Below are positions 1-64,000 of a stretch of DNA of 64,000 bases, one piece after another. Numbering within the stretch: position 1 is the stretch's first letter; every line of letters starts with the position of its first letter. This stretch comes from Balneolaceae bacterium (lineage in GTDB: Bacteria; Bacteroidota; Rhodothermia; Balneolales; Balneolaceae). The translations under genes and the position numbers were made by a program. Location of the stretch: positions 54,616-118,615 of the forward strand of contig DASVCW010000045.1 in the NCBI GenBank assembly GCA_036381435.1, given 5' to 3'. The notes beneath the pieces were generated by a model, which ran no database searches, was not told the origin of the DNA, and saw only the letters and a list, made by a program, of their open reading frames with translations.

Positions 1-1
1 C

Positions 2-820
2 TCTAATGAGGAAAAAACTTTACTCTGCCGCGGTTATGTAAAAGCGGCTGATGAAGATTCAGTTAAAGTCATAGGTACGGCGCAGGATATTACTGAGCAA
101 AAGAAACGCGAGAAAGAATTGCATGATTACAGCCAGCGGCTTCGAAACTTGTCGGGCCGAATTGAAGACGCCCGTGAGGAGGAGCGTATTTCGGTGGCTA
201 AACAAATTCATGATGAACTTGGCCAAATGCTTTCTGTGCTAAAAATGGATATTTCGCTTTTATTCGGAAGCATGTCCGGCAAAGTTAAATCGGAATTTGA
301 GGAGGTTGTAGATAAAGAAACCAGGGAAGTAATTGGGCGAATGGATAAAATTTTACAGTCCGTTCAACGCATTACCACAGAATTACGCCCCGAAGTGTTA
401 GATGATTTGGGCCTGAAAGAAGCGATCGACTGGCAGGCGAAACAGTTTGGAGAAAGAGCGGGAATTGACGTTGAAGTAAATTCTTTCGAAGGGGAAACTG
501 ATTTTCTTAATGACGGGCAGAGTTCCACTATATTTCGTATTTTTCAGGAAACGCTTACCAATATTATGCGTCATGCCGAGGCTACTTCTGTAAATGTTAA
601 TCTTAGAAAAGATAAAGATAATTTTTATCTGACTGTTAATGATAATGGGGTAGGAATTAGCCAAAAACAGTTGAAGAATTCATCATCACTCGGTATTATA
701 GGAATGCGGGAACGTTCACAATTATTGGGAGGAGACGTTGAAATTGAGGGTAATAAAGAAACGGGAACAACGGTGACTATTCGTATCCCGACGGATAAAG
801 CCGGTAACAATAAAATTTAA
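2..820 (+). CDS. PAS/PAC sensor histidine kinase, NarX/UhpB (HisKA_3) type, 5'-truncated by window edge
   Basis: Frame is open from base 2 (SNEEKTLLCRG...GTAQDITEQKKRE, a PAC-like end); H-box 'AKQIHDELGQ', N-box 'FQETLTNIMRHA', G-boxes 'DNGVG', 'LGIIGMRER', 'GTTV'. Confidence 0.92.
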   Translation, partial: SNEEKTLLCRGYVKAADEDSVKVIGTAQDITEQKKREKELHDYSQRLRNLSGRIEDAREEERISVAKQIHDELGQMLSVLKMDISLLFGSMSGKVKSEFEEVVDKETREVIGRMDKILQSVQRITTELRPEVLDDLGLKEAIDWQAKQFGERAGIDVEVNSFEGETDFLNDGQSSTIFRIFQETLTNIMRHAEATSVNVNLRKDKDNFYLTVNDNGVGISQKQLKNSSSLGIIGMRERSQLLGGDVEIEGNKETGTTVTIRIPTDKAGNNKI

Positions 821-832
821 GCGAGAGCAACC

Positions 833-1471
833 ATGATAAAAGTATTTGTAGCCGATGATCATCCATTAGTTAGGGAAGGTATGAAAAAGATGGTAAATCA
901 AAATACCATCGATATTAAGGTAATAGCAGAAGCCGAAAATGCTCACGAACTAATGGATAAACTAAGGCAGGAAGTGCCCGATATTGTAACTCTTGATATT
1001 GCTATGCCGGGTAAAAGCGGGCTTGACGTGCTTAAAGAAGTGAAAGAATTATATCCTAATCTTCCGGTTTTAATGTTGAGTATGCATCCCGAAGATCGTT
1101 TTGCTGTCCGTGCTCTAAAGGCGGGCGCTGCGGGTTACTTAACAAAGAGTAGCATTAGTGAACAACTGGTAAATGCTATTCGCAAAATTGTGGTTGAAAA
1201 GAAAAAATATATTAGTCCTGAATTGGCTGAACAGCTGGCCGAACGCGTTGATATCAATTCCAATAAACCGCCCCACGACTTGCTTTCGGATCGGGAATAT
1301 CAAATTATGTGTATGATTGCTGCCGGCGCTAAAGTAAATGATATTGCTGAAGAGCTTTCTTTAAGTACACAAACAGTTCACACCTACCGCGCCAGAATAA
1401 AGAAAAAGATGCGGTTGGAATCGAATGTAGAATTTACCCGTTATGCGTTGGAGCAGGATTTGATTGATTAA
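833..1471 (+). CDS. NarL/FixJ-family response regulator (REC + LuxR HTH)
   Basis: 'ADDHPLVREG', phosphoacceptor 'LDIAMPG', 'GYLTK', HTH 'LSDREYQ...IAEELSLSTQTVHTYRARIKKK'. Confidence 0.95.
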   Translation: MIKVFVADDHPLVREGMKKMVNQNTIDIKVIAEAENAHELMDKLRQEVPDIVTLDIAMPGKSGLDVLKEVKELYPNLPVLMLSMHPEDRFAVRALKAGAAGYLTKSSISEQLVNAIRKIVVEKKKYISPELAEQLAERVDINSNKPPHDLLSDREYQIMCMIAAGAKVNDIAEELSLSTQTVHTYRARIKKKMRLESNVEFTRYALEQDLID

Positions 1472-2513
1472 ATTGGCTGAAATTGAATTTTTAAAAGAAG
1501 AAAAACTCTGCCCCCTTGCAAAGGCTATGAAAAAATTAGAGTCAAAGTTAGTTAAGTTTTAAAAGAACAAATTCCCTGGCCCTTTATAAAGGGGAGACAT
1601 AGATTTTAGATTGGTTATAGTGAAATCTCTTGTTTTCCGTTTTAAACATAAAGAGAGTAAGAATCCTCAAAATCAGCAGGAATTCCCCTTTTCCATTCAT
1701 CGCACACAAAACCAGATGTACGAAGAGTTCTTTTATAAATGAATCTGCGAAAATTAGCTCAGTCGGCTCCATCTGTGTTCCGTTCTTATACTCCCGTCCC
1801 CGAAAATTGCTTTTCGGATAAATATCGATTTACCTATCCCTGATGATAATCAATCAAGCTAAATACTAAAGCTTGTTCAAACAAGCTTCGGAGTTAAGGC
1901 CATTGGTTTATCTGTGGACGGTAAACTGTAATCCCCTAAATAAAAATTCTGTCCATCCGGATCTAACTGCTTAATGGATGTGAGTTTCGAGATAAACTAT
2001 TCTCTCCGCTAGCGGCGGAAGATGATTATTTCATCTCGCACAGTCACCACTTTTCAAACCTTTCACAAGCTTAAGTTAATAGGTCTTAAATTCAGTAAAT
2101 ACAATTATATATACTGATTTTTTTAGTCCTTTTTATTACAATTTAGCGGGTAATTTTTACCCTACGAAATTGTAATAAATTACTGCCTTTCTTTCTGAAA
2201 AAAGTGTTACAAAATGTAGTATCAAATCTTCACAAAAAAATCCAATTTCCTTCTATGTTCCGCGGTTGTCTCCTTTTATATATTGATGATGTAATATTGA
2301 ATGCCGTCTTACCTACCGCGCTTACCGTGGTAACAGTAGTATTCAATGAAACTAAAAACATTTAAATAAGCGATACAGTTGATGGTTTTATATCCGGAAG
2401 AAGTTTCTGAAAAGCTGTATGAAGTTAATGTTTTTAAAAATAATTAGACTATCAAAGAGATGAAAGCCAGTTTTCTGGCTATTCACAAGAGAGCAGCTGA
2501 AGTTTGCTGGGGA

Positions 2514-2548
2514 AAAATAGCCCCTGTTGTTACAACAGGGGCTATTTT
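2514..2548. other. perfect 17-bp inverted repeat (1-nt centre), possible terminator or protein-binding palindrome
   Basis: aaaatagcccctgttgt-t-acaacaggggctatttt. Confidence 0.55.
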
Positions 2549-2691
2549 ATCCAAAATGACTAATCATTAAGGGAGAGACTACTTGAAACGTTTTTTATAG
2601 TCAGTGAAGCTTTGGGTATGAAATTATTTCTGGAAATGATAATAAACTTCGGTACCGCAATAGAATTGAGGGAATAAGAAGAAGTAGAACA

Positions 2692-3336
2692 ATGATTAAA
2701 ATAATACTTGCTGATGACCATCCGCTGGTACGTGAAGGAGTTGAAAAAGTGCTTAAAAATGAAGACTTACATTTTGAGTTACGTTCTGTTGCAGATTCAA
2801 AAGAACTTATGAATCAATTAGAAAACGAACTGCCGGATTTATTGATTTTAGATATTGCCATGCCTGGCAAAAGCGGTCTGGATATTTTGAAAGAAGTACA
2901 CCAGAAGTATGAAGAATTGCCGGTATTGATGCTTAGCATGCATCCCGAAGAGCGGTTTGCAGTACGGACGATCAAATCGGGTGCCTACGGTTATTTGAAT
3001 AAAAGAAGTGTAACAGAAGAACTGGTTCAGGCCGTGAAAACAATCGTAGAAAAAAAGAAACGGTACATCAGCGAATCTGTAGCCGAACAGCTTGCCCTGG
3101 ATATCAATTCCGATCATTTGGATGCTCCACACGAGAAATTGTCTGATCGGGAATTTCAGGTGATGCGAAATATAGCGGCAGGTAAAAAGGCAAAAGAAAT
3201 AGCTGAAGAACTTAATTTAAGTGTTCGCACCATTCATACATATCGGCTGAGAATGATGGAAAAAATGAATCTTAAATCGGATGTAGCCATCACCCGTTAT
3301 GCAATGGCGCATCATTTAATTGATGATGAGCCTTAA
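2692..3336 (+). CDS. second NarL/FixJ-family response regulator, paralog of 833..1471
   Basis: Same REC and LuxR motifs; shares 'DIAMPGKSGLD.LKEV' and 'LPVLMLSMHPE.RFAVR' with the first copy. Confidence 0.95.
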   Translation: MIKIILADDHPLVREGVEKVLKNEDLHFELRSVADSKELMNQLENELPDLLILDIAMPGKSGLDILKEVHQKYEELPVLMLSMHPEERFAVRTIKSGAYGYLNKRSVTEELVQAVKTIVEKKKRYISESVAEQLALDINSDHLDAPHEKLSDREFQVMRNIAAGKKAKEIAEELNLSVRTIHTYRLRMMEKMNLKSDVAITRYAMAHHLIDDEP

Positions 3337-3591
3337 AGGCAAAGAATTGATTGACAAATGAAGCGGTTAACTTCTCAATACAACAAAAATTAACATTAAA
3401 AAAACAAAGCAGGAGGTTAAAATTGAAATAATACTTTTATAACAATTCCTATTATCAAATTTGTTAAGAAACAATTTAAAGATTAATAAGTAAATAATTT
3501 TAACTGCGGCATTATCCGTTTCCCGGGAGTCAAAGAGTATTTAGTTGAAACTGATAATGAACAGGATTTAATGGAGAGGAAAGTATAAATC

Positions 3592-4626
3592 ATGGAAGAC
3601 GTGAAAAGCAGAGATTCCAAACTAAAACAATTTGATCATTCGTCGGGCGGGAGTAAAAAGCCTGTTCTTATCACTCAAAATCCCATTATGAAGGAGCTTG
3701 TCTCCAAAATAAAGCTGGTGGCGAAAACCAAAGCAACACTGCTTATCACCGGAGAGAACGGTACGGGAAAAGAAGTGCTGGCACGTTTGGTTCACTACTA
3801 CAGTTCCCGGAGTAAAAAGCCAATGGTTACTATTAATTGTGGAGCTATTCCGTCTGAATTGGTTGAGAGTGAGCTGTTTGGACATGAAAAAGGGGCTTTT
3901 ACCGGTGCTCAGGGCCAAAAGGAAGGCTGCTTTGAGTTAGCTCATAACGGTACTTTATTTTTAGATGAAGTTGGTGAAATGTCGAAAGCAATTCAGGTTA
4001 AGTTATTGCGGGCTGTAGAATTAGGATCATTTCGAAGAGTAGGCGGCAAAGAAGAAATTAACGTTGATGTAAGCCTTATCTCTGCTACAAATAAGATCTT
4101 AATTGACCAAGTAAAGTCGGGAGATTTTCGTGAAGATTTATTCTACCGGCTGAATGTTATTGAACTTTACGTGCCTCCTCTCCGCCATCGAAAGGAAGAT
4201 ATTCCTCTTCTGGTTTCCTATTTCCTCAATCATTTTACCGACTTGTATAATATAAATGAAATTGAATTTTCTGATGAATGCATGGCTATGTTTATGGCTT
4301 ACGACTGGCCGGGTAATGTACGCGAATTAAAAAATATTGTGGAACGCTGTGTAGTTTTATCGGGGGGAGAAAATATAGGTCCGAATTCTATTCCATCACG
4401 CATTCACCGGGGTGAAAATATTTACCCGGTTTGTAACGGTAACGGCCTTAATAATGTGATTCAAATTCCTATAGGTACCAGTTTAGAAGAAGTAGAACGA
4501 AGAGTTATTGACCAAACGCTTTATTCGGTTGATAATAATAAAACAGAAGCGGCCAAGATTTTAGGCTTCAGCAGAAAAACACTTCATAATAAGCTGGATA
4601 AATATGGACGAAGCAGTAATGCATGA
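3592..4626 (+). CDS. sigma-54-dependent enhancer-binding activator (AAA+ plus Fis HTH) with no N-terminal regulatory domain
   Basis: Walker A 'GENGTGKE', 'ESELFGHEKGAFTGA', Walker B 'LFLDEVGE', 'FREDLFYRLNV', 'WPGNVREL', C-terminal 'NKTEAAKILGFSRKTLHNKL'. Confidence 0.95.
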   Translation: MEDVKSRDSKLKQFDHSSGGSKKPVLITQNPIMKELVSKIKLVAKTKATLLITGENGTGKEVLARLVHYYSSRSKKPMVTINCGAIPSELVESELFGHEKGAFTGAQGQKEGCFELAHNGTLFLDEVGEMSKAIQVKLLRAVELGSFRRVGGKEEINVDVSLISATNKILIDQVKSGDFREDLFYRLNVIELYVPPLRHRKEDIPLLVSYFLNHFTDLYNINEIEFSDECMAMFMAYDWPGNVRELKNIVERCVVLSGGENIGPNSIPSRIHRGENIYPVCNGNGLNNVIQIPIGTSLEEVERRVIDQTLYSVDNNKTEAAKILGFSRKTLHNKLDKYGRSSNA

Positions 4627-4673
4627 AGTGTAGGCTGCAATTATTTTAATAAGCTTCAATTTACCAAAAAGAT

Positions 4674-4849
4674 CATCCCCCTGCGCCCCCTTCAAAGGGG
4701 GAGGAAAGTTCCGCTGATGAAATCAGCGGATAAACTTGCCATTAAAACTTAGAACTACTGAAAAACAGACTGAATTATTGCAAATAATTCAGTTTAAGTC
4801 CCCCTTTTGCCGAAGGCATTCCTACGGAAGAAGGGGGTTAGGGGGATGG
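4674..4849. repeat. family A modular palindromic element (MITE/REPIN-like)
   Basis: Ends catccccct...agggggatg; internal hairpins cccccttcaaaggggg, ccgctgatgaaatcagcgg, ctgaattattgcaaataattcag; related copies at 12470, 26141, 39876. Confidence 0.8.
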
Positions 4850-4915
4850 CCCTTACGGTTAAAAAACGTGAGTCCAGAATAAGAATCCTCACCTTAAACT
4901 GATATAGTTTTCTAT

Positions 4916-4992
4916 GTACATCGAAGCGCCTGCTTCGATCAGCATCTCTTCTAATTAAGGGTACTCTTTCCCAGGCAGGGCGCTTGGGTTAC
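4916..4992. repeat. inverted pair of short REP-like hairpins
   Basis: gtac-atcgaagc-gcct-gcttcgat and cccaggcagggcgcttggg-ttac; related single copy at 31665..31687. Confidence 0.55.
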
Positions 4993-5013
4993 ATTTCTAA
5001 TTTTCCTTAAAAT

Positions 5014-5044
5014 AGCAAAGGCCGGTTTTTCGCCGGCCTTTGCT
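5014..5044 (-). terminator. hairpin downstream of the GH5 gene, probable terminator
   Basis: agcaaaggccgg-tttttcg-ccggcctttgct, 12-bp stem, 25 bp past the stop at 5069; U-tract weak. Confidence 0.6.
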
Positions 5045-5068
5045 GTAGATGATATGTTTATTTTAAAT

Positions 5069-7195
5069 TTATTTGCTGTTACTCATGGCTTCGATGTGAG
5101 CTTTAAATGCATTGTAAAGCTCAGCATCTTGCCTTCCGCTTGGCCAGCAAATGTTGCCGCCGTATTCATAACACTTCACATGGTCAATAGTCAACTGCCA
5201 GATTAAACTACCATCGAGTTCAATTTTCTCGGCGGTTTCCCACATATCTTTATAGACCTGTAGCTGAGTGTTATCTCCCCAACCTACATATCCATATTCA
5301 CCCAGTACAAATGGTTTACCTACTTTTTCGGCAATATTTGAAAGGTCAGTAATCCAGGCTCGCTGCGCAGCTATTAGTTCAGAAGTGCTTCTGCCGGCAT
5401 AGCCCCAGTTTGAAGGATACCAGTGCGCCCCTCCGTAGTCAATTTCAGGGATGCTTGTGTTTAGCGTATAGCTCGTACCTAACTCAGCCCGAAGCGGGTA
5501 AGTATTAGCATATTGGCCTACAGAGTAATCAGCGGTTATCGCGGAACCAAATCCTTCTTCACCCGTGGTAACCATGTGATTTGGATCGATAGATTTAATA
5601 TACTGTGCCATTTCCTGGTACCAGTCTCTAAGTTGCTGGGGAGTTCCGTTAGGCATACGTCCTTCATTCATAATTTCCCAGGAGAAGATAGCGGATGAGT
5701 TTTTATACTTTACTCCGGTAACAGTATTGGTACGGTTTAACAGCATTTTGACGTAGTCTTTGAACCATCGCTGGGTATCTGGGTCGTTAATGAAATGCTT
5801 CATTCCACCGCCGGCGTTGCCATCCCATTCGTTATACTGTGGCATACCGCCTAACTCGTGCCAGTAATTAATCAAGGCAACAACAAACCGGATGCCATGT
5901 TCCTTTCCTTTAGCAATTACCTGGTCAAGGTAGCGTAAAGCCTGTTCGTTATACTGGCCCGGTTTCGGCTGTATAGTGATATCATTACCGTATTGAGGAG
6001 CTCCGTCATAAAAACCCCAGATTCGAATCACTTTTACGCCTGCTTCTTCAAAAGCCTCAAGGGTATTGGTAACAAACGTATCATTAATTTTTTGATAAGT
6101 AGGCAGGTAATAAGCATTCGTGCCGGCAAAACGGAAGACTTCACCGTTCAACATAAAATCGCCATTAGAAGCTGTAACTATTCCTTCGGCAGAGGTTGTG
6201 GGCGGTGGGGTTGATACTGCTGCTCCTTCGGTTGTAAATTCATAAATGGCAGACCAGTTTTCGTTATTTTCATCTGCAGCAACTTGAACTCTCCAATAAT
6301 AGGTTTGACTATTTTTAAGATCAGCAACTTCGTAAGAAGGGTCAGAAATCATTTCATCAACTATGGGAGAAGCAAAAGCTTTATCGGTTGCTAATTGAAC
6401 CTGATAAACATCGATGCTTGATTCCTCTTCCCATTTAAGGGTCACTTTGGTGGGTTGATCAGTAGCTTCATTTTCCGGTGAAGTAAGTACAACAGATCCC
6501 GCAGCTTTGGTTCCTGTTTCGAAACTAAACGTGTCAGACCATGCTGTTTCTTCATTCTCAACTACAGGCTTAACACGCCAGTAATAAGTAGTTTGAGTGG
6601 AAACTTCGGTGGTCTGGAAGGCGGCTTCCTGCACTTCTTCTTCAACAACGATGGAGCTGAAATTTTGATCGGTAGCAAGCTGCAAATTATAAGCTGATGC
6701 CGTTGCAACGGTAGTCCATTGCAGTTTAGCATTGGTAGGCACCTTGGTTGCCCCGTCTTTAGGAGATTGCAGTGATGTTGTTACCGGCTCTGAATTTTCA
6801 GCCTCAGCAGCGGTATTAAACATAGAAGTTTCTGACCAAGGACCTTCTTCATTTTGAAGCAGCGGCCTTACTTTCCAGAAAACAGTAGTATCGCCCGGAA
6901 GCGCAGTAACTTTAAAGCTGGTTGAATCAGCTGTGCCGTCAACAATCGGAGATGAAAAATCTTCGGTCGTAGATAACTGTATTTGATAAGAGGTAGCTTG
7001 GTCAACTTTACTCCATTCAAAAGTAAGTGAAGTTGACTCTTTAGAACCATTCTCGGGAGCCAGCAATTGAGGCTGACCTAAATTTTGTTCCTGGCCCAGT
7101 TCTGGTTCTAGGATTGGGGTGACTGAATCTCCGCACTGTACAAAAGCAAGAAGTATAAATATACCGGCGAAGATATTGATTAGTTTAGATTTCAT
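5069..7195 (-). CDS. GH5 glycoside hydrolase (mannanase-like) lipoprotein with three N-terminal fibronectin-III-like repeats
   Basis: Lipobox 'LAFVQC'; three repeats '...Y.LQLATD..F..PIV....YYWRV.P'; GH5 'FAGTNAYY', acid/base 'WEIMNEG', nucleophile 'VLGEYG'. Confidence 0.88.
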   Translation of the reverse strand: MKSKLINIFAGIFILLAFVQCGDSVTPILEPELGQEQNLGQPQLLAPENGSKESTSLTFEWSKVDQATSYQIQLSTTEDFSSPIVDGTADSTSFKVTALPGDTTVFWKVRPLLQNEEGPWSETSMFNTAAEAENSEPVTTSLQSPKDGATKVPTNAKLQWTTVATASAYNLQLATDQNFSSIVVEEEVQEAAFQTTEVSTQTTYYWRVKPVVENEETAWSDTFSFETGTKAAGSVVLTSPENEATDQPTKVTLKWEEESSIDVYQVQLATDKAFASPIVDEMISDPSYEVADLKNSQTYYWRVQVAADENNENWSAIYEFTTEGAAVSTPPPTTSAEGIVTASNGDFMLNGEVFRFAGTNAYYLPTYQKINDTFVTNTLEAFEEAGVKVIRIWGFYDGAPQYGNDITIQPKPGQYNEQALRYLDQVIAKGKEHGIRFVVALINYWHELGGMPQYNEWDGNAGGGMKHFINDPDTQRWFKDYVKMLLNRTNTVTGVKYKNSSAIFSWEIMNEGRMPNGTPQQLRDWYQEMAQYIKSIDPNHMVTTGEEGFGSAITADYSVGQYANTYPLRAELGTSYTLNTSIPEIDYGGAHWYPSNWGYAGRSTSELIAAQRAWITDLSNIAEKVGKPFVLGEYGYVGWGDNTQLQVYKDMWETAEKIELDGSLIWQLTIDHVKCYEYGGNICWPSGRQDAELYNAFKAHIEAMSNSK

Positions 7196-7656
7196 GTTAG
7201 GCTTTATTTTTTTGGGGTTTAGTAAGACAGAAAAAGCCGTTCTTTCCTGTCTTGCCGTTAAGTAGATGTAAATTTAAAAGAAACAGTGAGCTACAATATT
7301 GCTGACATTTCTTTGTCGAAAAATATTGCAGTTGCTTTGCACCAATTAACACAAGCATGTTGCGTTAATTATTACAAAGATCTTTCATACCCGCGCAATC
7401 AAAAAGTTGTTCCCAAACTATAGATAATATTAAGCTTAGACGTGCTGCTTCTTCTGCCTTCGTAAAAAGATGGCTTACAAAGATTTACAGTTCAGGAAGC
7501 AGGGAGAAGGGGAAGGAAGAAGAAAAAAAATCGAAAAAAAATTAAAACTTTTTAGAAAAAGGTGTGCATTTTCGTGTTCATATTGTTCGCATGCAAACGT
7601 AATAACAGTTGAAAGGGCTTGTAATAAATATTGAAGATCAGGGTAATATTTTGAAC

Positions 7657-7693
7657 AAAAAAAGCCCCTTCCGAAGAGAAATCCGGAAGGGGC
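7657..7693 (-). terminator. Rho-independent terminator after the second GH5
   Basis: Minus strand: gccccttccg-loop-cggaaggggc followed by 7 T. Confidence 0.8.
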
Positions 7694-7796
7694 CTGGGTT
7701 GTGCCGTCTGATAAAATGGAGGAGAGAAAGTCTTAAAAATTTAAGCTCCTTTCATATTCACCCGACCGCAAGACCACGCCCGGATGGTAAGACTTT

Positions 7797-9056
7797 TTAT
7801 AGCTTATTCATCTGCTCTGTATGTGTAACAAATTCATTATATAATACTTCATCACCTCTTCCGCCGGGCCAGCAGATATTGCCGCCATACTCCTTACATT
7901 TTGTTTTATCGGCTGTAAGCTGCCATAGAAGACTTCCATCAAGCTTAATTCTTTCAGCCTGATCCCAAAGATTGTAATAAAAAGTCTCAACCTGGCTGTT
8001 GCCCCAGCCCGGAAATCCATATTCGCCCAGTACAAAAGGCTTGCCGAGGTTTTCCGCAATTTGAACATGATCGTTTATCCACGCGCGTTGAGATTTCATC
8101 ATCGCCTCGTTGACCTCTTCGCCTAATCCCCACTCCGTTGGATACCAGTGAGCGGTTCCATAATCAATCTCGGGAATAGCAGTATTCATCTTATAGCTGG
8201 TGCCCCTCTTAGCGCGAAGAACATAGGTACTGCTATATTGATCGGCAGAATATTCAGGCGGAACTCCTTCATCAAATCCCTCTTCGCCGGTTGCCACCAT
8301 ATGATTGGAATCAATAGATTTTATATATCGCGCAATCTCCTGGTACCAGTCTCTTAACTCTGCGGCAGTCCCTTTAGGCAAACGACCTTCATTTATGATC
8401 TCCCAAGAGAAGATAGCGGGGGAGTTTTTATATTTCACTCCTGTTACCGTGTTAGTTCTATTCAACAGCATTTTGATATAATCCTTGTACCACCGCTGAG
8501 TATCGGGATCGTTAATGAAATGTTTCATACCCGCATTCGGATGGCCATCCCATTCGTTGTACTGGCGTATACCGCCTAACTGTTTCCAAAAATTTGTAAG
8601 GGTGATGATAAAGCGAATCCCATGCTTTTTGCCCTGGGCGATTACCTTATCAAGATAGCGCAGTGCCTGTTCGTTATACTGACCCGGTTTGGGTTGTATG
8701 GTGATGTCGTTATTGTATTGGGGAGGGCCGTCATAAAATCCCCACATGCGAACTACTTTTATTCCGGACTTTTTAAAAAGGTCGAAGGTTTTACTTACTA
8801 ATTGAGGATTTATCTTTTGGTAGTTCGGTAAGTAGTAAGCATTGGTTCCGGAAAAATGGAAGCGCTCACCGTTAAGAACAAAATTCCCATTTTTAGCGCT
8901 TACAAAAGATCCGCTTACAGGATCAGAAACTTCAGGGAGAGGAGAGGGTTTTTTAGGCGCATCAACCGCCCGGTTTGATTCTGTTCCGGTTAAAGAATCG
9001 CATTGCACAAAAGTGAGTACCATCAATAAGGTTACAAGTATGTTGATAATTCTCAT
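7797..9056 (-). CDS. GH5 glycoside hydrolase (mannanase-like) lipoprotein
   Basis: Lipobox 'LTFVQC'; 'WEIINEG' and 'VLGEYG' catalytic motifs; paralog of 5069 and 9836. Confidence 0.88.
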   Translation of the reverse strand: MRIINILVTLLMVLTFVQCDSLTGTESNRAVDAPKKPSPLPEVSDPVSGSFVSAKNGNFVLNGERFHFSGTNAYYLPNYQKINPQLVSKTFDLFKKSGIKVVRMWGFYDGPPQYNNDITIQPKPGQYNEQALRYLDKVIAQGKKHGIRFIITLTNFWKQLGGIRQYNEWDGHPNAGMKHFINDPDTQRWYKDYIKMLLNRTNTVTGVKYKNSPAIFSWEIINEGRLPKGTAAELRDWYQEIARYIKSIDSNHMVATGEEGFDEGVPPEYSADQYSSTYVLRAKRGTSYKMNTAIPEIDYGTAHWYPTEWGLGEEVNEAMMKSQRAWINDHVQIAENLGKPFVLGEYGFPGWGNSQVETFYYNLWDQAERIKLDGSLLWQLTADKTKCKEYGGNICWPGGRGDEVLYNEFVTHTEQMNKL

Positions 9057-9372
9057 ATTAATAAATTATAATTTGTTGGATAGTATTTTGTTTAGTTTTA
9101 TTACCACCATGTAACTATAATAATTACAACATATTGTGCGTAAATTCTTACATAGTAAATTTTTTTATTTTACAAAGTATGATGGAGATAAGAGACAAAA
9201 GAATAGAAGAATAAATGAGGGGATTTTTGCCATTTTTAATGGAAGCAGAAGAGGGGAGAGAATTTTGAAAAGGGAGTGGGATTCTAAAACTATGAGCGTC
9301 GGTATCTATAAACGAAAGAGTCATTTAGTAGGATGGGTTGCCAACCCGGCGAAGGAAAGAGTAACTATTAAC

Positions 9373-9657
9373 TTAACGTGAGTTCGAGATAAGATTATTT
9401 CTGCATAAAATCCCGAAGGGATTGAACGTGAATAGCCCCGAATAGGCCGAAGGCATAATTCGGGGTTAAAAAAATAACATGACAAACCCCAAAGGGGTTG
9501 AACCTGCCCGTGTATTCAACCCCTTTGGGGTTGTGGTAGCGCCTGTATTAAATCACCGGATTTTATCCGGTGCTATTCACATTAAAGCCCTTCGGGTTTG
9601 ATTTTGTGCAATAATAATTTAACCAGATCATAGTTGCTTATCTTGAACTCACGTTAA
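9373..9657. mobile_element. non-autonomous element, family B (TIR TTAACGTGAGTTCGAGATAAG) carrying a palindromic cargo
   Basis: 21-bp terminal inverted repeats with 1 mismatch; internal cccgaagggattgaac...aacccctttgggg...caccggattttatccggtg; second copy at 25821..26123. Confidence 0.75.
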
Positions 9658-9810
9658 AATAGAAGTGTAAACCATGTCCCGGAACACCTGTAAAGGATGT
9701 TCCCGGTCTATAGATGGAGAAGGGTCAGGGGGATTGAAAAACCAAGATCTCGATCTATGATGTAAAACCCTATCCCTGCTGCCCAGAACAAATAGCACAA
9801 CGCTTGTAAC

Positions 9811-9834
9811 TGTCGGGCAGGATGCCCGACCTAC
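9811..9834 (-). repeat. GTAG-type REP hairpin
   Basis: Minus strand GTAG-GTCGGGCA-TCC-TGCCCGAC directly after the GH5 stop. Confidence 0.65.
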
Positions 9835-9835
9835 A

Positions 9836-11080
9836 TCAACCCGACACCCCGTTTGTTACGTTATTAATATGAACAGTGAACTCTTGGTACAACCGCTGGT
9901 CGCGGCGAGCGCCCGGCCAGCAGATATTACCGCCGTATTCGTAACATTTTATATGGTTGGTGGTAAGTTGCCACAGCAAGCTGCCGTCGAGTTCAATCTT
10001 TTCTGCGTAAGCCCAGAGATGGTTATAAACCTCCAGGACGCTCTCATCACCCCAGCCAGAGAAGCCATATTCGCCCAGCACAAATGGTTTGCCCAGCTCA
10101 GCGGCAATTTTAGCGTGATCATAAATCCAGGCGCGTTGAGCTTTCAGTAAATCGGCATCGGCTTTATGGCCAAAGCCCCAGCCGTTCGGATACCAGTGGG
10201 CCGTTCCATAATCAATTTCCGGGATTGCGGTATTTAAAATGTAGCTGCTGCCAATACCCGACCTTAGCACATAAGTGTTGGAATATTGATCAACGGAATA
10301 GGGGGAAGCGGGGGAATTCATTTTCACTTCCTGACCTTCTTCACCGGTCGCAACCATGTGATTGGGATCGATGGATTTTATGTATTGAGCAATTTCGCGA
10401 TACCAGTCCCGCAATTCGGTAGGATCTCCATCAGGCAGGCGGCCTTCATTCATAATTTCCCAGGAAAAGATAGCCGGCTCGTTTTTATATTTCACTCCTG
10501 TTACGGTATTGGTGCGATTGAGTAACATTTTGATATAATTCTTATACCATCGCTGGGTATCCGGGTCGTTGATGAAATGCTTCATGCCTGCATCGGGATG
10601 TCCGTCCCACTCATTATACTGAGGTACGCCGCCTAATTCTTCCCAGTAATTTATCAGGGTGATGATAAAACGAATACCTCGTTTTTTGCCCATTGCGATG
10701 AGCTGATCAAGATAGCGCAGGTTTTCTTCACTGTAAGCACCGGGCCGGGGCTGCAAGGTGATGTCATTTTCGAACTGGGGAGGTCCGTCATAAAATCCCC
10801 AAGTTCTGACTACCGTAATTCCCGCTTTTTCAAAGATATCAAGTGTCTTTTCAACAAATTCAGGTTTTATTTTTTGATAGTTGGGAAGGTAATAGGCATT
10901 GGTACCTACAAAGCGAAATTTATGTCCGTTAATTACAAAATCATTGCCTTTGGCTTGTACAAAAGCGTCTGGAAATTTTTTAGTTAGCGGAACACTACTT
11001 TTAGCAGCCGGAGCTCCCTGATTAAACAACTGGATGAACAAAAGTAAAAGCGGTGCCAAATATGTCTTTAAAAAAGCCAT
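9836..11080 (-). CDS. GH5 glycoside hydrolase (mannanase-like), signal peptide without lipobox
   Basis: Hydrophobic N-terminus without Cys; 'FVGTNAYY', 'WEIMNEG', 'VLGEYG'. Confidence 0.88.
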   Translation of the reverse strand: MAFLKTYLAPLLLLFIQLFNQGAPAAKSSVPLTKKFPDAFVQAKGNDFVINGHKFRFVGTNAYYLPNYQKIKPEFVEKTLDIFEKAGITVVRTWGFYDGPPQFENDITLQPRPGAYSEENLRYLDQLIAMGKKRGIRFIITLINYWEELGGVPQYNEWDGHPDAGMKHFINDPDTQRWYKNYIKMLLNRTNTVTGVKYKNEPAIFSWEIMNEGRLPDGDPTELRDWYREIAQYIKSIDPNHMVATGEEGQEVKMNSPASPYSVDQYSNTYVLRSGIGSSYILNTAIPEIDYGTAHWYPNGWGFGHKADADLLKAQRAWIYDHAKIAAELGKPFVLGEYGFSGWGDESVLEVYNHLWAYAEKIELDGSLLWQLTTNHIKCYEYGGNICWPGARRDQRLYQEFTVHINNVTNGVSG

Positions 11081-11145
11081 AATGAATAATCGAATTTAAG
11101 GTTCAGAATAAGAAACTGATTTGTTTATATTTATTTTTTTGTCAA

Positions 11146-11315
11146 TCAACGTGAATTCGATACAAAAAATGGCTTCCAAAAGAGGTCTCAGCTTGGGGGT
11201 GTTCAGGTCGAAGTTCGCCACCCGGACACCTCGAATGGCACATTGTACGCTTTGCCATTCACTCCTGCCGGCTGACGGAAAGACCTTTCCTTCTCTGATC
11301 TCGACCTCACGTTAA
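11146..11315. mobile_element. family B-type terminal inverted repeats enclosing a different, highly structured cargo
   Basis: tcaacgtgaattcgata ... gatctcgacctcacgttaa flank a GC-rich multi-stem sequence. Confidence 0.55.
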
Positions 11316-11350
11316 CTATAAAACCGTTTCAGCTTATATCAATTTCATGT

Positions 11351-12388
11351 TTATTTAGGTGATACATTCTGGTAAATAAATTCTTTATAAAAGGATGGAG
11401 GTATTACATTATATCCTCTCTTAATTTTTTCAATTTGTGAAGGTTCTAATTCATAGCTCCATTTATCAATTTCCTGCCGGCTTATTCGCTTTGTACTATA
11501 GCCTTTCCCTTTTTTATTTAAAGCATCAATCTTATCATCAATCGTATCAGACCAGTCAAGGTTTAGCTGTTTATATAGTTTCTTGAATTTCTGTTTAGGA
11601 TGTAAACATACATCCTCGTGCTTAACCACACTCCAATCAGGATTTTCCTTTATTTGGCAGGCTAAAATATAGTAGAAGATCGCTACCTGTGCGCCGGCTT
11701 TTTCCAGGGGGTCTTTTAAGGCATAAATTTTATCAATATATGGTTGAAGATAATCATCAACCAGCGCCTTTTGAATGATGAGATTTCTGTTAATATCAGG
11801 ATTCTTGATTCTTAAATGACTGGATATGATACTTGCGGGATGCCGGAGAATGATTAAAACTTTTGTGTTAAAAACGGATCGAAGGTTTGCTAATGCAAGC
11901 AGACAATGAACCGATTTAATCAGCGGGATTTTTTTGTGCCTGTTGAACCTTACAAAAAGTTGAAGAAAGGTATAAAACATCGTTGCCAGCTTTAGGCGTA
12001 AGTTTTGGCTTGTGGTTTGTATCCGTATGCTATTTGCAGTTGCTTGCTCAGGATTGCACTTTTGGTATATTTCACGCTCGGCTGTAGCTAAATTTATATT
12101 TAACAGTTTTTTTATAGCCAGGCTTGGTTTCGAATATTCATGGATATAATGGTCGGAAATCGCTTTCCTAAAAATGGTGTATAACCCATTATTACTGTTA
12201 TCGGCTTTTAAGTAGGGAAAGCGGTGCAAATGCTGCTTGTGTATATAACCCAGAAGATTATTATGTTCATTATCCGGTTCATAGTAACCCTTAACTTTAT
12301 CGGAATAACACAAAACTTCTGCAATCCATGAAGTGCCGGATCTGGGAATACCGGTTACTAAAATCATATCCCTTTTTTCTTTTTCCAT
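11351..12388 (-). CDS. PAPS-dependent sulfotransferase
   Basis: 5'-PSB loop 'GIPRSGTSW' and 3'-PB 'IILRHPASIISS'; start placed at ATG 12388 (ORF track uses GTG 12409; ATG 12367 also possible). Confidence 0.85.
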   Translation of the reverse strand: MEKEKRDMILVTGIPRSGTSWIAEVLCYSDKVKGYYEPDNEHNNLLGYIHKQHLHRFPYLKADNSNNGLYTIFRKAISDHYIHEYSKPSLAIKKLLNINLATAEREIYQKCNPEQATANSIRIQTTSQNLRLKLATMFYTFLQLFVRFNRHKKIPLIKSVHCLLALANLRSVFNTKVLIILRHPASIISSHLRIKNPDINRNLIIQKALVDDYLQPYIDKIYALKDPLEKAGAQVAIFYYILACQIKENPDWSVVKHEDVCLHPKQKFKKLYKQLNLDWSDTIDDKIDALNKKGKGYSTKRISRQEIDKWSYELEPSQIEKIKRGYNVIPPSFYKEFIYQNVSPK

Positions 12389-12469
12389 ATGTAATATTGC
12401 TAAGTGCACCAGTTCTCTTGTTGAAGATGGTTTTACTGAATTAAGAGCGTTAAAATGAATCTAACCGAA

Positions 12470-12654
12470 GGCCATCCTCCGGACCCCCTTCGAAGGGGAT
12501 GTAGGCTCCGCTGATGATATCAGCGGATTGGCTAATAGCATTAGTCACAAAAAAATTAGAATGACCAAAATAAGAATTATTGTAAATAATTCGGTTTAGC
12601 TCTCCCTTTTTCCAAATGAATCCCTACGGGAGAAGGGGGACTAAGGGGATGGCC
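12470..12654. repeat. family A modular palindromic element
   Basis: ggccatcc...ggatggcc ends with the same three internal hairpin modules as 4674..4849. Confidence 0.8.
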
Positions 12655-12690
12655 AAATCGCAAGTTCAACAACCATTTTTTACCCCTTAC

Positions 12691-13899
12691 TTACTTAAAA
12701 GCAGATTTTTTAACGGCCTGAAGCAGGGGATCATTGACTTCACGCAAACGACTTTGAAAATAAGCGCCTCCTAATTCCCAAAGCATCACCCCGCCCAGCC
12801 TTTCTCTTTTCACGTATTCAATTTTATGTTCGATTGATCGTTCATTTTCAAAAGAAATAAAAGCCATCGGTTCTTCAAGATTTAAATAGGGAACTTTAGC
12901 ATGTTCATCCCATAAAGCCTCATCAAGGTTGAACCGGCGGCTAAGTTCGGTAAACGGGATGCCTTCGGGACGCTCGAAAATTGAGGTGTCTTGTAAGGGC
13001 CAGCTTTCCCATTTTCCCATAAAATGAACAGAATTCCATCGATAGCCATAAAAATTGATTCCGATGCCGATTTTGTTTCGCTCAATGCCCAAGTCAATGG
13101 CTTGCTCAATTATTTGACTTATACTCGGGAAAAGCTGCTGAGAGTTTTCAAAATTATATTTTTGGTTAAATAAAGCCGAATTATGCCACGCTTGCCAGCC
13201 TCTTAAGGGCTGAGCCATGTTATAAGTCATTATGTTTATCTGCTCAAAATAATCCTGAAGCGACGCATGCAGGCTAAGGGCGCTTACGTTGGCTGATGTA
13301 GCCGCCGTTATCATTAATTCTTCATCTCTTATATTTTCAAGAGCAGTAAAAGTAGCATCCAACTGGATTACAAGCTGCCGGTAATTATCATAGTCGCTTT
13401 CTTCGAGCGGATTCATGTTTAAACTGACACCGTCAAAATTATAAACAGTGATCATATTTATGATAGTGTCAATAAGCTGAGCCCGGTTAGTATCGTTAAT
13501 AGCACTGCTAAAGCCATCGTAATTATCGCGGCCGCCTACGGCAAACAGAATTTTAGTATCATTGGTATGGGCGGCAGGCACAATAGATCGTAACTTAGCC
13601 GCATTGAAAACAGCATCAGAATCAAGGCTGTCTTCCGGTGTTCCGTCAGGTGCGACAGACAGCGTAAAATATGTTAAATGCGTCATTGCGTCCCAGTCGA
13701 TATTTCCTGTGCCGATGGAACCGTTGGCCGCGTTAATACCAATATTATGTTGCCGGGCCGCGAGATAACCGTTTACCCAGATACCTTCATTTCCGGTGAT
13801 ACCCGAATTATTTTGAAAAAGACCACAAGACGTAACGATTAAAGCAGTACAGACTGCTAAAATGCTTTGCATAATCGTCTTGAGATACATTTTTTCCAT
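12691..13899 (-). CDS. GH18 chitinase-fold lipoprotein, catalytic motif degenerate
   Basis: Lipobox 'LIVTSC'; 'KILFAVGG', 'IMTYNM', 'GINFYG', 'KIEYVKRERLGGVMLWELG'; DxDxE motif reads 'FDGVSLNMN'. Confidence 0.85.
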   Translation of the reverse strand: MEKMYLKTIMQSILAVCTALIVTSCGLFQNNSGITGNEGIWVNGYLAARQHNIGINAANGSIGTGNIDWDAMTHLTYFTLSVAPDGTPEDSLDSDAVFNAAKLRSIVPAAHTNDTKILFAVGGRDNYDGFSSAINDTNRAQLIDTIINMITVYNFDGVSLNMNPLEESDYDNYRQLVIQLDATFTALENIRDEELMITAATSANVSALSLHASLQDYFEQINIMTYNMAQPLRGWQAWHNSALFNQKYNFENSQQLFPSISQIIEQAIDLGIERNKIGIGINFYGYRWNSVHFMGKWESWPLQDTSIFERPEGIPFTELSRRFNLDEALWDEHAKVPYLNLEEPMAFISFENERSIEHKIEYVKRERLGGVMLWELGGAYFQSRLREVNDPLLQAVKKSAFK

Positions 13900-13926
13900 C
13901 TTTATTTATGTTCTTCCTAACCATGA

Positions 13927-15864
13927 TTAAAAGTACGAGATGGTAGGTTCGTTCAAATGTTTTGAAATTTTATTTTTAGCTTCGGTACCGTTTAAAATAC
14001 TTTTTAAGCGTATGTGCAGACGTTTTATCGTTATCCCTTTGGCTTCTGCCAGCTTTTTCATACGGTTAAAGTTTTCGGCTTTAATATCCTCATCGCATAT
14101 AAAAATGCAGTCCACTTCCATATTTCGCAGCGTCTTCGAGAGTTTCCAGTAGCCGCCCAAAACCGGGTAGCCGTAGATTAACTTTCCTTCCATATCGCAG
14201 TCGTCATCCAGAAAACCAAGCACTTTAAATTTACTGTTCGATGAATTATTGATTTTATGCAAAATCATCGTTCCATTTTCATTAGCGCCGTAAATGAGTA
14301 CGTTTTCCCCCGTTTTTTTATAACGGTTAAACCAGTAGCTTAAAGCCTGGTAGGCAATGCGAATTCCTAAGGTGAAGGTCAGCAGGAGGTAAAAATCGAG
14401 GACCAAAAACTGGAGTGCCGAGATAAAGGGAAATCCATCCATCACAAGAAGGGCACAAGCGGTTCCGAAAACGGCATAAACGACCGAAGAGGTAATTTTT
14501 AACACATTGCCAATACCCATTTGTTTAATTTTTTCACGGTAGAGGCCTGTTATCCAGAAGGTAAAGAGCTGGACGGAAATCACCATAATCATGACCTGTT
14601 CAAAATTCAGAAACTGTACTGAAGACGGGTTGATGCTGTATAAAAGCTTATAGCTTAGCATATAAGAAGCGGCAACAAAAATGAGATCAATCAAACCTAA
14701 GAACATCGCGCGGTTTAAAATCCACCGCTCATAAATGGGCAGCATCATCCCGTTATTAAAAATGGCAATTTCACGATAGCGCAGTTTTTTTATACCATGG
14801 AAAAGCACAAATCCCAGCATCAGCCCGATAATCAACAGCATTTCTATATTATCAACTTGAGTGATGGCAAAAGCACCCAGCGCAAAAAAAGCGGACACAA
14901 AATAAAGCAGCAATACGGTGTTTCTGTGGGTTAGCCCCAGGGAAAGCAGCTGGTGATGAATATGGGAGCTATCGGGCGTAAACATTTCATGAAGTTTGCC
15001 GGCCAAAGATTTGGACTTCTCTTTTGACCGCTCGGGCATATATCCCCCTAAGAATCTCCGTAGCATCGAAATTAAAGTATCGGTGATGGGAAATCCAAGT
15101 ACGAGCATGGGAAAGAGCAGAGCAAAACCGGTAGAAATTTTAGTAGTGCTTTGAATAGACATTAGCGCCATCGAAAAGCCGATAAACAGGCTCCCCGAAT
15201 CACCTAAAAATATTTTGGCGGGGCTAAAATTATAGCGCAGAAAACCGACTAAAGCCCCTGCCATAACAAGCGCTAAGGCAGCGATTAAAAATTCACCTGA
15301 AAGAGCGGAAACCGTAAATATGGATATACTGGCGATGGTAGCAACACCCGAGGCAAGTCCGTCAAGGCCATCAATCAAATTAAAGGCATTGGTGATGCCT
15401 ACAATCCACAAAAGGGTGAGGGGAAAGTCGATCATTTCGACATTCAGCATTCCGCTTCCCACGGGATTTGTGATATTTGATATTTTAAAACCGGCGAAAT
15501 AAACAGCGGCTGCTATTATAAACTGGACGCCGAATTTTATGCCCGGTTTTAAAGGTTTAAGGTCATCCCAAAAGCCTAAAAGAAAAATGCCTAAGAAGCA
15601 GAACGGGATGATATATACTTGCCAATCGGCAGCTTCTAAATGACTGGCAAGCTCCGGAAAAATGATAAAAATCAAACCGACAGACACGATGGCACTGCTA
15701 AAAACAGCTAAGCCACCCAGTCGCGGTGTTACCGAGGTATGAATTTTTCGTCCACCGGGATTATCAACGGCATTAATTTGCAGGGCAAATTTAACAACCC
15801 AGGGTGTTATTATGAGAGACAGAATAACAGGTATGATGAACGATGTAATAAATTCTGCAGACAT
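13927..15864 (-). CDS. WecA/TagO (MraY-like) undecaprenyl-phosphate sugar-1-P transferase fused to extra TM helices and a Rossmann-like domain
   Basis: 'RKIHTSVTPRLGG', 'LGFWDD', 'NAFNLIDGLDGLA', 'FLGDSGS', 'HIHH'; C-terminal 'VLIYGANENG...LGFLDDD...GYPVLG'. Confidence 0.88.
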   Translation of the reverse strand: MSAEFITSFIIPVILSLIITPWVVKFALQINAVDNPGGRKIHTSVTPRLGGLAVFSSAIVSVGLIFIIFPELASHLEAADWQVYIIPFCFLGIFLLGFWDDLKPLKPGIKFGVQFIIAAAVYFAGFKISNITNPVGSGMLNVEMIDFPLTLLWIVGITNAFNLIDGLDGLASGVATIASISIFTVSALSGEFLIAALALVMAGALVGFLRYNFSPAKIFLGDSGSLFIGFSMALMSIQSTTKISTGFALLFPMLVLGFPITDTLISMLRRFLGGYMPERSKEKSKSLAGKLHEMFTPDSSHIHHQLLSLGLTHRNTVLLLYFVSAFFALGAFAITQVDNIEMLLIIGLMLGFVLFHGIKKLRYREIAIFNNGMMLPIYERWILNRAMFLGLIDLIFVAASYMLSYKLLYSINPSSVQFLNFEQVMIMVISVQLFTFWITGLYREKIKQMGIGNVLKITSSVVYAVFGTACALLVMDGFPFISALQFLVLDFYLLLTFTLGIRIAYQALSYWFNRYKKTGENVLIYGANENGTMILHKINNSSNSKFKVLGFLDDDCDMEGKLIYGYPVLGGYWKLSKTLRNMEVDCIFICDEDIKAENFNRMKKLAEAKGITIKRLHIRLKSILNGTEAKNKISKHLNEPTISYF

Positions 15865-15891
15865 AAATTTTGAATTACGCTATTTATTTTT

Positions 15892-16728
15892 TTACAGAAA
15901 TAATTTATTTCCATCAAATTCATAAGGCAGCTGCCAGCTCATTGAAAAGGGCAAGTGCTTGCATTCAATGGTTTTTCCATAAGATAAAATAGCCCCTTGC
16001 AGAATGGCATTTTTAAGCTGCCTTATGTTTCCGGGCCAACTGTATTTAAAGCATTCGCAAAGGGCCTGAGCCGATATACTAAGATTTTTCCATTCACTGT
16101 TTTTCTTTTTTATTTCATCAATAAAATGATCAATAAGAACGGGAATATCTTCTTTTCGTTCGCGCAGCGGCGGCAGCATAACCACCATGGGATCTAACAA
16201 ATCCAGTATTTTGTCCCATAGGGGGGTATCGAAAATTTTGTTAAAAGATTCCTGGTTGAATGAAATAACCAGCCGCGGAATATGCGTCGTATCATAGCGG
16301 AATAACTGCTTGCTGCCTTTCAAAAATGATTTAAGGATGTTGAGCATAAACGCCGGCGGTAATTCCGAGAATTGATCCAGATATAAAATCCCACCGCTGG
16401 CTTTCTCAATGGCATCATATTTCAGAGTGATGTGTTCTTCCTCAAACTGCAAGTGTCCCCAGAAAGCATCTTTGTAGCGCTCTTCATCTACATCTACACA
16501 GTAAAATGAATAAAAAGGGCCGTTTGCGCGGTAGCTGTTTTCATGAATGATATGTGCCAGACGCTTTTTGCCGGAGCCTATTTCACCTACTACAATGGCA
16601 TTTGAGCTCAGTTTTGCCAAGCTAAGAATTTTGTAGAAAATATCACGCATCAACACACTGCGTGATGATTTTTCAACATCGGTTAATTGAGATTCCTGGA
16701 GGTGATTATGTGAGGGAGAAGCAATCAT
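15892..16728 (-). CDS. degenerate sigma-54 activator-like AAA+ domain (pseudo-bEBP), no HTH
   Basis: Walker A 'GEIGSGKK', 'PPLRERKEDIP' and 'WPGNIRQLKN' present; GAFTGA absent, Walker B reads 'LYLDQ', no Fis HTH. Confidence 0.85.
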   Translation of the reverse strand: MIASPSHNHLQESQLTDVEKSSRSVLMRDIFYKILSLAKLSSNAIVVGEIGSGKKRLAHIIHENSYRANGPFYSFYCVDVDEERYKDAFWGHLQFEEEHITLKYDAIEKASGGILYLDQFSELPPAFMLNILKSFLKGSKQLFRYDTTHIPRLVISFNQESFNKIFDTPLWDKILDLLDPMVVMLPPLRERKEDIPVLIDHFIDEIKKKNSEWKNLSISAQALCECFKYSWPGNIRQLKNAILQGAILSYGKTIECKHLPFSMSWQLPYEFDGNKLFL

Positions 16729-17729
16729 CTTATTTGACCGAGGTGTAAAGTTAAAGTTAACTGATGAAAACGCTCATACAAATCATTATCATAAGAGATG
16801 GCGTAGTCTAATTCTATGAAATCACTGATAATACCTATTCCAAATCGCGGGGCCACAACCTCTGTTGCAGATTGAATCATAATGCCCGCCCGCAACGATA
16901 AAAAAGACCAGGGCCGGGCATCTACACCTGCTTTATACCAGATACCGTCCAGGCCAAACCTTTTCTCATTAGCCATTGAAATAACCATATAAGGATCGCG
17001 GGTGTTGACCGGAAAGCGCATAGTAGCGCCCAGTTCCAGAACCTCCCGTAAATTTTGACTTACAAGGGCTGTACGTCCTCCCGAAATAAATCGGTAAATC
17101 ACACTTCTTCCGAGTCCGCGGAATGATAAACCATAACTGACAGACTGAGACGGCGAGTATAAAAGGCCTAAAGTAACAAAGGATGTCCAGTACTGAGCCT
17201 GGCTTTCGTTATTGTTTTGGGCAAACGAAATATTATTCATAATACCCAGGCTTAAAACTCCGTCAATGGTATAAGCGTAAGCCAGGTCTAATTGATATTG
17301 AGTGATGCTTGGCTGAGGCAAGGGGCTTGTTCCCAAGAAATTAGTGGCTGTTATTCCACCGTGATGCATGCCAAATTGTGCCGCAAAAGTGTGCTGAGAT
17401 GAAGCAAAAAGTGGAAAAGTTATATTTTCCAGCATCAGGTTATTGTTCCAGTTTTGGTATATATTAAACTGTACTGCATTTAAATTTTTGACGAATGCGA
17501 GCGAAGCGGGATTCATGTTGATAGCCATCAAATCATGAATCCCTGCTACGGTGGCATTTCCCAGAGCAGTAGTTCGGGCGCTGAATTTATAAACGCGTGG
17601 CGCTCCCCTGATGCCGCTCTCTGTATTGGTAGGATCCGTAATTTGCGCTTTTGATTCTGCAGGAAAAATAAAGGCAAAGAGAATGCTGAGGCTTAAAAAA
17701 AGACAATATTTCAAAAATATTTTCATCAA
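16725..17729 (-). CDS. PorV/FadL-like outer-membrane beta-barrel protein
   Basis: Signal peptide, 'SARTTALGNATVA...MNPASLA' resembling the PorV N-terminal motif, then alternating amphipathic beta-strand pattern; 4-bp overlaps with both neighbours. Confidence 0.65.
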   Translation of the reverse strand: MMKIFLKYCLFLSLSILFAFIFPAESKAQITDPTNTESGIRGAPRVYKFSARTTALGNATVAGIHDLMAINMNPASLAFVKNLNAVQFNIYQNWNNNLMLENITFPLFASSQHTFAAQFGMHHGGITATNFLGTSPLPQPSITQYQLDLAYAYTIDGVLSLGIMNNISFAQNNNESQAQYWTSFVTLGLLYSPSQSVSYGLSFRGLGRSVIYRFISGGRTALVSQNLREVLELGATMRFPVNTRDPYMVISMANEKRFGLDGIWYKAGVDARPWSFLSLRAGIMIQSATEVVAPRFGIGIISDFIELDYAISYDNDLYERFHQLTLTLHLGQIR

Positions 17730-18442
17730 TTAACTACTCTAAAAATTCCAAATAACAGAACAATATCTCGCAGAAACTGCGAGGTTTCCCGGATTACATT
17801 TTGTTCTTCTGGCACGTAAACTACATCGCCGGGGTAAACTACTGCCGCGGGATTAGCGCGCCCTCCATCCAAATATTGGGTTAAATCGATAGTAACATTA
17901 TGTAAATCTTCCATTGACCCCGAAGGTTTTCTGTAAATTCTAACATTCCTGAGATCGGCTTGTTCTGATGGCCCGCCCGCCATAGAAAGAACTTTAAAAA
18001 GGGATGCCTTATCTACGACCGGATAATTATCGGGCCGGCTTACCATCCCAAAAACTGATACCAGCATATCATCGGTGCTGCGAACAGAAACCGTTAGATT
18101 GATGTCGCTTTTAATATAGCGCGAGAGCTCCTGTCTTAGTTTTTGTTTAAGTTCATCATTTGTCATACCGGCAACGTTAATTTCACCAATTAACGGCATA
18201 ACAATGGTGCCCATACTTGATACGGTAGTTGAGGTATTAAAATTTGGCTGCTGCCATACCAGAATTTCAACTTGATCACCCGGACTGATTTCATAGAGTG
18301 AATCTACCGGTGCTACATAAATTTGTTCTTCAGTCAGCTCCCGGGCAGTTTTTTCCTGAATATTCCGTGAAGAGATACATCCCTGTAGCAGCAGATAAAA
18401 GCTTGCAACAGCACATAGTTTTAAAATAGTTGTAGTTCTCAT
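17726..18442 (-). CDS. wza: polysaccharide export (OPX/Wza-family) lipoprotein, short form
   Basis: Lipobox 'LLLQGC'; PES motif 'YEISPGDQVEILVW...GTIVMPLIGEINVAGMT'; SLBB 'GMVSRP...AGG...ADLRNV...PGDVVYVP'. Confidence 0.9.
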   Translation of the reverse strand: MRTTTILKLCAVASFYLLLQGCISSRNIQEKTARELTEEQIYVAPVDSLYEISPGDQVEILVWQQPNFNTSTTVSSMGTIVMPLIGEINVAGMTNDELKQKLRQELSRYIKSDINLTVSVRSTDDMLVSVFGMVSRPDNYPVVDKASLFKVLSMAGGPSEQADLRNVRIYRKPSGSMEDLHNVTIDLTQYLDGGRANPAAVVYPGDVVYVPEEQNVIRETSQFLRDIVLLFGIFRVVN

Positions 18443-18500
18443 CTTGTTGATTATGTATTCGGCTTATAATTATTAAAGCTTGGCATTTTCTTAAGGAGTG

Positions 18501-18518
18501 TTACAACAAATGTGCCAA
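18501..18518 (-). promoter_or_regulatory. sigma-54 -24/-12 promoter for the wza operon
   Basis: TTGGCACATTTGTTGTAA on minus strand, about 60 bp before the wza ATG. Confidence 0.7.
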
Positions 18519-18817
18519 TCTAATTTTTATAACTTATTTACCGTTTAAAATTAGTTTAAATAGATCTTATTTCTCCTATATGTCATCCGGTGGCCTTGAA
18601 CTCCGGGGAAGATAGGCTTTCAAATATGATAAAGGCAGGTATCGAAATTAAGGTAAAAGCGGTATCAGTGTTTGAGATCGCTTACATCCGTTCCGGATGA
18701 CTTAAGGAGGAGATTTTTAAGGCGGTAGACAGGTAGTCTTATAAATAAAAGGGATTGTAGCCAGAGGGAGAAGCCATAAGAGAGGTAATTCAAGCAGAAA
18801 AGAGAAGGTGTTTATTG

Positions 18818-18834
18818 TGTGAATATATTTCACA
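18818..18834. promoter_or_regulatory. candidate activator-binding site (TGT-N11-ACA)
   Basis: TGTGAA-TATAT-TTCACA between the divergent sigma-54 promoters; weaker partner site at 18854..18870. Confidence 0.45.
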
Positions 18835-18980
18835 TAAAAGATTTAAAGCTTTGTGTAATTATGTTTCATGATATGCAAAGTTCTATTTGAATTTGAATAT
18901 CTGCTGTCACCGTTTTTTTTTAGCCATGCCATATGCAAAAATTAAGCAATCTGAATCATTTTTAAGAGATTTTAAAAGGT

Positions 18981-18998
18981 TTGGCATAGCTATTGTAC
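18981..18998 (+). promoter_or_regulatory. sigma-54 -24/-12 promoter for the wzc-wzy-wzx operon
   Basis: TTGGCATAGCTATTGTAC, 50 bp before the start at 19048. Confidence 0.7.
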
Positions 18999-19047
18999 TA
19001 CTAATCTTTCAAAAACAGACTATTAATCCTGAATCAATCCTACACAC

Positions 19048-20379
19048 GTGTTTACAATTCAAGAAGTGATCCAGAAAATAAAGGCGGTGATAAAACGTCG
19101 AAAAAAGCTGCTAATACTTATCCCAGTCTTTTTTCTGTTCCTTAGTATTGCCGCACTCCAGGTAATTGAGCCAACCTATGAATCATCAATCACTATTTTA
19201 GTAGAGCAGGATGAAATGCCCATACTTGATATATATAATGTGAATGGCGGTTACAGGCCTCCCAACAGGCTGGAACAGTTCGGCAAGATTATTTATAGCC
19301 GTTCTGCAATGGAAATGCTGATCGACAGTCTTCATTTGGGTGACAGTATTCAAACCATAGCGCAAAAACAAGGTCTTATTGCCGGTTTAAAAAACAGTAT
19401 TACTACCAGCTCCGAAGACGGAAGTTCATTTGAAATAGCATTTTCAAGTGGCGATCCGGTTCGGGCACGAGACGGCGCTGCTTTGCTGGCTCAATTTTAT
19501 ATTAATACACGGTCTCGTTTCGAGAGCAAAGAGAAAAACGAGACGGTTGAATTTCTTGAAAACAAGCTGGCCGAAATTGAAACAATTGTTGAGCAGAGGA
19601 GAGAAGAAATTGTGAGTTCTACAGCTCAGCAAATACAAGAGGTAGCGGTTAATCCGGAGGTGATGCAAAACCGCCTCGAAACAATAAGTACACGTATTCA
19701 GGAGGTTGACCTGTCAATTTATCAAACCGAGACGAAGGTTAATATTCTGGAGGAATTTCTTAATCAGCCGGAAGATAGTTTTTCCATGCTTCCGCTATAC
19801 CGGTTATCACTTGAGGAAATTCCCAATGGGGAACCTTTAACCGACTTATTAAGTAGATATGATACTTTAAGTCAACAGTACACAGAGAATTTTCCGGGCC
19901 TCCAAAATACGAGAGAGCAGATCATTGAGGTTGCCGCCCGTATTAAACCGGCCATTGAATCGAATTTGTCAATTTTAAGAAGGCAAAGGCAAGAGCTTAA
20001 TGCCGAGCGCCAGAGAATCATTCAGAATTTGGAACAATCTTATGTTGCTTCGCAGCGAAGTACCGGCGATCAATCTAGATTCAGCATCTATCAGGAGCTT
20101 TATGATGCTATAAAGAAAAAGCTTGAACAAGCACGTATAAATCGTGAGATGGGCAATAAAACATCAGATCAATTTATTGTCTTAGACCCCCCCGTTATAT
20201 CAGAAACTCCAACTTCACCCAATAAACCATTGGTGATTGGTGCCGGACTCGGGCTGGGGCTGATTATAAGTTGCCTGATGGTAGGCTTTGCTGAAGTAAT
20301 GGATACTACTATTCGTAGCGAGGAAGATCTTAAACTCAACAAACCTATAATTGCATATCTTAAAGATGGAAGAGAATAA
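19048..20379 (+). CDS. polysaccharide co-polymerase (Wzz/GumC/Wzc periplasmic part)
   Basis: N-terminal TM followed by 'PTYESSITILV', long coiled coil, 'VLDPPVISETPTSPNKPLVIGAGLGLGL' second TM. Confidence 0.9.
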   Translation: MFTIQEVIQKIKAVIKRRKKLLILIPVFFLFLSIAALQVIEPTYESSITILVEQDEMPILDIYNVNGGYRPPNRLEQFGKIIYSRSAMEMLIDSLHLGDSIQTIAQKQGLIAGLKNSITTSSEDGSSFEIAFSSGDPVRARDGAALLAQFYINTRSRFESKEKNETVEFLENKLAEIETIVEQRREEIVSSTAQQIQEVAVNPEVMQNRLETISTRIQEVDLSIYQTETKVNILEEFLNQPEDSFSMLPLYRLSLEEIPNGEPLTDLLSRYDTLSQQYTENFPGLQNTREQIIEVAARIKPAIESNLSILRRQRQELNAERQRIIQNLEQSYVASQRSTGDQSRFSIYQELYDAIKKKLEQARINREMGNKTSDQFIVLDPPVISETPTSPNKPLVIGAGLGLGLIISCLMVGFAEVMDTTIRSEEDLKLNKPIIAYLKDGRE

Positions 20380-21109
20380 TTCGAAGATTGTTTTATCGAA
20401 AAAGGAAAAAATGGAAGTTCATGAAGAGTCTCCGATTATAGAGGGTTCTTCGTTCTTTGATACATCACTGGTTCCTATGACTATTTCGGAGGATCAAACC
20501 GATTTTGTTGATCCCGATATAGTGAACCGGAAGTATTATAACAACTTCAATTTTTCTAAACTTACCACCAAATACGGCAATGTAAACTTAGCTTTGGGCA
20601 TTACCAGTGCGAATCCGAAAGAAGGAAAAACGCTGGTAGCAAGCAATATGGCCGTTTCTTTGGCCCGGGCATACCGGCAGAGAACAATACTGGTGGATCT
20701 AAATTTTCAAAATCCGCAGCTACACAAAATATTCGGCACCAGGTTAAGGCCGGGACTAATTGAAGCGATGCAAACACGTGCCTTACAGGTTTCTCCCACT
20801 TTGATTGATGATCTGTATTTGCTCGCCGCGGGTGATAATTCCCGTTATTCACCGGATATAAAAGACACTATTGCATTACGGGAAATTTTCTTCACCCTTA
20901 AAAATGAATTTGATTTCGTGGTTGTAGATATGGGTTCCATTTTTCCTATAGAAGACTTCCCCGTGCACTTTTTTAATGAAGTTGACGGTTTGATAACGGT
21001 GATAGATGCCCAGAATACCAAAGAAGAACATCTAAAAAATATGTACAAGCATATTGATGAAAAGCATTTTATCGGCTACATCTTTAATCGTTTTGAAGGT
21101 ATCGAATGA
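20351..21109 (+). CDS. CpsD/CapB-type bacterial tyrosine (BY) kinase
   Basis: Walker A 'TSANPKEGKT', A' 'ILVDLN', B 'VVVDMG'; no C-terminal Tyr cluster. Confidence 0.85.
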   Translation: MHILKMEENNSKIVLSKKEKMEVHEESPIIEGSSFFDTSLVPMTISEDQTDFVDPDIVNRKYYNNFNFSKLTTKYGNVNLALGITSANPKEGKTLVASNMAVSLARAYRQRTILVDLNFQNPQLHKIFGTRLRPGLIEAMQTRALQVSPTLIDDLYLLAAGDNSRYSPDIKDTIALREIFFTLKNEFDFVVVDMGSIFPIEDFPVHFFNEVDGLITVIDAQNTKEEHLKNMYKHIDEKHFIGYIFNRFEGIE

Positions 21110-21270
21110 TAATTCTGTTCGGCATAATCTTTTTTCACATGCTTGTAATTATCTGCAGTAGAATCAGCGGTAAAAAAGGGGTGCCGTATATTCCTACAAC
21201 GGTAATAACGGTAGTGCTGGTTCTGTTTGTGGTTTTTATGATGTATACGATGGAAAAACCACAACCCTGA
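21106..21270 (+). CDS. small two-TM membrane protein (54 aa), absent from the ORF track
   Basis: ATGA overlap with the kinase stop; MIILFGIIFFHMLVIICSRISGKKGVPYIPTTVITVVLVLFVVFMMYTMEKPQP. Confidence 0.7.
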   Translation: MIILFGIIFFHMLVIICSRISGKKGVPYIPTTVITVVLVLFVVFMMYTMEKPQP

Positions 21271-21305
21271 TCTTTCGGGTAAAATAAAACGGGTAAAAGA
21301 AAAGT

Positions 21306-22871
21306 ATGAGTACGGCTGATTCTAATATTGAAAATAAATTTTACCACAATTTGCTTTTGCGTCCCTTAGGGCTGAATTCGCAAAATTCGTCTGTTTTGTG
21401 GCTTTTGCTTCTTTTAGGCGCAATCACTTTTGGTGGATTGTGGTATTTCGACGGCAGTATTATAGCTGTTGTGGGTATTTTTTATTTTCTCGGCATTGTT
21501 GTTTTAAGTTTCGTTCGTCCCGATTACAGTTTATACATTCTGCTGTTCAGCGTTCTTATTTTTGATCAGTTTGCCATTCCCAACTTTCCCGCCTTTACCA
21601 CCCGCGTAGATTACTTCAAAAACATAAAGGAGATCTCATACATCCCCCAAATTAACGCCGGTGTGGCAAACATCATAGAAGTGCACTTGATGTTTATCAT
21701 TATGGGTACGTTCCTTTTGCTAGGGGTTAAAAAAGACTTTAAGCTGAGGCCGATAACTGTATGGCAACCTTTTCTTTTATTCGCAGCTTGTTTTTTATTC
21801 TCTGTTCTGTATGGAGTCGTAAACGGAGGTGATTTTTTAATTTCACTCTGGGAGACGAGAGCTATATTCTATCTTTTCATCATTTACCTTCTTATACCCC
21901 AGCTTGTGCAAACCAAGAAACAGATCTGGGTTCTGTTTTGGGTTTTTATCACCGCTATTTCTTTTAAGGCATTTCAGGGTATTAAGCGATTTATCAGTCT
22001 GGGATTTACTACCGGCGGACATGATACCTTAACCACGCATCCCGACCCTATTTTTATGATTACGTTGTTCATTTTAATGCTGGGTTTTTTCATTTACAAG
22101 GCCAGGGATAGTCAGTTTTTAATGCTGATCTTATTGTTTTTGCCTCTTGCACTGGGTTTTTATGTAGCGCAGCGCCGGGCTGCTTATGCTTCGGCAATGG
22201 TTTCGTTTGCCACGTTCATTGTTTTACTGCCCGTCGCTTTACGGACGAAATTTCTGAAAATGCTTATCCCGGTTTTTATAGGTCTTGTCTGCTATACAGC
22301 GCTTTTCTGGAATAGTGAAAGTGCTTTGGGCCGGCCCATTGAAATGATCAAATCAGGATTTATAGAGCCTACCAAGCAAGAGAATATCCAAAATTATTAT
22401 TCCAACTTATACCGAGATCAGGAACGCTATAATTTAGCCCGGACAATAGTAGATAAGCCTCTGTTGGGCACTGGCTTTGGAGTGAAGTATGATATGCCCA
22501 TTGAACTGCCGCAAATAAATTTTACTCTTTACGAATATATTCCCCACAACGAGATTATATGGATTATGGTGAAAATGGGAATTATAGGTTTTTTTGCCTT
22601 CTGGTTCTTTTTTAATGCATTCGTAGCAAAAGGGGTGAAGGTGTTAGATAAACTAAGCGACCCATATCTGAAAGCAGTTACTATGGTAGTAATAATTGCG
22701 GTGATCAGCCAAATGGTAGTTTCGTTTTATGACCTGCAGCTTACTTATTATCGGAATATGATTTATCTCGGGGCCCTGATGGGTTTGATGAGTACCCTTA
22801 ACCGGTTAGCAGATGAGGAAAACACGGAAAGTAAAGAGCTGGTGACCACACAGCCGGAGGGTTATTCATGA
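21306..22871 (+). CDS. wzy: O-antigen ligase/polymerase family (Wzy) membrane protein
   Basis: Multi-pass protein; 'QRRAAY', 'GTGFG', 'PHNEIIWIMVKMGIIG' Wzy_C-like motifs; lies next to the flippase. Confidence 0.8.
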   Translation: MSTADSNIENKFYHNLLLRPLGLNSQNSSVLWLLLLLGAITFGGLWYFDGSIIAVVGIFYFLGIVVLSFVRPDYSLYILLFSVLIFDQFAIPNFPAFTTRVDYFKNIKEISYIPQINAGVANIIEVHLMFIIMGTFLLLGVKKDFKLRPITVWQPFLLFAACFLFSVLYGVVNGGDFLISLWETRAIFYLFIIYLLIPQLVQTKKQIWVLFWVFITAISFKAFQGIKRFISLGFTTGGHDTLTTHPDPIFMITLFILMLGFFIYKARDSQFLMLILLFLPLALGFYVAQRRAAYASAMVSFATFIVLLPVALRTKFLKMLIPVFIGLVCYTALFWNSESALGRPIEMIKSGFIEPTKQENIQNYYSNLYRDQERYNLARTIVDKPLLGTGFGVKYDMPIELPQINFTLYEYIPHNEIIWIMVKMGIIGFFAFWFFFNAFVAKGVKVLDKLSDPYLKAVTMVVIIAVISQMVVSFYDLQLTYYRNMIYLGALMGLMSTLNRLADEENTESKELVTTQPEGYS

Positions 22872-24367
22872 AATCAGACGTAAGTGAATCAATAGCGAGA
22901 AATTTTTCTATTATGTTTGTCGCCCAGATGATAAACTGGGTGGCCAGCTTTGTTTTGCTCATGTTTTTGCCGCGCTATCTGGGGAGTGAGGATTACGGGC
23001 GCCTGTATCTGGCTTTATCCATAAAAATGATGCTGGGGCTGTTGATTGATTTCGGCGGCAGTTTTCTGATTCCCAAAGAAGTAGCCCGGTCCGAGAAAAA
23101 CGGTTCAAAGATTTTAAGCAGTTATATCATTCTTCGAATCTTTCTCTGGATTCTTTCCATCGGAGTCATCATGTTGCTTTCTAACCTTTTGGGTTATTCA
23201 GAGCATGTGTATTTGCTCATTCTGATATTGGCAATCGGTAAATTATGGGAGGGAGGATCCGGGGCCATTAAATCTTATTTTCAGGGTATAGAGCGTACCG
23301 AATATCCATCTATTGGACGTGTAGTGGAGCGATTGTTTGTTGCCGGTTTTTCGGTTTTAGCATTGCTTTTAGGCGCAGATTCGATTGAAATTGCTATCAT
23401 CATCACCGTTGGCGCTTTCATTAATTTACTGATAATCATCTGGTTCTCCCGCGATTTTGTCAGTATGAAATACCGGTTTGATTCCAAAGTATTCAAACTG
23501 CTTGGTTCGGGGCTTCCCTACTTTTTGTTTTCCCTGTTTTCAGTGATTTATTACCGGGTTGATGCGATGATGTTGGCGTCGATGACATCTACACAGGTCA
23601 CGGGTTGGTATGGGGGTGCTTATCGTTTCTTTGATGCGATAATGATTCTGCCCATCATTTATAAATCAGCTATTTTCCCCATTTTTTCAAAACTGTGGGA
23701 CGATAAAGATGGAGTTTTAGAACTCACAATTGGCAAAAGTTTAAAGCTGATGCTGATTTTGGCTGTTCCGGTGGCGATTGCTATCTTCCTGTTTTCTGAA
23801 AACATTATCAATTTTTTCATGGGACTTGAGGAGTATGGACCTTCCGTTGCTGTGCTGCAAATTTTTGCCATCAGCATCCCCGTAATCTATGTGGATTTTA
23901 TTCTGGGCAGCGCGATTATGGGAGCGGCAAACCTGCAAAAGTCATGGGCAGTAGTAGGTCTTGTCGCCATCTTTCTAAACATAGGAGCCAATTATTTTAT
24001 GATTCCCTATACCCAGGCGCTATACGCAAACGGTGGTATTGGCGCTGCCGTAGCTACTTTTATCACTGAAATATTCATCATGCTGTCTGCCGTTTTCTTG
24101 CTGCCGAAAAGTTATTTTCAGCGCTTTAAAGCTTCATACGTTTTTAAGCCTCTGAGTGCCGGCATAGCAATGGCCGCTTTTTGCTGGCTGATGTTGAGCT
24201 CCGGCTTGTATTGGATTATATCAGTGATTCTGGGAGTAGGTGTTTATCTTGCTGCTTTAGTGGCAGTTAAGGCATTTAATTCAAAAGAAATTGAAATGGT
24301 AAAAAGTTCAGTTTCATTCAGCCAAATAAAGAAAAGTATGTTTAGCAGTAACAATATCAACGCTTGA
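22868..24367 (+). CDS. wzx: Wzx flippase (MOP superfamily)
   Basis: About 14 TM; 'PRYLGSEDYG', 'YRVDAMML', 'GWYGGAYR', 'GIGAAVAT'. Confidence 0.9.
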   Translation: MKSDVSESIARNFSIMFVAQMINWVASFVLLMFLPRYLGSEDYGRLYLALSIKMMLGLLIDFGGSFLIPKEVARSEKNGSKILSSYIILRIFLWILSIGVIMLLSNLLGYSEHVYLLILILAIGKLWEGGSGAIKSYFQGIERTEYPSIGRVVERLFVAGFSVLALLLGADSIEIAIIITVGAFINLLIIIWFSRDFVSMKYRFDSKVFKLLGSGLPYFLFSLFSVIYYRVDAMMLASMTSTQVTGWYGGAYRFFDAIMILPIIYKSAIFPIFSKLWDDKDGVLELTIGKSLKLMLILAVPVAIAIFLFSENIINFFMGLEEYGPSVAVLQIFAISIPVIYVDFILGSAIMGAANLQKSWAVVGLVAIFLNIGANYFMIPYTQALYANGGIGAAVATFITEIFIMLSAVFLLPKSYFQRFKASYVFKPLSAGIAMAAFCWLMLSSGLYWIISVILGVGVYLAALVAVKAFNSKEIEMVKSSVSFSQIKKSMFSSNNINA

Positions 24368-24398
24368 AGTATTAATACTAAAAACAAAGAGAGAGTTT

Positions 24399-25742
24399 AT
24401 GAAAATTGTAAAGTTTCAAGAAAACGTTATTAATGGCAATGATGAATCTACTTTGTCATGGGTTGAAACTAAAAAGGATGTTCAATTGATGGTTGAAGTA
24501 TTTACCACAGAAGAGAATTTTCAGGCACTGGCACCACACTGGAAAGACCTGGCAAGACGAGCGGATTCAAAGGTTTATATGTCTTATGAATGGGCCTGGA
24601 ACTGGTGGAAACGATTTGGAAGAAATAAAAAGCGCTCCTTATATCTGGTTACCATTTGGGATGGCACTAAATTAGTCGCCCTTGCGCCCTTTTATAAAGG
24701 TTATTCAAAATTAGGACCGCTTGTTATGGAAAGGCGTATGCAAATAATAGGCAGTGGCGGCAGTCCCAATGAACAAATTGGCTATACGGATGATTATGGA
24801 ATCAGTGACTTTCTCGATATTCTGGTTGATCAGGAATACCACGAAGAGGTGGCTGATTTACTGCCCGATATTTTAACGGCCGAATATCTTAATGTTGATG
24901 TTCTTACTTTTCACCAGGCTGATGATGAAAGTTTTGTGATGAAGCATCTCTATCCCAAGTTTCGTCAACTGGAGATTGACATGAGGGTAGAAAAAACCGA
25001 TACGTGTCCCTATATCGATTTAAGGGGTTACGATTCTATGAAAAGCTACATCAAGGACCAGAAATCGAACGCAAGACGCCGCATCAGGCAAACGCTTCGC
25101 GCTACTGGTCCGAATGATGAGTATGAGATTAAAGGAGCAGATACCTGGGCGGAGGTTGAAAAAGCTACTGATAAGTTAATAGAGCTTCATCAAAACCGGT
25201 GGAATGAAATCGGTTTTCCCGGAGTGTTTTATGATGAGCGTTTCATCCAGTTTTTCAAAGACATCATCAAAGATGCTTTCGAGAACGATAAACTCTGGTT
25301 TAAGCAGGCGATAGATGAACGCGGTGTTTGTGCTTCACGAATGATTCTTTTCTACAACGGCCGGTATTATGACTATATCAGCGGATTTGATGATAACCGG
25401 CCGTCTTCAAAGTATCGTCCTGGCATTGGGTTACTCGTTAGTTTGGTTCAGGAGGCCATCGAAAATGGTGTTGAAAAAATAGAGCTGCTGAGGGGAGAAG
25501 AAACCTACAAATACGATTTCACCTCTAACAATTTCAACAATTGGAAATTAACTATGCCGCTGAGGGAGCCAAACGGAAAAACCTTACTGAGCGTGAACAG
25601 ATCTGCTGCATTTTTATACAAGCACATCAACCGGGAGACAGAGTTATTAAAAGTACAGCAATCGCAGGTAGGCTTAGTCCGGATGCTGCCTGAATACCTA
25701 AAGTTTCGATGGAAGAGTGTAAAGATGAAGTTTGATTTATAG
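24399..25742 (+). CDS. GNAT (CelD/BcsL, Acetyltransf_6-like) protein 1
   Basis: 'YEWAWNWW', 'CPYIDL', 'HQNRW...G.PG.F', 'ELLRGEETYK'. Confidence 0.85.
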   Translation: MKIVKFQENVINGNDESTLSWVETKKDVQLMVEVFTTEENFQALAPHWKDLARRADSKVYMSYEWAWNWWKRFGRNKKRSLYLVTIWDGTKLVALAPFYKGYSKLGPLVMERRMQIIGSGGSPNEQIGYTDDYGISDFLDILVDQEYHEEVADLLPDILTAEYLNVDVLTFHQADDESFVMKHLYPKFRQLEIDMRVEKTDTCPYIDLRGYDSMKSYIKDQKSNARRRIRQTLRATGPNDEYEIKGADTWAEVEKATDKLIELHQNRWNEIGFPGVFYDERFIQFFKDIIKDAFENDKLWFKQAIDERGVCASRMILFYNGRYYDYISGFDDNRPSSKYRPGIGLLVSLVQEAIENGVEKIELLRGEETYKYDFTSNNFNNWKLTMPLREPNGKTLLSVNRSAAFLYKHINRETELLKVQQSQVGLVRMLPEYLKFRWKSVKMKFDL

Positions 25743-25820
25743 AACACAGATTTCGATTAGAACGCAGATTAAGCGGATCAAACTGATTAGAGTGAACTCT
25801 AATTTGAAGTTTTCAATAGC

Positions 25821-26123
25821 TTAATGTGAGTTCGATATAAGGTTATTTTTTGTCTTTGCTAGAATCCCGAAGGGATTGAACATGAATAACCCCCGAATGT
25901 GCCAAAGGCATAATTCGGGATTAAAAGATAACATAACAGGCAACCCCGAATGGGGTTGAACCCCAGGTGTGTGTTCCTTATTTAATTCAACCTGCCAGCG
26001 GATTGTTATGGTATATTTTAATCACCGGGTTTCATCCGGTGCTATTCATATTAAAGCCCATTTGGGCTTGTTTTGTACAAAATAAACAGCCAAGTCATAT
26101 CTCCTTATCTCGAACTCAGGTTA
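25821..26123. mobile_element. family B element, second copy
   Basis: ttaatgtgagttcgatataag ... cttatctcgaactcaggtta ends; cargo colinear with 9373..9657. Confidence 0.75.
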
Positions 26124-26140
26124 GCTTAATGAAAAAACCT

Positions 26141-26271
26141 ATCAGCGGAGCACTCGTCCCCCTTCAAAGGGGGCACGGGGGATGACCCACTCTCAAACAA
26201 AACCCATGAACTGAATTATTGCAAATAATTCAGCAAAAAGTCCCCCTTAGCGAAGGGGGATTAGGGGGATT
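26141..26271. repeat. family A element, rearranged (left module inverted)
   Basis: atcagcggag...cccccttcaaaggggg..., ctgaattattgcaaataattcag, cccccttagcgaaggggg. Confidence 0.7.
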
Positions 26272-26458
26272 GAAAAGCATAGAATTTCTTTCGTCATGCA
26301 CTTTATTCTATTGGCAATAGGTAGGACAACTTACCGGCACCCGGTAAAGTGGGAAAGTCTGATCAATGGGGATGAAGAGAGTAAAGCAGAAAAGCGAATT
26401 ATCACAGATATAAGAATCTGTGTCAAATCTGCTAAATCCGCTTCATCCGCGTTCCATA

Positions 26459-27649
26459 CTACTTCGTGGCATTCACCTTTTCAACGATAGGCTGTTGGTT
26501 TAGCTGCTCTTTTATACTTTGAGCAATGACAGAATAACCATAAGGGGTGGGATGATCATCATAATTAGCCGGATAGATTTTGGCTTTGCCAATTTGTTCT
26601 CTTAAGGCAGGAACAGGGCTGAGATAAGAGATTTGGTGAGCATCAAAAAACGCTTTGCTTATTTCAAGCAGCTCTCTCTCATTGGACAGTAAATTCTGGA
26701 CGGCCACATAATTGTTAACTTCAGTTGCGAAGGTTAAATATTCCGCAAAAACAAGCGCTTTTGAGGGAAGGAATACTACGTTAAATTTGATGCCATTCTG
26801 TTCACAAATTTTGTTCATTTTGTTTAACAAGTGTAAACTAATGCGCATACCCTCGCGAATTCGAATGTTATCCATATCCATTTTAATACCGCGGTGAACG
26901 GGGCGGAAGCCTTCGTTGATATTTTTTTCGGGAAGAATAAGACGGGTAAACTCTTCACTTTGAGAGGCTTTAAAAATACGTTCAACTTTTCTCTTTAAAT
27001 ATCCCAGTACCGGGCCGTGGACAGTTAACCGGTATAAAATACTGTTGTGTGAAAGGTAGGCGCGAAGATGTCCTAAAAACTGCTCATCCGGCTGAACGGG
27101 ATCGGCTTGGATATAAGAGTCAATTATATTTTCGCCGGAACGGTCAATATTATTAACCAGCGTACTATCTCTCAAATGATGCCAGTATTCTCTGTAATAA
27201 GCCATCTGGTAGGCTCCCATCAGATCATTTCCTAAATAAAAACCTACAATCACTCTTTCGGGATCTAGTTTCAGCGCTTTTGTCTTCAGCAGATAATAAT
27301 ATTGAACCGGGTTGTAGCTGCCCAGGCTTAAATTATAAACCTTCTGATCGGTAATTTGGCCAAGTACTTTAGGCCAGCTGCCTTCAGTCGTAGCATTATT
27401 GCCAAAGGTTTGCGAGTCGCCAATAGTTACGACATCGGCTGTATCGGGCACATAATAATTTCTGAAGCCCCACTTATCGTATCCCTCAACCTCTGATGAT
27501 ATCTTATGATCAAGAATGGGATCGTCAACAAGCTGCACCGTTAGATAATCGGCGGGATTCAGAAACAGGCGGCACATCCATTCACCCAAAACAAAAGCCA
27601 GCAGTAAGGAAATTGAAAGAACAAGAGTGTTAATAGTTAATTTTTTCAT
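26459..27649 (-). CDS. membrane-anchored SGNH/GDSL hydrolase (AlgX/AlgJ-like)
   Basis: N-terminal TM, 'IGDSQTFG', 'FYLGND', C-terminal 'YDDHP'. Confidence 0.8.
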   Translation of the reverse strand: MKKLTINTLVLSISLLLAFVLGEWMCRLFLNPADYLTVQLVDDPILDHKISSEVEGYDKWGFRNYYVPDTADVVTIGDSQTFGNNATTEGSWPKVLGQITDQKVYNLSLGSYNPVQYYYLLKTKALKLDPERVIVGFYLGNDLMGAYQMAYYREYWHHLRDSTLVNNIDRSGENIIDSYIQADPVQPDEQFLGHLRAYLSHNSILYRLTVHGPVLGYLKRKVERIFKASQSEEFTRLILPEKNINEGFRPVHRGIKMDMDNIRIREGMRISLHLLNKMNKICEQNGIKFNVVFLPSKALVFAEYLTFATEVNNYVAVQNLLSNERELLEISKAFFDAHQISYLSPVPALREQIGKAKIYPANYDDHPTPYGYSVIAQSIKEQLNQQPIVEKVNATK

Positions 27650-28725
27650 TTTGCTACAATATTTGTTGCTTGCATTTTATTAAATACGCTTTTGGCTATT
27701 AAGTAATAGCCCTTATCGTTGGGGTGATGGTTATAAGTAGGCGGATAAAGCTTTTTAGTATCGATTTTGCGCTGCATGAGGGGCAGGGCATCAACAAAAT
27801 CGATGTTGTGTTTCATAAAATATTTGATGCTTATTTCACGAATAATGCGCTCATTATTAAGCAAGTTATTGATGGCTTTGCTGTGGCGTAACTGGCGGTT
27901 ATTGTATAAATAATGGCAAAAAACCATCTCTTTAGTAGGAATGAAAAGTACCGTAAATTCAATGCCTTCCTGCTTGCTTCGCTCACTCATTTTTTTGAAA
28001 AGCTGTAGTGTTAAGCGCAGTCCTTCCTGAACTTTTTTGTTGCTGATTTCTGTCGCAACAGCAGTAGGAACGGGACGAAAAACTTCACTTATATTTTTTC
28101 CCGGCAGTACCAAGCTGGTATACATCTTGCTTTCTGAATGGTCTTCAGGTGCAAAATCGAGTCCTGAAGTTGCAGGATTATGAAATGCTAACCGGTATAA
28201 AATACTGTTTCCGGTCATCCAGTCGTGAAATTTGTTAAGCAAAGCACCGGCAGGCGTTTTAAAAACATTTGCTGTTAAATAGGTAAGCGTGTCACTCTTT
28301 GCATCCGCCAGCCAGGATGAAAATTCGGTATTCCTTAATTTTTCCCACGCCTGATGATTGTAAACCCTATCGAAAGTATCGAGGGGATCGTTACCGACGT
28401 AATAACCAACAATTATCTGATCGGGATTAAGTTCAAGAGCTTTGGTTTTGAAAAGGTGAAAATATTGAGCCGGCCCGTAACCGCTTAAAGAAAGATTATA
28501 GACCGATTTGTTACTCATATTCTGAAGCTGGGCGGGCCAGCTGCTTCCTATAGACGCGTTGATTCCAAATGTTTGGGAATCACCGATAGCAACGATATCG
28601 GCAGAATCGGGCACAAAACCATTGTCCACAGGATTCAAAATTATTCGAGACATGGTTTCCCCCAAAAACAAAGCTAATAAAATTGAAACAGCCAATAAGC
28701 TCCCGTTGATGAATTTTGATTTCAT
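27646..28725 (-). CDS. membrane-anchored SGNH/GDSL hydrolase, paralog
   Basis: N-terminal TM, 'IGDSQTFG', 'YYVGND', C-terminal 'YNHHP'. Confidence 0.8.
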   Translation of the reverse strand: MKSKFINGSLLAVSILLALFLGETMSRIILNPVDNGFVPDSADIVAIGDSQTFGINASIGSSWPAQLQNMSNKSVYNLSLSGYGPAQYFHLFKTKALELNPDQIIVGYYVGNDPLDTFDRVYNHQAWEKLRNTEFSSWLADAKSDTLTYLTANVFKTPAGALLNKFHDWMTGNSILYRLAFHNPATSGLDFAPEDHSESKMYTSLVLPGKNISEVFRPVPTAVATEISNKKVQEGLRLTLQLFKKMSERSKQEGIEFTVLFIPTKEMVFCHYLYNNRQLRHSKAINNLLNNERIIREISIKYFMKHNIDFVDALPLMQRKIDTKKLYPPTYNHHPNDKGYYLIAKSVFNKMQATNIVAK

Positions 28726-28770
28726 AATGATCTATTAAAGGTTAGAGCCCTTGAAAAATCTTATTGTGTT

Positions 28771-28872
28771 CATGCTGTCCGAAAGCTTTAGGATCAGCAT
28801 CTTCTCCCTTTTTTATAAAGCTATTGTACATATTGCAGATCCTGATCCTCCAATTGACAAATCAGGATGACA
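28771..28872. repeat. REP-like hairpin pair (gtcatcctga type)
   Basis: catgctgtcc...ggatcagcat and gatcctga...tcaggatgac. Confidence 0.45.
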
Positions 28873-28893
28873 AAGTTTTTCGCAGGCTTTTAG

Positions 28894-30753
28894 TTAATCA
28901 AGTTGAAATTCTTGTGTCCAGTCTATTTCCTCTTGCAGCTTTTTTTGCTCTCTTTTATCAAACAGGTAATTACCCATCACCAGGTAATCCATTTCGGTGC
29001 GCATAAAACATTGAAAGGCTTCGTCCGGAGTGCAGACAATCGGTTCACCCCGTACGTTAAAACTGGTATTTACCACCATTCCGCAACCTGTTTCTTTTTT
29101 AAATTCATTGATAAGGGACCAATATCTGGCATTCGATTCCTTATTCACGCTTTGCACCCGTGCCGAATAATCGATGTGGGTGATGGCAGGGATATCAGAC
29201 CGCTGGTGATACAGCTTGTCCAGCAAATCCATTTTGTCGTAGCCTTCGGGCAGGGGACAACGATGGCGTTCGGCTACCGGTGTAACTAAAAGCATGTAGG
29301 GTGAAGGCCGGTCGATGTCAAAATATTCCGTTATGTCTTCTTCGAGTACGGAAGGGGCAAACGGACGGAAACTTTCACGATATTTAATCTTAACATTCAT
29401 TTTTTTCTGCATTTCGGGGTTACGTGCATCGCCCAAAATGCTACGATTTCCTAATGCCCGGGGACCGTATTCCATTCGTCCCTGAAACCAACCGACTACA
29501 TTGCCATCTGCCAACAATTTTGCCGTTTCGGAGGCCAAATCATTAAAATTTTTGTGATAATTAAAAGGCGCTTCGTATTTACGCGCTACTTTTTTAATGG
29601 ATGAACCGTTGAAGCGGGGGCCCAGATAAGCACTTTTCATCTTATCAGGCTTGCCGTTCAATCTCCGGTCTTTTTTCATCCAGATATGCCAGGCAGAATA
29701 AGCCGCTCCAAGAGCTCCGCCGGCATCACCCGCAGCAGGTTGAATCCAGATATCTTCGAAAAGCCCTTCTTTTAAAAGCTTTCCGTTGGCCACACAATTT
29801 AAGGCCACTCCTCCGGCCAATACCAGGTAGGGGCTGCGGGTTAACTTTTTGGCTGTGCGGGCCAGTTTTAGCACGATCTCTTCTGTCACTTGTTGAATAG
29901 CCAGGGCCATGTTCATGTATTCCTGGGAGAGTTGACTCTCTTTTTGTCGAGGTGGGATACCGAATAGCTTTTCCCATTTTTTGTCATCAGCCATCCGTAA
30001 TCCGGTAGTAAATTTGAAATAATCCATATTGAAAAGCAGAGAGCCATCATCCCGGATATCCACTAACTCATCAATAATTTTTTGCCTGAACTCTTTGGTT
30101 TGGGCAGCATGAGGATTTCCATATGGAGCTAATCCCATCAGCTTGTATTCACCGCTATTGACTCTAAAACCGGTGTAGTAGGTAAAAGCCGAGTATAAAA
30201 GTCCCACAGAGTGAGGAAAATGTAGCTCTTTGAGTACTTTTATATCATTCCCCTTTCCATAGCCGATCATCGACGTGGCCCATTCGCCTACCCCATCGAT
30301 AGTGAGAATGGCGGCCTCCTGATAAGGAGACGGGTAAAAAGCGCTGGCAGCATGAGAAAGGTGATGCTCGGGAAACAACAGCGGTACGTCGCCGTCGCCC
30401 AATTTAGAAAGTTCGTCTTTGAGCATTTTTTTCATGAACAGCTTTTCCTTAATCCAAACCGGAATGGCGGACAAAAAGCTTTTGAGCCCTGAAGGAGCGA
30501 AGGCGTGGTAGGTTTCCAGCAGACGTTCGAACTTCAGGAATGGCTTGTCGTAAAAAGCAACGGCCGTCAGATCTTTGTAGTCAATACCCGCTTCTTCCAG
30601 CACGTATTTTGCCGCATTTTGTGGAAAAGACGAATCATGCTTTTTACGGGTGAAGCGTTCTTCGTGGGCCGCCGCGATTAGCTGTCCGTCAATTAAAATG
30701 GCAGCGGCACTGTCGTGATAGTAAGCAGAAATACCGAGTATGGTATCAGGCAT
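28894..30753 (-). CDS. O-carbamoyltransferase, NodU/CmcH/SxtI family
   Basis: 'LGISAYYHDSAA', 'EERFTRKKH', 'HHLSHAAS', 'GGVALNCVANG', 'GPRALGNRS', 'NTSFNVRGEPIV'. Confidence 0.95.
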   Translation of the reverse strand: MPDTILGISAYYHDSAAAILIDGQLIAAAHEERFTRKKHDSSFPQNAAKYVLEEAGIDYKDLTAVAFYDKPFLKFERLLETYHAFAPSGLKSFLSAIPVWIKEKLFMKKMLKDELSKLGDGDVPLLFPEHHLSHAASAFYPSPYQEAAILTIDGVGEWATSMIGYGKGNDIKVLKELHFPHSVGLLYSAFTYYTGFRVNSGEYKLMGLAPYGNPHAAQTKEFRQKIIDELVDIRDDGSLLFNMDYFKFTTGLRMADDKKWEKLFGIPPRQKESQLSQEYMNMALAIQQVTEEIVLKLARTAKKLTRSPYLVLAGGVALNCVANGKLLKEGLFEDIWIQPAAGDAGGALGAAYSAWHIWMKKDRRLNGKPDKMKSAYLGPRFNGSSIKKVARKYEAPFNYHKNFNDLASETAKLLADGNVVGWFQGRMEYGPRALGNRSILGDARNPEMQKKMNVKIKYRESFRPFAPSVLEEDITEYFDIDRPSPYMLLVTPVAERHRCPLPEGYDKMDLLDKLYHQRSDIPAITHIDYSARVQSVNKESNARYWSLINEFKKETGCGMVVNTSFNVRGEPIVCTPDEAFQCFMRTEMDYLVMGNYLFDKREQKKLQEEIDWTQEFQLD

Positions 30754-30775
30754 AGTACTTTTTAATGGTTAAATT

Positions 30776-30925
30776 CTAAAATACTGAGTAAATAAAGGGC
30801 GCTATCGCTGTTCCACTGGATAGAACGATGAGCACGCCAAAAAGCAGCAGCGTCAGGATAAGAGGGAGGAGCCAGAATTTTTTTCTTACTCTCAAAAATG
30901 ACCATAAGTCGGTTAGAAAGTTCAT
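30776..30925 (-). CDS. SxtK/DUF5989-like small membrane protein (49 aa), absent from the ORF track
   Basis: MNFLTDLWSFLRVRKKFWLLPLILTLLLFGVLIVLSSGTAIAPFIYSVF; the 'RKK.WL.P...APFIY..F' signature and its position beside a carbamoyltransferase. Confidence 0.85.
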   Translation of the reverse strand: MNFLTDLWSFLRVRKKFWLLPLILTLLLFGVLIVLSSGTAIAPFIYSVF

Positions 30926-30943
30926 AGTGCTTGATGAATAATT

Positions 30944-31357
30944 TTAAAATGGATTTTCTAAATCTTGAGCGGTATAGGTGTGATTACGAATTGAAAAAAC
31001 ACTGTCGCTCGTTTCGTTAAATTTCTTTAGTTGCATAGCATCTTTTCCAATCAGCCTTCGGAATAAACCAATAGGTATAACCAGCACCGCAAAAACAACA
31101 GACAGAATAATGGCCGACATTACGGTGCCAAGCAGAGCCGATAAGCCAAGCCAAAAAACGGCTATGGGATAAAATATTTTCGGATATACCATATTTATAA
31201 GCAAAACCGGTATAGCCAGCTTGTAGAAAAGCATCTGGCCGGTAAAAAAGCCAACCAACAGCAAAATTAGCACCATAGCCATACCGGTGTCGGTATTTTG
31301 TTTTGCCGAAATATCAGTTGAAAAAAAGCCAAAGTAGGTTGATTTACCCTTCTCCAT
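30944..31357 (-). CDS. SxtJ-family membrane protein
   Basis: Hydrophobic 137 aa with 'WLGLSALLG...PIGLFRRLIGKDAMQL...F'; adjacent to the SxtK-like gene and the carbamoyltransferase. Confidence 0.8.
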   Translation of the reverse strand: MEKGKSTYFGFFSTDISAKQNTDTGMAMVLILLLVGFFTGQMLFYKLAIPVLLINMVYPKIFYPIAVFWLGLSALLGTVMSAIILSVVFAVLVIPIGLFRRLIGKDAMQLKKFNETSDSVFSIRNHTYTAQDLENPF

Positions 31358-31398
31358 ATCTATAAAGTTTTAAGAAGTTGTCTCTCGTTTTGTTTCAG

Positions 31399-31416
31399 GT
31401 GCAATTAGTATGCCAA
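31399..31416 (-). promoter_or_regulatory. sigma-54 promoter for the sxtJ-sxtK-carbamoyltransferase-SGNH operon
   Basis: TTGGCATACTAATTGCAC, consensus match, 42 bp before the ATG. Confidence 0.8.
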
Positions 31417-31487
31417 CTGAATTCTTTTACTGTCATTCACCTTTAAACAGCAGAAAAGAAGGAGAGCAGAAAACTATCTGCGGTTGA

Positions 31488-31504
31488 TGTAACTTTTTTT
31501 CACA
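31488..31504. promoter_or_regulatory. candidate activator-binding site (TGT-N11-ACA)
   Basis: TGTAAC-TTTTT-TTCACA about 70-90 bp upstream of the 31399..31416 promoter. Confidence 0.4.
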
Positions 31505-31664
31505 AAAGGAGCCGGCTTTGTGCAAAAAGTTCAACAGTGAGGGTGTACTCCTTTCAGCAATGTACCTATCGTTGCTATTGTTACAGTCGAATTTTATTCT
31601 CTTAGAAATGTTATGTCTTAAGCTCATCCCTGTATGACTCTCATGGAAACATAAGAATGCTCTT

Positions 31665-31687
31665 CCCAAGCAGGTGCTTGGGGTTAC
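31665..31687 (-). repeat. short REP-like hairpin
   Basis: cccaagc-aggt-gcttggg-gttac, related to 4970..4992. Confidence 0.5.
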
Positions 31688-32044
31688 TTTCGATGAAGGA
31701 GAGATGGTTTCTTATTAATATTAATGATCATTCGGTTGAAGGACTGCGTTTTAAAAATTATTCCGGATTCAGCTTTCAGTATCATCCCGATTCATTAGAT
31801 AGTAACTTTCCTTTTCTCTTCACTCATTTTATAAACCTGCTTAAAATTGAGGCAAAGAGAAAAGGAAAAGTTGCCATTTATCAGTAATGCTTACATCTAA
31901 ATAGTTGTTTATCAAGTAGATATATTACACATGAATTATTTTGTCGAGAATAAATTTTACATTCATCTTCATCCTAAGTTTAAGATTTCCCGTCCTGTTT
32001 AATCTATTGCCTGCCTTTGTCTCATCCTAACTTTTCACTAACCG

Positions 32045-32062
32045 TTGGCACGTTTGTTGCGA
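32045..32062 (+). promoter_or_regulatory. sigma-54 promoter for the deacetylase-GT4-GT4-GH9-GT2 operon
   Basis: TTGGCACGTTTGTTGCGA, consensus match. Confidence 0.8.
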
Positions 32063-32103
32063 CATTAGGAATAGACAATTTTTAATACAAACGCATTGAG
32101 TGG

Positions 32104-32210
32104 TTAAAATTAAAAAATTGACCTGACAGCGTTTCAGCGTTTTTCTGGTTCCTGTCAGCGTCTCTTTATCAACAACGCTGTAAGGTCCTGTGGACGCTTA
32201 CAGGTTGTTT
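32104..32210. repeat. family C two-hairpin element, copy 1
   Basis: ctgacag...ctgtcag and aacaacgctgtaag-gtcc-tgt-ggac-gcttacaggttgtt; second copy at 56762..56865. Confidence 0.75.
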
Positions 32211-32279
32211 ATAACTCAACTCTCAATGCGTTGAATACAAATCATTCATCAAGCTTTAAATTATTTCAAGAAACTATTC

Positions 32280-33116
32280 ATGAATCGCTCGCGGAAAACC
32301 CCCAATATAAAAGTGCTGATGTATCACCGGTTAAGCAAAGAAAAACCGGAGAAGCTGGGTGATTTGCATGTGGTTCATGTTGATGATTTTCGGCGCCAGT
32401 TAAGACTAATTGAAGCTCTTAATTTCATGCCCATAACTTTTGAAGATTATCTTCTTTACCGGGAAGGAAAGTTAACGCTTCCTAAGAAGCCTATCATTCT
32501 AACTTTTGATGACGGTCATTTAGATACTTTTGAACTGGCGCTGCCCATTCTTAAAGAATTTGATATGCGGGCGGTGATTTTTGTACTTGGAAACAGAAAA
32601 CAACGCTACGCTCACTGGGAGAACAAGCACGATGAAACAAACTATCCGCTGATGGAGGATCAGCATATTATAGAAGCCAGAGAAGACGGTTTTGAAATCG
32701 GAGCACACTCCATGACACATGCCGATTTATCAAAGCTGGGACAAAAAGCCATGCAGCGAGAAATAAAAGGTTCTAAAGAATCTATTGAATCGCTATTGGG
32801 AGAATCTATTGTGAGTTTTGCTTATCCCTTTGGCGGTGTGGCAAGAAATGTAATATCCATTACCCAGCAGGCCGGTTTTAAGTATGGCTGTGGCGTTTAT
32901 ACCGGTCCTCCGAATTTCGGTGATGATAACTTTGATATCCGTAGATTAGCGATTACATCAAAAACCAACACAGCGGCTTTTTTAATGCGTTTGTTAACTC
33001 CTTATGAATATGTAGAGTGGTTTTACGGCAAAATGAAGCATAAGTATGTTTCCATTGATAATGAACCGGAGTTAAACACACCGGCAGTTAATTATGAACG
33101 GACGTTACGGCGATAG
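32280..33116 (+). CDS. NodB/CE4 polysaccharide deacetylase, no signal peptide
   Basis: 'LMYHR', 'TFDDG', 'HSMTH', 'FAYPFG'. Confidence 0.92.
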   Translation: MNRSRKTPNIKVLMYHRLSKEKPEKLGDLHVVHVDDFRRQLRLIEALNFMPITFEDYLLYREGKLTLPKKPIILTFDDGHLDTFELALPILKEFDMRAVIFVLGNRKQRYAHWENKHDETNYPLMEDQHIIEAREDGFEIGAHSMTHADLSKLGQKAMQREIKGSKESIESLLGESIVSFAYPFGGVARNVISITQQAGFKYGCGVYTGPPNFGDDNFDIRRLAITSKTNTAAFLMRLLTPYEYVEWFYGKMKHKYVSIDNEPELNTPAVNYERTLRR

Positions 33117-33124
33117 ATTTAGAA

Positions 33125-34246
33125 ATGGCTAAAACATCAGGAGTGAAAACACTCTACATTATATCGAAAGGGATTGACAAATTATCGGACGAGGAAATAA
33201 AGCGCCGGGAGGAGAAAAATATGCATCCCAGGTCTTCGAAACTGGAAGAAGCGCTTTCTGCTGAGGTGCTGGATGAACGCTACCTCTCTCAAAAAGTGCC
33301 TGCTATCAGGCGTCGGATATATAAATTTTTTCCTGTTGAACTGGCTCAAGTAATTGAAACATTAATCATTCATAAAAAATACGATGCAATTTATTCCGAA
33401 TCAGAGAGGGTAGGGTTTCCCCTTGCTCTGGTGATGAAATTTTTAAGAATAAAAACGCCGCATACTATGGTCATTGCCCGAATTACTTCAATGAATGAGA
33501 AGAGAGAGAAACAAAAAAAATGGTTCCTGGAGCAGACAAAAGAAACGGTTGATCTGTTCATTTTTTGGTCTTCGGTGCAGCGAAATATTGCGGTGAACGA
33601 GTTGGGTGTTTCACCCGAAAAAGCAAAATGGATAAGAAGGGGAATCGACCAGCGGTTTTGGCATCCGGTAAATACAGAAACAGATATGATTTGTTCGGCG
33701 GGTATGGAAATGCGCGATTATCCAACACTGGTTGAAGCTTTAAGGTCTTTAGATATTCCTTGTCATTTTGCGGTGGGCACTGCGAGGGGACAAATATTCG
33801 AAACGGTTCAAAGGTTATATAATGTGGATAGAATGCCGGAAAATATTACCGTAGGAAAAAAGTCTTACCGGGAACTTCGAAAATTATACGCGCGTAGTCG
33901 TTTCGTGGTGGTAGCCCTGTTACCGACGGATTCAGATAATGGGCTGACAACCATTTTAGAAGCTATGGCTATGGGAAAAGCAGTAATTTGCAGCCGGACA
34001 GAAGGCCAAATCGATGTAATTAAAGAGGGAGAGACCGGAATATATGTACCGGCCGGAGATCCTGCTGCTTTGCGAAATGCTATTATTGAGTTATGGAATG
34101 ATCCCGCTTTGGCTGAGAGAATGGGCAAAAAAGGCCGGGAACGAATAGAAAAATATTTTAGAGTAGAAGAATTTGCCGCAGATATTAGAGATGAAGTTTC
34201 AAGAGTGGTGAATGAGTCAAGAGTATTGAAGACTGCCCGGGCTTAA
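33125..34246 (+). CDS. GT4 glycosyltransferase
   Basis: 'LTTILEAMAMGKAVICS', 'GETGIYVPAGD'. Confidence 0.9.
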   Translation: MAKTSGVKTLYIISKGIDKLSDEEIKRREEKNMHPRSSKLEEALSAEVLDERYLSQKVPAIRRRIYKFFPVELAQVIETLIIHKKYDAIYSESERVGFPLALVMKFLRIKTPHTMVIARITSMNEKREKQKKWFLEQTKETVDLFIFWSSVQRNIAVNELGVSPEKAKWIRRGIDQRFWHPVNTETDMICSAGMEMRDYPTLVEALRSLDIPCHFAVGTARGQIFETVQRLYNVDRMPENITVGKKSYRELRKLYARSRFVVVALLPTDSDNGLTTILEAMAMGKAVICSRTEGQIDVIKEGETGIYVPAGDPAALRNAIIELWNDPALAERMGKKGRERIEKYFRVEEFAADIRDEVSRVVNESRVLKTARA

Positions 34247-34330
34247 TGGTCAATTATATCAGAAAGTGCGTTTCTGAAGCGGCAAAAATCAACGTAAACA
34301 GTAAAAGATAAAACCAATGCAGGTGCTATT

Positions 34331-35437
34331 TTGAGGACACTATTTTTAATTTCGAAGGGTATGAACAAACTATCAGATGAAGAGATCAGATTTTTGGAGG
34401 AAAGGGATTTATGTCCGCGAGTTTCATTATTAGAGGAGGAATTGAATACGCAACTGTTAGATGAACGATATTTACAAACTATTCCACTTATCAGGAAAAT
34501 GATTTATAAGCTATTGCCTGTCAACTTTGCCCTGATCATGGAGGCCTGGATTATTCACCGGCAGTATGATGCCGTTCTTTCGTATTACGAACGCGTAGGT
34601 TTGCCTTTCGCCTACTTACAAAAAATATTCGGCTCCGATACTCCTCACATTTTGCTCACTACCTGGCTTAGCTCAGATGCAAAAGTGTGGTTTCTAAAGC
34701 GGGTTCATGAAAAGCTATCAAAAATTGTGACCTGGTCATCTGTGCAGCGTGATTATGCCATTAACGAGATAGGCGTTTCACCCGAAAAAATTAAACTGCT
34801 AAAGCGCGGAACAGATCAAAAATTCTGGCGCCCGATGAAAGCAGAGACAGATATGATTTGCTCCGCTGGCATGGAGATGAGGGATTACCCCACAATGATA
34901 GAAGCACTAAAATCATTAGATATTCCTTGCCACATCGCCACCGGAAAAGCCCGGGGACAATTATTCGATACGGTTAAAAGGCTATACGAAATGGACGATA
35001 TCCCAAGGCACATTACCGTGGGCAGCAAATCGTATTTGCAAATGAGAGAGATGTATGCACGCAGCCGTTTTGTGGTGGTGCCGTTGCTTGAAACCGACAC
35101 CGATAACGGTTTAACAGTCATTCTGGAAGCTATGGCCATGGGCAAAGCGGTAATTTGTTCAGAAGTAGAGGGGCAAGTTGATGTGATTGAAGACGGCGTA
35201 ACCGGTGTTTATGTGCCACAGGGTGATGCAAAAGCACTTAGAAAGGCGATTCTTGATCTTTGGAATAATCCCGAAAAGGCTGAAAAAATGGGAAAAGCTG
35301 CTCGCGAACACATAGAAAAGGTTCATAATCTCGAGCAGTTTGTTGATGGAATTAAAGCAGAAATAACGAAAAAGACCAATGGCGTGCGCGAAACAGTCGG
35401 CAGCCTTGGTATAGAAAAAGCCAGTGTTGAAGTATGA
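34331..35437 (+). CDS. GT4 glycosyltransferase, tandem paralog (TTG start)
   Basis: Shares 'DMICSAGMEMRDYPT' and 'DNGLT.ILEAMAMGKAVICS' with 33125..34246. Confidence 0.9.
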   Translation: MRTLFLISKGMNKLSDEEIRFLEERDLCPRVSLLEEELNTQLLDERYLQTIPLIRKMIYKLLPVNFALIMEAWIIHRQYDAVLSYYERVGLPFAYLQKIFGSDTPHILLTTWLSSDAKVWFLKRVHEKLSKIVTWSSVQRDYAINEIGVSPEKIKLLKRGTDQKFWRPMKAETDMICSAGMEMRDYPTMIEALKSLDIPCHIATGKARGQLFDTVKRLYEMDDIPRHITVGSKSYLQMREMYARSRFVVVPLLETDTDNGLTVILEAMAMGKAVICSEVEGQVDVIEDGVTGVYVPQGDAKALRKAILDLWNNPEKAEKMGKAAREHIEKVHNLEQFVDGIKAEITKKTNGVRETVGSLGIEKASVEV

Positions 35438-37143
35438 AGAATATTATTATCGTATTGCTGCTTTGTTCTGTTTTAACGAGCTGTGGAGAGGACTCTTTTG
35501 AACCGTTCGTTGCCATAAATTTAGTGGGTTATAACTTGGACGATCCCAAAACAGCTTTTCTGGTTAATGCCCGTTCAGATTCTTTTGAAATTGTTAATGC
35601 AAGCAGTGAGGAAGTTTATTCAGGAAAAATTGCAGATCCGCTGCCGGTCGATTCTCTTTCAGGTGATCAGGTTTCGATCATTAATTTTTCGGATTTTCGC
35701 CAAAAGGGTGAATTTGTTATCCAAACCATGGGACCGGAAAAAATAAAATCACAGCCGTTTAGTATCGGGCAAAATTTATATAAAGATGTAGCTCTCACAA
35801 CTATCCAAAGTTATTATTATGCGCGCTGCGGTACTGCTATCGACAATGGAAATCCCTGGAAGCATCCTGTTTGTCACCTTGATGACGCCGTTTTTTGGGG
35901 CAATCCTGACCGGTATAAAAAAGTAACCGGCGGCTGGCATGATGCGGGGGACTATAACAAATTTTCAATCAACACTGCGCTTAGTGCCGGATTACTGCTG
36001 TACATTTACGAGATCAATTCGCAAGTATTCATTGATAATCAGTTTAACATACCCGAAGCAGATAACGGAACGCCGGATTTGCTTGACGAAGTTCGATGGG
36101 CGCTGGAATGGCTGATGAAAATGCAGAATAATGAAGGCGGGGTTTTTCATAAGGTTTCACAAAAGCATTGGGTGGGTGAATTTTTGCCGCAAAACGATCC
36201 CGAGGTGCGGTATATTTTTAAGGTAACCACCAATTCTACGGCTGGTTTTACGGCTGTTGCGGCTCTCGGTGCTCAACTTTTTGCACCCTTTGATACTGTT
36301 TTTGCAGATCAGCTTGCAAAGGCTGCTTTCAGAGGATGGCAGTATCTTCAGGAACATCCTGATATTCAGCCTTCTGGAGGGTTTGAAAATCCCCCGGGTG
36401 TCGTGGGCGGGGAGTATGCTGATGATCATGACAAGGATGTACGGCTTTGGGCCGCAATTGAGCTTTATAAACTGACGCAGGACGAAAAGTACCTGCAATA
36501 CTTCACCCGTACACTCGCTGATTACCAAATTGATAATTTGCCGCCTCTGAGCTGGAAAAATTTCGAAGTTCTCGCCTTAAGCGCCTTTTTAAATGCTGAT
36601 CTGCCCCGGGAATACCAAGAACAACAACAGCAAATTTATGATCTGCTCAACGGGCAGGCCAAACGGTTGCTAAAGCTTCATCAAGCAAATAATTATCGTC
36701 ACCTGCTGAAGGAAAATGAATTTTACTGGGGATCGAACAGCGTTAACCTGGCTTACGCTTTTGTTTTGATTCAGCTTTATGAGCAGAACGGAAATCAGGA
36801 ATATTATAGGGTGGCCTTAGATCAGTTGCATTATACGCTGGGAAGGAATCCTATGGATATTTCTTATGTAACAGGTATCGGGAATTCTTCGGTTCAAAAT
36901 CCCTACCACCAGTTTTCAGAAAAACTAGGCGTTGAAAAACCCGTTCCGGGAATGCTTGTCGGCGGTCCTAACAATCATCTTGATTTGAGGGGACATGATA
37001 TTTCCGACTATCCCGCTAAAAGTTATGAAGACCGTTTTAAAAACTATCTGGTTAATGAACCGGCTATAAATTATACGGCAATATTTGCCTATGTAGCAGG
37101 CTATTTTGCATCACCTCAAAAAGAATTTTTTACTAAACAATGA
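35434..37143 (+). CDS. GH9 endoglucanase-family lipoprotein with N-terminal Ig-like (CelD_N-type) domain
   Basis: Lipobox 'VLTSC'; 'GGWHDAGDY', 'LLDEVRWALEW', 'NEPAINYTA' catalytic motifs. Confidence 0.9.
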   Translation: MKNIIIVLLLCSVLTSCGEDSFEPFVAINLVGYNLDDPKTAFLVNARSDSFEIVNASSEEVYSGKIADPLPVDSLSGDQVSIINFSDFRQKGEFVIQTMGPEKIKSQPFSIGQNLYKDVALTTIQSYYYARCGTAIDNGNPWKHPVCHLDDAVFWGNPDRYKKVTGGWHDAGDYNKFSINTALSAGLLLYIYEINSQVFIDNQFNIPEADNGTPDLLDEVRWALEWLMKMQNNEGGVFHKVSQKHWVGEFLPQNDPEVRYIFKVTTNSTAGFTAVAALGAQLFAPFDTVFADQLAKAAFRGWQYLQEHPDIQPSGGFENPPGVVGGEYADDHDKDVRLWAAIELYKLTQDEKYLQYFTRTLADYQIDNLPPLSWKNFEVLALSAFLNADLPREYQEQQQQIYDLLNGQAKRLLKLHQANNYRHLLKENEFYWGSNSVNLAYAFVLIQLYEQNGNQEYYRVALDQLHYTLGRNPMDISYVTGIGNSSVQNPYHQFSEKLGVEKPVPGMLVGGPNNHLDLRGHDISDYPAKSYEDRFKNYLVNEPAINYTAIFAYVAGYFASPQKEFFTKQ

Positions 37144-38336
37144 TTATTTTCGAAATTGCACAATATTGTTTTGCAGTTGTAACAGGAGTATTGCTGGGCT
37201 ACCAGATGATGCTCAGCTTTTCGGCTCTTAAAGGGCGGAAAATAGAAGATTTTAAAACCGACCGTCAGCGGAAATTTGCTATCGTTATACCGGCACATAA
37301 CGAAGAAAAAGTAATAGCAAAAACGCTGTATAGTCTTGGTGCTCTTGTCTATCCCAAAAATTTATATGATTTGATTGTGGTGGCGGACAATTGTACCGAT
37401 AACACTGCCAAAATCGCCGGTAATCTGGGAGCTACCGTTCTTGAAAGAACCAACAAAGAAAAGCGCGGTAAAGGTTATGCCTTGCGCTGGGGATTTGACC
37501 GCATTTTGCAGGGGGATAAAAAGTATGATGCCGTAATTGTTTTTGATTCCGACAGCCTTGTCTCCGGTAATTACCTGGAAGTGATGAACTATTATATCAG
37601 TCAGGGAAGCAGGGTGATCCAGAGCAGTGACTTGGTTTTGCCGCAGTCGGGAGCCTGGAGTAGCGAAGCAACACGTATAGGTTTTCTGCTCTATAATTAT
37701 GTAAAACCAATTGGACGAAAAGTTTTGGGTTATGATATGGGTCTTCGCGGAAATGGTATGTGCTTTACTACTGATATACTGAAAGAGGTGCCGTGGCAGG
37801 CTTGGTCGCTAACGGAGGATGTTGAATATGGGCTAATTCTGATGCTTGAAAATATCCGCATTGATTTTGCTCCCGAGGCTGATGTTTGGGCAGAAATGCC
37901 GGCGAAGCCTAAAAATGCCGAGTCACAGCGAAAGCGATGGGAGATGGGCCGGTATCCTATTGTTCAAAAATATGCACCCAAATTGTTAATAGCTGCCATT
38001 CGCCAAAAATCATCCCGCTATATCGATACCCTAATCGATCTGGTAACACCACCTTTGGTAAACTTACTGCTATTTGTGTTAGTGATGGGCTTTTTAAACA
38101 TCATTTTATGGCTGTTCGGATGGAGTACTATTAATTTTCTGTTAATTTGGATTGGCGTGGCTTTGCTGGGCGTGCTTCATCTTTTTGTGGGATTATATGC
38201 TGCAGGAGCAGATAAAAATATCTATAAATCAATCTTATATATTCCAATGTATGCTTTTTGGAAGCTAAAATTATATGTAAAAGCTTTTACCGGAGGCACT
38301 GAACGCCATTGGGTGAAAACAAAGCGGGAGCACTGA
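37140..38336 (+). CDS. GT2 glycosyltransferase, membrane-bound (PgaC/cellulose-synthase-like)
   Basis: 'IPAHNEE', 'ADNCTD', 'FDSD', 'TED', 'QRKRW' motif, C-terminal TMs. Confidence 0.9.
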   Translation: MIIFEIAQYCFAVVTGVLLGYQMMLSFSALKGRKIEDFKTDRQRKFAIVIPAHNEEKVIAKTLYSLGALVYPKNLYDLIVVADNCTDNTAKIAGNLGATVLERTNKEKRGKGYALRWGFDRILQGDKKYDAVIVFDSDSLVSGNYLEVMNYYISQGSRVIQSSDLVLPQSGAWSSEATRIGFLLYNYVKPIGRKVLGYDMGLRGNGMCFTTDILKEVPWQAWSLTEDVEYGLILMLENIRIDFAPEADVWAEMPAKPKNAESQRKRWEMGRYPIVQKYAPKLLIAAIRQKSSRYIDTLIDLVTPPLVNLLLFVLVMGFLNIILWLFGWSTINFLLIWIGVALLGVLHLFVGLYAAGADKNIYKSILYIPMYAFWKLKLYVKAFTGGTERHWVKTKREH

Positions 38337-38356
38337 TTAGATAAACAAGTCATTTT

Positions 38357-38455
38357 AAGCCATTAAAATGGTTTCCTTTGGTTGGAATACTGTTAACCCC
38401 GGATTAATCCGGGGGTTAATGAAAAACATCAAGGAGTGAACCGTTTCAACGGTTT
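38357..38455. repeat. family D three-hairpin element, copy 1
   Basis: aagccattaaaatggttt, gttaaccccggattaatccgggggttaat, aaccgtttcaacggttt; copy at 63677..63775. Confidence 0.7.
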
Positions 38456-38495
38456 ATCAAGAATGATTTTTTTAACTTATAAATTCTAAAAAACT

Positions 38496-39830
38496 ATGAT
38501 CACAAAAGAGATTAAGAATGTTAATGGGCATTCTAAAAAGATGGGGAACAAGGATTATGCTTATCAGATTATTTCGACTGAAGAGGAGTTTGAGGCGACA
38601 GAAGAAGAATGGACAGAATTAACTAATCATTCAGGATCAAAAATATTTCAAACATTCGACTGGCAGCGCATCTGGTGGAACTATTACGGGAAGGGGCTGG
38701 AACTAAATATAGTTCTGATACGAAAATATGAAAAGCTTATTGGCATTTTGCCAACTTTCATAGACTCTTATCAATCTTTTGGAAAGCCGGTTTATCGTTG
38801 CCTTCGTTTTATAGGATCGACTATAATGCAACCCAATGATACCAAAGTAGCCGGTTTTGTGGCCCAGGCCGGCTACTTAGATGTTATTGCCCGGTCCGGT
38901 TATGAAGATACTGTTATTAAATCGGTACAAGAATATTTGAATAATTATTGCAGTGAAATTCACCGAATTGCTTTTGATGAAGTTCCCGAGGACAGCCTGT
39001 TACACAGTGTGGTTGATAATTTAAAACAGAATCAGGCAAAATATTGGAATATATCGTTAAACAAGGCATCAGCTTGCCCTGCCATTCAGTTCCCCGAATC
39101 ATGGGATCAGTTTTTGAGCAACCTGAGCAGCAATGCAAGATATCAGATCAGGCGGGATGTAAAAAAAGTATATAACAGCAAAAAGAAGCTGTATGATTTA
39201 AAAATGATAGAGTCAGCTGAAGAAGTGATAACTGCTTATCAAACAATGGTTGATTATCATCAAAAGAGATGGAATAAAAGGGGGCTGCCGGGCAATTATG
39301 CAAACAAGAGCAGATATGATTTTAGAAAAGAGGTTTTAAAGCGGTTTTATGAGCTGGGATATTTACAGTTTCAGGTACTGACACCGAAAGATAAGCCTGA
39401 TGAATACCTGGCGCTGGACTTGCTTTTTAACTATAAGAATAAGATTTACTTAATTGAACGTGCTTTTAATGGGAGTGCCGACAAGAGTCATATGGGTTTT
39501 GGCAACATTCTTTTATACTCAGTGCTTAAGGAAGGAATGGATAACGGAGCAAAAGAATATGACTTTCTGCGTGGTACCGAAAGTTATAAGCTTCGCACAG
39601 CCAATCATATCGGCCAAAATTTACAGATCACTTTTGACCGGGCAAATAACTTTAAGTTCGGCAAAAAGTATTTGTTCGAATTAATACAGTTACGGATCGA
39701 GATAAAGCGGCGTTTTAACTGGGAAGTAGCAGCATTGCAGGCCCTGGCCCTGGAAAAAAATTATTTTAGGGCAGGAATTCAAATCGCTGTGACGCGATTT
39801 CTCCAAAAGTGGAAAAAAATTAATTCGTGA
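38496..39830 (+). CDS. GNAT (CelD/BcsL-like) protein 2
   Basis: 'FQTFDWQRIWW', 'SACPAI', 'HQKRW...GLPG', 'YDFLRGTESYK'. Confidence 0.85.
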   Translation: MITKEIKNVNGHSKKMGNKDYAYQIISTEEEFEATEEEWTELTNHSGSKIFQTFDWQRIWWNYYGKGLELNIVLIRKYEKLIGILPTFIDSYQSFGKPVYRCLRFIGSTIMQPNDTKVAGFVAQAGYLDVIARSGYEDTVIKSVQEYLNNYCSEIHRIAFDEVPEDSLLHSVVDNLKQNQAKYWNISLNKASACPAIQFPESWDQFLSNLSSNARYQIRRDVKKVYNSKKKLYDLKMIESAEEVITAYQTMVDYHQKRWNKRGLPGNYANKSRYDFRKEVLKRFYELGYLQFQVLTPKDKPDEYLALDLLFNYKNKIYLIERAFNGSADKSHMGFGNILLYSVLKEGMDNGAKEYDFLRGTESYKLRTANHIGQNLQITFDRANNFKFGKKYLFELIQLRIEIKRRFNWEVAALQALALEKNYFRAGIQIAVTRFLQKWKKINS

Positions 39831-39875
39831 AGAAGAAATTACGCATATATGAATAATGTAGAGTTACACGTCTGA

Positions 39876-40034
39876 GCCATCCCCCTGCGCCCCCTTCTAA
39901 GGGGGATGAATGCTCCGCTGATAGCATCAGCGGATTTCCTGTCCATAACGCCATTCAATTATAAAATTAGAATTAAATGGCTGAATTATTGAAAACAATT
40001 CAGCTTAATTCCCCTTTGAAGGGGGCGCAGGGGC
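39876..40034. repeat. family A modular palindromic element
   Basis: gccatccccctgcgcccccttctaaggggg, ccgctgatagcatcagcgg, ctgaattattgaaaacaattcag, cccctttgaaggggg. Confidence 0.8.
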
Positions 40035-40067
40035 TTTGGTATTCGTTTTACATCAGGGTTCGCTTCC

Positions 40068-40084
40068 TGTAAAAATATTGCACA
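40068..40084. promoter_or_regulatory. candidate activator-binding site (TGT-N11-ACA)
   Basis: TGTAAA-AATAT-TGCACA about 85-100 bp upstream of the 40167 promoter. Confidence 0.4.
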
Positions 40085-40166
40085 TAGCTGTTTATTTCTT
40101 CATATAAGATTTACCCATTATTCAAAATTTATTCAATCATCACCCTTGTCTTAACCTGAACTAGTC

Positions 40167-40184
40167 TTGGCATAGTTGTTGTGT
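40167..40184 (+). promoter_or_regulatory. sigma-54 promoter for the GT4-ATP-grasp x3-GNAT operon
   Basis: TTGGCATAGTTGTTGTGT, 46 bp before the ATG. Confidence 0.7.
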
Positions 40185-40229
40185 TCATTATAATAAAGAA
40201 GCCTTTAAAGAGAGACATCAAACATACAC

Positions 40230-41426
40230 ATGAAAATACTTCATCTCTTTCCATACCTCCCGTCGCCACCAACCTTTGGGGGAGCTTTACGGGTGTATCA
40301 TATTTTAAAGCACCTCAGTCAAAATCATGAAGTGACAGTGGGAGGATTCTGTGATTTTGGAGATATGGAATTATTCAAAGAAGATTTCCCGGGCGTGGAT
40401 GGTCACCTGTTTGTGCAACGGAGACGGGTAAATTACCGCCGGTTAATGCAGTTTTGTTCCCTTTTTACCCCTCACAGTTATTGGTATAACTGGGGGCAAT
40501 CACCAAAGCTGGAATCAAAGGTAAGAGCTCGTATCGCCGAAGAAGATTTCGATATCATTTTGGGTGAATTTGCATCTATGGGACATTTTGACCTTGAAAC
40601 GGATGCCATTCGAATTATGGATGCTCACAATATTGAATACGATAACTTTCGGAGAATGAGCACTCTCGAATGGTCCGGAATCAGAAAATGGTTTTACGAG
40701 CGGGAATCTGAGAAATGTTATTCCGAAGAGGTAAAGGCTTTTAAACGACATGATGCCATTTTTGCTACTTCAGAACGGGATAAAGCCATTATAGAAAAAA
40801 ATGCCCCTGGTATTCCCAAATTTGTGATTCCTAACGGGGTTGACACAAACTTTTTTTCAGCCAGTGAAACAGAGATTGAGCCGTTCTCGATGGTATTTAC
40901 CGGCGCCTTAAGTTATGTGCCGAACTATGACGGTATGATTTATTTTTTAGATGAAATTTTTCCCATCATTCAAAAAGTAGTTCCACAAGCAAAAGTTTAT
41001 ATCGTAGGCAGCAAGCCACCGGCCACATTGAAAAAATATGAGTCAAATTCGGTAACCGTTACCGGTTTTGTGGATGATGTTCGTCCCTATGTAGATCAGT
41101 CAAGCGTTTTTGTAGTTCCGCTAAGAATGGGCAGCGGCACACGCCTTAAAGTAGTTGAAGCGCTGTCGATGAAGAAACCGGTCGTTTCAACAAGTATAGG
41201 CTGCGAAGGCATAGATGTAAACGACAACGAGCATTTAATGGTGCGCGATGAACCCGCCGCTTTTGCTGAAGCGGTAATAAACCTTTTTAAAGATTCAAAA
41301 ACACGAAATAAACTGGTTGAAAATGGTTATCAACTGGTTAAACAAAAGTACGATTGGCAAGTAATAGGGCGATCGATAGACAACGCCTTTCAAGAGTTAA
41401 CATCAAACAAAAATATAATGGTATAA
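40230..41426 (+). CDS. GT4 glycosyltransferase
   Basis: 'PYLPSPPTFGGALRVY', 'VIPNGVD', 'FTGALSYVPN', 'GSGTRLKVVEALSMKKPVVST'. Confidence 0.92.
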   Translation: MKILHLFPYLPSPPTFGGALRVYHILKHLSQNHEVTVGGFCDFGDMELFKEDFPGVDGHLFVQRRRVNYRRLMQFCSLFTPHSYWYNWGQSPKLESKVRARIAEEDFDIILGEFASMGHFDLETDAIRIMDAHNIEYDNFRRMSTLEWSGIRKWFYERESEKCYSEEVKAFKRHDAIFATSERDKAIIEKNAPGIPKFVIPNGVDTNFFSASETEIEPFSMVFTGALSYVPNYDGMIYFLDEIFPIIQKVVPQAKVYIVGSKPPATLKKYESNSVTVTGFVDDVRPYVDQSSVFVVPLRMGSGTRLKVVEALSMKKPVVSTSIGCEGIDVNDNEHLMVRDEPAAFAEAVINLFKDSKTRNKLVENGYQLVKQKYDWQVIGRSIDNAFQELTSNKNIMV

Positions 41427-41430
41427 AATT

Positions 41431-42717
41431 ATGGCTATTTATTCGGGGGAATTTATAGATTTAGAGAATCCGGTTCTCGTAATCGGAGAAATGGGATTAG
41501 TGAGGAGCTTGGGAGAGATGGACCTGCCGCTTTTTTTGGGCACTGAAATCGAAAAAAATATTGCGGCGCATTCACGCTATGTAAAACAGCGCTTTTTCTT
41601 CTCGCCCTACGACAGTGAAGAATTTATTGATGAGCTGTGTGAACTGGGATATTATTTTAAGAAAAAACCGGTGATTTTGAGTGATGATGACCGGGCTATT
41701 TTAAATATTTCTGAAAACCGTAATAAATTGAAAGCTTATTATCTTTTCTTATATCCTGAGAGAAAAACGGTTAATAAGATACTGAATAAGCAGTACTTCA
41801 GTGAATTAGCCGAAAGGCACGAGCTTCCGGTTCCCGTATCTTATCAAACCACTTCTTCGCGCGATTTTAGGGAGGTGGCGTCTAAAATTAACTATCCATG
41901 TATTATCAAACCCACCCAGCGCCATTTTTGGTGGGGTGATGATTTTATTGAACAAATGGGACATTATCAAAAAGCCGTTAAATGTTCGGATCTTTATCAA
42001 TTTAAAGATACTTGTCAAAAAATATCGGAGGTTAATCCAAGTGTAGTAATTCAGGAATATGTTGAAGGAGATGACAAACAGCACTATAGCGCCAACTTAT
42101 TTGTGGATGAAAGAGGGAAGCTGCAAGGGTACTATATCGCCCGCAAAAAGCGGATTTATCCCATAAAAGCAGGTACCGGAAGCTATGTGGAAACGGTGGT
42201 TAATCCTGCAGTGCTTGAAATTTCAATGAAGATAGTAGAAAAGCTGGGGCTCAGGGGGCTTGTAAACATACAGTTTAAACAAGACAGTCGAACGGCAGAA
42301 TATAAGCTGTTAGAAATTCACGCCCGTAATAGCCTCTGGAGCCTTCTTGGAGCCAAGGCAGGAGCTAACTTGGCCTATCTTTATTATAACTATTTGGTAT
42401 ATGGGCTGCATCACGATAACGTCATTAAGGCCAGGCCAAACATTAAATATTTTAATCTGTCAAAAGATGTTCGGGCCTTACTGGCCTACCGGAATGAAGG
42501 GAAACTGACGGTGGCAGAATGGTGGCAGTCGCTACGGGGGGAGCGGATATTCGCAGCTTTTTCATGGAAAGATCCGCTGCCGGCACTGTTCAAAATTTGG
42601 GACATCGTTTTGAATAGTCTAAAACGAGCTGTTAAGAAAAAGCTGCCGCAACCCAAAAGGCTAAAGCATGAAAGCTTTTTAACACGGAACGCTAGTTTTT
42701 TAACCAGAATATTTTAG
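41431..42717 (+). CDS. ATP-grasp carboxylate-amine ligase 1 (D-aspartate-ligase-like)
   Basis: 'SDDD', 'LNKQYF', 'YPCIIKP', 'VVIQEYVEG', 'NIQFKQD', 'LLEIHAR'. Confidence 0.85.
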   Translation: MAIYSGEFIDLENPVLVIGEMGLVRSLGEMDLPLFLGTEIEKNIAAHSRYVKQRFFFSPYDSEEFIDELCELGYYFKKKPVILSDDDRAILNISENRNKLKAYYLFLYPERKTVNKILNKQYFSELAERHELPVPVSYQTTSSRDFREVASKINYPCIIKPTQRHFWWGDDFIEQMGHYQKAVKCSDLYQFKDTCQKISEVNPSVVIQEYVEGDDKQHYSANLFVDERGKLQGYYIARKKRIYPIKAGTGSYVETVVNPAVLEISMKIVEKLGLRGLVNIQFKQDSRTAEYKLLEIHARNSLWSLLGAKAGANLAYLYYNYLVYGLHHDNVIKARPNIKYFNLSKDVRALLAYRNEGKLTVAEWWQSLRGERIFAAFSWKDPLPALFKIWDIVLNSLKRAVKKKLPQPKRLKHESFLTRNASFLTRIF

Positions 42718-42721
42718 TGTT

Positions 42722-43936
42722 ATGGAACAAAATCATCATCCCGCATTAATATTGGGTGAAATCGGGTTAGTGCAAAGCTTGGGTGAGGCCGGCGTTCCTG
42801 TCTATATCGGAACCGAAATCAGGGATAACCCCTCACTTTTTTCCCGTTACAATCAAAAAACCGTTTGTTTTTCTGATTATACCTCTCCCGAATTTATTGA
42901 TGAGCTTTGCAAATTTGGTGAAACCTTAGAACAAAAAGCGGTTATTTTTAGTGATGATGATCATGCTATTTTAAACATCAGTCAGCATCAAGAGCGCATT
43001 AAAAACTATTTTTTATTCACTTTTCCACAAGCCGAAAAAGTTAAAAAATTGCTCGACAAGCAATTGTTTTGTGAAATTATCGAGCAATACAATTTACCGG
43101 CTCCAAAGTCTATAACACTTTCATCCGTTCAGGAAATGGCAGTAAAAGATGTTTCAGAGCTTAACTTCCCTTGCATCATCAAGCCTTCCTTCAAACAAGC
43201 CTGGTGGGGTACTGATTTTGATAAAAAAGTGGGTGATTATCAGAAAGCGATAAAGTGTGAGTCTTATGATGATGCGGTGCAAAAATATGAACAAATTGCA
43301 GAAGTGAATCCACACGTGGTTATTCAGGAATTTATTGAAGGCAAAGAAGATCAGCTTTACAGTGTAAACATGTATGTGGGTAATGAAGGAGATCTTAAAG
43401 GTTATTTCATCGCTCAAAAATTGCGCACCTATCCTGTTCAGGCCGGTGAAGGTTGTTATATCGTCACGGTCCGTGATGATGAAATGATAGCTATGGCCAT
43501 GACTATCGCTGATAAAATTGGTTTAAAGGGGCTTTTAAACATCCAGTTTAAGCGGGACCGGCGCAGTGGAAAGCCGGTTTTATTAGAAATACATGCCCGA
43601 AACAGCGTTTGGAGCTATTTGGGTACAGAGGCAGGCGTTAATCTTGCTGCGCTTTATTATGAGGATTTAACGGGGGGGAAACGATTTAAAATTCCTGATT
43701 ATAAAGCGGGAGTTACATTCATTTTTTTACAAAAAGACATCAAAGCATTCATCCAAAATTTTAGAATGAAGCAAATTTCAATCGGTAAGTGGATCGCCTC
43801 GTATTTCAGGAGATTTATAGTGGCGGGTTACCGGTGGAATGATCCATTGCCACTACTTATGACGTTGTATTTTTTCATCAGAAGGAGGCTATATGTACAC
43901 AATGTAAAGCTCTTCCCTAAAAGCACAATGCCATAA
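42722..43936 (+). CDS. ATP-grasp carboxylate-amine ligase 2
   Basis: 'FPCIIKP', 'VVIQEFIEG', 'NIQFKRD', 'LLEIHAR'. Confidence 0.85.
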   Translation: MEQNHHPALILGEIGLVQSLGEAGVPVYIGTEIRDNPSLFSRYNQKTVCFSDYTSPEFIDELCKFGETLEQKAVIFSDDDHAILNISQHQERIKNYFLFTFPQAEKVKKLLDKQLFCEIIEQYNLPAPKSITLSSVQEMAVKDVSELNFPCIIKPSFKQAWWGTDFDKKVGDYQKAIKCESYDDAVQKYEQIAEVNPHVVIQEFIEGKEDQLYSVNMYVGNEGDLKGYFIAQKLRTYPVQAGEGCYIVTVRDDEMIAMAMTIADKIGLKGLLNIQFKRDRRSGKPVLLEIHARNSVWSYLGTEAGVNLAALYYEDLTGGKRFKIPDYKAGVTFIFLQKDIKAFIQNFRMKQISIGKWIASYFRRFIVAGYRWNDPLPLLMTLYFFIRRRLYVHNVKLFPKSTMP

Positions 43937-43991
43937 GTCAACATTAAAGAGAAATTTAAAAGATAATCACAATTACAAATCAGCATATATA

Positions 43992-45158
43992 ATGATTAAT
44001 CAGAAGTCTCCTGTGTTAACCTTTAGCGCATTAGGTTTAATACATTGTCTGGGAACAGCAGGAATTCCTGTTTATACTGCATCAGAAGAAAAACCAAACG
44101 TAGCATCTTATTCAAGATACTCTAAAAAACACACTATTTTTTCACCATTCGCTTCAGAAGCATTCATAGATGAGTTATGTGATTTGGGAAATTCATTCGA
44201 TGGAAAGATTGCTTTAATGTGGACTCATGATGGAGCCGGGCTCAACATTTCTAATAATAGAGAACGGCTTAAAGAAAATTTTCTGTTTCGTCTACCCCAT
44301 CCTGAAATGGTAAAAAAAATATTAAACAAATTATTGTTTTGCCGACTTTGCGAAGAATATGATTTACCGGCACCTGAATCTGTTGAGGTATCTCAATTAG
44401 ATGAACTAAAGAAAGCAAAAAAACGATTAAAGGCACCATTCATTATTAAACCGGCTCATACTTATTATTGGTATCATAAAGATTTTTCAAAGATCATAGG
44501 TAACTATCAAAAAGCATTTATTTTCCAAAATTTTGATGAAGTTGAAGCCTTTTATAAGAAAATATCAAAAATTAATCCCAATGTGGTTTTACAGGAATAT
44601 GTAGTGGGTGATGATCATCAGTTGTTTGATGTTAATTTACACATCAATCAAAAAGGAGAAATAGATAGTTATGCAATAGCCCAAAAAATGCGCGTTTATC
44701 CCCCAAAAGCAGGGTGGGGCTGTTATGTAAAAACAATATTTGATGAGGAGTTACTTGAAATATGTAAAAGAATTATAGCAAAGCTGGAACTTAAAGGAAT
44801 GATGAATATTCAGTTCAAGAGGGATGAGCGAACCAATCAGCCGAAGCTAATCGAAATGCACCCCAGAACCAGTATTTTCGATTTTCTTGGAACCGCGGCA
44901 GGTCAAAATATCCCTTTAAAGTATTACTCTAGTTTAACAGGCATACAAATTGGTGAATCGAAGCAGTATCAAACTGACATTAAATACATCAATATTGCCA
45001 GAGATTTGCGGCTGTTAATTCGGCATCGAAAAGATTATGGGCTTTCACTGATGGAGTGGATGAAAAGTTACAGCGGTGTTTCTGTTTACGACGGAATGAT
45101 GTTAAAAGATCCGCGGGTGCTTTACCATGAGCTTCGATCTGCTTTTATAAATAGTTAA
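43992..45158 (+). CDS. ATP-grasp carboxylate-amine ligase 3
   Basis: 'APFIIKP', 'VVLQEYVVG', 'NIQFKRD', 'LIEMHPR'. Confidence 0.85.
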   Translation: MINQKSPVLTFSALGLIHCLGTAGIPVYTASEEKPNVASYSRYSKKHTIFSPFASEAFIDELCDLGNSFDGKIALMWTHDGAGLNISNNRERLKENFLFRLPHPEMVKKILNKLLFCRLCEEYDLPAPESVEVSQLDELKKAKKRLKAPFIIKPAHTYYWYHKDFSKIIGNYQKAFIFQNFDEVEAFYKKISKINPNVVLQEYVVGDDHQLFDVNLHINQKGEIDSYAIAQKMRVYPPKAGWGCYVKTIFDEELLEICKRIIAKLELKGMMNIQFKRDERTNQPKLIEMHPRTSIFDFLGTAAGQNIPLKYYSSLTGIQIGESKQYQTDIKYINIARDLRLLIRHRKDYGLSLMEWMKSYSGVSVYDGMMLKDPRVLYHELRSAFINS

Positions 45159-45271
45159 CTTACTGTTAATACTTTAGTTATATTATTTTTTAAAGCGGGT
45201 ATATACGTTCAAAAATACAACATCAAGATGAGTTTTAGTTCAGGAATTCAGAAAAATAGGAAAGTCTGACA

Positions 45272-46627
45272 ATGAGTATTGAGGAACATCAAATAAAGAA
45301 AACAGAATTAATTGATTTAAAAGAGAATGGAGGGAGTGAAAATTCTTCAGATGGAACATTAAATGTTTTAGTGATTTCAGGCACTGAAATGTTTGACGGT
45401 ATTTCAGAGGAATGGCGGAACGTAGCTGAAATTTCAAGTACTTACATTTTTCAAACTTATGAATGGAACCGGATCTGGTGGAAACATTTCGGGGACGGCC
45501 AGCAGTTGAATATTCTGCTTTTTTATCAGGATGATTTACTGCTTGGCATCGCGCCATTATTTCTTGACAAGGTTACCTTTATGGGACTCAAAATGTACTC
45601 TTGTCTTCGTTTTATTGGTTCTACCGTAAGTCAGCCTGAAGGAGAGGATTTAAAGGGACTTTTACCTTATTCCGATTATCTCGACCTGATCATTCGTCCC
45701 GGTTACGAGAGGCAAGTTAACCGGAAATTTATGGAATATCTGGCAAATAATGAGCTGGATTTTAATGAAGTAGTTTTAGATGAAATACCTGAAAACAGCT
45801 CATTGAGGAACTATTTAATGCCGGATTTAGAAGAGCAGGACAAGGATTACCTGGTGCAGCAAAGTTCCGCTTGTCCCGTCATAGAATTAGGTCGTTCCTG
45901 GGATGAGCACTTGGCTGACATGAGCAAAAGCTCGCGATATAAAACACGGCGTTTTATAAAACAGGCAGAAAAACCGGGTTATAAGATTTTTGAAATAAAA
46001 GAAGCCCCCGATAAAGCCGGAATAGAAAAAGCTTATGAAAAACTGGTGAAATTACATCAAAAACGATGGAAGGATTTGGGCTATCCCGGAATCTTCGATG
46101 AGAAGCGAATGTACAATTTTCTGAAAGAGATAACACTGGAGTTTTTTGATCACGGATGGGCACAATGTAAATTAGCTCATTCGATCGAAGAAAATGGCAA
46201 GTGCATAGCCGTTGATCTGCTCTTCAAATATAAACGGCGCGAGTACCTGGTGCAGCGCGCCTTAGATTCCGATTCACCATCTGCCGAACACGGCCCGGGG
46301 AATGTATTGCTTTATGTGATGTTAAGAGATGCGGCAGAAAAGGGTATTGAGGAGTTTGACCTTTTGAGGGGCACTGAATCTTATAAGTTTCGATCTGCTA
46401 ATAGCTTATTAAAGAATGATACCGTCACCTTTAAAAACCCCGGCAAAAAGCTTGCTTTGAACTTTGGGTTCACCAAAAAATTTATCAAGTCCAGAAGAAG
46501 GTTCAGGATTGAACATGAACAGTTTAAAATTTTTCTAAACGGAGAGAAAAACCTGTTCAATAATATTCATGATTACGGTAATTTTTTATATAACCGTCTG
46601 TCACTGAAATTCAATTCGAAAGGATGA
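45272..46627 (+). CDS. GNAT (CelD/BcsL-like) protein 3
   Basis: 'FQTYEWNRIWW', 'SACPVI', 'HQKRW...GYPGIF', 'FDLLRGTESYK'. Confidence 0.85.
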   Translation: MSIEEHQIKKTELIDLKENGGSENSSDGTLNVLVISGTEMFDGISEEWRNVAEISSTYIFQTYEWNRIWWKHFGDGQQLNILLFYQDDLLLGIAPLFLDKVTFMGLKMYSCLRFIGSTVSQPEGEDLKGLLPYSDYLDLIIRPGYERQVNRKFMEYLANNELDFNEVVLDEIPENSSLRNYLMPDLEEQDKDYLVQQSSACPVIELGRSWDEHLADMSKSSRYKTRRFIKQAEKPGYKIFEIKEAPDKAGIEKAYEKLVKLHQKRWKDLGYPGIFDEKRMYNFLKEITLEFFDHGWAQCKLAHSIEENGKCIAVDLLFKYKRREYLVQRALDSDSPSAEHGPGNVLLYVMLRDAAEKGIEEFDLLRGTESYKFRSANSLLKNDTVTFKNPGKKLALNFGFTKKFIKSRRRFRIEHEQFKIFLNGEKNLFNNIHDYGNFLYNRLSLKFNSKG

Positions 46628-46633
46628 GGAGGG

Positions 46634-46672
46634 GCAGTGAACAGTGATCAGTTAACAGTAATCAGTGGACAG
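46634..46672. repeat. imperfect heptamer tandem repeat (nCAGTnA)
   Basis: gcagtga-acagtga-tcagtta-acagtaa-tcagtgg-acag. Confidence 0.65.
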
Positions 46673-46752
46673 AATTTAGCTCTCCGAAGGAGAGCCTGCT
46701 AACTGCTAAGCTAAAGAAATATCTCGCGCTGGTGATTTATCACGGTCAATGT

Positions 46753-46945
46753 CTAATTCAACGGAAGCGAGAGGGAACGTTGGAAAAACTCAATCAAACT
46801 TATTTTTGGTGAGTCTTCAACAGAAAGAACAACCACACTGTCTTTACCATGCTTAGTAACCGTTTGCGGACCTTCTTCCGTTGCTTTTCGAACTACTTCG
46901 TTAAATTTATTTTTGGCCTTGAAGCTGTCATTTTGCAAGTTTCAT
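46753..46945 (-). pseudogene. Phd/YefM antitoxin remnant
   Basis: ATG AAA CTT GCA AAA TGA CAG CTT CAA G GCC AAA AAT AAA TTT...: MKLAK*QLQ, frameshift, then AKNKFNEVVRKATEEGPQTVTKHGKDSVVVLSVED; no toxin gene beside it. Confidence 0.75.
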
Positions 46946-47064
46946 AATCACCTGTTTTTTCTGTCCGGTCTATCTATAAATTACATACTGTTTAACAAGA
47001 GTTGGAAGATTGTAGCGAAGAATGGAAAGAAAATTTGCGAAAACTAACTGACAAGCTGACTTTT

Positions 47065-47106
47065 TCCAGCATCCAGCATCCAGCATCCAGCATCCAGCAT
47101 CCAGCA
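47065..47106. repeat. perfect heptamer tandem repeat (TCCAGCA)x6
   Basis: Six exact copies directly after the WecB/TagA stop codon. Confidence 0.95.
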
Positions 47107-47107
47107 T

Positions 47108-47881
47108 CTAATACTTATTACTGACTTTAAGAATCAGCACATTTAAGGCAAAGAGCGGCAGTTTGAGCATCCGGCGCCAGCGCTGGGGTTGGTTACACAA
47201 GCGGTAAAACCATTCTAATCCACTTTTTTGCAGCCATTTTGGTGCCCTTTTAACATTACCTGCAATAAAATCAAAGGTGCCGCCAATACCGATAATCAAC
47301 TTGCAGTTTGGCAGCTTTGGCAGGTTTTCATTAATCCATTTTTCCTGAGCCGGTGCTCCGAGGGCCACGAAAACGACAGAAGCATTTTGTAGTTGTTCCC
47401 GTTTGTCGTCAGGCAACTCCTCAAGCGGGATATCCGGTTTTTCAGGTGAATATGTGCCCGAAATGTTAAAGCTTTCAATTCTACTTTGGAGAATAGTGGC
47501 AGCTTTTTCTGCTACTGTTGGCATAGCACCATAAAGAAATGCTGATTCATGATGCTTGCCGCAAAGAGCACATATATTTTCTAAAGAATCTGATCCCGTT
47601 ATTCGATCTACGTGTTTATTGTACAAAAATTCTATAGCCCAGCTAATGCCAACTCCGTCTGCGGTATTTATACTTGATGATGTAAGAATATGTTTGAATT
47701 CATTATCAATAATAGACTGAATGACAATTTCGGGATTTACGGTAATGACAAACACAGGGGGAGTGACGGGGTCATTATCCTTCAATCGGGATTCTATAAG
47801 TTCATAAAATTCATCTCTTGAATATGGAGAAATATCTACTCCAAGAACCGAATAAGGTTCTTTTTTGTCTAATACCAGCAT
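47108..47881 (-). CDS. WecB/TagA/CpsF (GT26) glycosyltransferase
   Basis: 'VITVNPEI', 'ADGVGI', 'RITGSD', 'ALGAPAQEKW', 'GIGGTFD', 'RAPKW.QK.GLEWFYRL..QP.RWRR'. Confidence 0.93.
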   Translation of the reverse strand: MLVLDKKEPYSVLGVDISPYSRDEFYELIESRLKDNDPVTPPVFVITVNPEIVIQSIIDNEFKHILTSSSINTADGVGISWAIEFLYNKHVDRITGSDSLENICALCGKHHESAFLYGAMPTVAEKAATILQSRIESFNISGTYSPEKPDIPLEELPDDKREQLQNASVVFVALGAPAQEKWINENLPKLPNCKLIIGIGGTFDFIAGNVKRAPKWLQKSGLEWFYRLCNQPQRWRRMLKLPLFALNVLILKVSNKY

Positions 47882-47920
47882 GAATAGTGCTTAATTCGTT
47901 GTTTTTACTTTCCATTAAAA

Positions 47921-47938
47921 AAGCAATAAACATGCCAT
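47921..47938 (-). promoter_or_regulatory. sigma-54 promoter for the WecB/TagA gene
   Basis: ATGGCATGTTTATTGCTT on minus strand, 40 bp before the ATG. Confidence 0.75.
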
Positions 47939-48302
47939 TCTTTAGAGTTCCAAAGAGTTTCAAATACCTGTTTATTAATGTTTTAATAAGGGTTTATGCG
48001 TGTAAAAACTATTCTTGCAAAGCGGGGGAGCGTGTAAAAGTTGGACGTGGAACTTCAGAGGCCGGAGAAGAGCTTTTGTTAACCTCAGTAATAAATTTAG
48101 CAGGAATTTTTCCATAAACGGTACCGGCGGAAACCGTAAACTTATTTGGAATACTCTAAAGGCAGAAAAATGGGCTTTAGCAGCTATGGAAAGTGAAAAT
48201 GTTTTCTCAGGGGAAAGGAAAAGTTGTAACACCAGGACTTACATTGAAGAAATTATGTTCATACATTGAAATGGTAGAGTTTTAATCTTGAAAATATGTT
48301 AA

Positions 48303-48899
48303 ATGGATTTAGCCACTTATCTTAATGCAGTTACCGGTTTCTTTGTAATCATTGATCCAATAGGAGCGGCTTTAGTTTTTCATTCGCTGGTACCCGGTGA
48401 CGAAAAACAGCATCGAAAAGTTATGGCCTTCAAAGCTATTACCATTTCCGCTTTGCTTTTAATCATTTTTGGCAATTATGGCCAGCCTTTATTGAATCAG
48501 TTAGGCATTAATATTAACTCTCTGAGAATTGCAGGTGGGCTACTTCTTTTTTATACCGCTTTTAACATGATTACTGAAGATATTGAATATGCTTCTCCAA
48601 CTGAGAAGAAAGATATTTCGGTATTTCCGATGTCAATTCCGTTGCTTGCAGGCCCCGGATCGCTAACGTTGTCAATTCTGCTCTTTTCTAATTCAAACGG
48701 TTCTGCCGAAGATCTCTCCGTACTTGCTGCTATAATTACTATCTGTTTGCTAACATTAATTCTTATGCTCATCTCAAAATATTTGAAAAAAGTAATCGGA
48801 AAGACGGGTGATGAAATTTTAAGACGCTTTTTAGGTGTGATTCTCGCCGCTCTTGCCATTCAATTTATTTATGACGGCATTATCAATATGGTTGCTTAA
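48303..48899 (+). CDS. marC: MarC family membrane protein
   Basis: 'IIDPIG', 'IAGGLLLF', 'FPMSIPLLAGPG', 'RFLGVILAALAIQF'. Confidence 0.92.
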   Translation: MDLATYLNAVTGFFVIIDPIGAALVFHSLVPGDEKQHRKVMAFKAITISALLLIIFGNYGQPLLNQLGININSLRIAGGLLLFYTAFNMITEDIEYASPTEKKDISVFPMSIPLLAGPGSLTLSILLFSNSNGSAEDLSVLAAIITICLLTLILMLISKYLKKVIGKTGDEILRRFLGVILAALAIQFIYDGIINMVA

Positions 48900-49066
48900 A
48901 TAGCACTAAACTTTTTCACCCGTTTGACTGCTTTTGTCACCCGTGAATGGAAAGGATCTACCTTATTTGCCATTGCAAAAAGCATTAAATGAGTGAAAAT
49001 TTATAAAAAGGATGTCTGTAGAAATGGATTGAATCCGTCTTAGGAAAAGGATTATATAAAAATATT

Positions 49067-49090
49067 GAGACGCATGCGATGCGTCTCTAC
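49067..49090 (-). repeat. GTAG-type REP hairpin
   Basis: Minus strand GTAG-AGACGCAT-CGC-ATGCGTCT. Confidence 0.65.
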
Positions 49091-49170
49091 AAGGAGGGCC
49101 AACGAAATTTTAAGGTAGGGGATAGTTTTCGGTAAAAGCTGTGAGGGAACTGTACTTCCGAACCTGACTA

Positions 49171-50679
49171 TTAAAAAGGAGCTTCATCACTATCCGAACC
49201 GGGGCTATGTCCCATGGGGGGAGGCCCGCTGCCATTGCTACTCGTATCATCACCCATATTATTTGCGCCCGGTCCGGGTCGTGCCGAAGTCAGGTTTTCA
49301 AAACGAGCATAATCTTGTACAAAATAGAGGGGAACAACTCCTGTAGGTCCATTACGCTGTTTACCTATTATTAATTCAGCAAGCCCCGTCGTTGATTGTC
49401 CCTCGGGTGTTGTTTTAATACCATAATATTCCGGGCGGTATAAAAAGCAGACAACATCGGCGTCCTGTTCAATCGATCCCGACTCGCGAAGATCACTGAG
49501 CTGAGGACGCTTATCACCGCCGCGCTGTTCCACAGCACGGCTTAACTGCGACAGTGCCACAACAGGAACATCAAGTTCTTTAGCCAGGGCTTTAAGCCCG
49601 CGGGAGATGGATGCAATTTCTTGCTCACGGGTACCGAAATCCTTTCCGGATGCAGTCATTAATTGCAGATAATCAACAACAATCAAACCGATATCATGCT
49701 CGCTTTTTAAGCGGCGGGCTTTAGTGCGCAATTCCATTATGCTGAGTCCCGGAGTATCATCAACAAAAATATTGGCGGTAAATAACCTCCCCGCAGCGTC
49801 AATGAGGCGTTTAAATTCTTCGTCCTTCAGTCGTCCCGAGCGCGCTGCCTGCGCATTAATGCGTCCCTCCATAGTTAGAAGACGCTGCACCAACGATTGA
49901 TTAGACATCTCGAGACTAAAAATCGCCACCTTAGTCTGCAACTTCGGTTCTTGATGAAGGGCAGCATTCCTGGCTGTGGTGAGCACATAAGCTGTCTTAC
50001 CCATAGAAGGACGCGCAGCGATGATAACCAAATCACCCCTCTGCCAACCTGCCGTCATGTTATCAACATCCGTTCCGGTAGGTACGCCGGTAATTCCCGA
50101 AGCCTTGCCTCTAATATCTTCTAAGTAGGAGAGGGTATCTTTAAGCACATCGCCAATAGGCTGTGCCTGAGCACGCTGTTTTGAGTTGGCAAGGTCAAAA
50201 ATTCGCTGTTCGGCCCGGTCCAGTACATCATAGGGATCCGAAGTACTGTCATATGCTTCTTTGATGATATCACTACAGCCTAAAATAAGATTTCGTTTGG
50301 TAGCTTTTTCGGCGATGATTTGTGCATGATAATCAATATTTGCCGCGGAACTTACCGAACGGGTAAGTTCTGAAAGATAGCCCGGACCTCCACAGCTGTC
50401 CAAAAGACCGTTATCGCGCAACTCATTCTCAACCGTTAGCAAATCGAGCGGATTGTCCCGTTCATAAAGATCATATAGAACATCAAAAATATGACGGTGG
50501 GCAGGCTTATAAAAATCATCTGACGAGAGCATCTGGAGGGCAACAGTGGCTGCTTCATGCTCAATAAGCATAGAACCTAAAACGGCTTCCTCAACTTCTA
50601 CTGCCTGGGGCGGTATACGGCCTTCCTGCTCTAAAACTTTGGAATCCGAATTTTTGTAATTGGACTGCTGTGCCGCCAT
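49171..50679 (-). CDS. dnaB: replicative DNA helicase
   Basis: 'PPQAVEVEEAVLGSML', 'AARPSMGKT', 'FSLEM', 'VVDYLQL', 'DLRESGSIEQDAD', 'KQRNGP'. Confidence 0.98.
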   Translation of the reverse strand: MAAQQSNYKNSDSKVLEQEGRIPPQAVEVEEAVLGSMLIEHEAATVALQMLSSDDFYKPAHRHIFDVLYDLYERDNPLDLLTVENELRDNGLLDSCGGPGYLSELTRSVSSAANIDYHAQIIAEKATKRNLILGCSDIIKEAYDSTSDPYDVLDRAEQRIFDLANSKQRAQAQPIGDVLKDTLSYLEDIRGKASGITGVPTGTDVDNMTAGWQRGDLVIIAARPSMGKTAYVLTTARNAALHQEPKLQTKVAIFSLEMSNQSLVQRLLTMEGRINAQAARSGRLKDEEFKRLIDAAGRLFTANIFVDDTPGLSIMELRTKARRLKSEHDIGLIVVDYLQLMTASGKDFGTREQEIASISRGLKALAKELDVPVVALSQLSRAVEQRGGDKRPQLSDLRESGSIEQDADVVCFLYRPEYYGIKTTPEGQSTTGLAELIIGKQRNGPTGVVPLYFVQDYARFENLTSARPGPGANNMGDDTSSNGSGPPPMGHSPGSDSDEAPF

Positions 50680-50851
50680 ACTGTAGATGTTTTACAATGT
50701 TTACTTCTGGGAAAATAGGGGTGCAAAAATATTAAAAAGTGATGGCTTATAAAATACTTACCTCACTTTTAATTATAATAAATGATGATGTTAACTCTAA
50801 GTGGATTTGGAGAAATTAACAAATCATAATTCATCATTCGTAAATTATAAC

Positions 50852-51631
50852 CTAAGGTTTTCCGCCCAGTTCATCATAACGTTTTCTCAACAACTGTACA
50901 TCCTCCCAGGTGGGCCGTTTCCATTTTCTTCGATAGAGCAATGCAGCGGGATGAAAAGTTGCCAACAGTTCATATTTTCCCCTGAAATTATGAAATTTTC
51001 CCCGCATCTTTGTGAGAGATGCATTTGTATCTAACAGCGTTTGTGCAGATACTTTTCCCAATGCTAAAATGAGTTTCGGATCAATCAGTTCGATTTGCTT
51101 TAATAAAAAGGGGAGGCTTCGTTTGCGTTCTTCCGGCAACGGGTCTCTGTTATTAGGCGGACGGTGTTTAAGAATATTGGAGATATATATATCATCACGC
51201 TTAAAATTGATTGCCTCCAAAATTTGATTCAACATTTTACCCGCGCTGCCAACAAATGGCTCGCCTTGTTTATCTTCTTCGGCGCCGGGAGCTTCACCGA
51301 TAAGCATTAAGTCTGCATTGGGATTTCCATCACCAAAAACCATTTTTGTGTTTTTAAGATCGGTTTTAAGCACATCTGCTTTTTCACAAAGTGCTTTGAG
51401 TTCTTCAAGGTTTTGACATTTTTCTATTTCCCTATAAATCTGATTTCCATCATAAACTTCGTCTTCCGGTTCACTTATCTTGTTTGATTCCGGTTTTTCA
51501 GCTTCCGGTTTTGATGATTTCCGGGTTAGAGAGTCTCTCATAGAAAAATCGCCATATAGTTCACGTTCCTTTTTTATGAACGAAATAACTTCTTCGATCA
51601 ATGTGGATGGATTTTGGGAGGAATTTGCCAT
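50852..51631 (-). CDS. uracil-DNA glycosylase family 4
   Basis: '[17 protein letters not shown]', '[11 protein letters not shown]', 'HPAALL'. Confidence 0.93.
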
Positions 51632-51669
51632 AGTTGATTTATTTAATTCTGTTGAATGTTGCCTTTTTT

Positions 51670-51802
51670 ACCCCTAAATCCCCTAAAGGGGACTTTTGGA
51701 AACTGCCTTTTTCAAAGACCGTCGCCCTTAATAATGTGGTTTATAAAATAAGGTTGAGTCCTTCAATTCGAGCAAGAATAAGTCCTTTAGGGATTTAGGG
51801 GT
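51670..51802. repeat. MITE-like element related to family A
   Basis: acccctaaatcccctaaaggggactt ... aagtcctttagggatttaggggt inverted ends. Confidence 0.7.
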
Positions 51803-51821
51803 GCCGGGAACAACAAAATTA

Positions 51822-51986
51822 TCAGCATTTGAGCCATCGCTCCATTCGTTTTTCGGCATCATCATGTAACACTATCCGGCCTTCAATGATCGCTTTTTCT
51901 CCTTGGGCTAATCCTTCTAAAATTTTCAACTTTTGCTGAAGTCTGTCCGTCTGATCTTTAAATACTGTAATTAATTCTGTTTTCAT
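51822..51986 (-). pseudogene. internally deleted Phd-family antitoxin remnant (54 aa ORF)
   Basis: MKTELITVFKDQTDRLQQKLKILEGLAQGEKAIIEGRIVLHDDAEKRMERWLKC resembles the N- and C-termini of Phd antitoxins with the middle missing; overlapping ATGGCTCAA could be the start of a lost toxin. Confidence 0.55.
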
Positions 51987-52019
51987 AGTGTTTTCAGCAA
52001 GTTTAACAAATATATTAAT

Positions 52020-53354
52020 CTATCCCACCAGTTCAGCAATTACGTCCTGTTCTCTCTTCACTGCGGGAGCTAATTTTCCAACCAGATAAGCCTGCTTCGA
52101 CCGTGCCCCGAGCTGAACAGGCAAAATCTTGTTTTCATACTGCGGATTGAAAGGAACTCCTACTCGAACATAATTATCGGTCCAGCCCAACATCATACCA
52201 TCTTTCTCAGCACCTTCAAACAAAACGGAACGGACTTCGCCCGAAAACTTCGTATCAAAATCGAAACGCTTCTTGTGGCTTAGTCGCCGGAGTTTATGCG
52301 TCCGCTCTTTACGAATGCTGTCCTGTATGACAGGTTTAATATTTAAAGCATGGGTATTGGGACGTTCAGAATAGGTGAAAACATGGAGGTAAGAAACAGG
52401 CAAACTGTCTATGAAATCGAAAGATTCCTGAAACAGTTCGTCCGCTTCACCAGGATGACCGGTAATTACATCAACCCCGATGGCAGCATCAGGCATTAAT
52501 TTTTTGATCAGTTCAACCCGTCTGCGATACAGGTCTGATTGATAGCGTCGACGCATCAGCCCCAGCATTTTATCACTGCCGCTTTGCAGGGGCATATGAA
52601 AGTGCGGCTGAATTTTGGCTGAATCAGCCGTAAAACGAATGATATCTTCGTGCATCAAATTAGGCTCAACGGATGAAAACCGGATACGTTCAAGTCCTTC
52701 CACTTTATCCAGCTCCTTCAAAAGCATGAAGAAACTTTCATCGGTACCGCGGCCGAAGTCACCTGCGTTAACACCTGTAATTACCACTTCTTTAAAACCT
52801 TCTTCAACCAGCAATTCTGCATTTTTTACAACCGAGGCAATAGCAGGGCTTCGACTTTTACCGCGGGCAAGTGGAATGGTACAAAACGAGCAACTGTAGC
52901 TGCACCCATCCTGTACTTTCAAAAAGGCACGGGTCCGGTCATCGGCTGAAAAAGCATTGTGAAAATCAACCGTTTCATTGACATCAGCATTGTAAACAAT
53001 TGGTTCAGCACGTTTGGTAAAATGGTCAAACAGTTCAAGCAGTTTGAACTTGTTTTTGGCTCCGAGAACAGCATCCACGCCGTCAATTTTGGCAATTTCT
53101 TCCGGTTCAAGCTGGGCATAGCAACCAATTACTGCAATAAAAGCTTTGGGATTTCTTCGAAGGGCTTGTCGTACTGTTTTTCTGCAGGTACTGTTGGCGC
53201 TTTGAGTAACCGAACAGGTGTTGATGACATAAACATCAGCCTGCTGATCAAAATCGGTAACGGCGTATCCCGCCTGATCAAAATCGCGCTGAATAGCCAT
53301 TGTTTCCGAGTAATTTAGTTTACAGCCGAGGGTTTCAAATGCAACTTTTTTCAT
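52020..53354 (-). CDS. mtaB: tRNA t6A37 methylthiotransferase
   Basis: 'TLGCKLNYSET', 'INTCSVT', radical SAM 'GCSYSCSFC', 'LQSGSD', C-terminal 'GWTDNYVRV'. Confidence 0.93.
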   Translation of the reverse strand: MKKVAFETLGCKLNYSETMAIQRDFDQAGYAVTDFDQQADVYVINTCSVTQSANSTCRKTVRQALRRNPKAFIAVIGCYAQLEPEEIAKIDGVDAVLGAKNKFKLLELFDHFTKRAEPIVYNADVNETVDFHNAFSADDRTRAFLKVQDGCSYSCSFCTIPLARGKSRSPAIASVVKNAELLVEEGFKEVVITGVNAGDFGRGTDESFFMLLKELDKVEGLERIRFSSVEPNLMHEDIIRFTADSAKIQPHFHMPLQSGSDKMLGLMRRRYQSDLYRRRVELIKKLMPDAAIGVDVITGHPGEADELFQESFDFIDSLPVSYLHVFTYSERPNTHALNIKPVIQDSIRKERTHKLRRLSHKKRFDFDTKFSGEVRSVLFEGAEKDGMMLGWTDNYVRVGVPFNPQYENKILPVQLGARSKQAYLVGKLAPAVKREQDVIAELVG

Positions 53355-53444
53355 AGTTCCTTTCGCAGATCAAAGGGGAATGATCAATTTTTCTTCAATG
53401 CTAAAAATACGAAATGAGGCTAAAAATATGAAACAACCGGTAAG

Positions 53445-53481
53445 GCCAATAGCGCGACAGATTAATTTTCGCGCTATTGGC
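53445..53481. other. 13-bp-stem hairpin between the MltB-like gene and mtaB
   Basis: gccaatagcgcga-N11-tcgcgctattggc; no U-tract. Confidence 0.5.
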
Positions 53482-53568
53482 GATGGGACAAATCCTTTAA
53501 TTACATTTCACTTCGAAACCTGAGCAAACTCTCTGCAGTAGGTTAAGAACCAACAAATCTGGAAAGGG

Positions 53569-54423
53569 TTAAATCGAGGCCAGGTAATTCTTTTTGCCTG
53601 CTTCGGCGAGATCTAAGACTGCATCCCTATACAAATCGCTGGGGTTATACCTTAAAACAGCCGTCTCAATATCTCCGGTCCGTTCTTTAAAATAGGCGAG
53701 GTAATTGGCGACCGACAGAATGTTATTGTCCATGTTGTAAAGCTCATTACCCACAAACCATTTATTTAAGGAATAGGGGATGAATTGTGCATACGACATC
53801 GCGCCCGCATAACTGGATTTCAATGACAAAACATCAAGGTTGTTTTTGCGGGTAAAAATCATAAGATGTTTAAGTTGGGCTTTTGCGAAATCACTTCTGT
53901 AATCTACAGCATACATCGAAACATAAGCGTTAAAAGGATTGTATTTGCCAATATATTGTCCAAAAGCTGTTTCAACCCCGATAATGGCCGAAATTACAAA
54001 TTTTGAAATACCGTAGGTTTTCTCCGCCTTTTCAAGCTGTTCATAATGGGTATTAATAAAATCAACAATTTTAGCTGATTTATGCTCAAAACCCAGAATT
54101 TGCTTGTACTCATCAAGTCCGCGTGATTTCCGTTCGGCAGATTTAATAAAACGATCATCAATCCCCTCATAAATTTCAAAGCGAGGATCTTGCATCAGGT
54201 TATCAATATCAAAACCCATTTCTTTAAACTCGTTGATGAGTGAAGTGAGATTGTCCTCATATTTTACAAACTGAGAAAGACTGTCAGGTGAAGCATGATA
54301 AACACCGGAAGATGGTTTCTCGGCAGCTTCCGTATTAACATATTCAACTCCGCAAAATGCCGAAATTATAACAAACAGTGAAGAAAAAAGCGCAATAGTC
54401 AGTATCCTGTAAATCATATCCAC
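53569..54423 (-). CDS. lytic murein transglycosylase, MltB/SLT_2 family
   Basis: 'AIIGVETAFG', 'SSYAGAMSYAQFIP', 'SVANYL', 'RYNPS'. Confidence 0.88.
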   Translation of the reverse strand: MDMIYRILTIALFSSLFVIISAFCGVEYVNTEAAEKPSSGVYHASPDSLSQFVKYEDNLTSLINEFKEMGFDIDNLMQDPRFEIYEGIDDRFIKSAERKSRGLDEYKQILGFEHKSAKIVDFINTHYEQLEKAEKTYGISKFVISAIIGVETAFGQYIGKYNPFNAYVSMYAVDYRSDFAKAQLKHLMIFTRKNNLDVLSLKSSYAGAMSYAQFIPYSLNKWFVGNELYNMDNNILSVANYLAYFKERTGDIETAVLRYNPSDLYRDAVLDLAEAGKKNYLASI

Positions 54424-54970
54424 CTGTAATATAAACTGTTGATTTTTGTAATATTTAGTGTCTATTGATTATAATAAATTTAGTCTTTAATTGAAGGTAT
54501 TTTTTTTCGTTATTTTTATCGCTAAGTTTTTTTAATAACCCAGCGGAACAGGAGAAATAATCTCTTTGGGAGGGAAGGAATTAGGCCGGCTTTTAGTGGC
54601 AACTTGAAACTTTAATGCTTTAGCTTAAGAGAGGGCTGGTAGTAAATTTCTATTTTTCTTGAGTAAGAATTATTCAATTTCGTGCATAATTTTGTACATT
54701 TTCTTCATGCAAGTAACAGCTGACTATTTTTAACCAATTTAAAGTGTACTTTTTCAAAACCCAGAGCAGGATGCTTCATCCGGGGATTTTTGAACCATAA
54801 TTTCATCATAAAAACAATTTTTTCGGGATTTTTCTTCTCACACAAATAATCTGAATAGTAATGATTTTCGTAATTAGTAATTTTTAACTTGTTTTACTGA
54901 TTTTAAGGCTTATTATTGAACAGTTAACAGATTTCATGCCTTTGCAGCAATAAAAGGCTAAATTTTATTC

Positions 54971-56743
54971 ATGGGTAAAGTAAATACGCGCAGACATATC
55001 GGGGATCTCCTTGTAAACAAGGGCGTTATCACTCAGGAGCAAAACCATGAGGCGTTAGCGATACTTGGTGAAGAACCGGAATCATCCAATCGCAGACTGG
55101 GCCAAATTCTTTATCAGGATTTAGGGCTTGACCGGCACAGGGTGATGAAAGAAATCGCCGCTATTTATGCCTTTGATGAAATTTTCAGCGACCGTGAATC
55201 GGTGAACGGGGATGTGATTGAAAAAATTAAATCAAACATCAACGAAATGCCCGCCGAGGTAGTTGATGAACTGGTTCACCAAAAAGCCGTACCCCTAAAA
55301 AAGCATCGCAATTCGCTCACCATTGCTGCGGCAGACCCTTCCGACCCCGTGTTGACGAATGTCGTTTCTAAACTGAATTTTAAACATCACGAAATTCTTT
55401 ATTGTCGGTATGAACTGGTAGAGCAGATCCTGACCCAGGTTTACGAACAGAAAAATGAGTTTCTGGACCTGCTCGAAGATATTGAGTACGAAGAGCCTGA
55501 CCTGGAGGAAGAAAGTGAGGAGATTAATGAAGAAGAGATTGATGCTGAAATTAACCAGAGCATGCTCAATTCTTTGGTTGAGGGCTTTCTGGTTGAGGGC
55601 GTGCGAAAAGGGGTCAGTGATATTCACATCATACCCAGCGGACCCTCAACAACCGATATACGGTTTCGTATTGACGGAAAGCTGCAGCTATGGCATCAGC
55701 AGAGTAATGTAAAACCCGAAGCTATTTCGGCGGTTGTGAAAGACAAAACCCGTAACGTAGACCGTTTTGAGCGTGATGCCTCTCAAGATGGTTTTATACA
55801 GCGTACCGTCGATAATCACAGTATTCGTTACCGGGTTTCCATTATGCCTATGGTAGGTAAAGAATTCGAGCGCAAGTTTGAATCAATTGTAATTCGTATT
55901 CTTGATGACCGGAAGGTAATTACCGACTTAAATGTGTTGGGGCTTCAGGAAAAAGCCAAAGCAGATTTCGTAAAAGCCATCGAAAAACCTTCAGGTATTG
56001 TGATTGTAACCGGACCTACCGGCAGCGGTAAATCCACAACGCTCGTTGCTGCGTTATACTATGTGATTGATCCGACGGTAAACGTACTAACAGTAGAGGA
56101 GCCGGTTGAATATTTAATTTCCGGGGCACGTCAGTTGAAGCTGAGCCACCACATGACTTTCGATCATGCCATGCGAGGAATTTTGCGTCATGATCCTGAT
56201 ATTGTACTTGTAGGTGAGATTCGCGACCTTAAAACGGCAGAAATTGCTATTAAACTGGCGAATACGGGTCACTTAACCTTTTCAACCCTGCACACCAACG
56301 ATGCGCCGAGTGCGATTTCCCGTCTGTATAAGATGGGGGTTGAAACGTTTCTTATTGCCAATGCCGTAAACCTGATTATGGCCCAGCGCCTTGTACGGCG
56401 CCTTTGCAGTGATTGCAAGGAAGTATATGAACCGCATGCTGAGGTAGCTAAAGGCATCGGTTTTACCGAACAAGAGATAGAAGAAACAACCTTCTATAAA
56501 GCAGTGGGATGCGATAAGTGTACCAACGGTTATAAAGGGCGGACAGCCATTATGGAAGCTCTTTATTTCGATAAAGAAATTCGAAAAATGATTCTTGAAT
56601 CGGGCAATGAAATTGATGAAGTTGGCATCAAAGAACACGCAATGAGTCAGGGAATGCTTAGTTTGCGGGGTTCGGGCCGAGAACGAATTAAAAACGGGGT
56701 TACCACTATCGAAGAGATAGTGGCGATTACAATTGAAGATTAG
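54971..56743 (+). CDS. pilB: type IV pilus assembly ATPase (PilB/GspE) with MshEN-like N-terminus
   Basis: 'HIGDLLVNKGVIT...RRLGQIL'; 'SDIHI', 'GPTGSGKSTT', 'TVEEPVE', 'LVGEIRD', 'STLHTN', Zn-binding 'CSDC...CDKC'. Confidence 0.92.
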   Translation: MGKVNTRRHIGDLLVNKGVITQEQNHEALAILGEEPESSNRRLGQILYQDLGLDRHRVMKEIAAIYAFDEIFSDRESVNGDVIEKIKSNINEMPAEVVDELVHQKAVPLKKHRNSLTIAAADPSDPVLTNVVSKLNFKHHEILYCRYELVEQILTQVYEQKNEFLDLLEDIEYEEPDLEEESEEINEEEIDAEINQSMLNSLVEGFLVEGVRKGVSDIHIIPSGPSTTDIRFRIDGKLQLWHQQSNVKPEAISAVVKDKTRNVDRFERDASQDGFIQRTVDNHSIRYRVSIMPMVGKEFERKFESIVIRILDDRKVITDLNVLGLQEKAKADFVKAIEKPSGIVIVTGPTGSGKSTTLVAALYYVIDPTVNVLTVEEPVEYLISGARQLKLSHHMTFDHAMRGILRHDPDIVLVGEIRDLKTAEIAIKLANTGHLTFSTLHTNDAPSAISRLYKMGVETFLIANAVNLIMAQRLVRRLCSDCKEVYEPHAEVAKGIGFTEQEIEETTFYKAVGCDKCTNGYKGRTAIMEALYFDKEIRKMILESGNEIDEVGIKEHAMSQGMLSLRGSGRERIKNGVTTIEEIVAITIED

Positions 56744-56761
56744 AACTACCGCGTTTAATGA

Positions 56762-56865
56762 TTAAAATGAAATATTGACCTGACAGCATACTAGCGGTCT
56801 TCTGGTTCCTGTCAGTGTCTTCACAAACAACGCTGTCAGGCCTTTTGGGCACTTACAGGTTGTTT
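56762..56865. repeat. family C two-hairpin element, copy 2
   Basis: Colinear with 32104..32210. Confidence 0.75.
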
Positions 56866-57066
56866 TAGAAGTTAATCGGCAAATGCGTTAGAACTATAAA
56901 AACCGGAGTGGCTATTACAAAAACTACCTGCAGCCTGCAGGTTTGTATTTTGTTTCAATCGCTTCATCGGTTCATTGAATGAATTTAAAAGTGGTTTTGG
57001 AAGTTAAACAGCGATACAAACAGTGTTTTATGGAGTTGACACAAGTTCAAAATAGGGGATAACACT

Positions 57067-57567
57067 ATGGCAATTAAAAATCGGGCCGAAAAAGAGATAC
57101 CGGGTTATATAAAGCAGTTTCTTAAAGAACCACCGGCACTGCTGAGGAATTTCCATCATGATGATATTATGGAGTTTCTTACACTTGGTAATGAAGAAAA
57201 CTTCGTCCAGGATGATGTGGTAATTAAGGAATCTGAATATGTTAACTCGGCCTATTTAATAGCATCGGGAAAAGTAGCTATTTGGAAAGATAATATTCAG
57301 CTGGCTGTTTTGTCAGACGGAAACTTTTTGGGAGAAACATTTTTATTCAGCAAAAATAACAGGATGGCAAAAGTAATTTCTGAAGCTGAAAGTGTATTAT
57401 TACGGTTTGAACGGTATGACGCACTCAATTTCTTTCGAAAAAAACCTGAAAAATTATTCAATATTTTCACAAGAAATATCATCGAAATTCAACAGAAAAA
57501 GATAAGTAACATGAATATTCAGCTGCTTCAGCTGAAAAAGCGGCTTTTAGAAGACAATAATTGGTAA
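57067..57567 (+). CDS. cyclic-nucleotide-binding domain protein, no HTH
   Basis: 'VIKESE...AYLIASGKVAI...LSDGNFLGETFLF...RMAKVIS'; C-terminal coiled coil. Confidence 0.85.
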   Translation: MAIKNRAEKEIPGYIKQFLKEPPALLRNFHHDDIMEFLTLGNEENFVQDDVVIKESEYVNSAYLIASGKVAIWKDNIQLAVLSDGNFLGETFLFSKNNRMAKVISEAESVLLRFERYDALNFFRKKPEKLFNIFTRNIIEIQQKKISNMNIQLLQLKKRLLEDNNW

Positions 57568-57790
57568 CCAAAATTAAAACATTAAAAAATTTTAATTTTA
57601 AGTAATTTAGTGTTTTATTTATTCAGGAAGGGTACCAGTGGCTGGCTTGCTGAAATAGTTTAGGGGTTGTATGTTTCATCTGTTCAATTAGCAAGAAAAC
57701 AGGTGTGTTCATTTCCTCTCTATTAGAAAATATATCAGCTGTTACCGTTCTTTTAAACGTTGAATAATAACTGCAAAAATAGATCTGTGA

Positions 57791-59041
57791 ATGGCTACAG
57801 GGGTACAAAAAGACAAGATTAAGGAAATAATTGCTTCGCTTGCCGGACAAGTGAAAAGTAGCTCAGAGGGCGTGGAACGTCATCGTGAAATTGGCGATGT
57901 TGTAGATAGCCAACCTCAGGAAGTACGTGCTGAACTTCGTTCCCTGGTTAATTCATTGCTCAAACAGATGTACAAAAATGAAGCATCTGACATTGATTTT
58001 GGCGGCCCGGGTTGTAATCACCATGTTTGGTATCGTATTCACGGAGACAAATCACCCGATAAAAATAGTCCCACTTTTAGCTTGGTTGAAACCGATTTTC
58101 TTTTGCACAATATTATCATGCCGAGTCAGCGGGAGCATCTGCTGGAGCACGGAAACCTTGATTTCTCCTATTCTATTCCCGGTGATAACGGTGTAACCGA
58201 CGGTAAAAGGTTTCGTGCCGACCTTTATTTTGATTTACAACATCTTGCGCTCAATATGCGGAAGATTGACAATACCATTCGTCCATTTAAAAACCTCCAG
58301 CTTCATGCTGAGGTTGCTAAAGCGCTGAGCCTCAAATATTATAAGTACGGATTAACGCTCGTTACCGGTATTACCGGCTCGGGAAAGTCATCCACTCTTG
58401 ATACCGTAATTGATGCTAATAATCGCACGGTCGATTCTCATATTGTTATCATTGCCTCCCCGGTTGAACTAATCCATCAGCCCATTCGCTCGGTGGTGCG
58501 TCATCGTGAGGTAGGGCGTGATGTAGCTTCATTTAAACAAGGTGCTGTCCAGGCATTGCGTCAAGATCCGGATATTATTGTGATTGGTGAGCTTCGCGAT
58601 CCTGAAACAATCATGACCGCCCTTGAAATTACTGATTCTGGTCATAAAACGTTTGGAACGCTTCACACCAGTTCGGCCATAGAAAGTATTGAACGTATTT
58701 TGGGTGAAGTTCCTGTAAACGAGCAAAACCGGGTTCGTTCGCGCCTTGCTGATGTACTTACCTGCGTGATCAGCCAAAAATTAGTACCGAGTTTGGATGG
58801 TAAAAGGGTGCTCGCCAAAGAAGTTTTGGTCATCACAAGTTCGGTGCGCGCAGCCATCAGGAATGATAATGTGGGGGAAATTTATCAGATGCTGATGGAA
58901 GGCAGTGATAAGGGTATGAACACTTTGGAACAGGATTTAAAGCGGCTTTATGACGCAGGGAAAATTTCGAAAGAAGAAGCCATGAACAACGCGAATAACA
59001 AGAAACGCTTAGCTCAGCTAATTTCCGAAACTCAATTTTAA
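57791..59041 (+). CDS. pilT: PilT/PilU-family retraction ATPase with altered Asp box
   Basis: 'GITGSGKSST', 'REVGRD', 'LRQDPDII.IGELRD', 'GTLHT', 'AIRN'; Asp box reads 'IIASPVE'. Confidence 0.9.
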   Translation: MATGVQKDKIKEIIASLAGQVKSSSEGVERHREIGDVVDSQPQEVRAELRSLVNSLLKQMYKNEASDIDFGGPGCNHHVWYRIHGDKSPDKNSPTFSLVETDFLLHNIIMPSQREHLLEHGNLDFSYSIPGDNGVTDGKRFRADLYFDLQHLALNMRKIDNTIRPFKNLQLHAEVAKALSLKYYKYGLTLVTGITGSGKSSTLDTVIDANNRTVDSHIVIIASPVELIHQPIRSVVRHREVGRDVASFKQGAVQALRQDPDIIVIGELRDPETIMTALEITDSGHKTFGTLHTSSAIESIERILGEVPVNEQNRVRSRLADVLTCVISQKLVPSLDGKRVLAKEVLVITSSVRAAIRNDNVGEIYQMLMEGSDKGMNTLEQDLKRLYDAGKISKEEAMNNANNKKRLAQLISETQF

Positions 59042-59063
59042 TCTGTCACAGATAATTTGACGA

Positions 59064-60815
59064 ATGTTTGGAAATAAAGAATTTATAGGACTTACGGTTC
59101 AGGGTGATGTCATTCGGGTGGCACGCCTTAAGGTTTCCGGTAAAAAGGTAAAACTCATCAAACTGGACCAATTTTCTTTAGTTGAAGAAATAAAAACCGA
59201 AACCCCTTCACTTCAGTTACAGGGTGACGGGGCAGGCGTTTTTGAAGAAAGTGAGGACACCGATTCTATTTTTGGACTGGGAGACGACGAGGACGGTGAC
59301 ACCGGCGGAGATTTGGGAGATCTCGATTTAAATGACCTTGACGATTTAGATGATCTGAATGATCTCGATGACCTTGACGACTTTGATGACTTTGACGAGG
59401 CTGAAAGTAATAAAAACCTATCGCTCGATATGGTTGATGAGAGTGAAGCTCCACAATCGAATGAGCTTATTCTCTTTAATATTTTTACCAGCCTTCATGT
59501 TAAAAAAATAAATTTAGGGCTTAACATCCCTGCCGGCAGTACCATTTTTCAGGTTATCAGAGATACCAATTTTAAAGAGGTTAAGAAGAAAGACCTTATC
59601 CAGGATGTGGAAGATAAGCTGCAATCGATTTATGGTGTAGCAAAATCAAAAGATAATTATTCTTACGAGATCCGCGAAGACGGCTCCCTTCTGTTAGCTT
59701 CTATAGATCATGAATCGCCTACGCTTCAGTTAACAAATGGTGGTATTGAACTATTTTCCGGAAAAGTAATCATCGATGATATTGTTCCTGATGAAGCTTT
59801 GCTGGTTGGTTTAGCCAGGACTAACTATGATCTGTTTGCGGATGAAATAACCGCTATCATTCAGTTCGGCAAAAATCAGTGCCGAATTATCTTTATGAAG
59901 GGGGAAGAAATCTGGCTTGTTTCACCTGTAATTACCGAAGGAACAGGAAAAAAGACTTTTCTAAACACGGTTTTCAGTAAAATTCTTTTCCAGCTTGATA
60001 CCGGGGAAGTTCCCAATCTTGATCGCATTTTGTTAGCGAACAATACCATTGGTGATGAAGCAGTCAAATTTTTTGAAGGAAATTTTCCCGATATTTTTGT
60101 TGAAAATTTGAGCTTCGACCCTGAATTCCTGGATGATGAAAATGTAGATCCCTCAAGCGTTCCCTCATTTACTACAGCTATTGGGGCAGCGATGGCCTCA
60201 TCAGGTGCTGTCAAAGATAAATTTCCTGATCTCAGTTTTATTCCCTCCTATGTTTCCGATCGGCAAAAAATATTTAAGCTCCAGTGGCATGGAATGCTGA
60301 TTTTATTTCTGATTTTTCTAACGCCCATCACTTTCAATTACTTTTATAATAAAAATGCCCGGCAAATTGAAAGTCTCACTACTGAATTAAATATGATGGA
60401 GTCGCAGATTAAAAGGCTTACTCCTATTGTTCAAAATGCGAATGAATTAAGCGCAGATTTAGCAATCCTTAAAGAAAAACTTACCCTCTTAGATACCCTT
60501 TCCCGCGGGACAAAAGAATGGAGCGAAAAGTTTAGGATTCTAAATGAAGGAGTTCGGGGCATAAACAATACATGGCTTACTTCTTTCGCCCAGGATGAAG
60601 GTGGAGCAATGATACGAGGCTATACGTTGTACAGAAATCGAATTCCGCGGGTAATTGATATTTTTGATGAAGCTACCCTGCTGAATGTAACGATTGAAGA
60701 AATGCGCGAAAAAGAGGTGTTCAGCTTTTCCATTTTAGTGAAACGCTTTGCAGCATCAGATTCTGTATTTTCACCCGCTACACCGGTAGAAGTTCAAAAA
60801 TTAATCGGCAAATAG
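59064..60815 (+). CDS. PilM-like/PilN-like fusion (GspL-like architecture) with acidic repeat insert
   Basis: Cytoplasmic actin-like-type N-region ('IGLTVQGDVIRVARL'), one TM near residue 410, coiled coil, PilN-like 'WL..F......IRGY' end; located between pilT and the pilO-like gene. Confidence 0.6.
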   Translation: MFGNKEFIGLTVQGDVIRVARLKVSGKKVKLIKLDQFSLVEEIKTETPSLQLQGDGAGVFEESEDTDSIFGLGDDEDGDTGGDLGDLDLNDLDDLDDLNDLDDLDDFDDFDEAESNKNLSLDMVDESEAPQSNELILFNIFTSLHVKKINLGLNIPAGSTIFQVIRDTNFKEVKKKDLIQDVEDKLQSIYGVAKSKDNYSYEIREDGSLLLASIDHESPTLQLTNGGIELFSGKVIIDDIVPDEALLVGLARTNYDLFADEITAIIQFGKNQCRIIFMKGEEIWLVSPVITEGTGKKTFLNTVFSKILFQLDTGEVPNLDRILLANNTIGDEAVKFFEGNFPDIFVENLSFDPEFLDDENVDPSSVPSFTTAIGAAMASSGAVKDKFPDLSFIPSYVSDRQKIFKLQWHGMLILFLIFLTPITFNYFYNKNARQIESLTTELNMMESQIKRLTPIVQNANELSADLAILKEKLTLLDTLSRGTKEWSEKFRILNEGVRGINNTWLTSFAQDEGGAMIRGYTLYRNRIPRVIDIFDEATLLNVTIEEMREKEVFSFSILVKRFAASDSVFSPATPVEVQKLIGK

Positions 60816-60818
60816 TTT

Positions 60819-61688
60819 ATGTCTTACGGATTACGAAATACACTTATTTTGCTGGCCGTGCTAATTCTCTTTGTAGGAGGGGCATGGAGCTACCTCTATT
60901 TTTATCAAAAACCAAAGATTGAGAAGCTGAAAGGGCAAACCGAAGAAACCCGGAAAGAGTTAAACAGTAAACAGGCGATTGCCGATCAATATCCTGCTCT
61001 TTTAAACCAGTATGAAAAGGCTTCAACCTATTTCAACAATTACGATAAATCTCTGTATAGCAGCAATAACGAAGACCTCGTGTTTGAATTTATTAACACT
61101 TTTAACCAGAGATCATCATACACTAATTTTACCTTTGCCTTTACCGATTCTACTACTAAAGGCAAGTATGGTATTATGAATATGAAAATAACGGGGATGG
61201 GTTATTACCGGAATTTTATCAATTTTGTGCGGCGTATAGAACTTAGCAAACCAATCAATAAAATCAGTGAAATACAGCTAAACCCCATCAATGAACTGGA
61301 GTCTTATGGAAAAGTAAACTTCACCTTTTCGATAGCCAGTTATTACAATCGTTCGGCAGAATTAGATAAATCGGGAATGGGTATTACGAACAGTATTTTC
61401 GGCTCGGTTTATAACCCGTTTTATCCGTTGATTAGGTCAGTAAAACCTAACGAAAATGATTTAATAAATGTAGAGCAAAGTACACTGCTGGCGCTCAGCG
61501 CAGGCAAAATATTTTTAATTGATCAAAGCGGAGTGCTGCAAAATTTAACGATTGGAGACGATGTTTATCTCGGCGAACTCACTTCTATAAATATTAACGA
61601 GGGAACAGCATCTTTTGTACTCAACAAAGGCGGCATTATCGAGCGGGTTACTTTAAAGATTAATGATGATGGAAAAAAAGATGATTAA
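60819..61688 (+). CDS. PilO-like alignment protein with PilP-like C-terminal extension
   Basis: N-terminal TM, coiled coil, 'ITGMGYYRNFINFVRRIE', 'YNPFYP' then beta-rich tail; gene order. Confidence 0.55.
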   Translation: MSYGLRNTLILLAVLILFVGGAWSYLYFYQKPKIEKLKGQTEETRKELNSKQAIADQYPALLNQYEKASTYFNNYDKSLYSSNNEDLVFEFINTFNQRSSYTNFTFAFTDSTTKGKYGIMNMKITGMGYYRNFINFVRRIELSKPINKISEIQLNPINELESYGKVNFTFSIASYYNRSAELDKSGMGITNSIFGSVYNPFYPLIRSVKPNENDLINVEQSTLLALSAGKIFLIDQSGVLQNLTIGDDVYLGELTSININEGTASFVLNKGGIIERVTLKINDDGKKDD

Positions 61689-63540
61689 TATGAAATCTAT
61701 CAGATACCAAATTTTTGTACCCTTATTATTTGCATTCCTGTTTGTAAATATTTCAAATATTCAGGCTCAGGGAAGGGATTTTCCCGTCAGGGAGTATACC
61801 AATCCCGCAGAGCTCGTCACTTTCGACCGAACCACATCTTTTACCCGTGCTCTTGATGTAATCAATCAGTTTTCTCAAAAGTATAACAGCAAAATCATTA
61901 TTGACCGGACCGGCACCCAGGGTAGCATTGGTATTGGTATTCCCCCCATGCACTGGATGGATGCCCTGGAGTTAATTCTTCGGGTAAAGCAGCTTCAGTT
62001 ACTCGAACTGGCTGAATTTTATGAGATTGTACTGCCCCAACTCCCCACTCAACAAAATGGCACTGCTGCCACGGGATCATCAGCAACCACCACCGCCGAA
62101 GGAGAAGTAATTCCTACCCTCGATACCCGGGCTGTTCGGATTAACGCTATTTTCTTTGAAGGCAACCGTCGCGCCCTGCAAGAAATTGGGGTTGACTGGT
62201 CCACGTTAACAGAGAATGTTCCCGAAAGCATTCTGGGCGGGGGTGAAGGCGAGGGAGTACAACTACCATCATCGGAATTTGGGGGTCCTTTTGTACAGGT
62301 TAATTCTGAGGGTGCATCCAATGTTTCACAAAGCGTATTTGATGCCCTTGTTAATTTTGGTGAAATCGGTACCTCCGGAATTCAGGTGCAGGCTCTTTTT
62401 AGCGCTTTTGAAGCCGATAACTTGGGTGAAATTATAGCTTCACCCACTATAAAAGTGTTAGATGGGGTTGAAGGTCGTATTCAGGTGGGGCAGGATTTTT
62501 CCATTAAACAGCGGGATTTTGCCGGAAACGTAGTAGAAACATTTTTCAGCGTCGGTACCATTCTTACCGTTACGCCGCAAATTCTCGAGCAAAACGGGCA
62601 AACTTTCATTCATTTAACCGTCAATGCTGAACGCTCAACTGCTCAGCCCGATCCGGTGAGTACCATCATAAATAAAACTCAGGCAGAAACCGAGGCTCTC
62701 CTTTTAGACGGGGAAGCTACCGTAATTGCCGGTTTATATCGTACAGAACAAGTAGAAGTACGTCGCGGGGTGCCTATTCTTAAGGATCTTCCGCCCTGGT
62801 TTTTTGGTTTGAGGTACCTTTTCGGTTACACCTCACATGATCAGCTAATGCGCGAACTCGTCATCATTATTCAAGCTGATATTGTTCCTTCGCTTACTGT
62901 GCGGGCGGAACAAGAAGAACTGCCGACCGAGTACGAAGTTTTAGAGAATGAACGTGAACTTTATCGTTATAAAATTCGGAAAAGCGGCGATGTATTTACG
63001 GGGGAATCGTTTGCCGATGAATTAAAAGATATCGCGCCTAAAGATGATTTCCCGGATCCGACAGAAAAAGACTCGCCCGTTGATAAGAATAACTCTGCGG
63101 AAGAGGATTTCGCCGAAACTCCTGAAGTGAAGGAAAAGGATATTAAGGAAGATAAACCTCCCGTTATTGCCGATCCTGAGCTTGATGATCAGGTTATTGA
63201 ACTTGATTTCGGTAATGATAATTCGGAAACAACTACAGGTTCTGTTGAAAAGGATCAGCAGGATCAAAAAGCGGACGAAAGTGAACCTATAGTGCAGGAT
63301 GAAGAATCATTGCCCCGCTTTTTTATAATAGGCGGCTCTTTTAGAGTAAATCAGAATGCGATAGATTTGAGAAACAGCTTGCGGGAAAAAGGCTTTGATG
63401 CGGTTATCATAGAGAAGGAGGGAGCTACTTTGAAAATGGTAGCTTATGAAGCCTTCAGCAATTTTGAAAAGGCCCGTGATACGCTCGCTGAAATCCAGAA
63501 AACCCAAAATCCGAATGCCTGGCTGTATAGAACGGATTAA
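61663..63540 (+). CDS. pilQ: secretin (PilQ/GspD family) with C-terminal SPOR-like domain
   Basis: 'IIASPTIKVLDG..GRIQVG', 'GTILTVTPQI', 'VIAGLY...GVPILKDLP...LF'; acidic linker; 'IIGGSF...NA..L...L...GFDA...AW' tail. Confidence 0.85.
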   Translation: MMMEKKMINMKSIRYQIFVPLLFAFLFVNISNIQAQGRDFPVREYTNPAELVTFDRTTSFTRALDVINQFSQKYNSKIIIDRTGTQGSIGIGIPPMHWMDALELILRVKQLQLLELAEFYEIVLPQLPTQQNGTAATGSSATTTAEGEVIPTLDTRAVRINAIFFEGNRRALQEIGVDWSTLTENVPESILGGGEGEGVQLPSSEFGGPFVQVNSEGASNVSQSVFDALVNFGEIGTSGIQVQALFSAFEADNLGEIIASPTIKVLDGVEGRIQVGQDFSIKQRDFAGNVVETFFSVGTILTVTPQILEQNGQTFIHLTVNAERSTAQPDPVSTIINKTQAETEALLLDGEATVIAGLYRTEQVEVRRGVPILKDLPPWFFGLRYLFGYTSHDQLMRELVIIIQADIVPSLTVRAEQEELPTEYEVLENERELYRYKIRKSGDVFTGESFADELKDIAPKDDFPDPTEKDSPVDKNNSAEEDFAETPEVKEKDIKEDKPPVIADPELDDQVIELDFGNDNSETTTGSVEKDQQDQKADESEPIVQDEESLPRFFIIGGSFRVNQNAIDLRNSLREKGFDAVIIEKEGATLKMVAYEAFSNFEKARDTLAEIQKTQNPNAWLYRTD

Positions 63541-63676
63541 ATTTTAGTTGAATATGGAGTAGGTAGGCGGACAGCTTGCCGGGCAGGCTCGAGTGTGAGG
63601 GCGGAGTATATAGCCTCTCGAACATATTTGAACTTACCAGATGTTATAGTGTGAGTTGGAGATAAGATGAAACGAG

Positions 63677-63775
63677 AAACCATTGAAACGCTTTTGAATA
63701 ATAATTTTCCGTTAACCCCGAGTTAATTCGGGGGTCAACGGAATTTTCAGTATGGAAACCGTTTTTAACGGTTTT
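63677..63775. repeat. family D three-hairpin element, copy 2
   Basis: gttaaccccgagttaattcgggggtcaac and aaaccgtttttaacggtttt. Confidence 0.7.
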
Positions 63776-63857
63776 AAAAACAGTACTATTATTACTGTAA
63801 CAGCTTTTAAATTAAGCTTTTTCTCATATTCAACCTCACAATGTGTTACTATAAATT

Positions 63858-63894
63858 AAAAAAGCCCCTGCTAAAATTAGCAGGGGCTTTTTTT
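63858..63894. terminator. bidirectional Rho-independent terminator
   Basis: aaaaaagcccctgcta-aaat-tagcaggggctttttt between convergent genes. Confidence 0.9.
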
Positions 63895-63909
63895 AATGAA
63901 TAAATATTA

Positions 63910-64000
63910 TCATTTACTAACATTAGCCACAGGTAAATTTTCAGCTACTTCAATCACTTCATTCCAAACCCTGAAAACGTTGCCGGAGCAAATCTTTTTG
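63910..64000 (-). CDS. C-terminus of a probable membrane dipeptidase (peptidase M19), truncated by window edge
   Basis: KKICSGNVFRVWNEVIEVAENLPVANVSK*, matching the 'KI.GGN..RV' end of M19 enzymes. Confidence 0.55.
   Translation of the reverse strand, partial: KKICSGNVFRVWNEVIEVAENLPVANVSK

Follow-up and report, generated by a model that had tools for sequence, protein, structure and literature searches.

Six short motifs in a 64,000-nucleotide stretch of DNA (the window) are probably functional sigma-54 (RpoN) -24/-12 promoters, one per operon, that would be jointly switched by a 344-aa activator acting through upstream palindromes. The regulation is of an ordinary kind, yet unusually well defined. 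The motifs, their placement and conservation, the palindromes, and two AAA+ genes with their linkage are read directly from the DNA, and the sigma-54 regulon proposed in the preliminary description finds strong backing, at the level of sequence, in statistics, orientation, conservation, candidate upstream activator sites and a nearby activator gene.

Promoter motifs and their operons

The DNA is that of an uncultured Balneolaceae bacterium from soil. Genes for exopolysaccharide synthesis and export form a cluster of ~35 kb (12.7-47.9 kb), organized as six operons with ~26 genes under the six promoters, and its products are Wza, Wzz, Wzy, a flippase, glycosyltransferases, FemAB-like proteins, ATP-grasp proteins and a carbamoyltransferase. 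Scores below come from a matrix for which promoters of relatives were the sole training set, and the transcription start sites, like the dependence on RpoN, are predicted. Site 1 (TTGGCACATTTGTTGT, 18503-18518, minus strand, TTGT type; 20.6 bits, predicted start ~18491) precedes genes for a Wza-like exporter, a PorV-like protein, an activator-like protein discussed below as the pseudo-activator, a WecA-like transferase and a GH18 protein (18442 down to ~12691). Site 2 (TTGGCATAGCTATTGT, 18981-18996, plus strand, TTGT type; 20.3 bits, predicted start ~19008) precedes genes for Wzz-like, tyrosine kinase, Wzy, flippase and FemAB-like 1 proteins (19048-25742). Site 3 (TTGGCATACTAATTGC, 31401-31416, minus strand; 17.3 bits, predicted start ~31389) lies before genes for an SxtJ-like protein, the carbamoyltransferase and two GDSL-like proteins (31357 down to 26459), and site 4 (TTGGCACGTTTGTTGC, 32045-32060, plus strand; at 14.7 bits the lowest, with a predicted start at ~32072 and a leader of ~208 nt) before those for a deacetylase, GT1a, GT1b, GH9, GT2 and FemAB-like 2 (32280-39830). 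The remaining targets are an operon for GT1c, three ATP-grasp proteins and FemAB-like 3 (40230-46627), downstream of site 5 (TTGGCATAGTTGTTGT, 40167-40182, plus strand, TTGT type; 16.7 bits, predicted start ~40194), and a WecG/TagA-type transferase gene (47881-47108), downstream of site 6 (ATGGCATGTTTATTGC, 47923-47938, minus strand; 19.3 bits, predicted start ~47911), which reads ATGGCA at -24. Terminator-like hairpins at 25951-26069, 26241-26260, 39914-39934 and 46866-46881 end predicted operons.

All six strings quoted in the preliminary description occur exactly as given, and each points to its neighbouring gene, the first of an operon. The two back-to-back pairs that it reported (18518/18981 and 31416/32045) are real and divergent, its three TTGT motifs are sites 1, 2 and 5, and the five motifs that it placed 40-60 bp before a start codon lie at 42-61 nt; counted from the 3' end of the -12 box, the distances at sites 1-6 are 61, 52, 44, 220, 48 and 42 nt. 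The exceptional 220 nt at site 4 arises because a 143-bp dispersed-repeat element with inverted-repeat ends (32090-32232; second copy at 56774-56865) is inserted in the leader, and relatives have 58-80 nt between the -12 box and the start at the counterpart of this site. Several unrelated RNA contigs contain this element, and contigs in the assembly of run X1 are interrupted there.

The pattern TGGCAY-N5-TTGY has seven matches in the window, against 0.65 +/- 0.78 expected from 100 dinucleotide shuffles, none of which reached seven. Intergenic DNA, 17.5% of the window, holds six of the seven (binomial P = 1.7e-4). The seventh, at 5883-5897 on the minus strand, is probably a chance match: it lies inside an open reading frame (5069-7195), reads CATGGCA, and reaches less than 8 bits with the family matrix. 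A background scan with a position weight matrix, as the preliminary description had suggested, places sites 1-6 as the six best hits in the window (14.7-20.6 bits); in simulated sequence the same relatives-trained matrix finds ~0.5 hits per window that exceed 14 bits.

Five of the six promoters (sites 1, 2, 4, 5 and 6 were compared) recur before orthologous genes in Balneolaceae, including Gracilimonas and Fodinibius, and they persist while the surrounding intergenic DNA has diverged. Site 1 has orthologues in loci L001, L002 (Gracilimonas tropica, 49% protein identity), L003 and L005-L009, and before the pseudo-activator gene in L025-L027; site 2 has them in L001, L002 and L005-L009, mostly with TTGC. 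The site 4 promoter is found before the deacetylase gene in L002, L005, L009 and L029, and site 6 before WecG in L028 (GTGGCATATTTATTGC) and L029 (GTGGCACGCTCCTTGA). Both site 5 and the palindrome before it are conserved in L028 and L030, where the genomic context is unrelated. A search of 15 distant loci (L010-L024, ~150 kb) gave zero matches to the motif.

Metatranscriptome contigs end at ~18476 on the site 1 side and at ~31378 on the site 3 side, 11-15 nt inside the predicted starts; these are assembled, strandless contigs from a related strain (90-95% identical) that could include DNA, and none of them spans the promoters.

It would be very surprising if some or all of these motifs were instead chance occurrences, sites of another protein, or sigma-70-type elements, even though TTGGCA resembles a -35 box. 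Site 5 does fit the sigma-70 consensus TTGGCA-16-TATAAT at 11 of 12 positions, but its TATAAT is absent in the L028 and L030 orthologues, where the -24/-12 motif is kept, and sigma-70-like matches are not above shuffles (54 vs 50 and 51 vs 48). While the start sites are predicted only, and no rpoN gene was seen in the window or the compared loci, the asymmetric motif is always co-oriented with the downstream gene, and more than 30 promoter instances keep the GG-N10-G spacing exactly. We also know of no role for a GAFTGA activator without sigma-54.

Upstream palindromes and candidate regulators

Upstream of the promoters, usually by ~90-165 bp, is a 17-bp palindrome, TGTRAA-N5-TTYACA, that is clear at four promoters and present as half-sites only at two. 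The looser form TGT-N11-ACA occurs 12 times at 50-200 bp upstream of promoters against 0.71 expected (P = 4e-12, with A+T-rich intergenic composition uncontrolled), and a stricter form has five of its six occurrences within these zones; the palindrome pattern, expected 0.32 times, is found at 18818-18868 and at 40068. Sites 1 and 2 have in common the tandem candidate sites TGTGAATATATTTCACA (18818-18834) and TGTGTAATTATGTTTCA (18852-18868), 34 bp apart and conserved in L001, L002, L003, L006-L009 and L027. Their distance of ~300 bp from site 1 is explained by a 126-bp element with inverted-repeat ends (18579-18704) that lies between. The candidate for site 3 is TGTAACTTTTTTTCACA (31488-31504), 73 bp upstream of the -24 box. 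For site 4 there is a degenerate candidate, CGAGAATAAATTTTACA (31945-31961), together with TTACACA at 31925-31931; it is weaker than the others and resembles TGAGAATAAACGTTACA of L002. Site 5 has TGTAAAAATATTGCACA (40068-40084) and a degenerate copy, TATAAGATTTACCCA (40103-40117), conserved in L028 and L030. The half-site candidates of site 6, TGTAAAAACTATTCTTG (48001-48017) and TGTAAAAGTTGGACGTG (48033-48049), are 32 bp apart and the weakest of the set, and the block CCACGTCCAA..TTACAC is conserved in L028.

The putative ligand of these palindromes is a canonical sigma-54 activator of 344 aa (3592-4626, plus strand), with an AAA+ domain (Walker A GENGTGKE, GAFTGA, Walker B LFLDEVGE) and a Fis-type HTH, and with neither an N-terminal sensor nor a receiver domain. 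An orthologue 64% identical is at the cluster edge in L009, and in Fodinibius and Aliifodinibius the activator gene adjoins that of the pseudo-activator. Directly upstream in the window are genes for a histidine kinase (119-820) and two LuxR/GerE response regulators (833-1471 and 2692-3336), a possible input module for the activator (119-3336, plus strand). An alternative is that the LuxR/GerE regulators themselves bind the palindrome and that the activator acts from solution or elsewhere. These regulators flank the activator gene, one such regulator lies between both AAA+ genes in L027, and their best NCBIfam hit, with scores below cut-off, is the UvrY/SirA/GacA family, whose binding box, TGTAAG-N6-CTTACA, is similar to the palindrome here. 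We nevertheless consider binding by these regulators improbable: the spacing differs (N5 and 17 bp, against 18 bp for that box), tandem copies three helical turns apart and 90-165 bp before a sigma-54 promoter form a classic enhancer layout, and L025 and L026 have palindrome and promoter with no such regulator within 10 kb.

The second AAA+ protein, the pseudo-activator (278 aa; 15892-16728, minus strand), is encoded in the TTGT-driven site 1 operon. Its AAA+ domain is of the activator type and Walker A is retained, but another sequence stands in place of GAFTGA, DQ is found at Walker B, and both the arginine fingers and an HTH are missing. The family occurs across Balneolaceae, and judged by these residues the protein is a conserved, catalytically dead activator-like protein; its losses, which include that of the Walker B glutamate, rule it out as a conventional activator and as a DNA-binding regulator.

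With the palindromes assigned to the 344-aa activator, RpoN holoenzyme would bind TTGGCAY-N5-TTGY as a closed complex, the activator would bind tandem TGTRAA-N5-TTYACA copies 31-34 bp apart, usually ~90-165 bp upstream, and, using ATP and its GAFTGA loop, would open the promoter, so that the six operons come on together. The promoters of each divergent pair would share one enhancer region or lie next to it. Because the activator has no sensor domain, control must be in trans. The neighbouring kinase and LuxR-type regulators might set activator expression, or control might be exerted by the dead activator-like protein made from the TTGT-driven Wza operon, whose putative regulatory role we infer.

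The -12 base

Among 34 non-redundant family promoters, all of one regulon, the -12 base is T in 19, C in 13 and A in two. At the promoter of the Wza/pseudo-activator operon it is T in 11 loci, A in one and C in none, while the N5 spacer varies; the GT1c promoter has T in 3/3, the deacetylase promoter has C in 4/5, and the Wzz promoter alternates between C and T among lineages, in loci that are not phylogenetically independent. The preliminary description had taken TTGT to indicate either two strength classes or a lineage-specific RpoN preference. The T at -12 is no novelty, as it is present in the experimentally confirmed pspA promoter of E. coli and Salmonella (TTGGCACGCAAATTGTA) and pspG promoter of E. 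coli (TTGGCATGATTCTTGTA), which are the only TTGT promoters among the E. coli entries compared and both PspF-dependent (PMC4591121 Table 1, PMC3844500). The variant is thus real, not new, and does not require a special RpoN; of the two proposals it is that of classes which fared better, in that base-by-base retention at individual promoters would favour two promoter classes over drift.

We tentatively regard as plausible, then, that TTGT or TTGA marks a distinct class, in which a non-consensus -12 element would tune closed-complex stability or the activator threshold and so create a hierarchy within the regulon, perhaps like that of the E. coli pspA and pspG promoters. The retention of T at the Wza/pseudo-activator and GT1c promoters and of C at the deacetylase promoter points this way, as does the dependence of the listed E. 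coli TTGT promoters on PspF, likewise without a sensor domain; the C/T switching at the Wzz promoter, on the other hand, implies that T can also be nearly neutral, and the loci compared share ancestry. The Wzz promoter, together with a proportion of T far above that in the enterobacterial lists cited, would fit a second reading, that Balneolaceae RpoN is relaxed or shifted at -12 (Y rather than C) and TTGT is a lineage consensus of no regulatory meaning. This seems rather doubtful, since strict conservation of T or C per promoter speaks against neutrality, and because every sampled promoter is from one regulon a lineage-wide preference is not inferable from the counts. In the mechanism outlined above TTGT would be a tolerated -12 variant, retained at particular promoters.

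Comparison with known systems

The link between sigma-54 and exopolysaccharide genes is an established theme (PMC3162934, PMC1569441). The closest layout is that of the PrsR/PrsK sigma-54 sites at PEP-CTERM/exosortase exopolysaccharide loci of Proteobacteria (Haft et al. 2006, PMC1569441), where an activator motif followed by a -24/-12 motif is likewise repeated before many exopolysaccharide-associated transcription units, at a mean of ~71 nt from the start codon. Both have a gene for a dedicated Fis-type sigma-54 activator close by, and the best NCBIfam hits of the exporter, chain-length determinant, tyrosine kinase, GT1c and FemAB-like proteins here are XrtA/PEP-CTERM-associated, all below curated cut-offs. 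Unlike those loci, the window has no exosortase gene, its promoters stand before operons for biosynthesis and not before genes of PEP-CTERM proteins, and the phylum differs, being here Balneolota, in a Bacteroidota-related group; lacking a receiver domain, the activator is not a PrsR.

PspF has an AAA+ domain and an HTH without a sensor domain, and the activator here, with only AAA+ and HTH, would similarly be regulated in trans, with a candidate trans-regulator gene in an operon that the activator would drive. TTGTA at -12 is also common to both, as in pspA and site 1 (TTGGCACATTTGTTGTA). The differences are that the activator scores 280 bits against a PspF model cut-off of 443.55, that the targets make polysaccharide rather than a membrane-stress response, that no PspA-like protein was seen, and that a dead AAA+ paralogue, not a PspA/IM30 protein, is the candidate for trans-regulation.

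In the related phylum of Flavobacterium psychrophilum, typical -24/-12 promoters have been mapped by their start sites before envelope and surface genes (motif SM4; Guerin et al. 2021, PMC9723704), and across phyla sigma-54 has been tied to exopolysaccharide precursor synthesis and transport under a 'bacterial exterior' theme (Francke et al. 2011, PMC3162934). The cluster, the palindrome, the pseudo-activator and promoter-specific TTGT boxes are absent from both accounts, and none of the papers searched combines a word beginning 'Balneola' with 'sigma-54'.

Homology links the pseudo-activator to activator AAA+ domains, among them that of VpsR. VpsR controls Vibrio polysaccharide genes, and both VpsR and TyrR are without a working GAFTGA, as is the pseudo-activator, which also resembles FleT, an activator-family protein that lacks a DNA-binding domain. 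What sets it apart from all three is the simultaneous loss of GAFTGA, the catalytic glutamate of Walker B, the arginine fingers and the HTH.

Predicted sigma-54-type promoters heading the exopolysaccharide operons

An exopolysaccharide cluster occupies ~12.7 to 47.9 kb of the window, itself part of a 125,380-bp contig from a soil metagenome with a G+C content of ~40%, and Pfam and NCBIfam scans divide the cluster into six transcription units, each of which starts directly after one of the promoter candidates singled out in the preliminary description. The six strings described there were all recovered in place and on the expected strand, at 18503-18518(-), 18981-18996(+), 31401-31416(-), 32045-32060(+), 40167-40182(+) and 47923-47938(-) (sites 1 to 6), and each is correctly oriented, facing the adjacent gene. 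The proposal that they are sigma-54 promoters defining an exopolysaccharide regulon is well supported by motif statistics, placement and conservation, with both the start sites and the dependence on RpoN predicted from sequence.

In a sigma-54 promoter a GG doublet is separated by exactly one helical turn from an element of the TGC type (TGGCAC-N5-TTGC). The form TGGCAY-N5-TTGY occurs seven times in the window against 0.65 +/- 0.78 in dinucleotide-preserving shuffles, none of which reached seven; the looser TGGC-N7-TTGC alone (5 versus 2.55 expected) is not significant; the signal resides in the full motif. The spacing is identical at all six sites and the same register recurs in more than 30 instances among relatives, and six of the seven matches are intergenic, though intergenic DNA makes up 17.5% of the window (P = 1.7e-4). 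The seventh, at 5883-5897(-), lies inside a glycoside-hydrolase ORF, reads CATGGCA, scores below 8 bits, and is attributed to chance. A weight matrix trained on the relatives' promoters only, when run over the window, returns sites 1 to 6 as its six top hits (14.7-20.6 bits), and Markov-simulated windows give a background of ~0.5 hits above 14 bits. A hit of 14.6 bits at 26310-26331(-) was dismissed, as it lacks the GG (TTGTCC) and has no gene downstream on that strand, and relaxed scans of the gaps in the glycoside-hydrolase region and upstream of the activator gene yielded no further promoters. Matches in a sigma-70 scan of the window were not enriched. Site 5 could be read as a sigma-70 promoter, with TTGGCA-16 nt-TATAAT at 40167-40194(+) agreeing at 11 of 12 consensus positions; the TATAAT is not kept in the homologous loci L028 and L030, and the resemblance is probably a coincidence.

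The first unit (from 18442, minus strand) encodes a Wza-like exporter, a PorV-like outer-membrane protein, an activator-like AAA+ protein, a WecA-like priming transferase and a GH18 protein; the second (from 19048, plus) a Wzz-like chain-length determinant, a tyrosine autokinase, a Wzy polymerase, a flippase and a first FemAB-like protein; and the third (from 31357, minus) an SxtJ-like protein, a carbamoyltransferase and two GDSL-like proteins. The fourth (from 32280, plus) comprises genes for a polysaccharide deacetylase, two GT1 transferases, GH9, GT2 and a second FemAB-like protein; the fifth (from 40230, plus) GT1c, three ATP-grasp proteins and a third FemAB-like protein; and the sixth (from 47881, minus) a WecG/TagA-type transferase. 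Convergent units end in terminator-like hairpins. The public call for the GT1c gene at 40230-41426(+), P0121 (364 aa), begins 34 codons later than the ATG that we chose, and the longer form is probably correct since homologues of 398-399 aa span its full length. Runs of paralogues are present, and the cluster looks expanded relative to Gracilimonas: the three ATP-grasp genes lie in tandem at 41431-45158(+), the FemAB-like genes are at 24399-25742, 38496-39830 and 45272-46627 (all plus strand), and three GH5-like hydrolase domains at 5069-11080(-) are each 50-57% identical to one single gene in relatives.

Five sites had been placed 40-60 bp from a start codon, and the measured intervals from the -12 box bear this out at 61, 52, 44, 220, 48 and 42 nt for sites 1 to 6, that is, 42-61 nt with site 4 as the exception. 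An element flanked by imperfect inverted repeats of 28 nt lies within the leader of site 4, at 32090-32232, and a second copy of the element (81% similar) is found at 56774-56865; its core is present inside several unrelated metatranscriptome contigs, and the source assembly breaks there. In relatives the deacetylase start lies 58-80 nt from the same promoter, and the 220-nt interval is thus accounted for by insertion of the repeat element in the leader. Similar elements are present at 39882-40033 and at 18579-18704, the latter being missing from the Balneolaceae MAG locus L001 and shifting a shared enhancer to ~300 bp from site 1. Such MITE-like dispersed repeats, bounded by inverted repeats, are scattered through the intergenic regions and also occur at 25743-26458, 4674-4792 and 9409-9590; at 25.8-26.4 kb the source metagenome shows raised depth and contig breaks. 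An Rfam search of the whole window gave zero hits, and so the leaders are without a known riboswitch or sRNA.

A single soil metatranscriptome, X8, includes assembled contigs of a strain that shares 90-95% identity with the window, and the cluster genes are represented among them; a search for RNA runs turned up none for cultured relatives, Gracilimonas tropica among them, and none for the Wza region by itself. Neither divergent promoter region is crossed by any of these contigs; two of them exit the first genes and stop at ~18476 and ~31378, which is 15 nt (site 1) and 11 nt (site 3) inside the start sites at ~18491 and ~31389 that are predicted ~12 nt past the -12 box. The agreement is weak, as these assembled contigs carry no strand information.

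Conservation in relatives and an upstream palindrome

The Wza-like protein is 80% identical to its nearest relative in a Balneolaceae MAG and 49% identical to that of Gracilimonas tropica DSM 19535, and for other proteins of the region the named homologues come from Balneolaceae, Fodinibius, Aliifodinibius and Gracilimonas. With the Wza-like protein as query we retrieved orthologous loci from the MAG (L001), G. tropica (L002) and seven metagenome contigs (L003-L009), together with fifteen distant loci; GT1c homologues led to three further loci (L028-L030). Wherever a close relative has sequence ahead of the Wza gene, the divergent Wza/Wzz promoter pair is kept; the site ahead of the deacetylase gene is also found in L002, L005, L009 and L029, and WecG is preceded by a promoter in L028 and L029. 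The GT1c genes of L028 and L030 sit in unrelated gene surroundings, yet the promoter (CTTGGCATAGTTGTTGTAAC and GTTGGCACAGTTGTTGTATC) and an upstream palindrome are both kept. Phylogenetic footprinting therefore supports five of the six sites; the support for site 3 rests on its matrix score, its palindrome and the RNA contig end. The fifteen distant loci (~150 kb) contain no match to the motif.

The spacers between Wza and Wzz genes align poorly among relatives except for one conserved block, TTACACA followed after a ~17 bp spacer by TGTGAAATATATTCACA. Within the window TGTRAA-N5-TNCNCA, expected 0.32 times, is present at 18818-18834 and 40068-40084, each time upstream of a promoter, and a strict palindrome (TGTRAA-N5-TTYACA) lies at 31488-31504 upstream of site 3. 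In 196 kb of family sequence with redundancy removed, 12 copies of TGT-N11-ACA fall within 50-200 bp upstream of promoters where 0.71 are expected, a 17-fold enrichment whose P value (4e-12) is optimistic because intergenic DNA is A+T-rich and the test is uncorrected; for the stricter TGTRA-N7-TYACA, five of six occurrences in the same sequence fall in promoter-upstream zones. Copies are often in tandem, 31-34 bp or three helical turns apart, as at 18818/18852 in the window, 3545/3576 in L006 and 2842/2874 in L002. The palindrome is clear at sites 1/2, 3 and 5 and conserved across genera; half-site versions alone are seen at site 4 (31945-31961) and site 6 (48001-48017 and 48033-48049), the site 6 block also being kept in L028. 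The layout is the one classically seen for enhancers bound by sigma-54 activators, which makes the palindromes candidate activator-binding sites; in Salmonella, activator sites usually lie ~70-150 bp upstream (PMC3844500).

Additional sigma-54-type TTGT sites are present in the Fodinibius/Aliifodinibius loci at 3670-3684(-) in L025, 3865-3879(-) in L026 and 12234-12248(-) in L027, where they precede a nucleotide-sugar epimerase/dehydrogenase operon (Fodinibius, Aliifodinibius) or a LuxR-type response regulator gene (F. roseus), and on this basis the regulon may reach precursor synthesis and its own regulators. In Fodinibius saliphilus (L025, 7790-7931(-)) a strong motif, TTGGCACAGTTATTGC, is found downstream of a GT2 gene and facing the 3' end of dnaB, with an intrinsic-terminator-like hairpin ~110 nt beyond; it could possibly drive a sigma-54-dependent small RNA or a 14-codon ORF. 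The genes for dnaB, uracil-DNA-glycosylase and a radical-SAM (MiaB-like) protein flank the cluster in the window (47108-53354; compared with 16771-21200 in L028), and the same three flank GT2, degenerate AAA+ and activator genes in Fodinibius (3922-9240 in L025/L026), indicating a conserved chromosomal site with variable polysaccharide gene content. Beyond these, 54971-63540(+) carries a gene set like those of type IV pili or type II secretion, with no sigma-54 motif ahead of it; its products are two ATPases (PilB-like and PilT-like), a cyclic-nucleotide-binding protein, a PilO-like protein and a SPOR-domain secretin.

The base at -12

As previously noted, three of the six sites have TTGT in place of TTGC: the -12 base is T at sites 1, 2 and 5 and C at sites 3, 4 and 6. 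There is precedent for such a T. It is found in the pspA promoter shared by Salmonella and E. coli, TTGGCACGCAAATTGTA, and in the pspG promoter of E. coli, TTGGCATGATTCTTGTA, and both E. coli promoters are marked as experimentally confirmed (PMC3844500, PMC4591121); further Salmonella variants are TGT at hydN and TTGA at STM0649.S (PMC3844500). The confirmed pspA and pspG promoters suggest that loss of the -12 C may be compatible with being a sigma-54 promoter. More striking is how the base is distributed among the relatives. For the operon that includes the Wza gene, the degenerate AAA+ gene or both, the promoter reads T at -12 in 11 loci and A in one (L009), and C in none, although the N5 spacer varies. 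The GT1c promoter has T in 3 of 3 loci, the deacetylase promoter C in 4 of 5, and the Wzz promoter mostly C, with T in three lineages.

The preliminary description had suggested that these variants reflect either two promoter-strength classes or a lineage-specific RpoN preference. Conservation promoter by promoter argues for selection at particular promoters, and so for two classes. The high share of T (19 T, 13 C and 2 A over 34 non-redundant promoters, all of one regulon) and the toggling of the Wzz promoter would also fit a relaxed preference of RpoN, and the two readings are inseparable here because all of the data come from one regulon. A promoter-specific T offers a natural system for probing the role of the -12 C in vivo.

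The activator, its degenerate paralogue and known systems

A 344-aa protein encoded at 3592-4626(+) has a complete sigma-54 interaction domain (PF00158, 228 bits, residues 26-192), a lid (198-275) and a C-terminal Fis-type HTH (HTH_8, 297-338), with Walker A (GENGTGKE), GAFTGA and Walker B (LFLDEVGE) motifs; an N-terminal sensor or receiver domain is absent and the protein passes no named equivalog model. An orthologue 64% identical lies at the cluster edge in L009. Directly upstream of the activator gene are genes for a histidine kinase and two LuxR/GerE-type response regulators, the latter separated by 1.2 kb (1472-2691) with ORFs of at most 63 codons and no Rfam hits. A tblastn search of the window and retrieved loci with an approximate C-terminal segment of E. 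coli RpoN found no rpoN. GAFTGA activators are known to work solely on the sigma-54 holoenzyme, which makes this gene the best available proxy for RpoN, and from it alone we infer that the organism has rpoN.

The AAA+ protein of the first unit (278 aa, 15892-16728(-)) is homologous to activator AAA+ domains including those of NifA, ZraR, NtrC1, VpsR and PspF, and retains Walker A (GEIGSGKK), PPLRERKEDIP and WPGNIRQLKN segments. Aligned with eight orthologues, it shows a replaced GAFTGA in a loop shortened by four residues and an invariant D-Q at Walker B, and it has neither the arginine-finger segment nor an HTH. It is therefore ruled out as a true activator, being without GAFTGA, HTH and catalytic residues. 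The family is widespread in Balneolaceae (270-285 aa; also at 11680-12501 in L002 and 10001-10831 in L025-L027). Its gene lies in the Wza operon in Gracilimonas-like loci, and in Fodinibius/Aliifodinibius it adjoins the canonical activator gene and has its own TTGGCACATTTGTTGT promoter, with a perfect TGTGAAATTTATTCACA palindrome also upstream in L027; it is always linked to a canonical short activator or the Wza operon. That the genes are linked so repeatedly suggests a joint function for the two AAA+ proteins. Our preferred guess, offered as speculation, is that the degenerate protein is a non-catalytic subunit modulating the activator hexamer. In a more specific version, which we consider rather unlikely, it would act in trans as a 'poison' or tuning subunit within mixed assemblies with the sensor-less activator, and, since its transcription always starts from a promoter whose -12 base is other than C, would form a feedback loop setting exopolysaccharide gene expression. 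We know of no such control of sigma-54 activators by a dead paralogue subunit, and the protein is a candidate for a new way of controlling them.

Balneolaceae are a poorly studied, mostly uncultured family of soil and saline environments, and none of the papers searched combines a word beginning 'Balneola' with the term 'sigma-54'. The large exopolysaccharide cluster now has a complete sequence-defined map of predicted promoters, enhancers, activator and operons, and the same elements are present in the cultured Gracilimonas tropica, Fodinibius roseus, Fodinibius saliphilus and Aliifodinibius salipaludis, so that the predictions are directly testable. Among described arrangements, the PrsR/PrsK cis-regulatory site found at proteobacterial PEP-CTERM loci (PMC1569441) comes closest, and several cluster proteins are distant relatives of XrtA-associated families. 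Membership in the XrtA/PEP-CTERM system is excluded: no exosortase (EpsH/XrtA) was matched among cluster ORFs of at least 100 aa, equivalog scores fall below their cut-offs (TIGR03027 90/180, TIGR03007 109/279, TIGR03018 83/231, TIGR03087 245/317, TIGR02915 312/503), and the activator, having no receiver domain, is not a response regulator of the PrsR type (receiver, AAA+, HTH). The regulon resembles that of PspF in its sensor-less activator, with AAA+ domain and HTH only, and in its TTGTA boxes; it falls outside the PspF system proper, with a TIGR02974 score of 280 against a cut-off of 443.55 and no PspA-like gene among the ORFs scanned. The proposed circuit would follow PspF/PspA-like logic but use a dead paralogue as its building block. 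In Flavobacterium psychrophilum, mapping of transcription start sites has located sigma-54 promoters of the typical form (PMC9723704), and comparative work has established that sigma-54 is associated with genes for exopolysaccharides and the envelope (PMC3162934). If only the promoters hold, this cluster is a clean, ordinary case of a link already known, that of sigma-54 with polysaccharides of the cell surface; what stands above the routine is the T kept at -12 of particular promoters and the conservation of a dead paralogue of the activator.

Follow-up and report, generated by a model that had tools for sequence, protein, structure and literature searches.

The minus strand of the 64,000-nucleotide stretch analysed here (the window) carries, between positions 26459 and 31415, a promoter followed by open reading frames for an SxtJ-like protein, a DUF5989/SxtK microprotein, a carbamoyltransferase (CT) and two SGNH proteins. 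The host is a soil bacterium and not a cyanobacterium, and the module sits inside a Wzx/Wzy exopolysaccharide locus. The genes are co-oriented in the order J-K-CT-SGNH-SGNH, with successive spacers of 18, 22 and 168 bp, and the stop of the gene for SGNH-A overlaps the start of that for SGNH-B by 4 bp. They form one tightly packed unit behind a conserved sigma-54-type promoter; a preliminary description of this DNA had already taken them for one unit with its own sigma-54 promoter. The same description placed the unit in a polysaccharide setting, and this is confirmed by the surrounding genes for Wzz/GNVR, Wzy, Wzx, Poly_export and glycosyltransferase proteins, which are accompanied by genes for a deacetylase and for glycoside hydrolases. 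A terminator-like hairpin with a T-run (26241-26260, minus strand), located by consensus scan only, lies about 200 nt after the gene for SGNH-B.

The sigma-54-type promoter (TGGCATACTAATTGCA, 31400-31415, minus strand; -24 GG and -12 GC) matches the consensus TGGCAT-N5-TTGCA exactly and lies 42 nt before the ATG of the sxtJ-like gene. The nearest relative, L002, retains the identical 16-mer, 41 nt before the orthologous gene, within a spacer that has otherwise diverged. In an alignment of the two spacers the promoter is conserved as a 20-nt footprint, and only two conserved blocks are seen, one of which is a TGT-N11-ACA element (TGTGAAAAAAAGTTACA, 31488-31504, minus strand). This element precedes the promoter by about 75 nt, occurs only once in the window and is a candidate site for an enhancer-binding protein. 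A sigma-54 enhancer-binding protein with AAA+ and HTH_8 domains is encoded at 3592-4626 on the plus strand (PF00158, E=4.6e-68; PF02954). It is a candidate regulator of the locus, and we infer its tie to the module operon; a second, truncated Sigma54_activat protein is encoded at 15892-16728. The exact consensus, the footprint common to L002 and the presence of an activator gene in the window all bear out, as a putative site, the operon's own sigma-54 promoter proposed previously.

The CT (619 aa; 28894-30753, minus strand) is an O-carbamoyltransferase of the TobZ/NodU/CmcH type with no transmembrane segment (PF02543, E=2.4e-93; PF16861, E=4.8e-75). Searches with phmmer gave end-to-end matches to VtdB, NovN, GdmN and TobZ (1e-78 to 1e-89), and the motifs HHxSHAASAF, GDAGG, GPRALGNRSI and RPFAP were all found. 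These features indicate a TobZ-type two-domain enzyme with both half-sites complete, for which carbamoyl-AMP formation and O-carbamoyl transfer are predicted. With TobZ, NodU, CmcH, GdmN and NovN it has in common full-length homology and the Kae1-like plus YrdC-like two-domain fold, and a relative of the CT that is fused to SxtJ has a fold like that of TobZ (TMt 0.82). The characterised members of this group are soluble, stand-alone enzymes whose substrates are small molecules or Nod factors, whereas the clade to which the present CT belongs is tied to a pair of membrane proteins, with occasional fusion to SxtJ, and keeps about 60% identity across phyla. To our knowledge, all characterised TobZ-family enzymes carbamoylate their final acceptor directly, in the cytoplasm.

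The SxtJ-like protein (137 aa; 30944-31357, minus strand) is a small membrane protein with some three to four hydrophobic helices and a basic cytoplasmic tail. It matches PF19588 (E=1e-6) with a score of 29.8 bits, above the gathering threshold of 24.4, and a jackhmmer family drawn from SxtJ proteins of 59 loci takes it in. The conserved positions of this family are chiefly Pro, Gly and Trp, together with D106 and S119 in the tail; in its membrane part neither His nor Tyr nor any other residue of catalytic appearance is conserved. Fusion of SxtJ to the C-terminus of the CT is seen in about 100 protein clusters, and these natural fusions are taken as support for contact between the two proteins.

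The gene for the 49-aa DUF5989/SxtK-like microprotein (30776-30925, minus strand; full-length match to PF19451, E=1.8e-24) was missed by the gene caller, which picked a 47-aa ORF in a different frame, and the ease with which so short a gene is overlooked constitutes an annotation problem. Its product is 78-90% identical to proteins labelled DUF5989 or SxtK by NCBI and UniRef, and consists of a basic N-terminus (RVRKK), one transmembrane helix and the C-terminal motif FIYSVF (30779-30796, minus strand), in which Tyr46 lies. The form F-[IV]-Y-x-x-F is found at the C-terminus of 120 of 120 DUF5989 homologues in the databases, across which Y46, F44, P43, R14, W18 and P21 are invariant, and at that of 65 of the 70 copies from the loci described below. 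This invariant tyrosine motif is the new point of the present analysis. FXYXXF has been published as an acyl-shuttle motif, found in the microprotein DltX and at the C-terminus of MBOATs (PMC12148441), and the DUF5989 tail is the same in position and sequence (FIYNEF in DltX, FIYANF in PatA). By the positive-inside rule, which is the sole basis for this assignment, the tail is predicted to face outwards. Sequence comparison does not establish kinship between DUF5989 and DltX: DUF5989 gives no alignment with DltX by BLASTP, and no match to the DltX family PF12459 by hmmscan, in which a control DltX from B. thuringiensis scored 2e-21; hhalign aligns the two families colinearly over 44 columns (E=0.0019, probability 14%).

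Both SGNH proteins begin with a hydrophobic signal-anchor helix with a basic N-terminus, and in both the invariant GDS, GxND and His blocks are found; their Pfam matches are weak, the match of SGNH-A to Lipase_GDSL being barely at the cut-off. SGNH-A (359 aa; 27646-28725, minus strand) has Ser50 (in GDS), Gly82, Asn112-Asp113 and His334, with Asn332 at the position normally held by the triad acid. SGNH-B (396 aa; 26459-27649, minus strand) has Ser79, Asn141-Asp142 and Asp364-x-His366, and Ser111 replaces the block II Gly, a position at which NgPatB likewise has Ser; members of the SGNH family found at these loci mostly show the D-x-H arrangement, and most keep the canonical Gly. The AF2 model of SGNH-B (pLDDT 91.5, pTM 0.90) has an SGNH fold and an N-terminal anchor helix at residues 2-29. 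The best solved match to it in Foldseek is CgnD, followed by GDSL esterases, and DltD, PatB and AlgX are absent from the top 50 solved structures. The CT is placed inside the cell because it has no transmembrane segment and uses ATP chemistry, and the SGNH proteins outside because they have signal-anchors with basic N-termini.

The survey of DUF5989 neighbourhoods proposed in the preliminary description covered 64 genome loci from about 15 phyla, with 10-kb flanks. DUF5989 adjoins SxtJ in 59 of these loci, is linked to a CT in 60, and has both adjacent in 58, which shows SxtJ, DUF5989 and the CT to be a near-obligate triad across phyla. Of the 64 loci, 31 by a strict HMM and 41 by a broad one have an SGNH-like gene at a distance of no more than 3 kb, with none farther out in the 10-kb flanks; within 10 kb none was detected in 23 loci, for example in Desulfovibrionaceae triads beside gatB. 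No extra neighbour family other than SGNH recurs (36 of 67 loci, against 8 of 67 for the next family), and at L003 and L004 close SGNH homologues are found without the triad. Mean pairwise identity is 59% for the CT, 61% for DUF5989, 31% for SxtJ and 20% for SGNH, a gradient consistent with a donor half that is invariant and an acceptor-specific half that varies; CT and SGNH divergence show no significant correlation (Spearman 0.11, Mantel p=0.085). The module family comprises thousands of protein clusters, and the portability claimed for it earlier is upheld by its occurrence in about 15 phyla and in varied neighbourhoods.

From computation alone, we propose that this operon serves to O-carbamoylate the exported polysaccharide of the Wzx/Wzy locus by way of a trans-membrane relay, a reading that we judge to have an even chance of being correct. 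The CT, a soluble TobZ-type enzyme held at the membrane by SxtJ, would use ATP and carbamoyl phosphate to form carbamoyl-AMP on the cytoplasmic side; Tyr46 of the DUF5989 microprotein would then be loaded with the carbamoyl group, which would pass to the catalytic serines (Ser50 and Ser79) of the membrane-anchored periplasmic SGNH enzymes, and these would attach it to polymer hydroxyls. The two SGNH paralogues might work in series, like AlgJ and AlgX, or on different positions. We know of no precedent for O-carbamoyl-Tyr or O-carbamoyl-Ser as transfer intermediates. None of the known kinds of trans-bilayer acyl conduit was found in the module or among the scanned window ORFs; in particular, there was no match to MBOAT or AT3 among those of at least 110 aa, which are nearly all the ORFs of that size in the window. 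With neither protein found, the membrane-crossing step would fall to SxtJ, perhaps in an oligomer that includes DUF5989, as the sole candidate conduit. The trans-envelope device of the preliminary description thus stands in part: it gains from the FXYXXF tail, from SGNH as the sole recurrent neighbour and from the CT-SxtJ fusions, but the relay itself is something that we infer, since an MBOAT-like conduit is missing and 23 of the 64 surveyed loci show no SGNH within 10 kb. Other observations that speak against the relay are the direct, cytoplasmic action of the characterised TobZ-family enzymes, the want of catalytic-looking conserved residues in the membrane part of SxtJ, the SGNH homologues at L003 and L004, the position of CgnD and esterases as the nearest solved structures to SGNH-B, the lack of significant correlation between CT and SGNH divergence, and the Asn at the acid position of SGNH-A.

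In the established acetylation systems PatA/PatB, AlgI/J/F/X and OatA, the acyl group moves from an FXYXXF-tail or AT3 tyrosine to an SGNH serine and on to the exported polymer (PMC12148441). [quoted passage not shown] The preliminary description had named AlgI/J/X as its analogue, which is not sustained: there is no MBOAT, and the ALGX Pfam scores of the two SGNH proteins (18.7 and 13.7 bits) fall below the gathering score of 26.5. The sole resemblance of AlgJ and AlgX to the module SGNH proteins is the D-x-H arrangement, although the way in which those two SGNH-type proteins may work in series is perhaps repeated by the present pair. Given the lack of an MBOAT-like conduit, the Dlt pathway (DltA, DltC, the MBOAT DltB, DltX and the SGNH protein DltD) is, through DltX, the closer analogue. 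Both systems have a cytoplasmic adenylate-forming activating enzyme; DltX and DUF5989 (48 and 49 aa, respectively) each have a basic N-terminus on the inside, a single transmembrane helix and FIYxxF with an invariant Tyr; and DltD and the module SGNH proteins are alike membrane-anchored and extracytoplasmic. In contrast to Dlt, the module has neither MBOAT nor carrier protein and would handle a carbamoyl group instead of an aminoacyl ester, SxtJ has no counterpart in Dlt, and the module SGNH proteins fall outside the DltD family by Pfam and by Foldseek rank.

The most serious competitor to the relay, to which we assign a distinctly lower but still appreciable probability, is carbamoylation in the cytoplasm. 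Here SxtJ and DUF5989 would only tether and orient the CT at the inner leaflet, the CT would act directly, ahead of flipping, on the repeat unit linked to undecaprenyl diphosphate or on a nucleotide sugar, and the SGNH proteins would be independent periplasmic esterases, removing for example acetyl or carbamoyl groups. The two TobZ-type half-sites of the CT and the partner-free state of its characterised relatives agree with this, as do the CT-SxtJ fusions, which suit a tether, the lack of catalytic-looking residues in SxtJ, the roughly one third of triads that have no SGNH nearby, and the fact that the solved structures closest to SGNH-B are hydrolases; SxtL, moreover, was once suggested in the literature as a possible decarbamoylase. 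Yet nothing in the work of a mere anchor calls for a periplasmic end with an invariant tyrosine motif or for some 60-80% identity across phyla, and elsewhere among the 9,697 ORFs of the fetched loci and the window a C-terminal FXYXXF is confined to two Pfam-confirmed MBOATs, besides one spurious ORF. The sole recurrent neighbour is SGNH, its gene even lying between sxtJ and sxtK at L035 and L041, and the identity among CTs is far above expectation for an enzyme that recognises the varied sugars of unrelated loci.

It is unlikely, in our estimate, that the relay is real but serves another acceptor, such as lipopolysaccharide, peptidoglycan, a lipid or a secreted small molecule, the module being an autonomous cassette that only happens to lie here. 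Module neighbours are heterogeneous over the 64 genomes, where polysaccharide genes (Bac_transf, Asn_synthase, Wzy, GT2 and Acetyltransf_6) recur but only in a minority of loci; the cyanobacterial versions lie in small-molecule clusters; and the operon has its own putative promoter and terminator. Against this, the operon stands between a Wzx/Wzy/GNAT operon and a deacetylase/glycosyltransferase operon, similar sigma-54-type sites precede these flanking and other operons of the polysaccharide locus, and L002 likewise keeps the module next to polysaccharide genes. That the DUF5989 tail instead shuttles an acyl group from an MBOAT encoded elsewhere, with the CT only a co-located tailoring enzyme, is very improbable, for although 5 of the 64 loci have an MBOAT gene adjoining the triad, and at L044, L057 and L063 the encoded MBOAT, like DltB, has no FXYXXF tail of its own, there is no MBOAT in the other 59 or among the scanned window ORFs, and the CT and DUF5989 share both their linkage and their unusually high conservation.

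In the saxitoxin literature SxtI, SxtJ and SxtK are treated as acting together; the function of SxtJ and SxtK is not known, and since the cluster was described they have been called "hypothetical" and probable partners of the CT. Our literature search retrieved no mechanism for either protein, and no mention at all of DUF5989. The parallel with sxtI-J-K-L drawn earlier holds at family level: a NodU/CmcH-type CT, SxtJ (PF19588), SxtK (DUF5989) and a GDSL/SGNH protein are adjacent here too, the likeness to SxtL being one of family. The suomilide cluster also carries sxtJ/K/L-like genes. The gene order at the cyanobacterial loci L067 and L068 is CT-J-K-SGNH, as against J-K-CT-SGNH-SGNH with two SGNH paralogues here, and the present module differs further from the saxitoxin clusters in its Wzx/Wzy locus, its sigma-54-type promoter and its lack of toxin genes. 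It is tempting to suggest, though we rate this at just under an even chance, that CT, SxtJ, DUF5989/SxtK and SGNH make up a third way of decorating extracytoplasmic polymers, very widespread and requiring neither MBOAT nor AT3 proteins, in which an O-carbamoyl-tyrosine on a DltX-like microprotein feeds interchangeable SGNH transferases, and that sxtI-J-K-L is a recruited copy of this cassette. The tyrosine-motif reading makes the long-standing question of SxtJ and SxtK testable at the level of a single residue. If it is true, the tyrosine-shuttle and SGNH logic of D-alanylation and O-acetylation would reach a new group and an MBOAT-free loading machine, and O-carbamoylation of surface polysaccharides would be predicted to be common and so far missed.

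The five-gene unit proposed in the preliminary description was recovered in full: an SxtJ-like membrane protein, a DUF5989 microprotein resembling SxtK, a TobZ/NodU-type carbamoyltransferase (CT) and two membrane-anchored SGNH/GDSL-like proteins are all encoded in close succession within 26459–31357 of the minus strand. The first ORF of the set specifies the SxtJ-like protein (137 aa), which matches PF19588 above the gathering score; it is followed by the genes for the 49-aa DUF5989 protein (30776–30925; PF19451, E=1.8e-24), for CT (619 aa), which contains both Carbam_trans domains, and for SGNH-A (359 aa) and SGNH-B (396 aa; 26459–27649). Spacers of 18, 22 and 168 bp separate successive genes as far as that of SGNH-A, which shares 4 bp with the SGNH-B gene. 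VtdB, NovN, GdmN and TobZ, all solved O-carbamoyltransferases, match CT end to end (1e-78 to 1e-89), identity to characterised soluble enzymes being only about 30%, and CT contains no hydrophobic segment. The automatic caller applied to a public metagenome contig that is identical here (locus L001) overlooked the DUF5989 gene and called instead a 47-aa ORF in another frame of the same strand (30762–30905; L001 1157–1300). It is likely that this microprotein is under-annotated elsewhere too.

An exact TGGCAT-N5-TTGCA sequence lies 42 nt 5' of the first ATG of the operon. In the closest related locus, L002, whose CT is 84% identical, the same 16-mer precedes the orthologous gene by 41 nt. It is part of a 20-nt stretch of identity, and the spacer has otherwise diverged except for another conserved block, TGTGAAAAAAAGTTACA, some 75 nt farther upstream of the predicted promoter. 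To judge from this alignment, the two blocks look like the phylogenetic footprint of a sigma-54 promoter together with its activator site, which agrees with the earlier claim that the unit is transcribed from a sigma-54 promoter of its own. The upstream element was not found at the other promoters of the window, and a terminator-like hairpin is found 3' of the last SGNH gene. The sequencing runs that contain this sequence are all DNA metagenomes, with no RNA-seq run among them. In L002 a GH5 gene parts the second SGNH gene from the module, and that SGNH gene carries an exact sigma-54-type site of its own, TGGCATACATATTGCA (14186–14201, plus strand), which suggests that it may be co-regulated with the module despite the separation.

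Between roughly 3.6 and 47.9 kb, the genes around the operon make up a large Wzx/Wzy-type polysaccharide locus, which bears out the polysaccharide context assigned to the operon at the outset. They encode Wzz/GNVR, a tyrosine-kinase-like ATPase, Wzy, Wzx, Poly_export, a WecA-like primer, and GT1, GT2 and WecG transferases; a deacetylase, three FemAB-like GNATs, three ATP-grasp enzymes, a sulfotransferase, and GH5, GH9 and GH18 enzymes are also encoded, and no MBOAT or AT3 protein was found among the window ORFs scanned. Sigma-54-type -24/-12 sites, exact or with one mismatch, precede the genes for Poly_export (18502–18517, minus strand) and Wzz (18982–18997, plus), the deacetylase/GT operon (32046–32061, plus) and the gene for WecG (47922–47937, minus), so that the entire polysaccharide locus looks like a single putative sigma-54 regulon. 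Genes for sigma-54 enhancer-binding proteins, one complete (3592–4626) and one truncated (15892–16728), are also present.

Other features of the locus bear on the nature of the glycan. On the plus strand, at 38496–46627 and 24399–25742, three ATP-grasp paralogues (41431–45158) are interleaved with the three FemAB-like GNATs (Acetyltransf_6), an arrangement which suggests that the polysaccharide also bears amino-acid or peptide side groups. At its edge (5069–13899, minus strand) the locus encodes a GH2-like/DUF4962 protein, two GH5 enzymes, a sulfotransferase and a GH18 enzyme, with GH9 encoded inside the locus at 35434–37143, and the glycoside hydrolases and sulfotransferase point to a sulfated, trimmed glycan. 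At 54971–63540 (plus strand) there is a type II/IV secretion-like cluster encoding two T2SSE ATPases, a cNMP-binding protein, an unannotated 583-aa protein and a secretin with a C-terminal SPOR domain.

DUF5989 is widespread (at least 2,580 clusters at 90% identity) and exceptionally well conserved, and the protein from the probable Bacteroidota genome studied here is 78–90% identical to those from Desulfovibrionales, Thermodesulfobacteriota and Krumholzibacteria. Its neighbourhoods were surveyed in 64 loci from about 15 phyla, taking one genome per species, calling ORFs in all and searching them with profiles built here. Both SxtJ and CT adjoin DUF5989 in 58 of the 64 loci, the exceptions being mostly contig ends or frameshifted assemblies. 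The order of this triad is SxtJ-DUF5989-CT in 39 loci, CT-SxtJ-DUF5989 in 12 (three of them with CT and SxtJ fused) and DUF5989-SxtJ-CT in four. When all other genes within 7 kb were clustered, SGNH-like proteins were the sole recurring extra family (36 of 67 loci, the next family occurring in eight). A strict family HMM gave an SGNH match in 31/64 loci and a broader HMM in 41/64, all of them at most 3 kb from the triad, the remainder of the 10-kb flanks giving no match. In two loci (L035 and L041) the SGNH gene lies between sxtJ and sxtK, and both cyanobacterial loci have the order CT-SxtJ-DUF5989-SGNH, that of sxtI-J-K-L. The remaining flanking genes are heterogeneous, polysaccharide genes being the commonest theme, yet in a minority of loci; the behaviour of the unit is thus that of a portable cassette, as had been proposed.

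Four relatives of SGNH-A were also checked: two are encoded in the same module (L002 and L005), and for the other two (L003 and L004) the triad is not found within 10 kb. The SGNH genes of L003 and L004 (10001–11125), whose products are 31–36% identical to the window SGNH proteins, have no gene for CT, SxtJ or DUF5989 within that distance and adjoin a GT1 gene and trp genes, with a Wzx flippase and a sulfotransferase also encoded in L003. The tie between the SGNH family and the triad is thus not an obligate one.

Natural fusions in which SxtJ forms the C-terminus of CT are found in about 100 protein clusters (P0189–P0290; about 730–760 aa), mostly from Verrucomicrobiota (Chthoniobacterales), and in three genome loci (L047 7679–9988, L059 7586–9889 and L061 7709–9988). 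They are frequently annotated plainly as 'carbamoyltransferase'. Such fusions place the N-terminus of SxtJ in the cytoplasm and argue for a probable physical association of CT with SxtJ. A fusion folded from an alignment of 99 natural examples gave a model of pLDDT 82, the CT part of which superposes on TobZ (TMt 0.82) and GdmN (TMt 0.72); the SxtJ part has three confident helices, SxtJ probably having either three or four in all. Conserved residues in SxtJ are few, mostly Pro, Gly and Trp, together with Asp106 and Ser119, both in a tail that is basic and presumably cytoplasmic, and none of the conserved positions is a membrane-embedded, catalytic-looking residue. A candidate CT-DUF5989 fusion (P0291) was rejected as a read-through of frameshifted high-GC sequence.

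The last six residues of DUF5989 fit the motif F-[IV]-Y-[TSA]-[LIV]-F in 120 of 120 database homologues and in 65 of 70 locus copies, and Pro43, Phe44 and Tyr46 are invariant. FXYXXF is the 'acyl shuttle' motif of DltX and of bacterial MBOAT C-termini: in the Dlt system the MBOAT DltB puts D-alanine on the tyrosine of DltX (about 48 aa, ending FIYNEF), from which it moves on to the serine of DltD, an SGNH protein anchored in the membrane, and in PatA/PatB the MBOAT places acetyl on the tyrosine in its own FIYANF tail, a peptide from which PatB accepts the group (PMC12148441, PMC13653941, PMC5541007). DUF5989 resembles DltX in length, in an N-terminal L-x-[DE]-[IL]-W-S pattern and in having a basic N-terminus followed by a single transmembrane helix, features which predict that its N-terminus lies inside and its C-terminus outside. 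Among 9,697 ORFs from all fetched loci and the window, FxYxxF ends were found in 65 DUF5989 proteins, one spurious 39-aa ORF and two proteins confirmed by Pfam as MBOATs, each encoded beside an AlgX-like gene. BLASTP gave no alignment of DUF5989 with DltX, the Pfam DltX family was not matched, and hhalign gave a colinear alignment of 14% probability; comparison with the C-terminal segments of two MBOATs (BLASTP and hhalign) revealed no convincing homology, and phmmer against the PDB only chance transmembrane matches. Homology to DltX not being demonstrable, we claim a likeness of motif and architecture and not common descent.

In both SGNH-A and SGNH-B the N-terminus is basic and leads into a hydrophobic helix, and the GDS, GxND and His blocks that are invariant in the family are present. 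SGNH-B gave a confident AlphaFold2 model (pLDDT 91.5, pTM 0.90), which shows an N-terminal helix (residues 2–29) and an SGNH fold with Ser79 and Asp364-x-His366; most members of the family share this D-x-H arrangement with AlgJ and AlgX, whereas classical SGNH hydrolases have D-x-x-H. Ser replaces the canonical block II glycine in SGNH-B, a position whose replacement has been noted in the transferases PatB and OatA; SGNH-A keeps this glycine and has Asn at the usual acid position. The best solved Foldseek match to SGNH-B is CgnD of the crocagin pathway (PDB 8a2n; moderate, TM 0.47/0.60), followed by small GDSL esterases, with DltD, PatB and AlgX outside the top 50. CgnD is reported as a very slow hydrolase, and its cluster also encodes the carbamoyltransferase CgnI, so that the pairing of SGNH protein and carbamoyltransferase may recur there, which we take as a lead only.

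The best-supported mechanism, to which we would give an even chance of being correct, is a carbamoyl relay from CT through Tyr46 and an SGNH serine to the exported polymer. Of this, only the anatomy, conservation and motif are observed, and we infer each chemical step: cytoplasmic CT would make carbamoyl-AMP and, with SxtJ, load Tyr46 of the microprotein, and the outward-facing SGNH enzymes would then accept the group on serine and place it on the polymer. The crossing of the membrane is the weakest link, because there is no MBOAT/AT3 tunnel and SxtJ bears no catalytic signature. The main alternative, possible if rather unlikely, is that SxtJ and DUF5989 merely anchor a CT acting on lipid-linked sugars at the inner leaflet, the SGNH proteins being independent esterases. 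In its favour, known TobZ-type enzymes are self-sufficient, and a third of triads have no SGNH gene nearby, as beside gatB in Desulfovibrionaceae, but an invariant periplasmic tyrosine motif would then be left unexplained. Mean pairwise identity across loci falls from 61% for DUF5989 and 59% for CT to 31% for SxtJ and 20% for SGNH. More variation would be expected of a CT that recognised the differing sugars of unrelated loci; the gradient fits a CT with an invariant partner, the SGNH proteins, which vary, holding the specificity for the final acceptor. Divergence of CT and of SGNH showed no significant correlation in a Mantel test, a weak test here because the SGNH alignments are close to noise.

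Two further alternatives are minor. DUF5989 might be a shuttle fed by an MBOAT: MBOAT genes adjoin the triad in five of the 64 loci, two with their own FXYXXF tail (L007 4896–6365 and L042 12039–13397) and three without, as in DltB (L057 8161–9567, L063 5644–7107 and L044 1–1350), and given these tail-less neighbours it is a possibility that DUF5989 could also serve an MBOAT. The other is an acceptor distinct from the polysaccharide of this locus.

In the literature searched, SxtJ and SxtK still figure as uncharacterised partners of SxtI, and J, K and L also cluster together in a second cyanobacterial cluster. That literature, outside which lay Schultz et al. 2023 (on DltX), does not mention DUF5989 and contains no paper linking carbamoyltransferases with SGNH relays. 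Because it lacks the MBOAT that defines the MBOAT-SGNH class, the module does not belong there. It is a member of the sxtIJKL-type gene set and, mechanistically, probably represents a new form of the tyrosine-shuttle/SGNH relays.

Follow-up and report, generated by a model that had tools for sequence, protein, structure and literature searches.

Described systems closest to the locus

Peptidoglycan side chains are constructed by an ATP-grasp D-aspartate ligase together with tRNA-dependent transferases (PMC4155827). The D-aspartate ligases (EC 6.3.1.12) Aslfm of Enterococcus faecium and AslA of Lactococcus lactis are carboxylate-amine ligases that convert an amino acid to its acyl-phosphate and couple this to an amine of a glycan precursor, beside Fem transferases (PMC4155827). 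On surface polysaccharides, the C-terminal domain of Cj1438, from the Campylobacter jejuni capsule, is an ATP-grasp amidoligase that is fused to a glycosyltransferase and acts on glucuronate (PMC11800379). In the Caulobacter holdfast, the FemX-like GNAT HfsK is proposed to acylate amines uncovered by the deacetylase HfsH, and no ATP-grasp ligase is described there (PMC5362036). A full-text search covering about 8 million papers returned no described system combining ATP-grasp, FemAB, and deacetylase proteins in exopolysaccharide synthesis.

The stretch of DNA analyzed here, a window of 64 kb from a soil Balneolaceae bacterium, contains three ATP-grasp ligases (AG1, AG2, and AG3) and three GNATs in a Wzx/Wzy-type polysaccharide locus (Table 1). 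With HfsH and HfsK the locus shares the pairing of a NodB-type deacetylase with a tandem-GNAT, FemX-like protein in a polysaccharide pathway. The ligases are likewise ATP-grasp proteins of the carboxylate-amine type, as D-aspartate ligase is, but the setting differs, since no aspartate racemase or murein gene was found beside them among the Pfam-scanned window ORFs, and the neighbors are exopolysaccharide genes. They also read E-x-H rather than E-x-N.

Table 1. Features of the locus, in window positions
Feature	Position	Strand	Basis and remarks
AG1	41431..42717	+	428-aa ATP-grasp ligase, His-type E295-I-H297-A-R299; ORF, Pfam ATPgrasp_Ter
AG2	42722..43936	+	404-aa ATP-grasp ligase, His-type E289-I-H291-A-R293; ORF, Pfam, phmmer, AF2
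AG3	43992..45158	+	388-aa ATP-grasp ligase, E288-M-H290-P-R292; ORF, Pfam
AG1 E-x-H-x-R	42313..42327	+	GAA ATT CAC GCC CGT
AG2 E-x-H-x-R	43586..43600	+	GAA ATA CAT GCC CGA; aligns with CarB E299-x-N301-x-R303
AG3 E-x-H-x-R	44853..44867	+	GAA ATG CAC CCC AGA
N-I-Q-F-K strand	AG1 42265-42279; AG2 43538..43552; AG3 44805-44819	+	Q275 (AG2) is the first metal-ligand position
W-[WY]-x2-D-F-x4-G-x-Y-Q-K-A	AG1 41929-41976; AG2 43202..43249 (W-W); AG3 44469-44516	+	Lid/phosphate-loop segment
Assembly and export genes	13927..24367	-	WecA-like initiating transferase, sigma-54-type AAA protein, PorV-like protein, Poly_export
Assembly and export genes	13927..24367	+	Wzz-like protein, tyrosine-kinase-like ATPase, Wzy-like polymerase, Wzx flippase
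Third tandem-GNAT paralogue	24399..25742	+	Acetyltransf_6; orthologue directly upstream of, or fused to, a ligase elsewhere (P0088; L022, L023)
NodB-type polysaccharide deacetylase	32280..33116	+	Pfam, NCBIfam; no obvious signal peptide by eye
GH9 hydrolase and GT2 (EpsU-like)	35434..38336	+	Overlapping gene pair, same locus
Second tandem-GNAT paralogue	38496..39830	+	PF13480 (Acetyltransf_6), weak FemAB_like match
GT4 glycosyltransferase	40230..41426	+	Pfam; directly upstream of AG1; adjoins the ligase in 14 related loci
Tandem-GNAT, predicted FemX-like fold	45272..46627	+	Pfam Acetyltransf_6; directly downstream of AG3; AF2 mean pLDDT 90.9
WecG/TagA-family glycosyltransferase	47108..47881	-	Pfam; locus end

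Three old paralogues of one ATP-grasp clade

AG1, AG2, and AG3 lie in tandem and show 38 to 42% pairwise identity. Only 4 nt separate the GT4 stop codon from the AG1 start, and 4 nt separate AG1 from AG2, giving a tight same-strand string. All three proteins match Pfam PF15632 (ATPgrasp_Ter), at 40.8, 42.4, and 33.4 bits for AG1, AG2, and AG3, respectively, against a gathering cutoff of 29.1, and all three also match CPSase_L_D2. Despite the name ATPgrasp_Ter, the Pfam scan of the window ORFs found no Ter-family (tellurite-resistance) domains. The best scores against the NCBIfam model PRK12767, "carbamoyl phosphate synthase-like protein," were 45 to 63 bits, below cutoffs of 218 to 390. The AF2 model of AG2 has a mean pLDDT of 91.1, and a Foldseek search with it matched PurK, 2pn1, RizA, biotin carboxylase, and CPS, with E values of about 1e-16 to 1e-14. 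AF2, Foldseek, and Pfam together give AG2 the three-part ATP-grasp fold of a pre-ATP-grasp domain, a RAGNYA domain, and a kinase-like C-terminal domain. The Pfam and AF2/Foldseek results thus uphold the first-pass annotation of the three proteins as carboxylate-amine-ligase-like ATP-grasp enzymes. They are three old paralogues from one clade of a large, uncharacterized "carboxylate-amine ligase" ATP-grasp family. The "D-aspartate ligase" names carried by many members of the family are automatic JGI labels.

The promoter and terminator scan of positions 38300 to 47200 did not rise above shuffled expectation (27 versus 24.2 and 11 versus 7.1). A hairpin at 39914-39934 and, before the GT4 gene, a promoter-like site matching at 11 of 12 positions (40167-40194) hint only weakly at a separate transcription unit. 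An Rfam scan of the window gave no matches. The window sequence was found in soil-metagenome DNA runs only.

The active site and the origin of the histidine

The ATP-grasp features looked for in AG1 to AG3 were taken from a description of the superfamily (PMC4431377). Residues K113, K154, Q202/E203, K233, R235, E289, and R293 (AG2 numbering) are 97 to 100% conserved, in relatives with His and with Asn in the E-x-[HN] motif alike. The two ATP-grasp lysines among them, K113 (in DK..F) and K154 (in IIKP), stand at 99 to 100% in both groups, and all three window proteins have the corresponding motifs; motif position is the basis for assigning one lysine to the linker that leads into the RAGNYA domain and the other to the close of that domain's second strand. 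R235 and R293, the arginines looked for as a feature of amide-bond-forming ligases, are 97 to 100% conserved in both groups, and R235 falls within model strand 225-235. Corresponding motifs occur in all three paralogues, AG3 having NK..F, IIKP, LQEY, NIQFK, and E-x-H-x-R.

The first metal ligand, on strand 4 of the kinase-like domain, is an acidic residue (typically Asp) in the superfamily and a Gln in AG1 to AG3, and the fifth strand ends in E-x-H in all three instead of E-x-N; in the AG2 model the strands 270-278 and 285-291 carry these positions. Among solved structures, the best sequence match to the window ligases is Escherichia coli CarB. In phmmer searches against the PDB, LLEIHARNS of AG2 pairs with VIEMNPRVS of CarB and with EINPR of 2pn1, so that the His takes the place of the Asn in E-x-N; likewise, NIQFK of AG2 pairs with NVQFA of CarB. 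CarB also has Gln (Q285) at the first ligand position and shares the E-x-?-x-R frame, but it has Asn301 in place of the His, is only about 15% identical, and differs in domain organization and in its bicarbonate/carbamate chemistry. Gln stands at that first position throughout the His clade (100%), where most Asn-type relatives have Asp or Glu.

The three ORFs lie exactly where the first-pass annotation placed them, the codons it read for EIHAR, EIHAR, and EMHPR were exact, and the segment it had described as W.(G/H).DF....G.YQKA is indeed common to the three proteins, as W-[WY]-x2-D-F-x4-G-x-Y-Q-K-A. This segment follows the IIKP lysine, which is the site of the flexible phosphate-binding loop in ATP-grasp enzymes, and across the family only its W and K anchors are kept (71% and 92%, respectively, in the Asn-type group).

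The family has about 15,000 members, of which the majority, as well as the nearest relatives of the His clade, read E-x-N. E-x-N-x-R occurs in 128 domains among those aligned from the 150 best cluster representatives and in 103 of 111 proteins from a second search with an Asn profile, as had been expected of the relatives. About nine-tenths of the sampled family members have Asn at this position, and His is near-invariant within its own clade. In neighbor-joining trees, which carry no support values, all 84 His sequences share a single clade with five others (2 Gln, 2 Glu, and 1 degenerate), making E-x-H the mark of a distinct, monophyletic subfamily, as first proposed. The sister lineage carries Asn. 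Among 80 close homologues from a set of 5.8 billion proteins, all have His save two with Glu, and one reads D-x-H. The clade is found in Balneolaceae, Ignavibacteria-like, and other Bacteroidota metagenome-assembled genomes, with one to three copies per locus; cultured carriers include Gracilimonas amylolytica LA399 and G. tropica.

A sister protein, P0235, has N216/Q275/E289/N291/F294, compared with N216/Q275/E289/H291/N294 in the His clade. Sequence comparison thus places two changes on the branch to the clade, from Asn to His in E-x-N and from F294 to Asn after the catalytic Arg, with Gln275 already present. Position 216 is His in the largest Asn-type subfamily and Asn in the His clade; a swap of His and Asn between positions 216 and 291 was considered and rejected, because P0235 combines N216 and Q275 with N291 and because position 216 varies widely. 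By the tree, the histidines of AG1, AG2, and AG3 descend from a single ancestral change. The claim that retention in three paralogues implies selection therefore stands in part: His is kept by 84 of 89 clade members, and its codons are evenly split (CAT 17, CAC 17, across 34 genes of the clade), which at a near-invariant position indicates purifying selection, but the three window histidines are one inherited character and count as one event.

One interpretation of such fixation is that His alters the chemistry, serving, for instance, as a general base for the amine, a transient phospho-acceptor, or a ligand for a transition metal that would permit a non-amide product. We consider this distinctly unlikely. 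It would account for the fixation of His in a clade whose divergence reaches about 38% identity, for its having arisen together with the change of F294 to Asn beside the catalytic Arg, and for a metal site of Gln/Glu/His with one acidic residue fewer than the Asp-or-Glu/Glu/Asn of most Asn-type relatives. However, Gln and Glu replace His in otherwise similar clade proteins with the same gene context; the locus of P0077, an E-x-E variant, has the order GT2, GNAT, GNAT, GT4, ligase, as in His-type loci. Because His gives way to Gln or Glu inside the clade, a generic metal-ligand or polar role fits better than a specialized imidazole. The remaining ligase residues are all unchanged, Thr, Gln, and Glu variants exist at the motif Asn position in the family, and sporadic substitution of that Asn by another polar residue is on record for the superfamily (PMC4431377).

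It is very improbable that one or more paralogues are noncatalytic partners or scaffolds in which the His marks relaxed constraint. AG3 would be the foremost candidate, being the most diverged and having few close relatives; on the neighbor-joining tree without support values, it forms a paralogue lineage of its own with L026 and P0090 to P0093. One clade member, P0116, does have a degenerate motif. AG3 nevertheless retains the full set of motifs listed above, and the even codon split speaks for constraint rather than decay. Judged by their sequences, AG1, AG2, and AG3 most likely remain active ATP-dependent ligases, and E-x-H is a real yet modest variant with a putative biochemical effect.

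Gene neighborhoods and the proposed role

Related loci (n = 28) were collected by an alignment-based search of a genome collection; a single-protein query had retrieved no relatives. An Acetyltransf_6 (FemX-like tandem-GNAT) gene lies near the ligase in 18 of the 28, often adjacent, and a NodB deacetylase gene is present in 15, directly after the ligase in L008 to L010. GNAT-ATP-grasp fusions occur (P0088, L022, L023, P0243, P0309, and P0336), and in the wider family the ATP-grasp domain is also joined to GT4, GT2, and NodB domains. Other genomes do not show a 1:1 ratio of ligase to GNAT genes. Foldseek with the model of the GNAT downstream of AG3 gave as best matches FemX, the aminoacyl-tRNA-dependent peptide synthases Sba18/Sbb17, FemA, and MprF; a GNAT sequence search against the PDB returned nothing meaningful, the FemX likeness coming from fold comparison.

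These neighborhoods bear on the substrate. The first-pass annotation had proposed uronic acids or NodB-freed amino sugars, and of the two the amine is favored by the gene neighborhood with FemX-like transferases. What is conserved beside the ligases, or fused to them, is a deacetylase and FemX-like transferases, and such partners suggest that the acceptor is a sugar amine. The transferase at the locus end is of the WecG/TagA family, some members of which transfer ManNAcA, and its presence would suit the other option, in which a uronic acid of the polysaccharide would be amidated by the ligases at its C6 carboxylate, the partner being an amine or an amino acid. Cj1438 offers the precedent, as an amidoligase fused to a capsule glycosyltransferase (PMC11800379), and the likeness extends to amide bonds on a surface polysaccharide and to the GT4 and GT2 fusions of the wider ligase family. 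The Cj1438 domain differs, however, in being a TupA-like ATP-grasp protein, a family absent from the AG1 to AG3 Pfam matches (E ≤ 0.01), and in using a uronic-acid carboxylate, whereas the scanned ORFs of at least 150 amino acids in the 64-kb window include no UDP-sugar dehydrogenase and nothing else for uronic-acid synthesis. We regard the uronic-acid option as unlikely.

Some clade members (L007, L018, L021, L024, and L025) lie outside polysaccharide loci, beside a methyltransferase or an MFS transporter, and the clade as a whole may thus lack one shared substrate. Together with the presence of the L-amino-acid ligases RizA and BL00235 among the Foldseek matches of AG2, this would be in keeping with a small soluble product, such as a dipeptide, a tripeptide, or an altered amino acid, the polysaccharide context being incidental or the product being attached later. 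Such a product is improbable for the window enzymes. The structural matches are only 11 to 16% identical and are not specific to L-amino-acid ligases, the GT4, AG1, and AG2 genes form a tight string, and fusions to glycosyltransferase and deacetylase domains recur in the family.

The reading we prefer, with a probability of roughly 0.55, is that active His-type ligases and FemX-like GNATs decorate the NodB-deacetylated amino sugar of a lipid-linked exopolysaccharide repeat unit. The enzymes would most likely work in the cytoplasm, where their target would be the undecaprenyl-linked repeat unit of an exopolysaccharide made by the Wzx/Wzy route. The NodB-type deacetylase would first uncover the sugar amine, and the ATP-grasp ligases and the three FemX-like, aminoacyl-tRNA-type tandem-GNATs would next add amino acids, possibly as a short branch, in the manner of D-aspartate ligase and Fem transferases on peptidoglycan precursors. 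AG1, AG2, and AG3 would each make an acyl-phosphate from a carboxylate and hand it to an amine. His probably stands in for Asn at the second metal ion, which may favor Mn2+-like ions over Mg2+. A bolder version, which we hold only tentatively and think doubtful as a whole, is a peptidoglycan-like assembly line on the exopolysaccharide, in which a cytoplasmic NodB protein, three FemX-like aminoacyl-tRNA transferases, and three ligases would build a defined short peptide branch and the Gln/Glu/His site would reflect a real metal shift, such as Mn2+ dependence.

In Balneolaceae, Ignavibacteria-like, and other bacteria, polysaccharide loci repeatedly combine a NodB deacetylase, a FemX-like tandem GNAT, and an ATP-grasp ligase, sometimes fused, and this combination points to an undescribed route for decorating surface polysaccharides with amino acids. 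If the His clade does differ in metal use, it would offer a naturally occurring test of what the second-metal ligand does in ATP-grasp enzymes.

The metal site of three neighboring ATP-grasp ligases

The ATP-grasp ligases AG1, AG2, and AG3 are 38 to 42% identical to one another in pairwise comparison, and the codons given in the first-pass annotation for their three E-x-H-x-R motifs matched exactly on re-reading. ATP-grasp Pfam models match all three proteins (ATPgrasp_Ter exceeds its gathering score, and there are matches to CPSase_L_D2), and their NCBIfam scores lie far under the cutoff of every curated model. In a phmmer search against PDB sequences, the AG2 stretch NIQFK ... LLEIHARNS aligned with NVQFA ... 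VIEMNPRVS of Escherichia coli CarB and with EINPR of 2pn1. In the CarB structures, the metal ligands are Q285, E299, and N301, with R303 as a catalytic residue. By this alignment the histidine occupies the Asn position of E-x-N, and the replacement claimed in the first-pass annotation is sound. A confident AlphaFold2 model of AG2 (mean pLDDT, 91.1) has Q275 on strand 270-278 and E289/H291 on the adjacent strand 285-291. Foldseek with this model returned only generic ATP-grasp enzymes (PurK, 2pn1, RizA, biotin carboxylase, and CPS) at 11 to 16% identity, none of them a solved structure of a close relative.

At the C-terminal end of AG2, residues 374-397 (window ~43841-43912) carry a D-P-x-P motif conserved family-wide and then a long hydrophobic/basic C-terminal helix, which spans residues 376-397 in the model; the C-terminal tail of AG1 is basic. 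Such a helix or tail might anchor the enzyme to the membrane, close to lipid-linked substrates.

Features of the window, with position, strand, and arrangement
Feature	Position	Strand	Remarks
Two GH5-like genes, sulfotransferase, GH18 gene	7797-13899	minus	upstream of locus
645-aa protein	13927-15864	minus	
Sigma-54-type AAA protein, PorV/PorQ-like outer-membrane protein	15892-17729	minus	between initiating transferase and Poly_export gene
Poly_export protein		minus	
Wzz-like protein, tyrosine-kinase-like ATPase, Wzy-like polymerase, Wzx flippase		plus	
Tandem-GNAT paralogue	24399-25742		Acetyltransf_6; the three are 25-33% identical to each other
Two weak SGNH/GDSL-like genes, carbamoyltransferase	26459-30753	minus	inside locus, on opposite strand
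NodB deacetylase, two GT4 genes			after Wzx-side genes
GH9/GT2 (EpsU-like) pair	35434-38336		with NodB and GT4 genes; GH9 overlaps GT2 start by 4 nt
Tandem-GNAT paralogue	38496-39830		Acetyltransf_6; after GH9/GT2 pair, followed by a GT4 gene
AG1	41431-42717	same as AG2, AG3	ORF, 428 aa
AG2	42722-43936	same as AG1, AG3	ORF, 404 aa
AG3	43992-45158	same as AG1, AG2	ORF, 388 aa
Tandem-GNAT paralogue	45272-46627		Acetyltransf_6; after AG3
WecG-family gene		convergent	locus end
Type IV pilus or type II secretion-like cluster	54971-63540		

Frequency, origin, and conservation of the histidine

A search of AG2 against 5.8 billion proteins returned 84 proteins, the query included. Balneolaceae supply most of the close homologues, and the best named match is in Fodinibius. 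Nearly all of the 84 read E-x-H-x-R, while one reads D-x-H, two read E-x-E, and three distant matches have E-x-N. Searching 1.84 billion cluster representatives with a profile put the wider family at 15,472 matches at E <= 1e-3, or 2,464 at E <= 1e-30. Among the best 150 of the 15,472 representatives, His was found in 13 proteins, each of them ranked near the top, against Asn in 128 aligned domains, Thr in about 10, Gln in two, and Glu in one. Repeating the search with a profile of Asn-type members alone added 111 new proteins (103 Asn, 5 His, and 3 Thr), and the His ones belong to the same clade. The comparison of E-x-H with E-x-N homologues called for in the first-pass annotation thus shows E-x-H to be rare and not scattered through the family.

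In a neighbor-joining tree, all 84 His sequences fall in one clade, along with two Gln sequences, two Glu sequences, and a single degenerate one, and the sister group has Asn; a second tree with genome loci added gave the same single clade, both being distance trees without support values. In the second tree, AG1, AG2, and AG3 each belong to an old paralogue lineage of their own within Balneolaceae. The active-site pattern of the His clade is N216/Q275/E289/H291/N294 (AG2 numbering), and that of the sister protein P0235 is N216/Q275/E289/N291/F294, so only H291 and N294 are new on the His branch, and the Gln at the first metal position predates it. In 34 genes, taken from the window and 28 genome loci, the His codon is CAT in 17 and CAC in 17; synonymous changes have recurred at this codon with the residue retained, a signature of purifying selection. 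The first-pass annotation had argued for selection from retention in three diverged paralogues. Selection is borne out, but the trees place the change in one clade-level event rather than three.

K113, K154, Q202/E203, K233, R235, E289, and R293 are 97 to 100% conserved in the His and Asn groups alike, and the corresponding motifs are found in all three window proteins, which are therefore, from their sequences, very probably active enzymes. The Gln/Glu/His metal site lacks one of the acidic residues of the usual Asp-or-Glu/Glu/Asn set. The histidine most likely still ligates the second metal. An imidazole ligand fits Mn2+-like ions better than Mg2+, and the replacement may have altered metal use or chemistry, as the first reading proposed; however, His was later replaced by Gln or Glu inside the clade, an argument that a generic polar ligand suffices. 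Burroughs and colleagues count E-x-N among four hallmark features of the ATP-grasp superfamily (PMC4431377). Replacement of its Asn is already known as a general phenomenon, and we found no account of this His clade in the literature. The observation is real, and the clade is a new variant within a known kind of enzyme.

The polysaccharide locus and related loci

The window carries a Wzx/Wzy-type polysaccharide locus, in which the tandem-GNAT genes equal the ligases in number. The GNAT downstream of AG3 gave a confident model (pLDDT, 90.9), whose closest folds are FemX, the aminoacyl-tRNA-dependent peptide synthases Sba18/Sbb17, FemA, and MprF. A survey of homologue neighborhoods, also suggested earlier, covered related loci in 28 genomes, with one, two, or three ligase copies each; an Acetyltransf_6 gene is present in 18 of the 28 and NodB in 15. 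The GNAT often adjoins the ligase, and NodB directly follows it in loci L008-L010. GNAT and ligase form single polypeptides in P0088, L022, and L023 and in the Asn-type relatives P0243, P0309, and P0336, and further members of the family have the ligase joined to a GT4, GT2, or NodB domain or present as two modules. P0077, the E-x-E variant, shares the gene order of the window. The survey also uncovered a second, different context: in L011-L013, L016-L018, L021, and L025, from Ignavibacteria-like and Bacteroidota MAGs, a class-I SAM methyltransferase comes directly after the His-type ligase, encoded on the same strand, at ~11.1 to 12.1 kb in the 21-kb loci, some of which have no polysaccharide genes nearby. 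The Asn-type relative P0121 is fused to a class-I methyltransferase.

Several further features were seen in the window and the related loci. The WecA-like initiating transferase, the 645-aa protein, pairs a WecA/MraY-type transferase domain (PF00953, residues 87-239) with a CoA_binding_3 region (residues 391-614) that matches only the N-terminal half of WbaP/EPS_sugtrans models, an unusual combination of parts of both kinds of initiating transferase. The sigma-54-type AAA protein has no DNA-binding domain. The SGNH/GDSL-carbamoyltransferase block had no counterpart in any of 37 related loci (phmmer E <= 1e-8) and so looks like a window-specific insertion, which may add further decorations. The GT2 protein best matches the EpsU model, at 275 bits, below the cutoff of 700, and a GH9 homologue stands beside GT2 in only four Balneolaceae/Bacteroidota loci (L002, L003, L008, and L009). 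In Gracilimonas tropica (L024 6614-9937), homologues of GH18 and GH5 are found immediately upstream of the single His-type ligase. In L039 (758-9251 and 12091-15025), an AMP-binding (adenylating) enzyme and an NTP-transferase/hexapeptide protein precede the P0077 gene order, and farther on a second ATP-grasp gene lies beside a CpgS_N/DUF1611 gene. The pilus or secretion-like cluster comprises two T2SSE ATPases, a cyclic-nucleotide-binding protein, a PilO-like protein, and a secretin with a C-terminal SPOR domain.

A possible route of amino acid addition

ATP and aminoacyl-tRNA are confined to the cytoplasm, and by eye no obvious signal peptide is seen in the NodB protein, so that modification would most likely take place on the lipid-linked repeat unit before flipping. 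Deacetylation would expose a sugar amine, and this amine would then receive amino acids through the ATP-grasp ligases and FemX-like transferases. Such addition would resemble that to peptidoglycan precursors by D-aspartate ligase and Fem transferases (PMC4155827) and the action proposed for HfsK, following HfsH, in Caulobacter (PMC5362036). The first-pass annotation had also considered uronic acids as acceptors, and an ATP-grasp amidoligase does act on glucuronate in the Campylobacter jejuni capsule (PMC11800379); that enzyme, however, is of a different, TupA-like family, unlike AG1 to AG3, and no uronic acid synthesis gene was found among the scanned ORFs of the window, which makes amidation of a uronic acid of the polysaccharide by these ligases unlikely. 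If amino acids are added to the sugar amine, the three paralogues could represent three successive additions or three acceptor specificities, and the double-ligase fusions seen in other family members are compatible with either. The recurring module of NodB, FemX-like GNAT, and ATP-grasp ligase may be a more interesting lead than the His variant itself.
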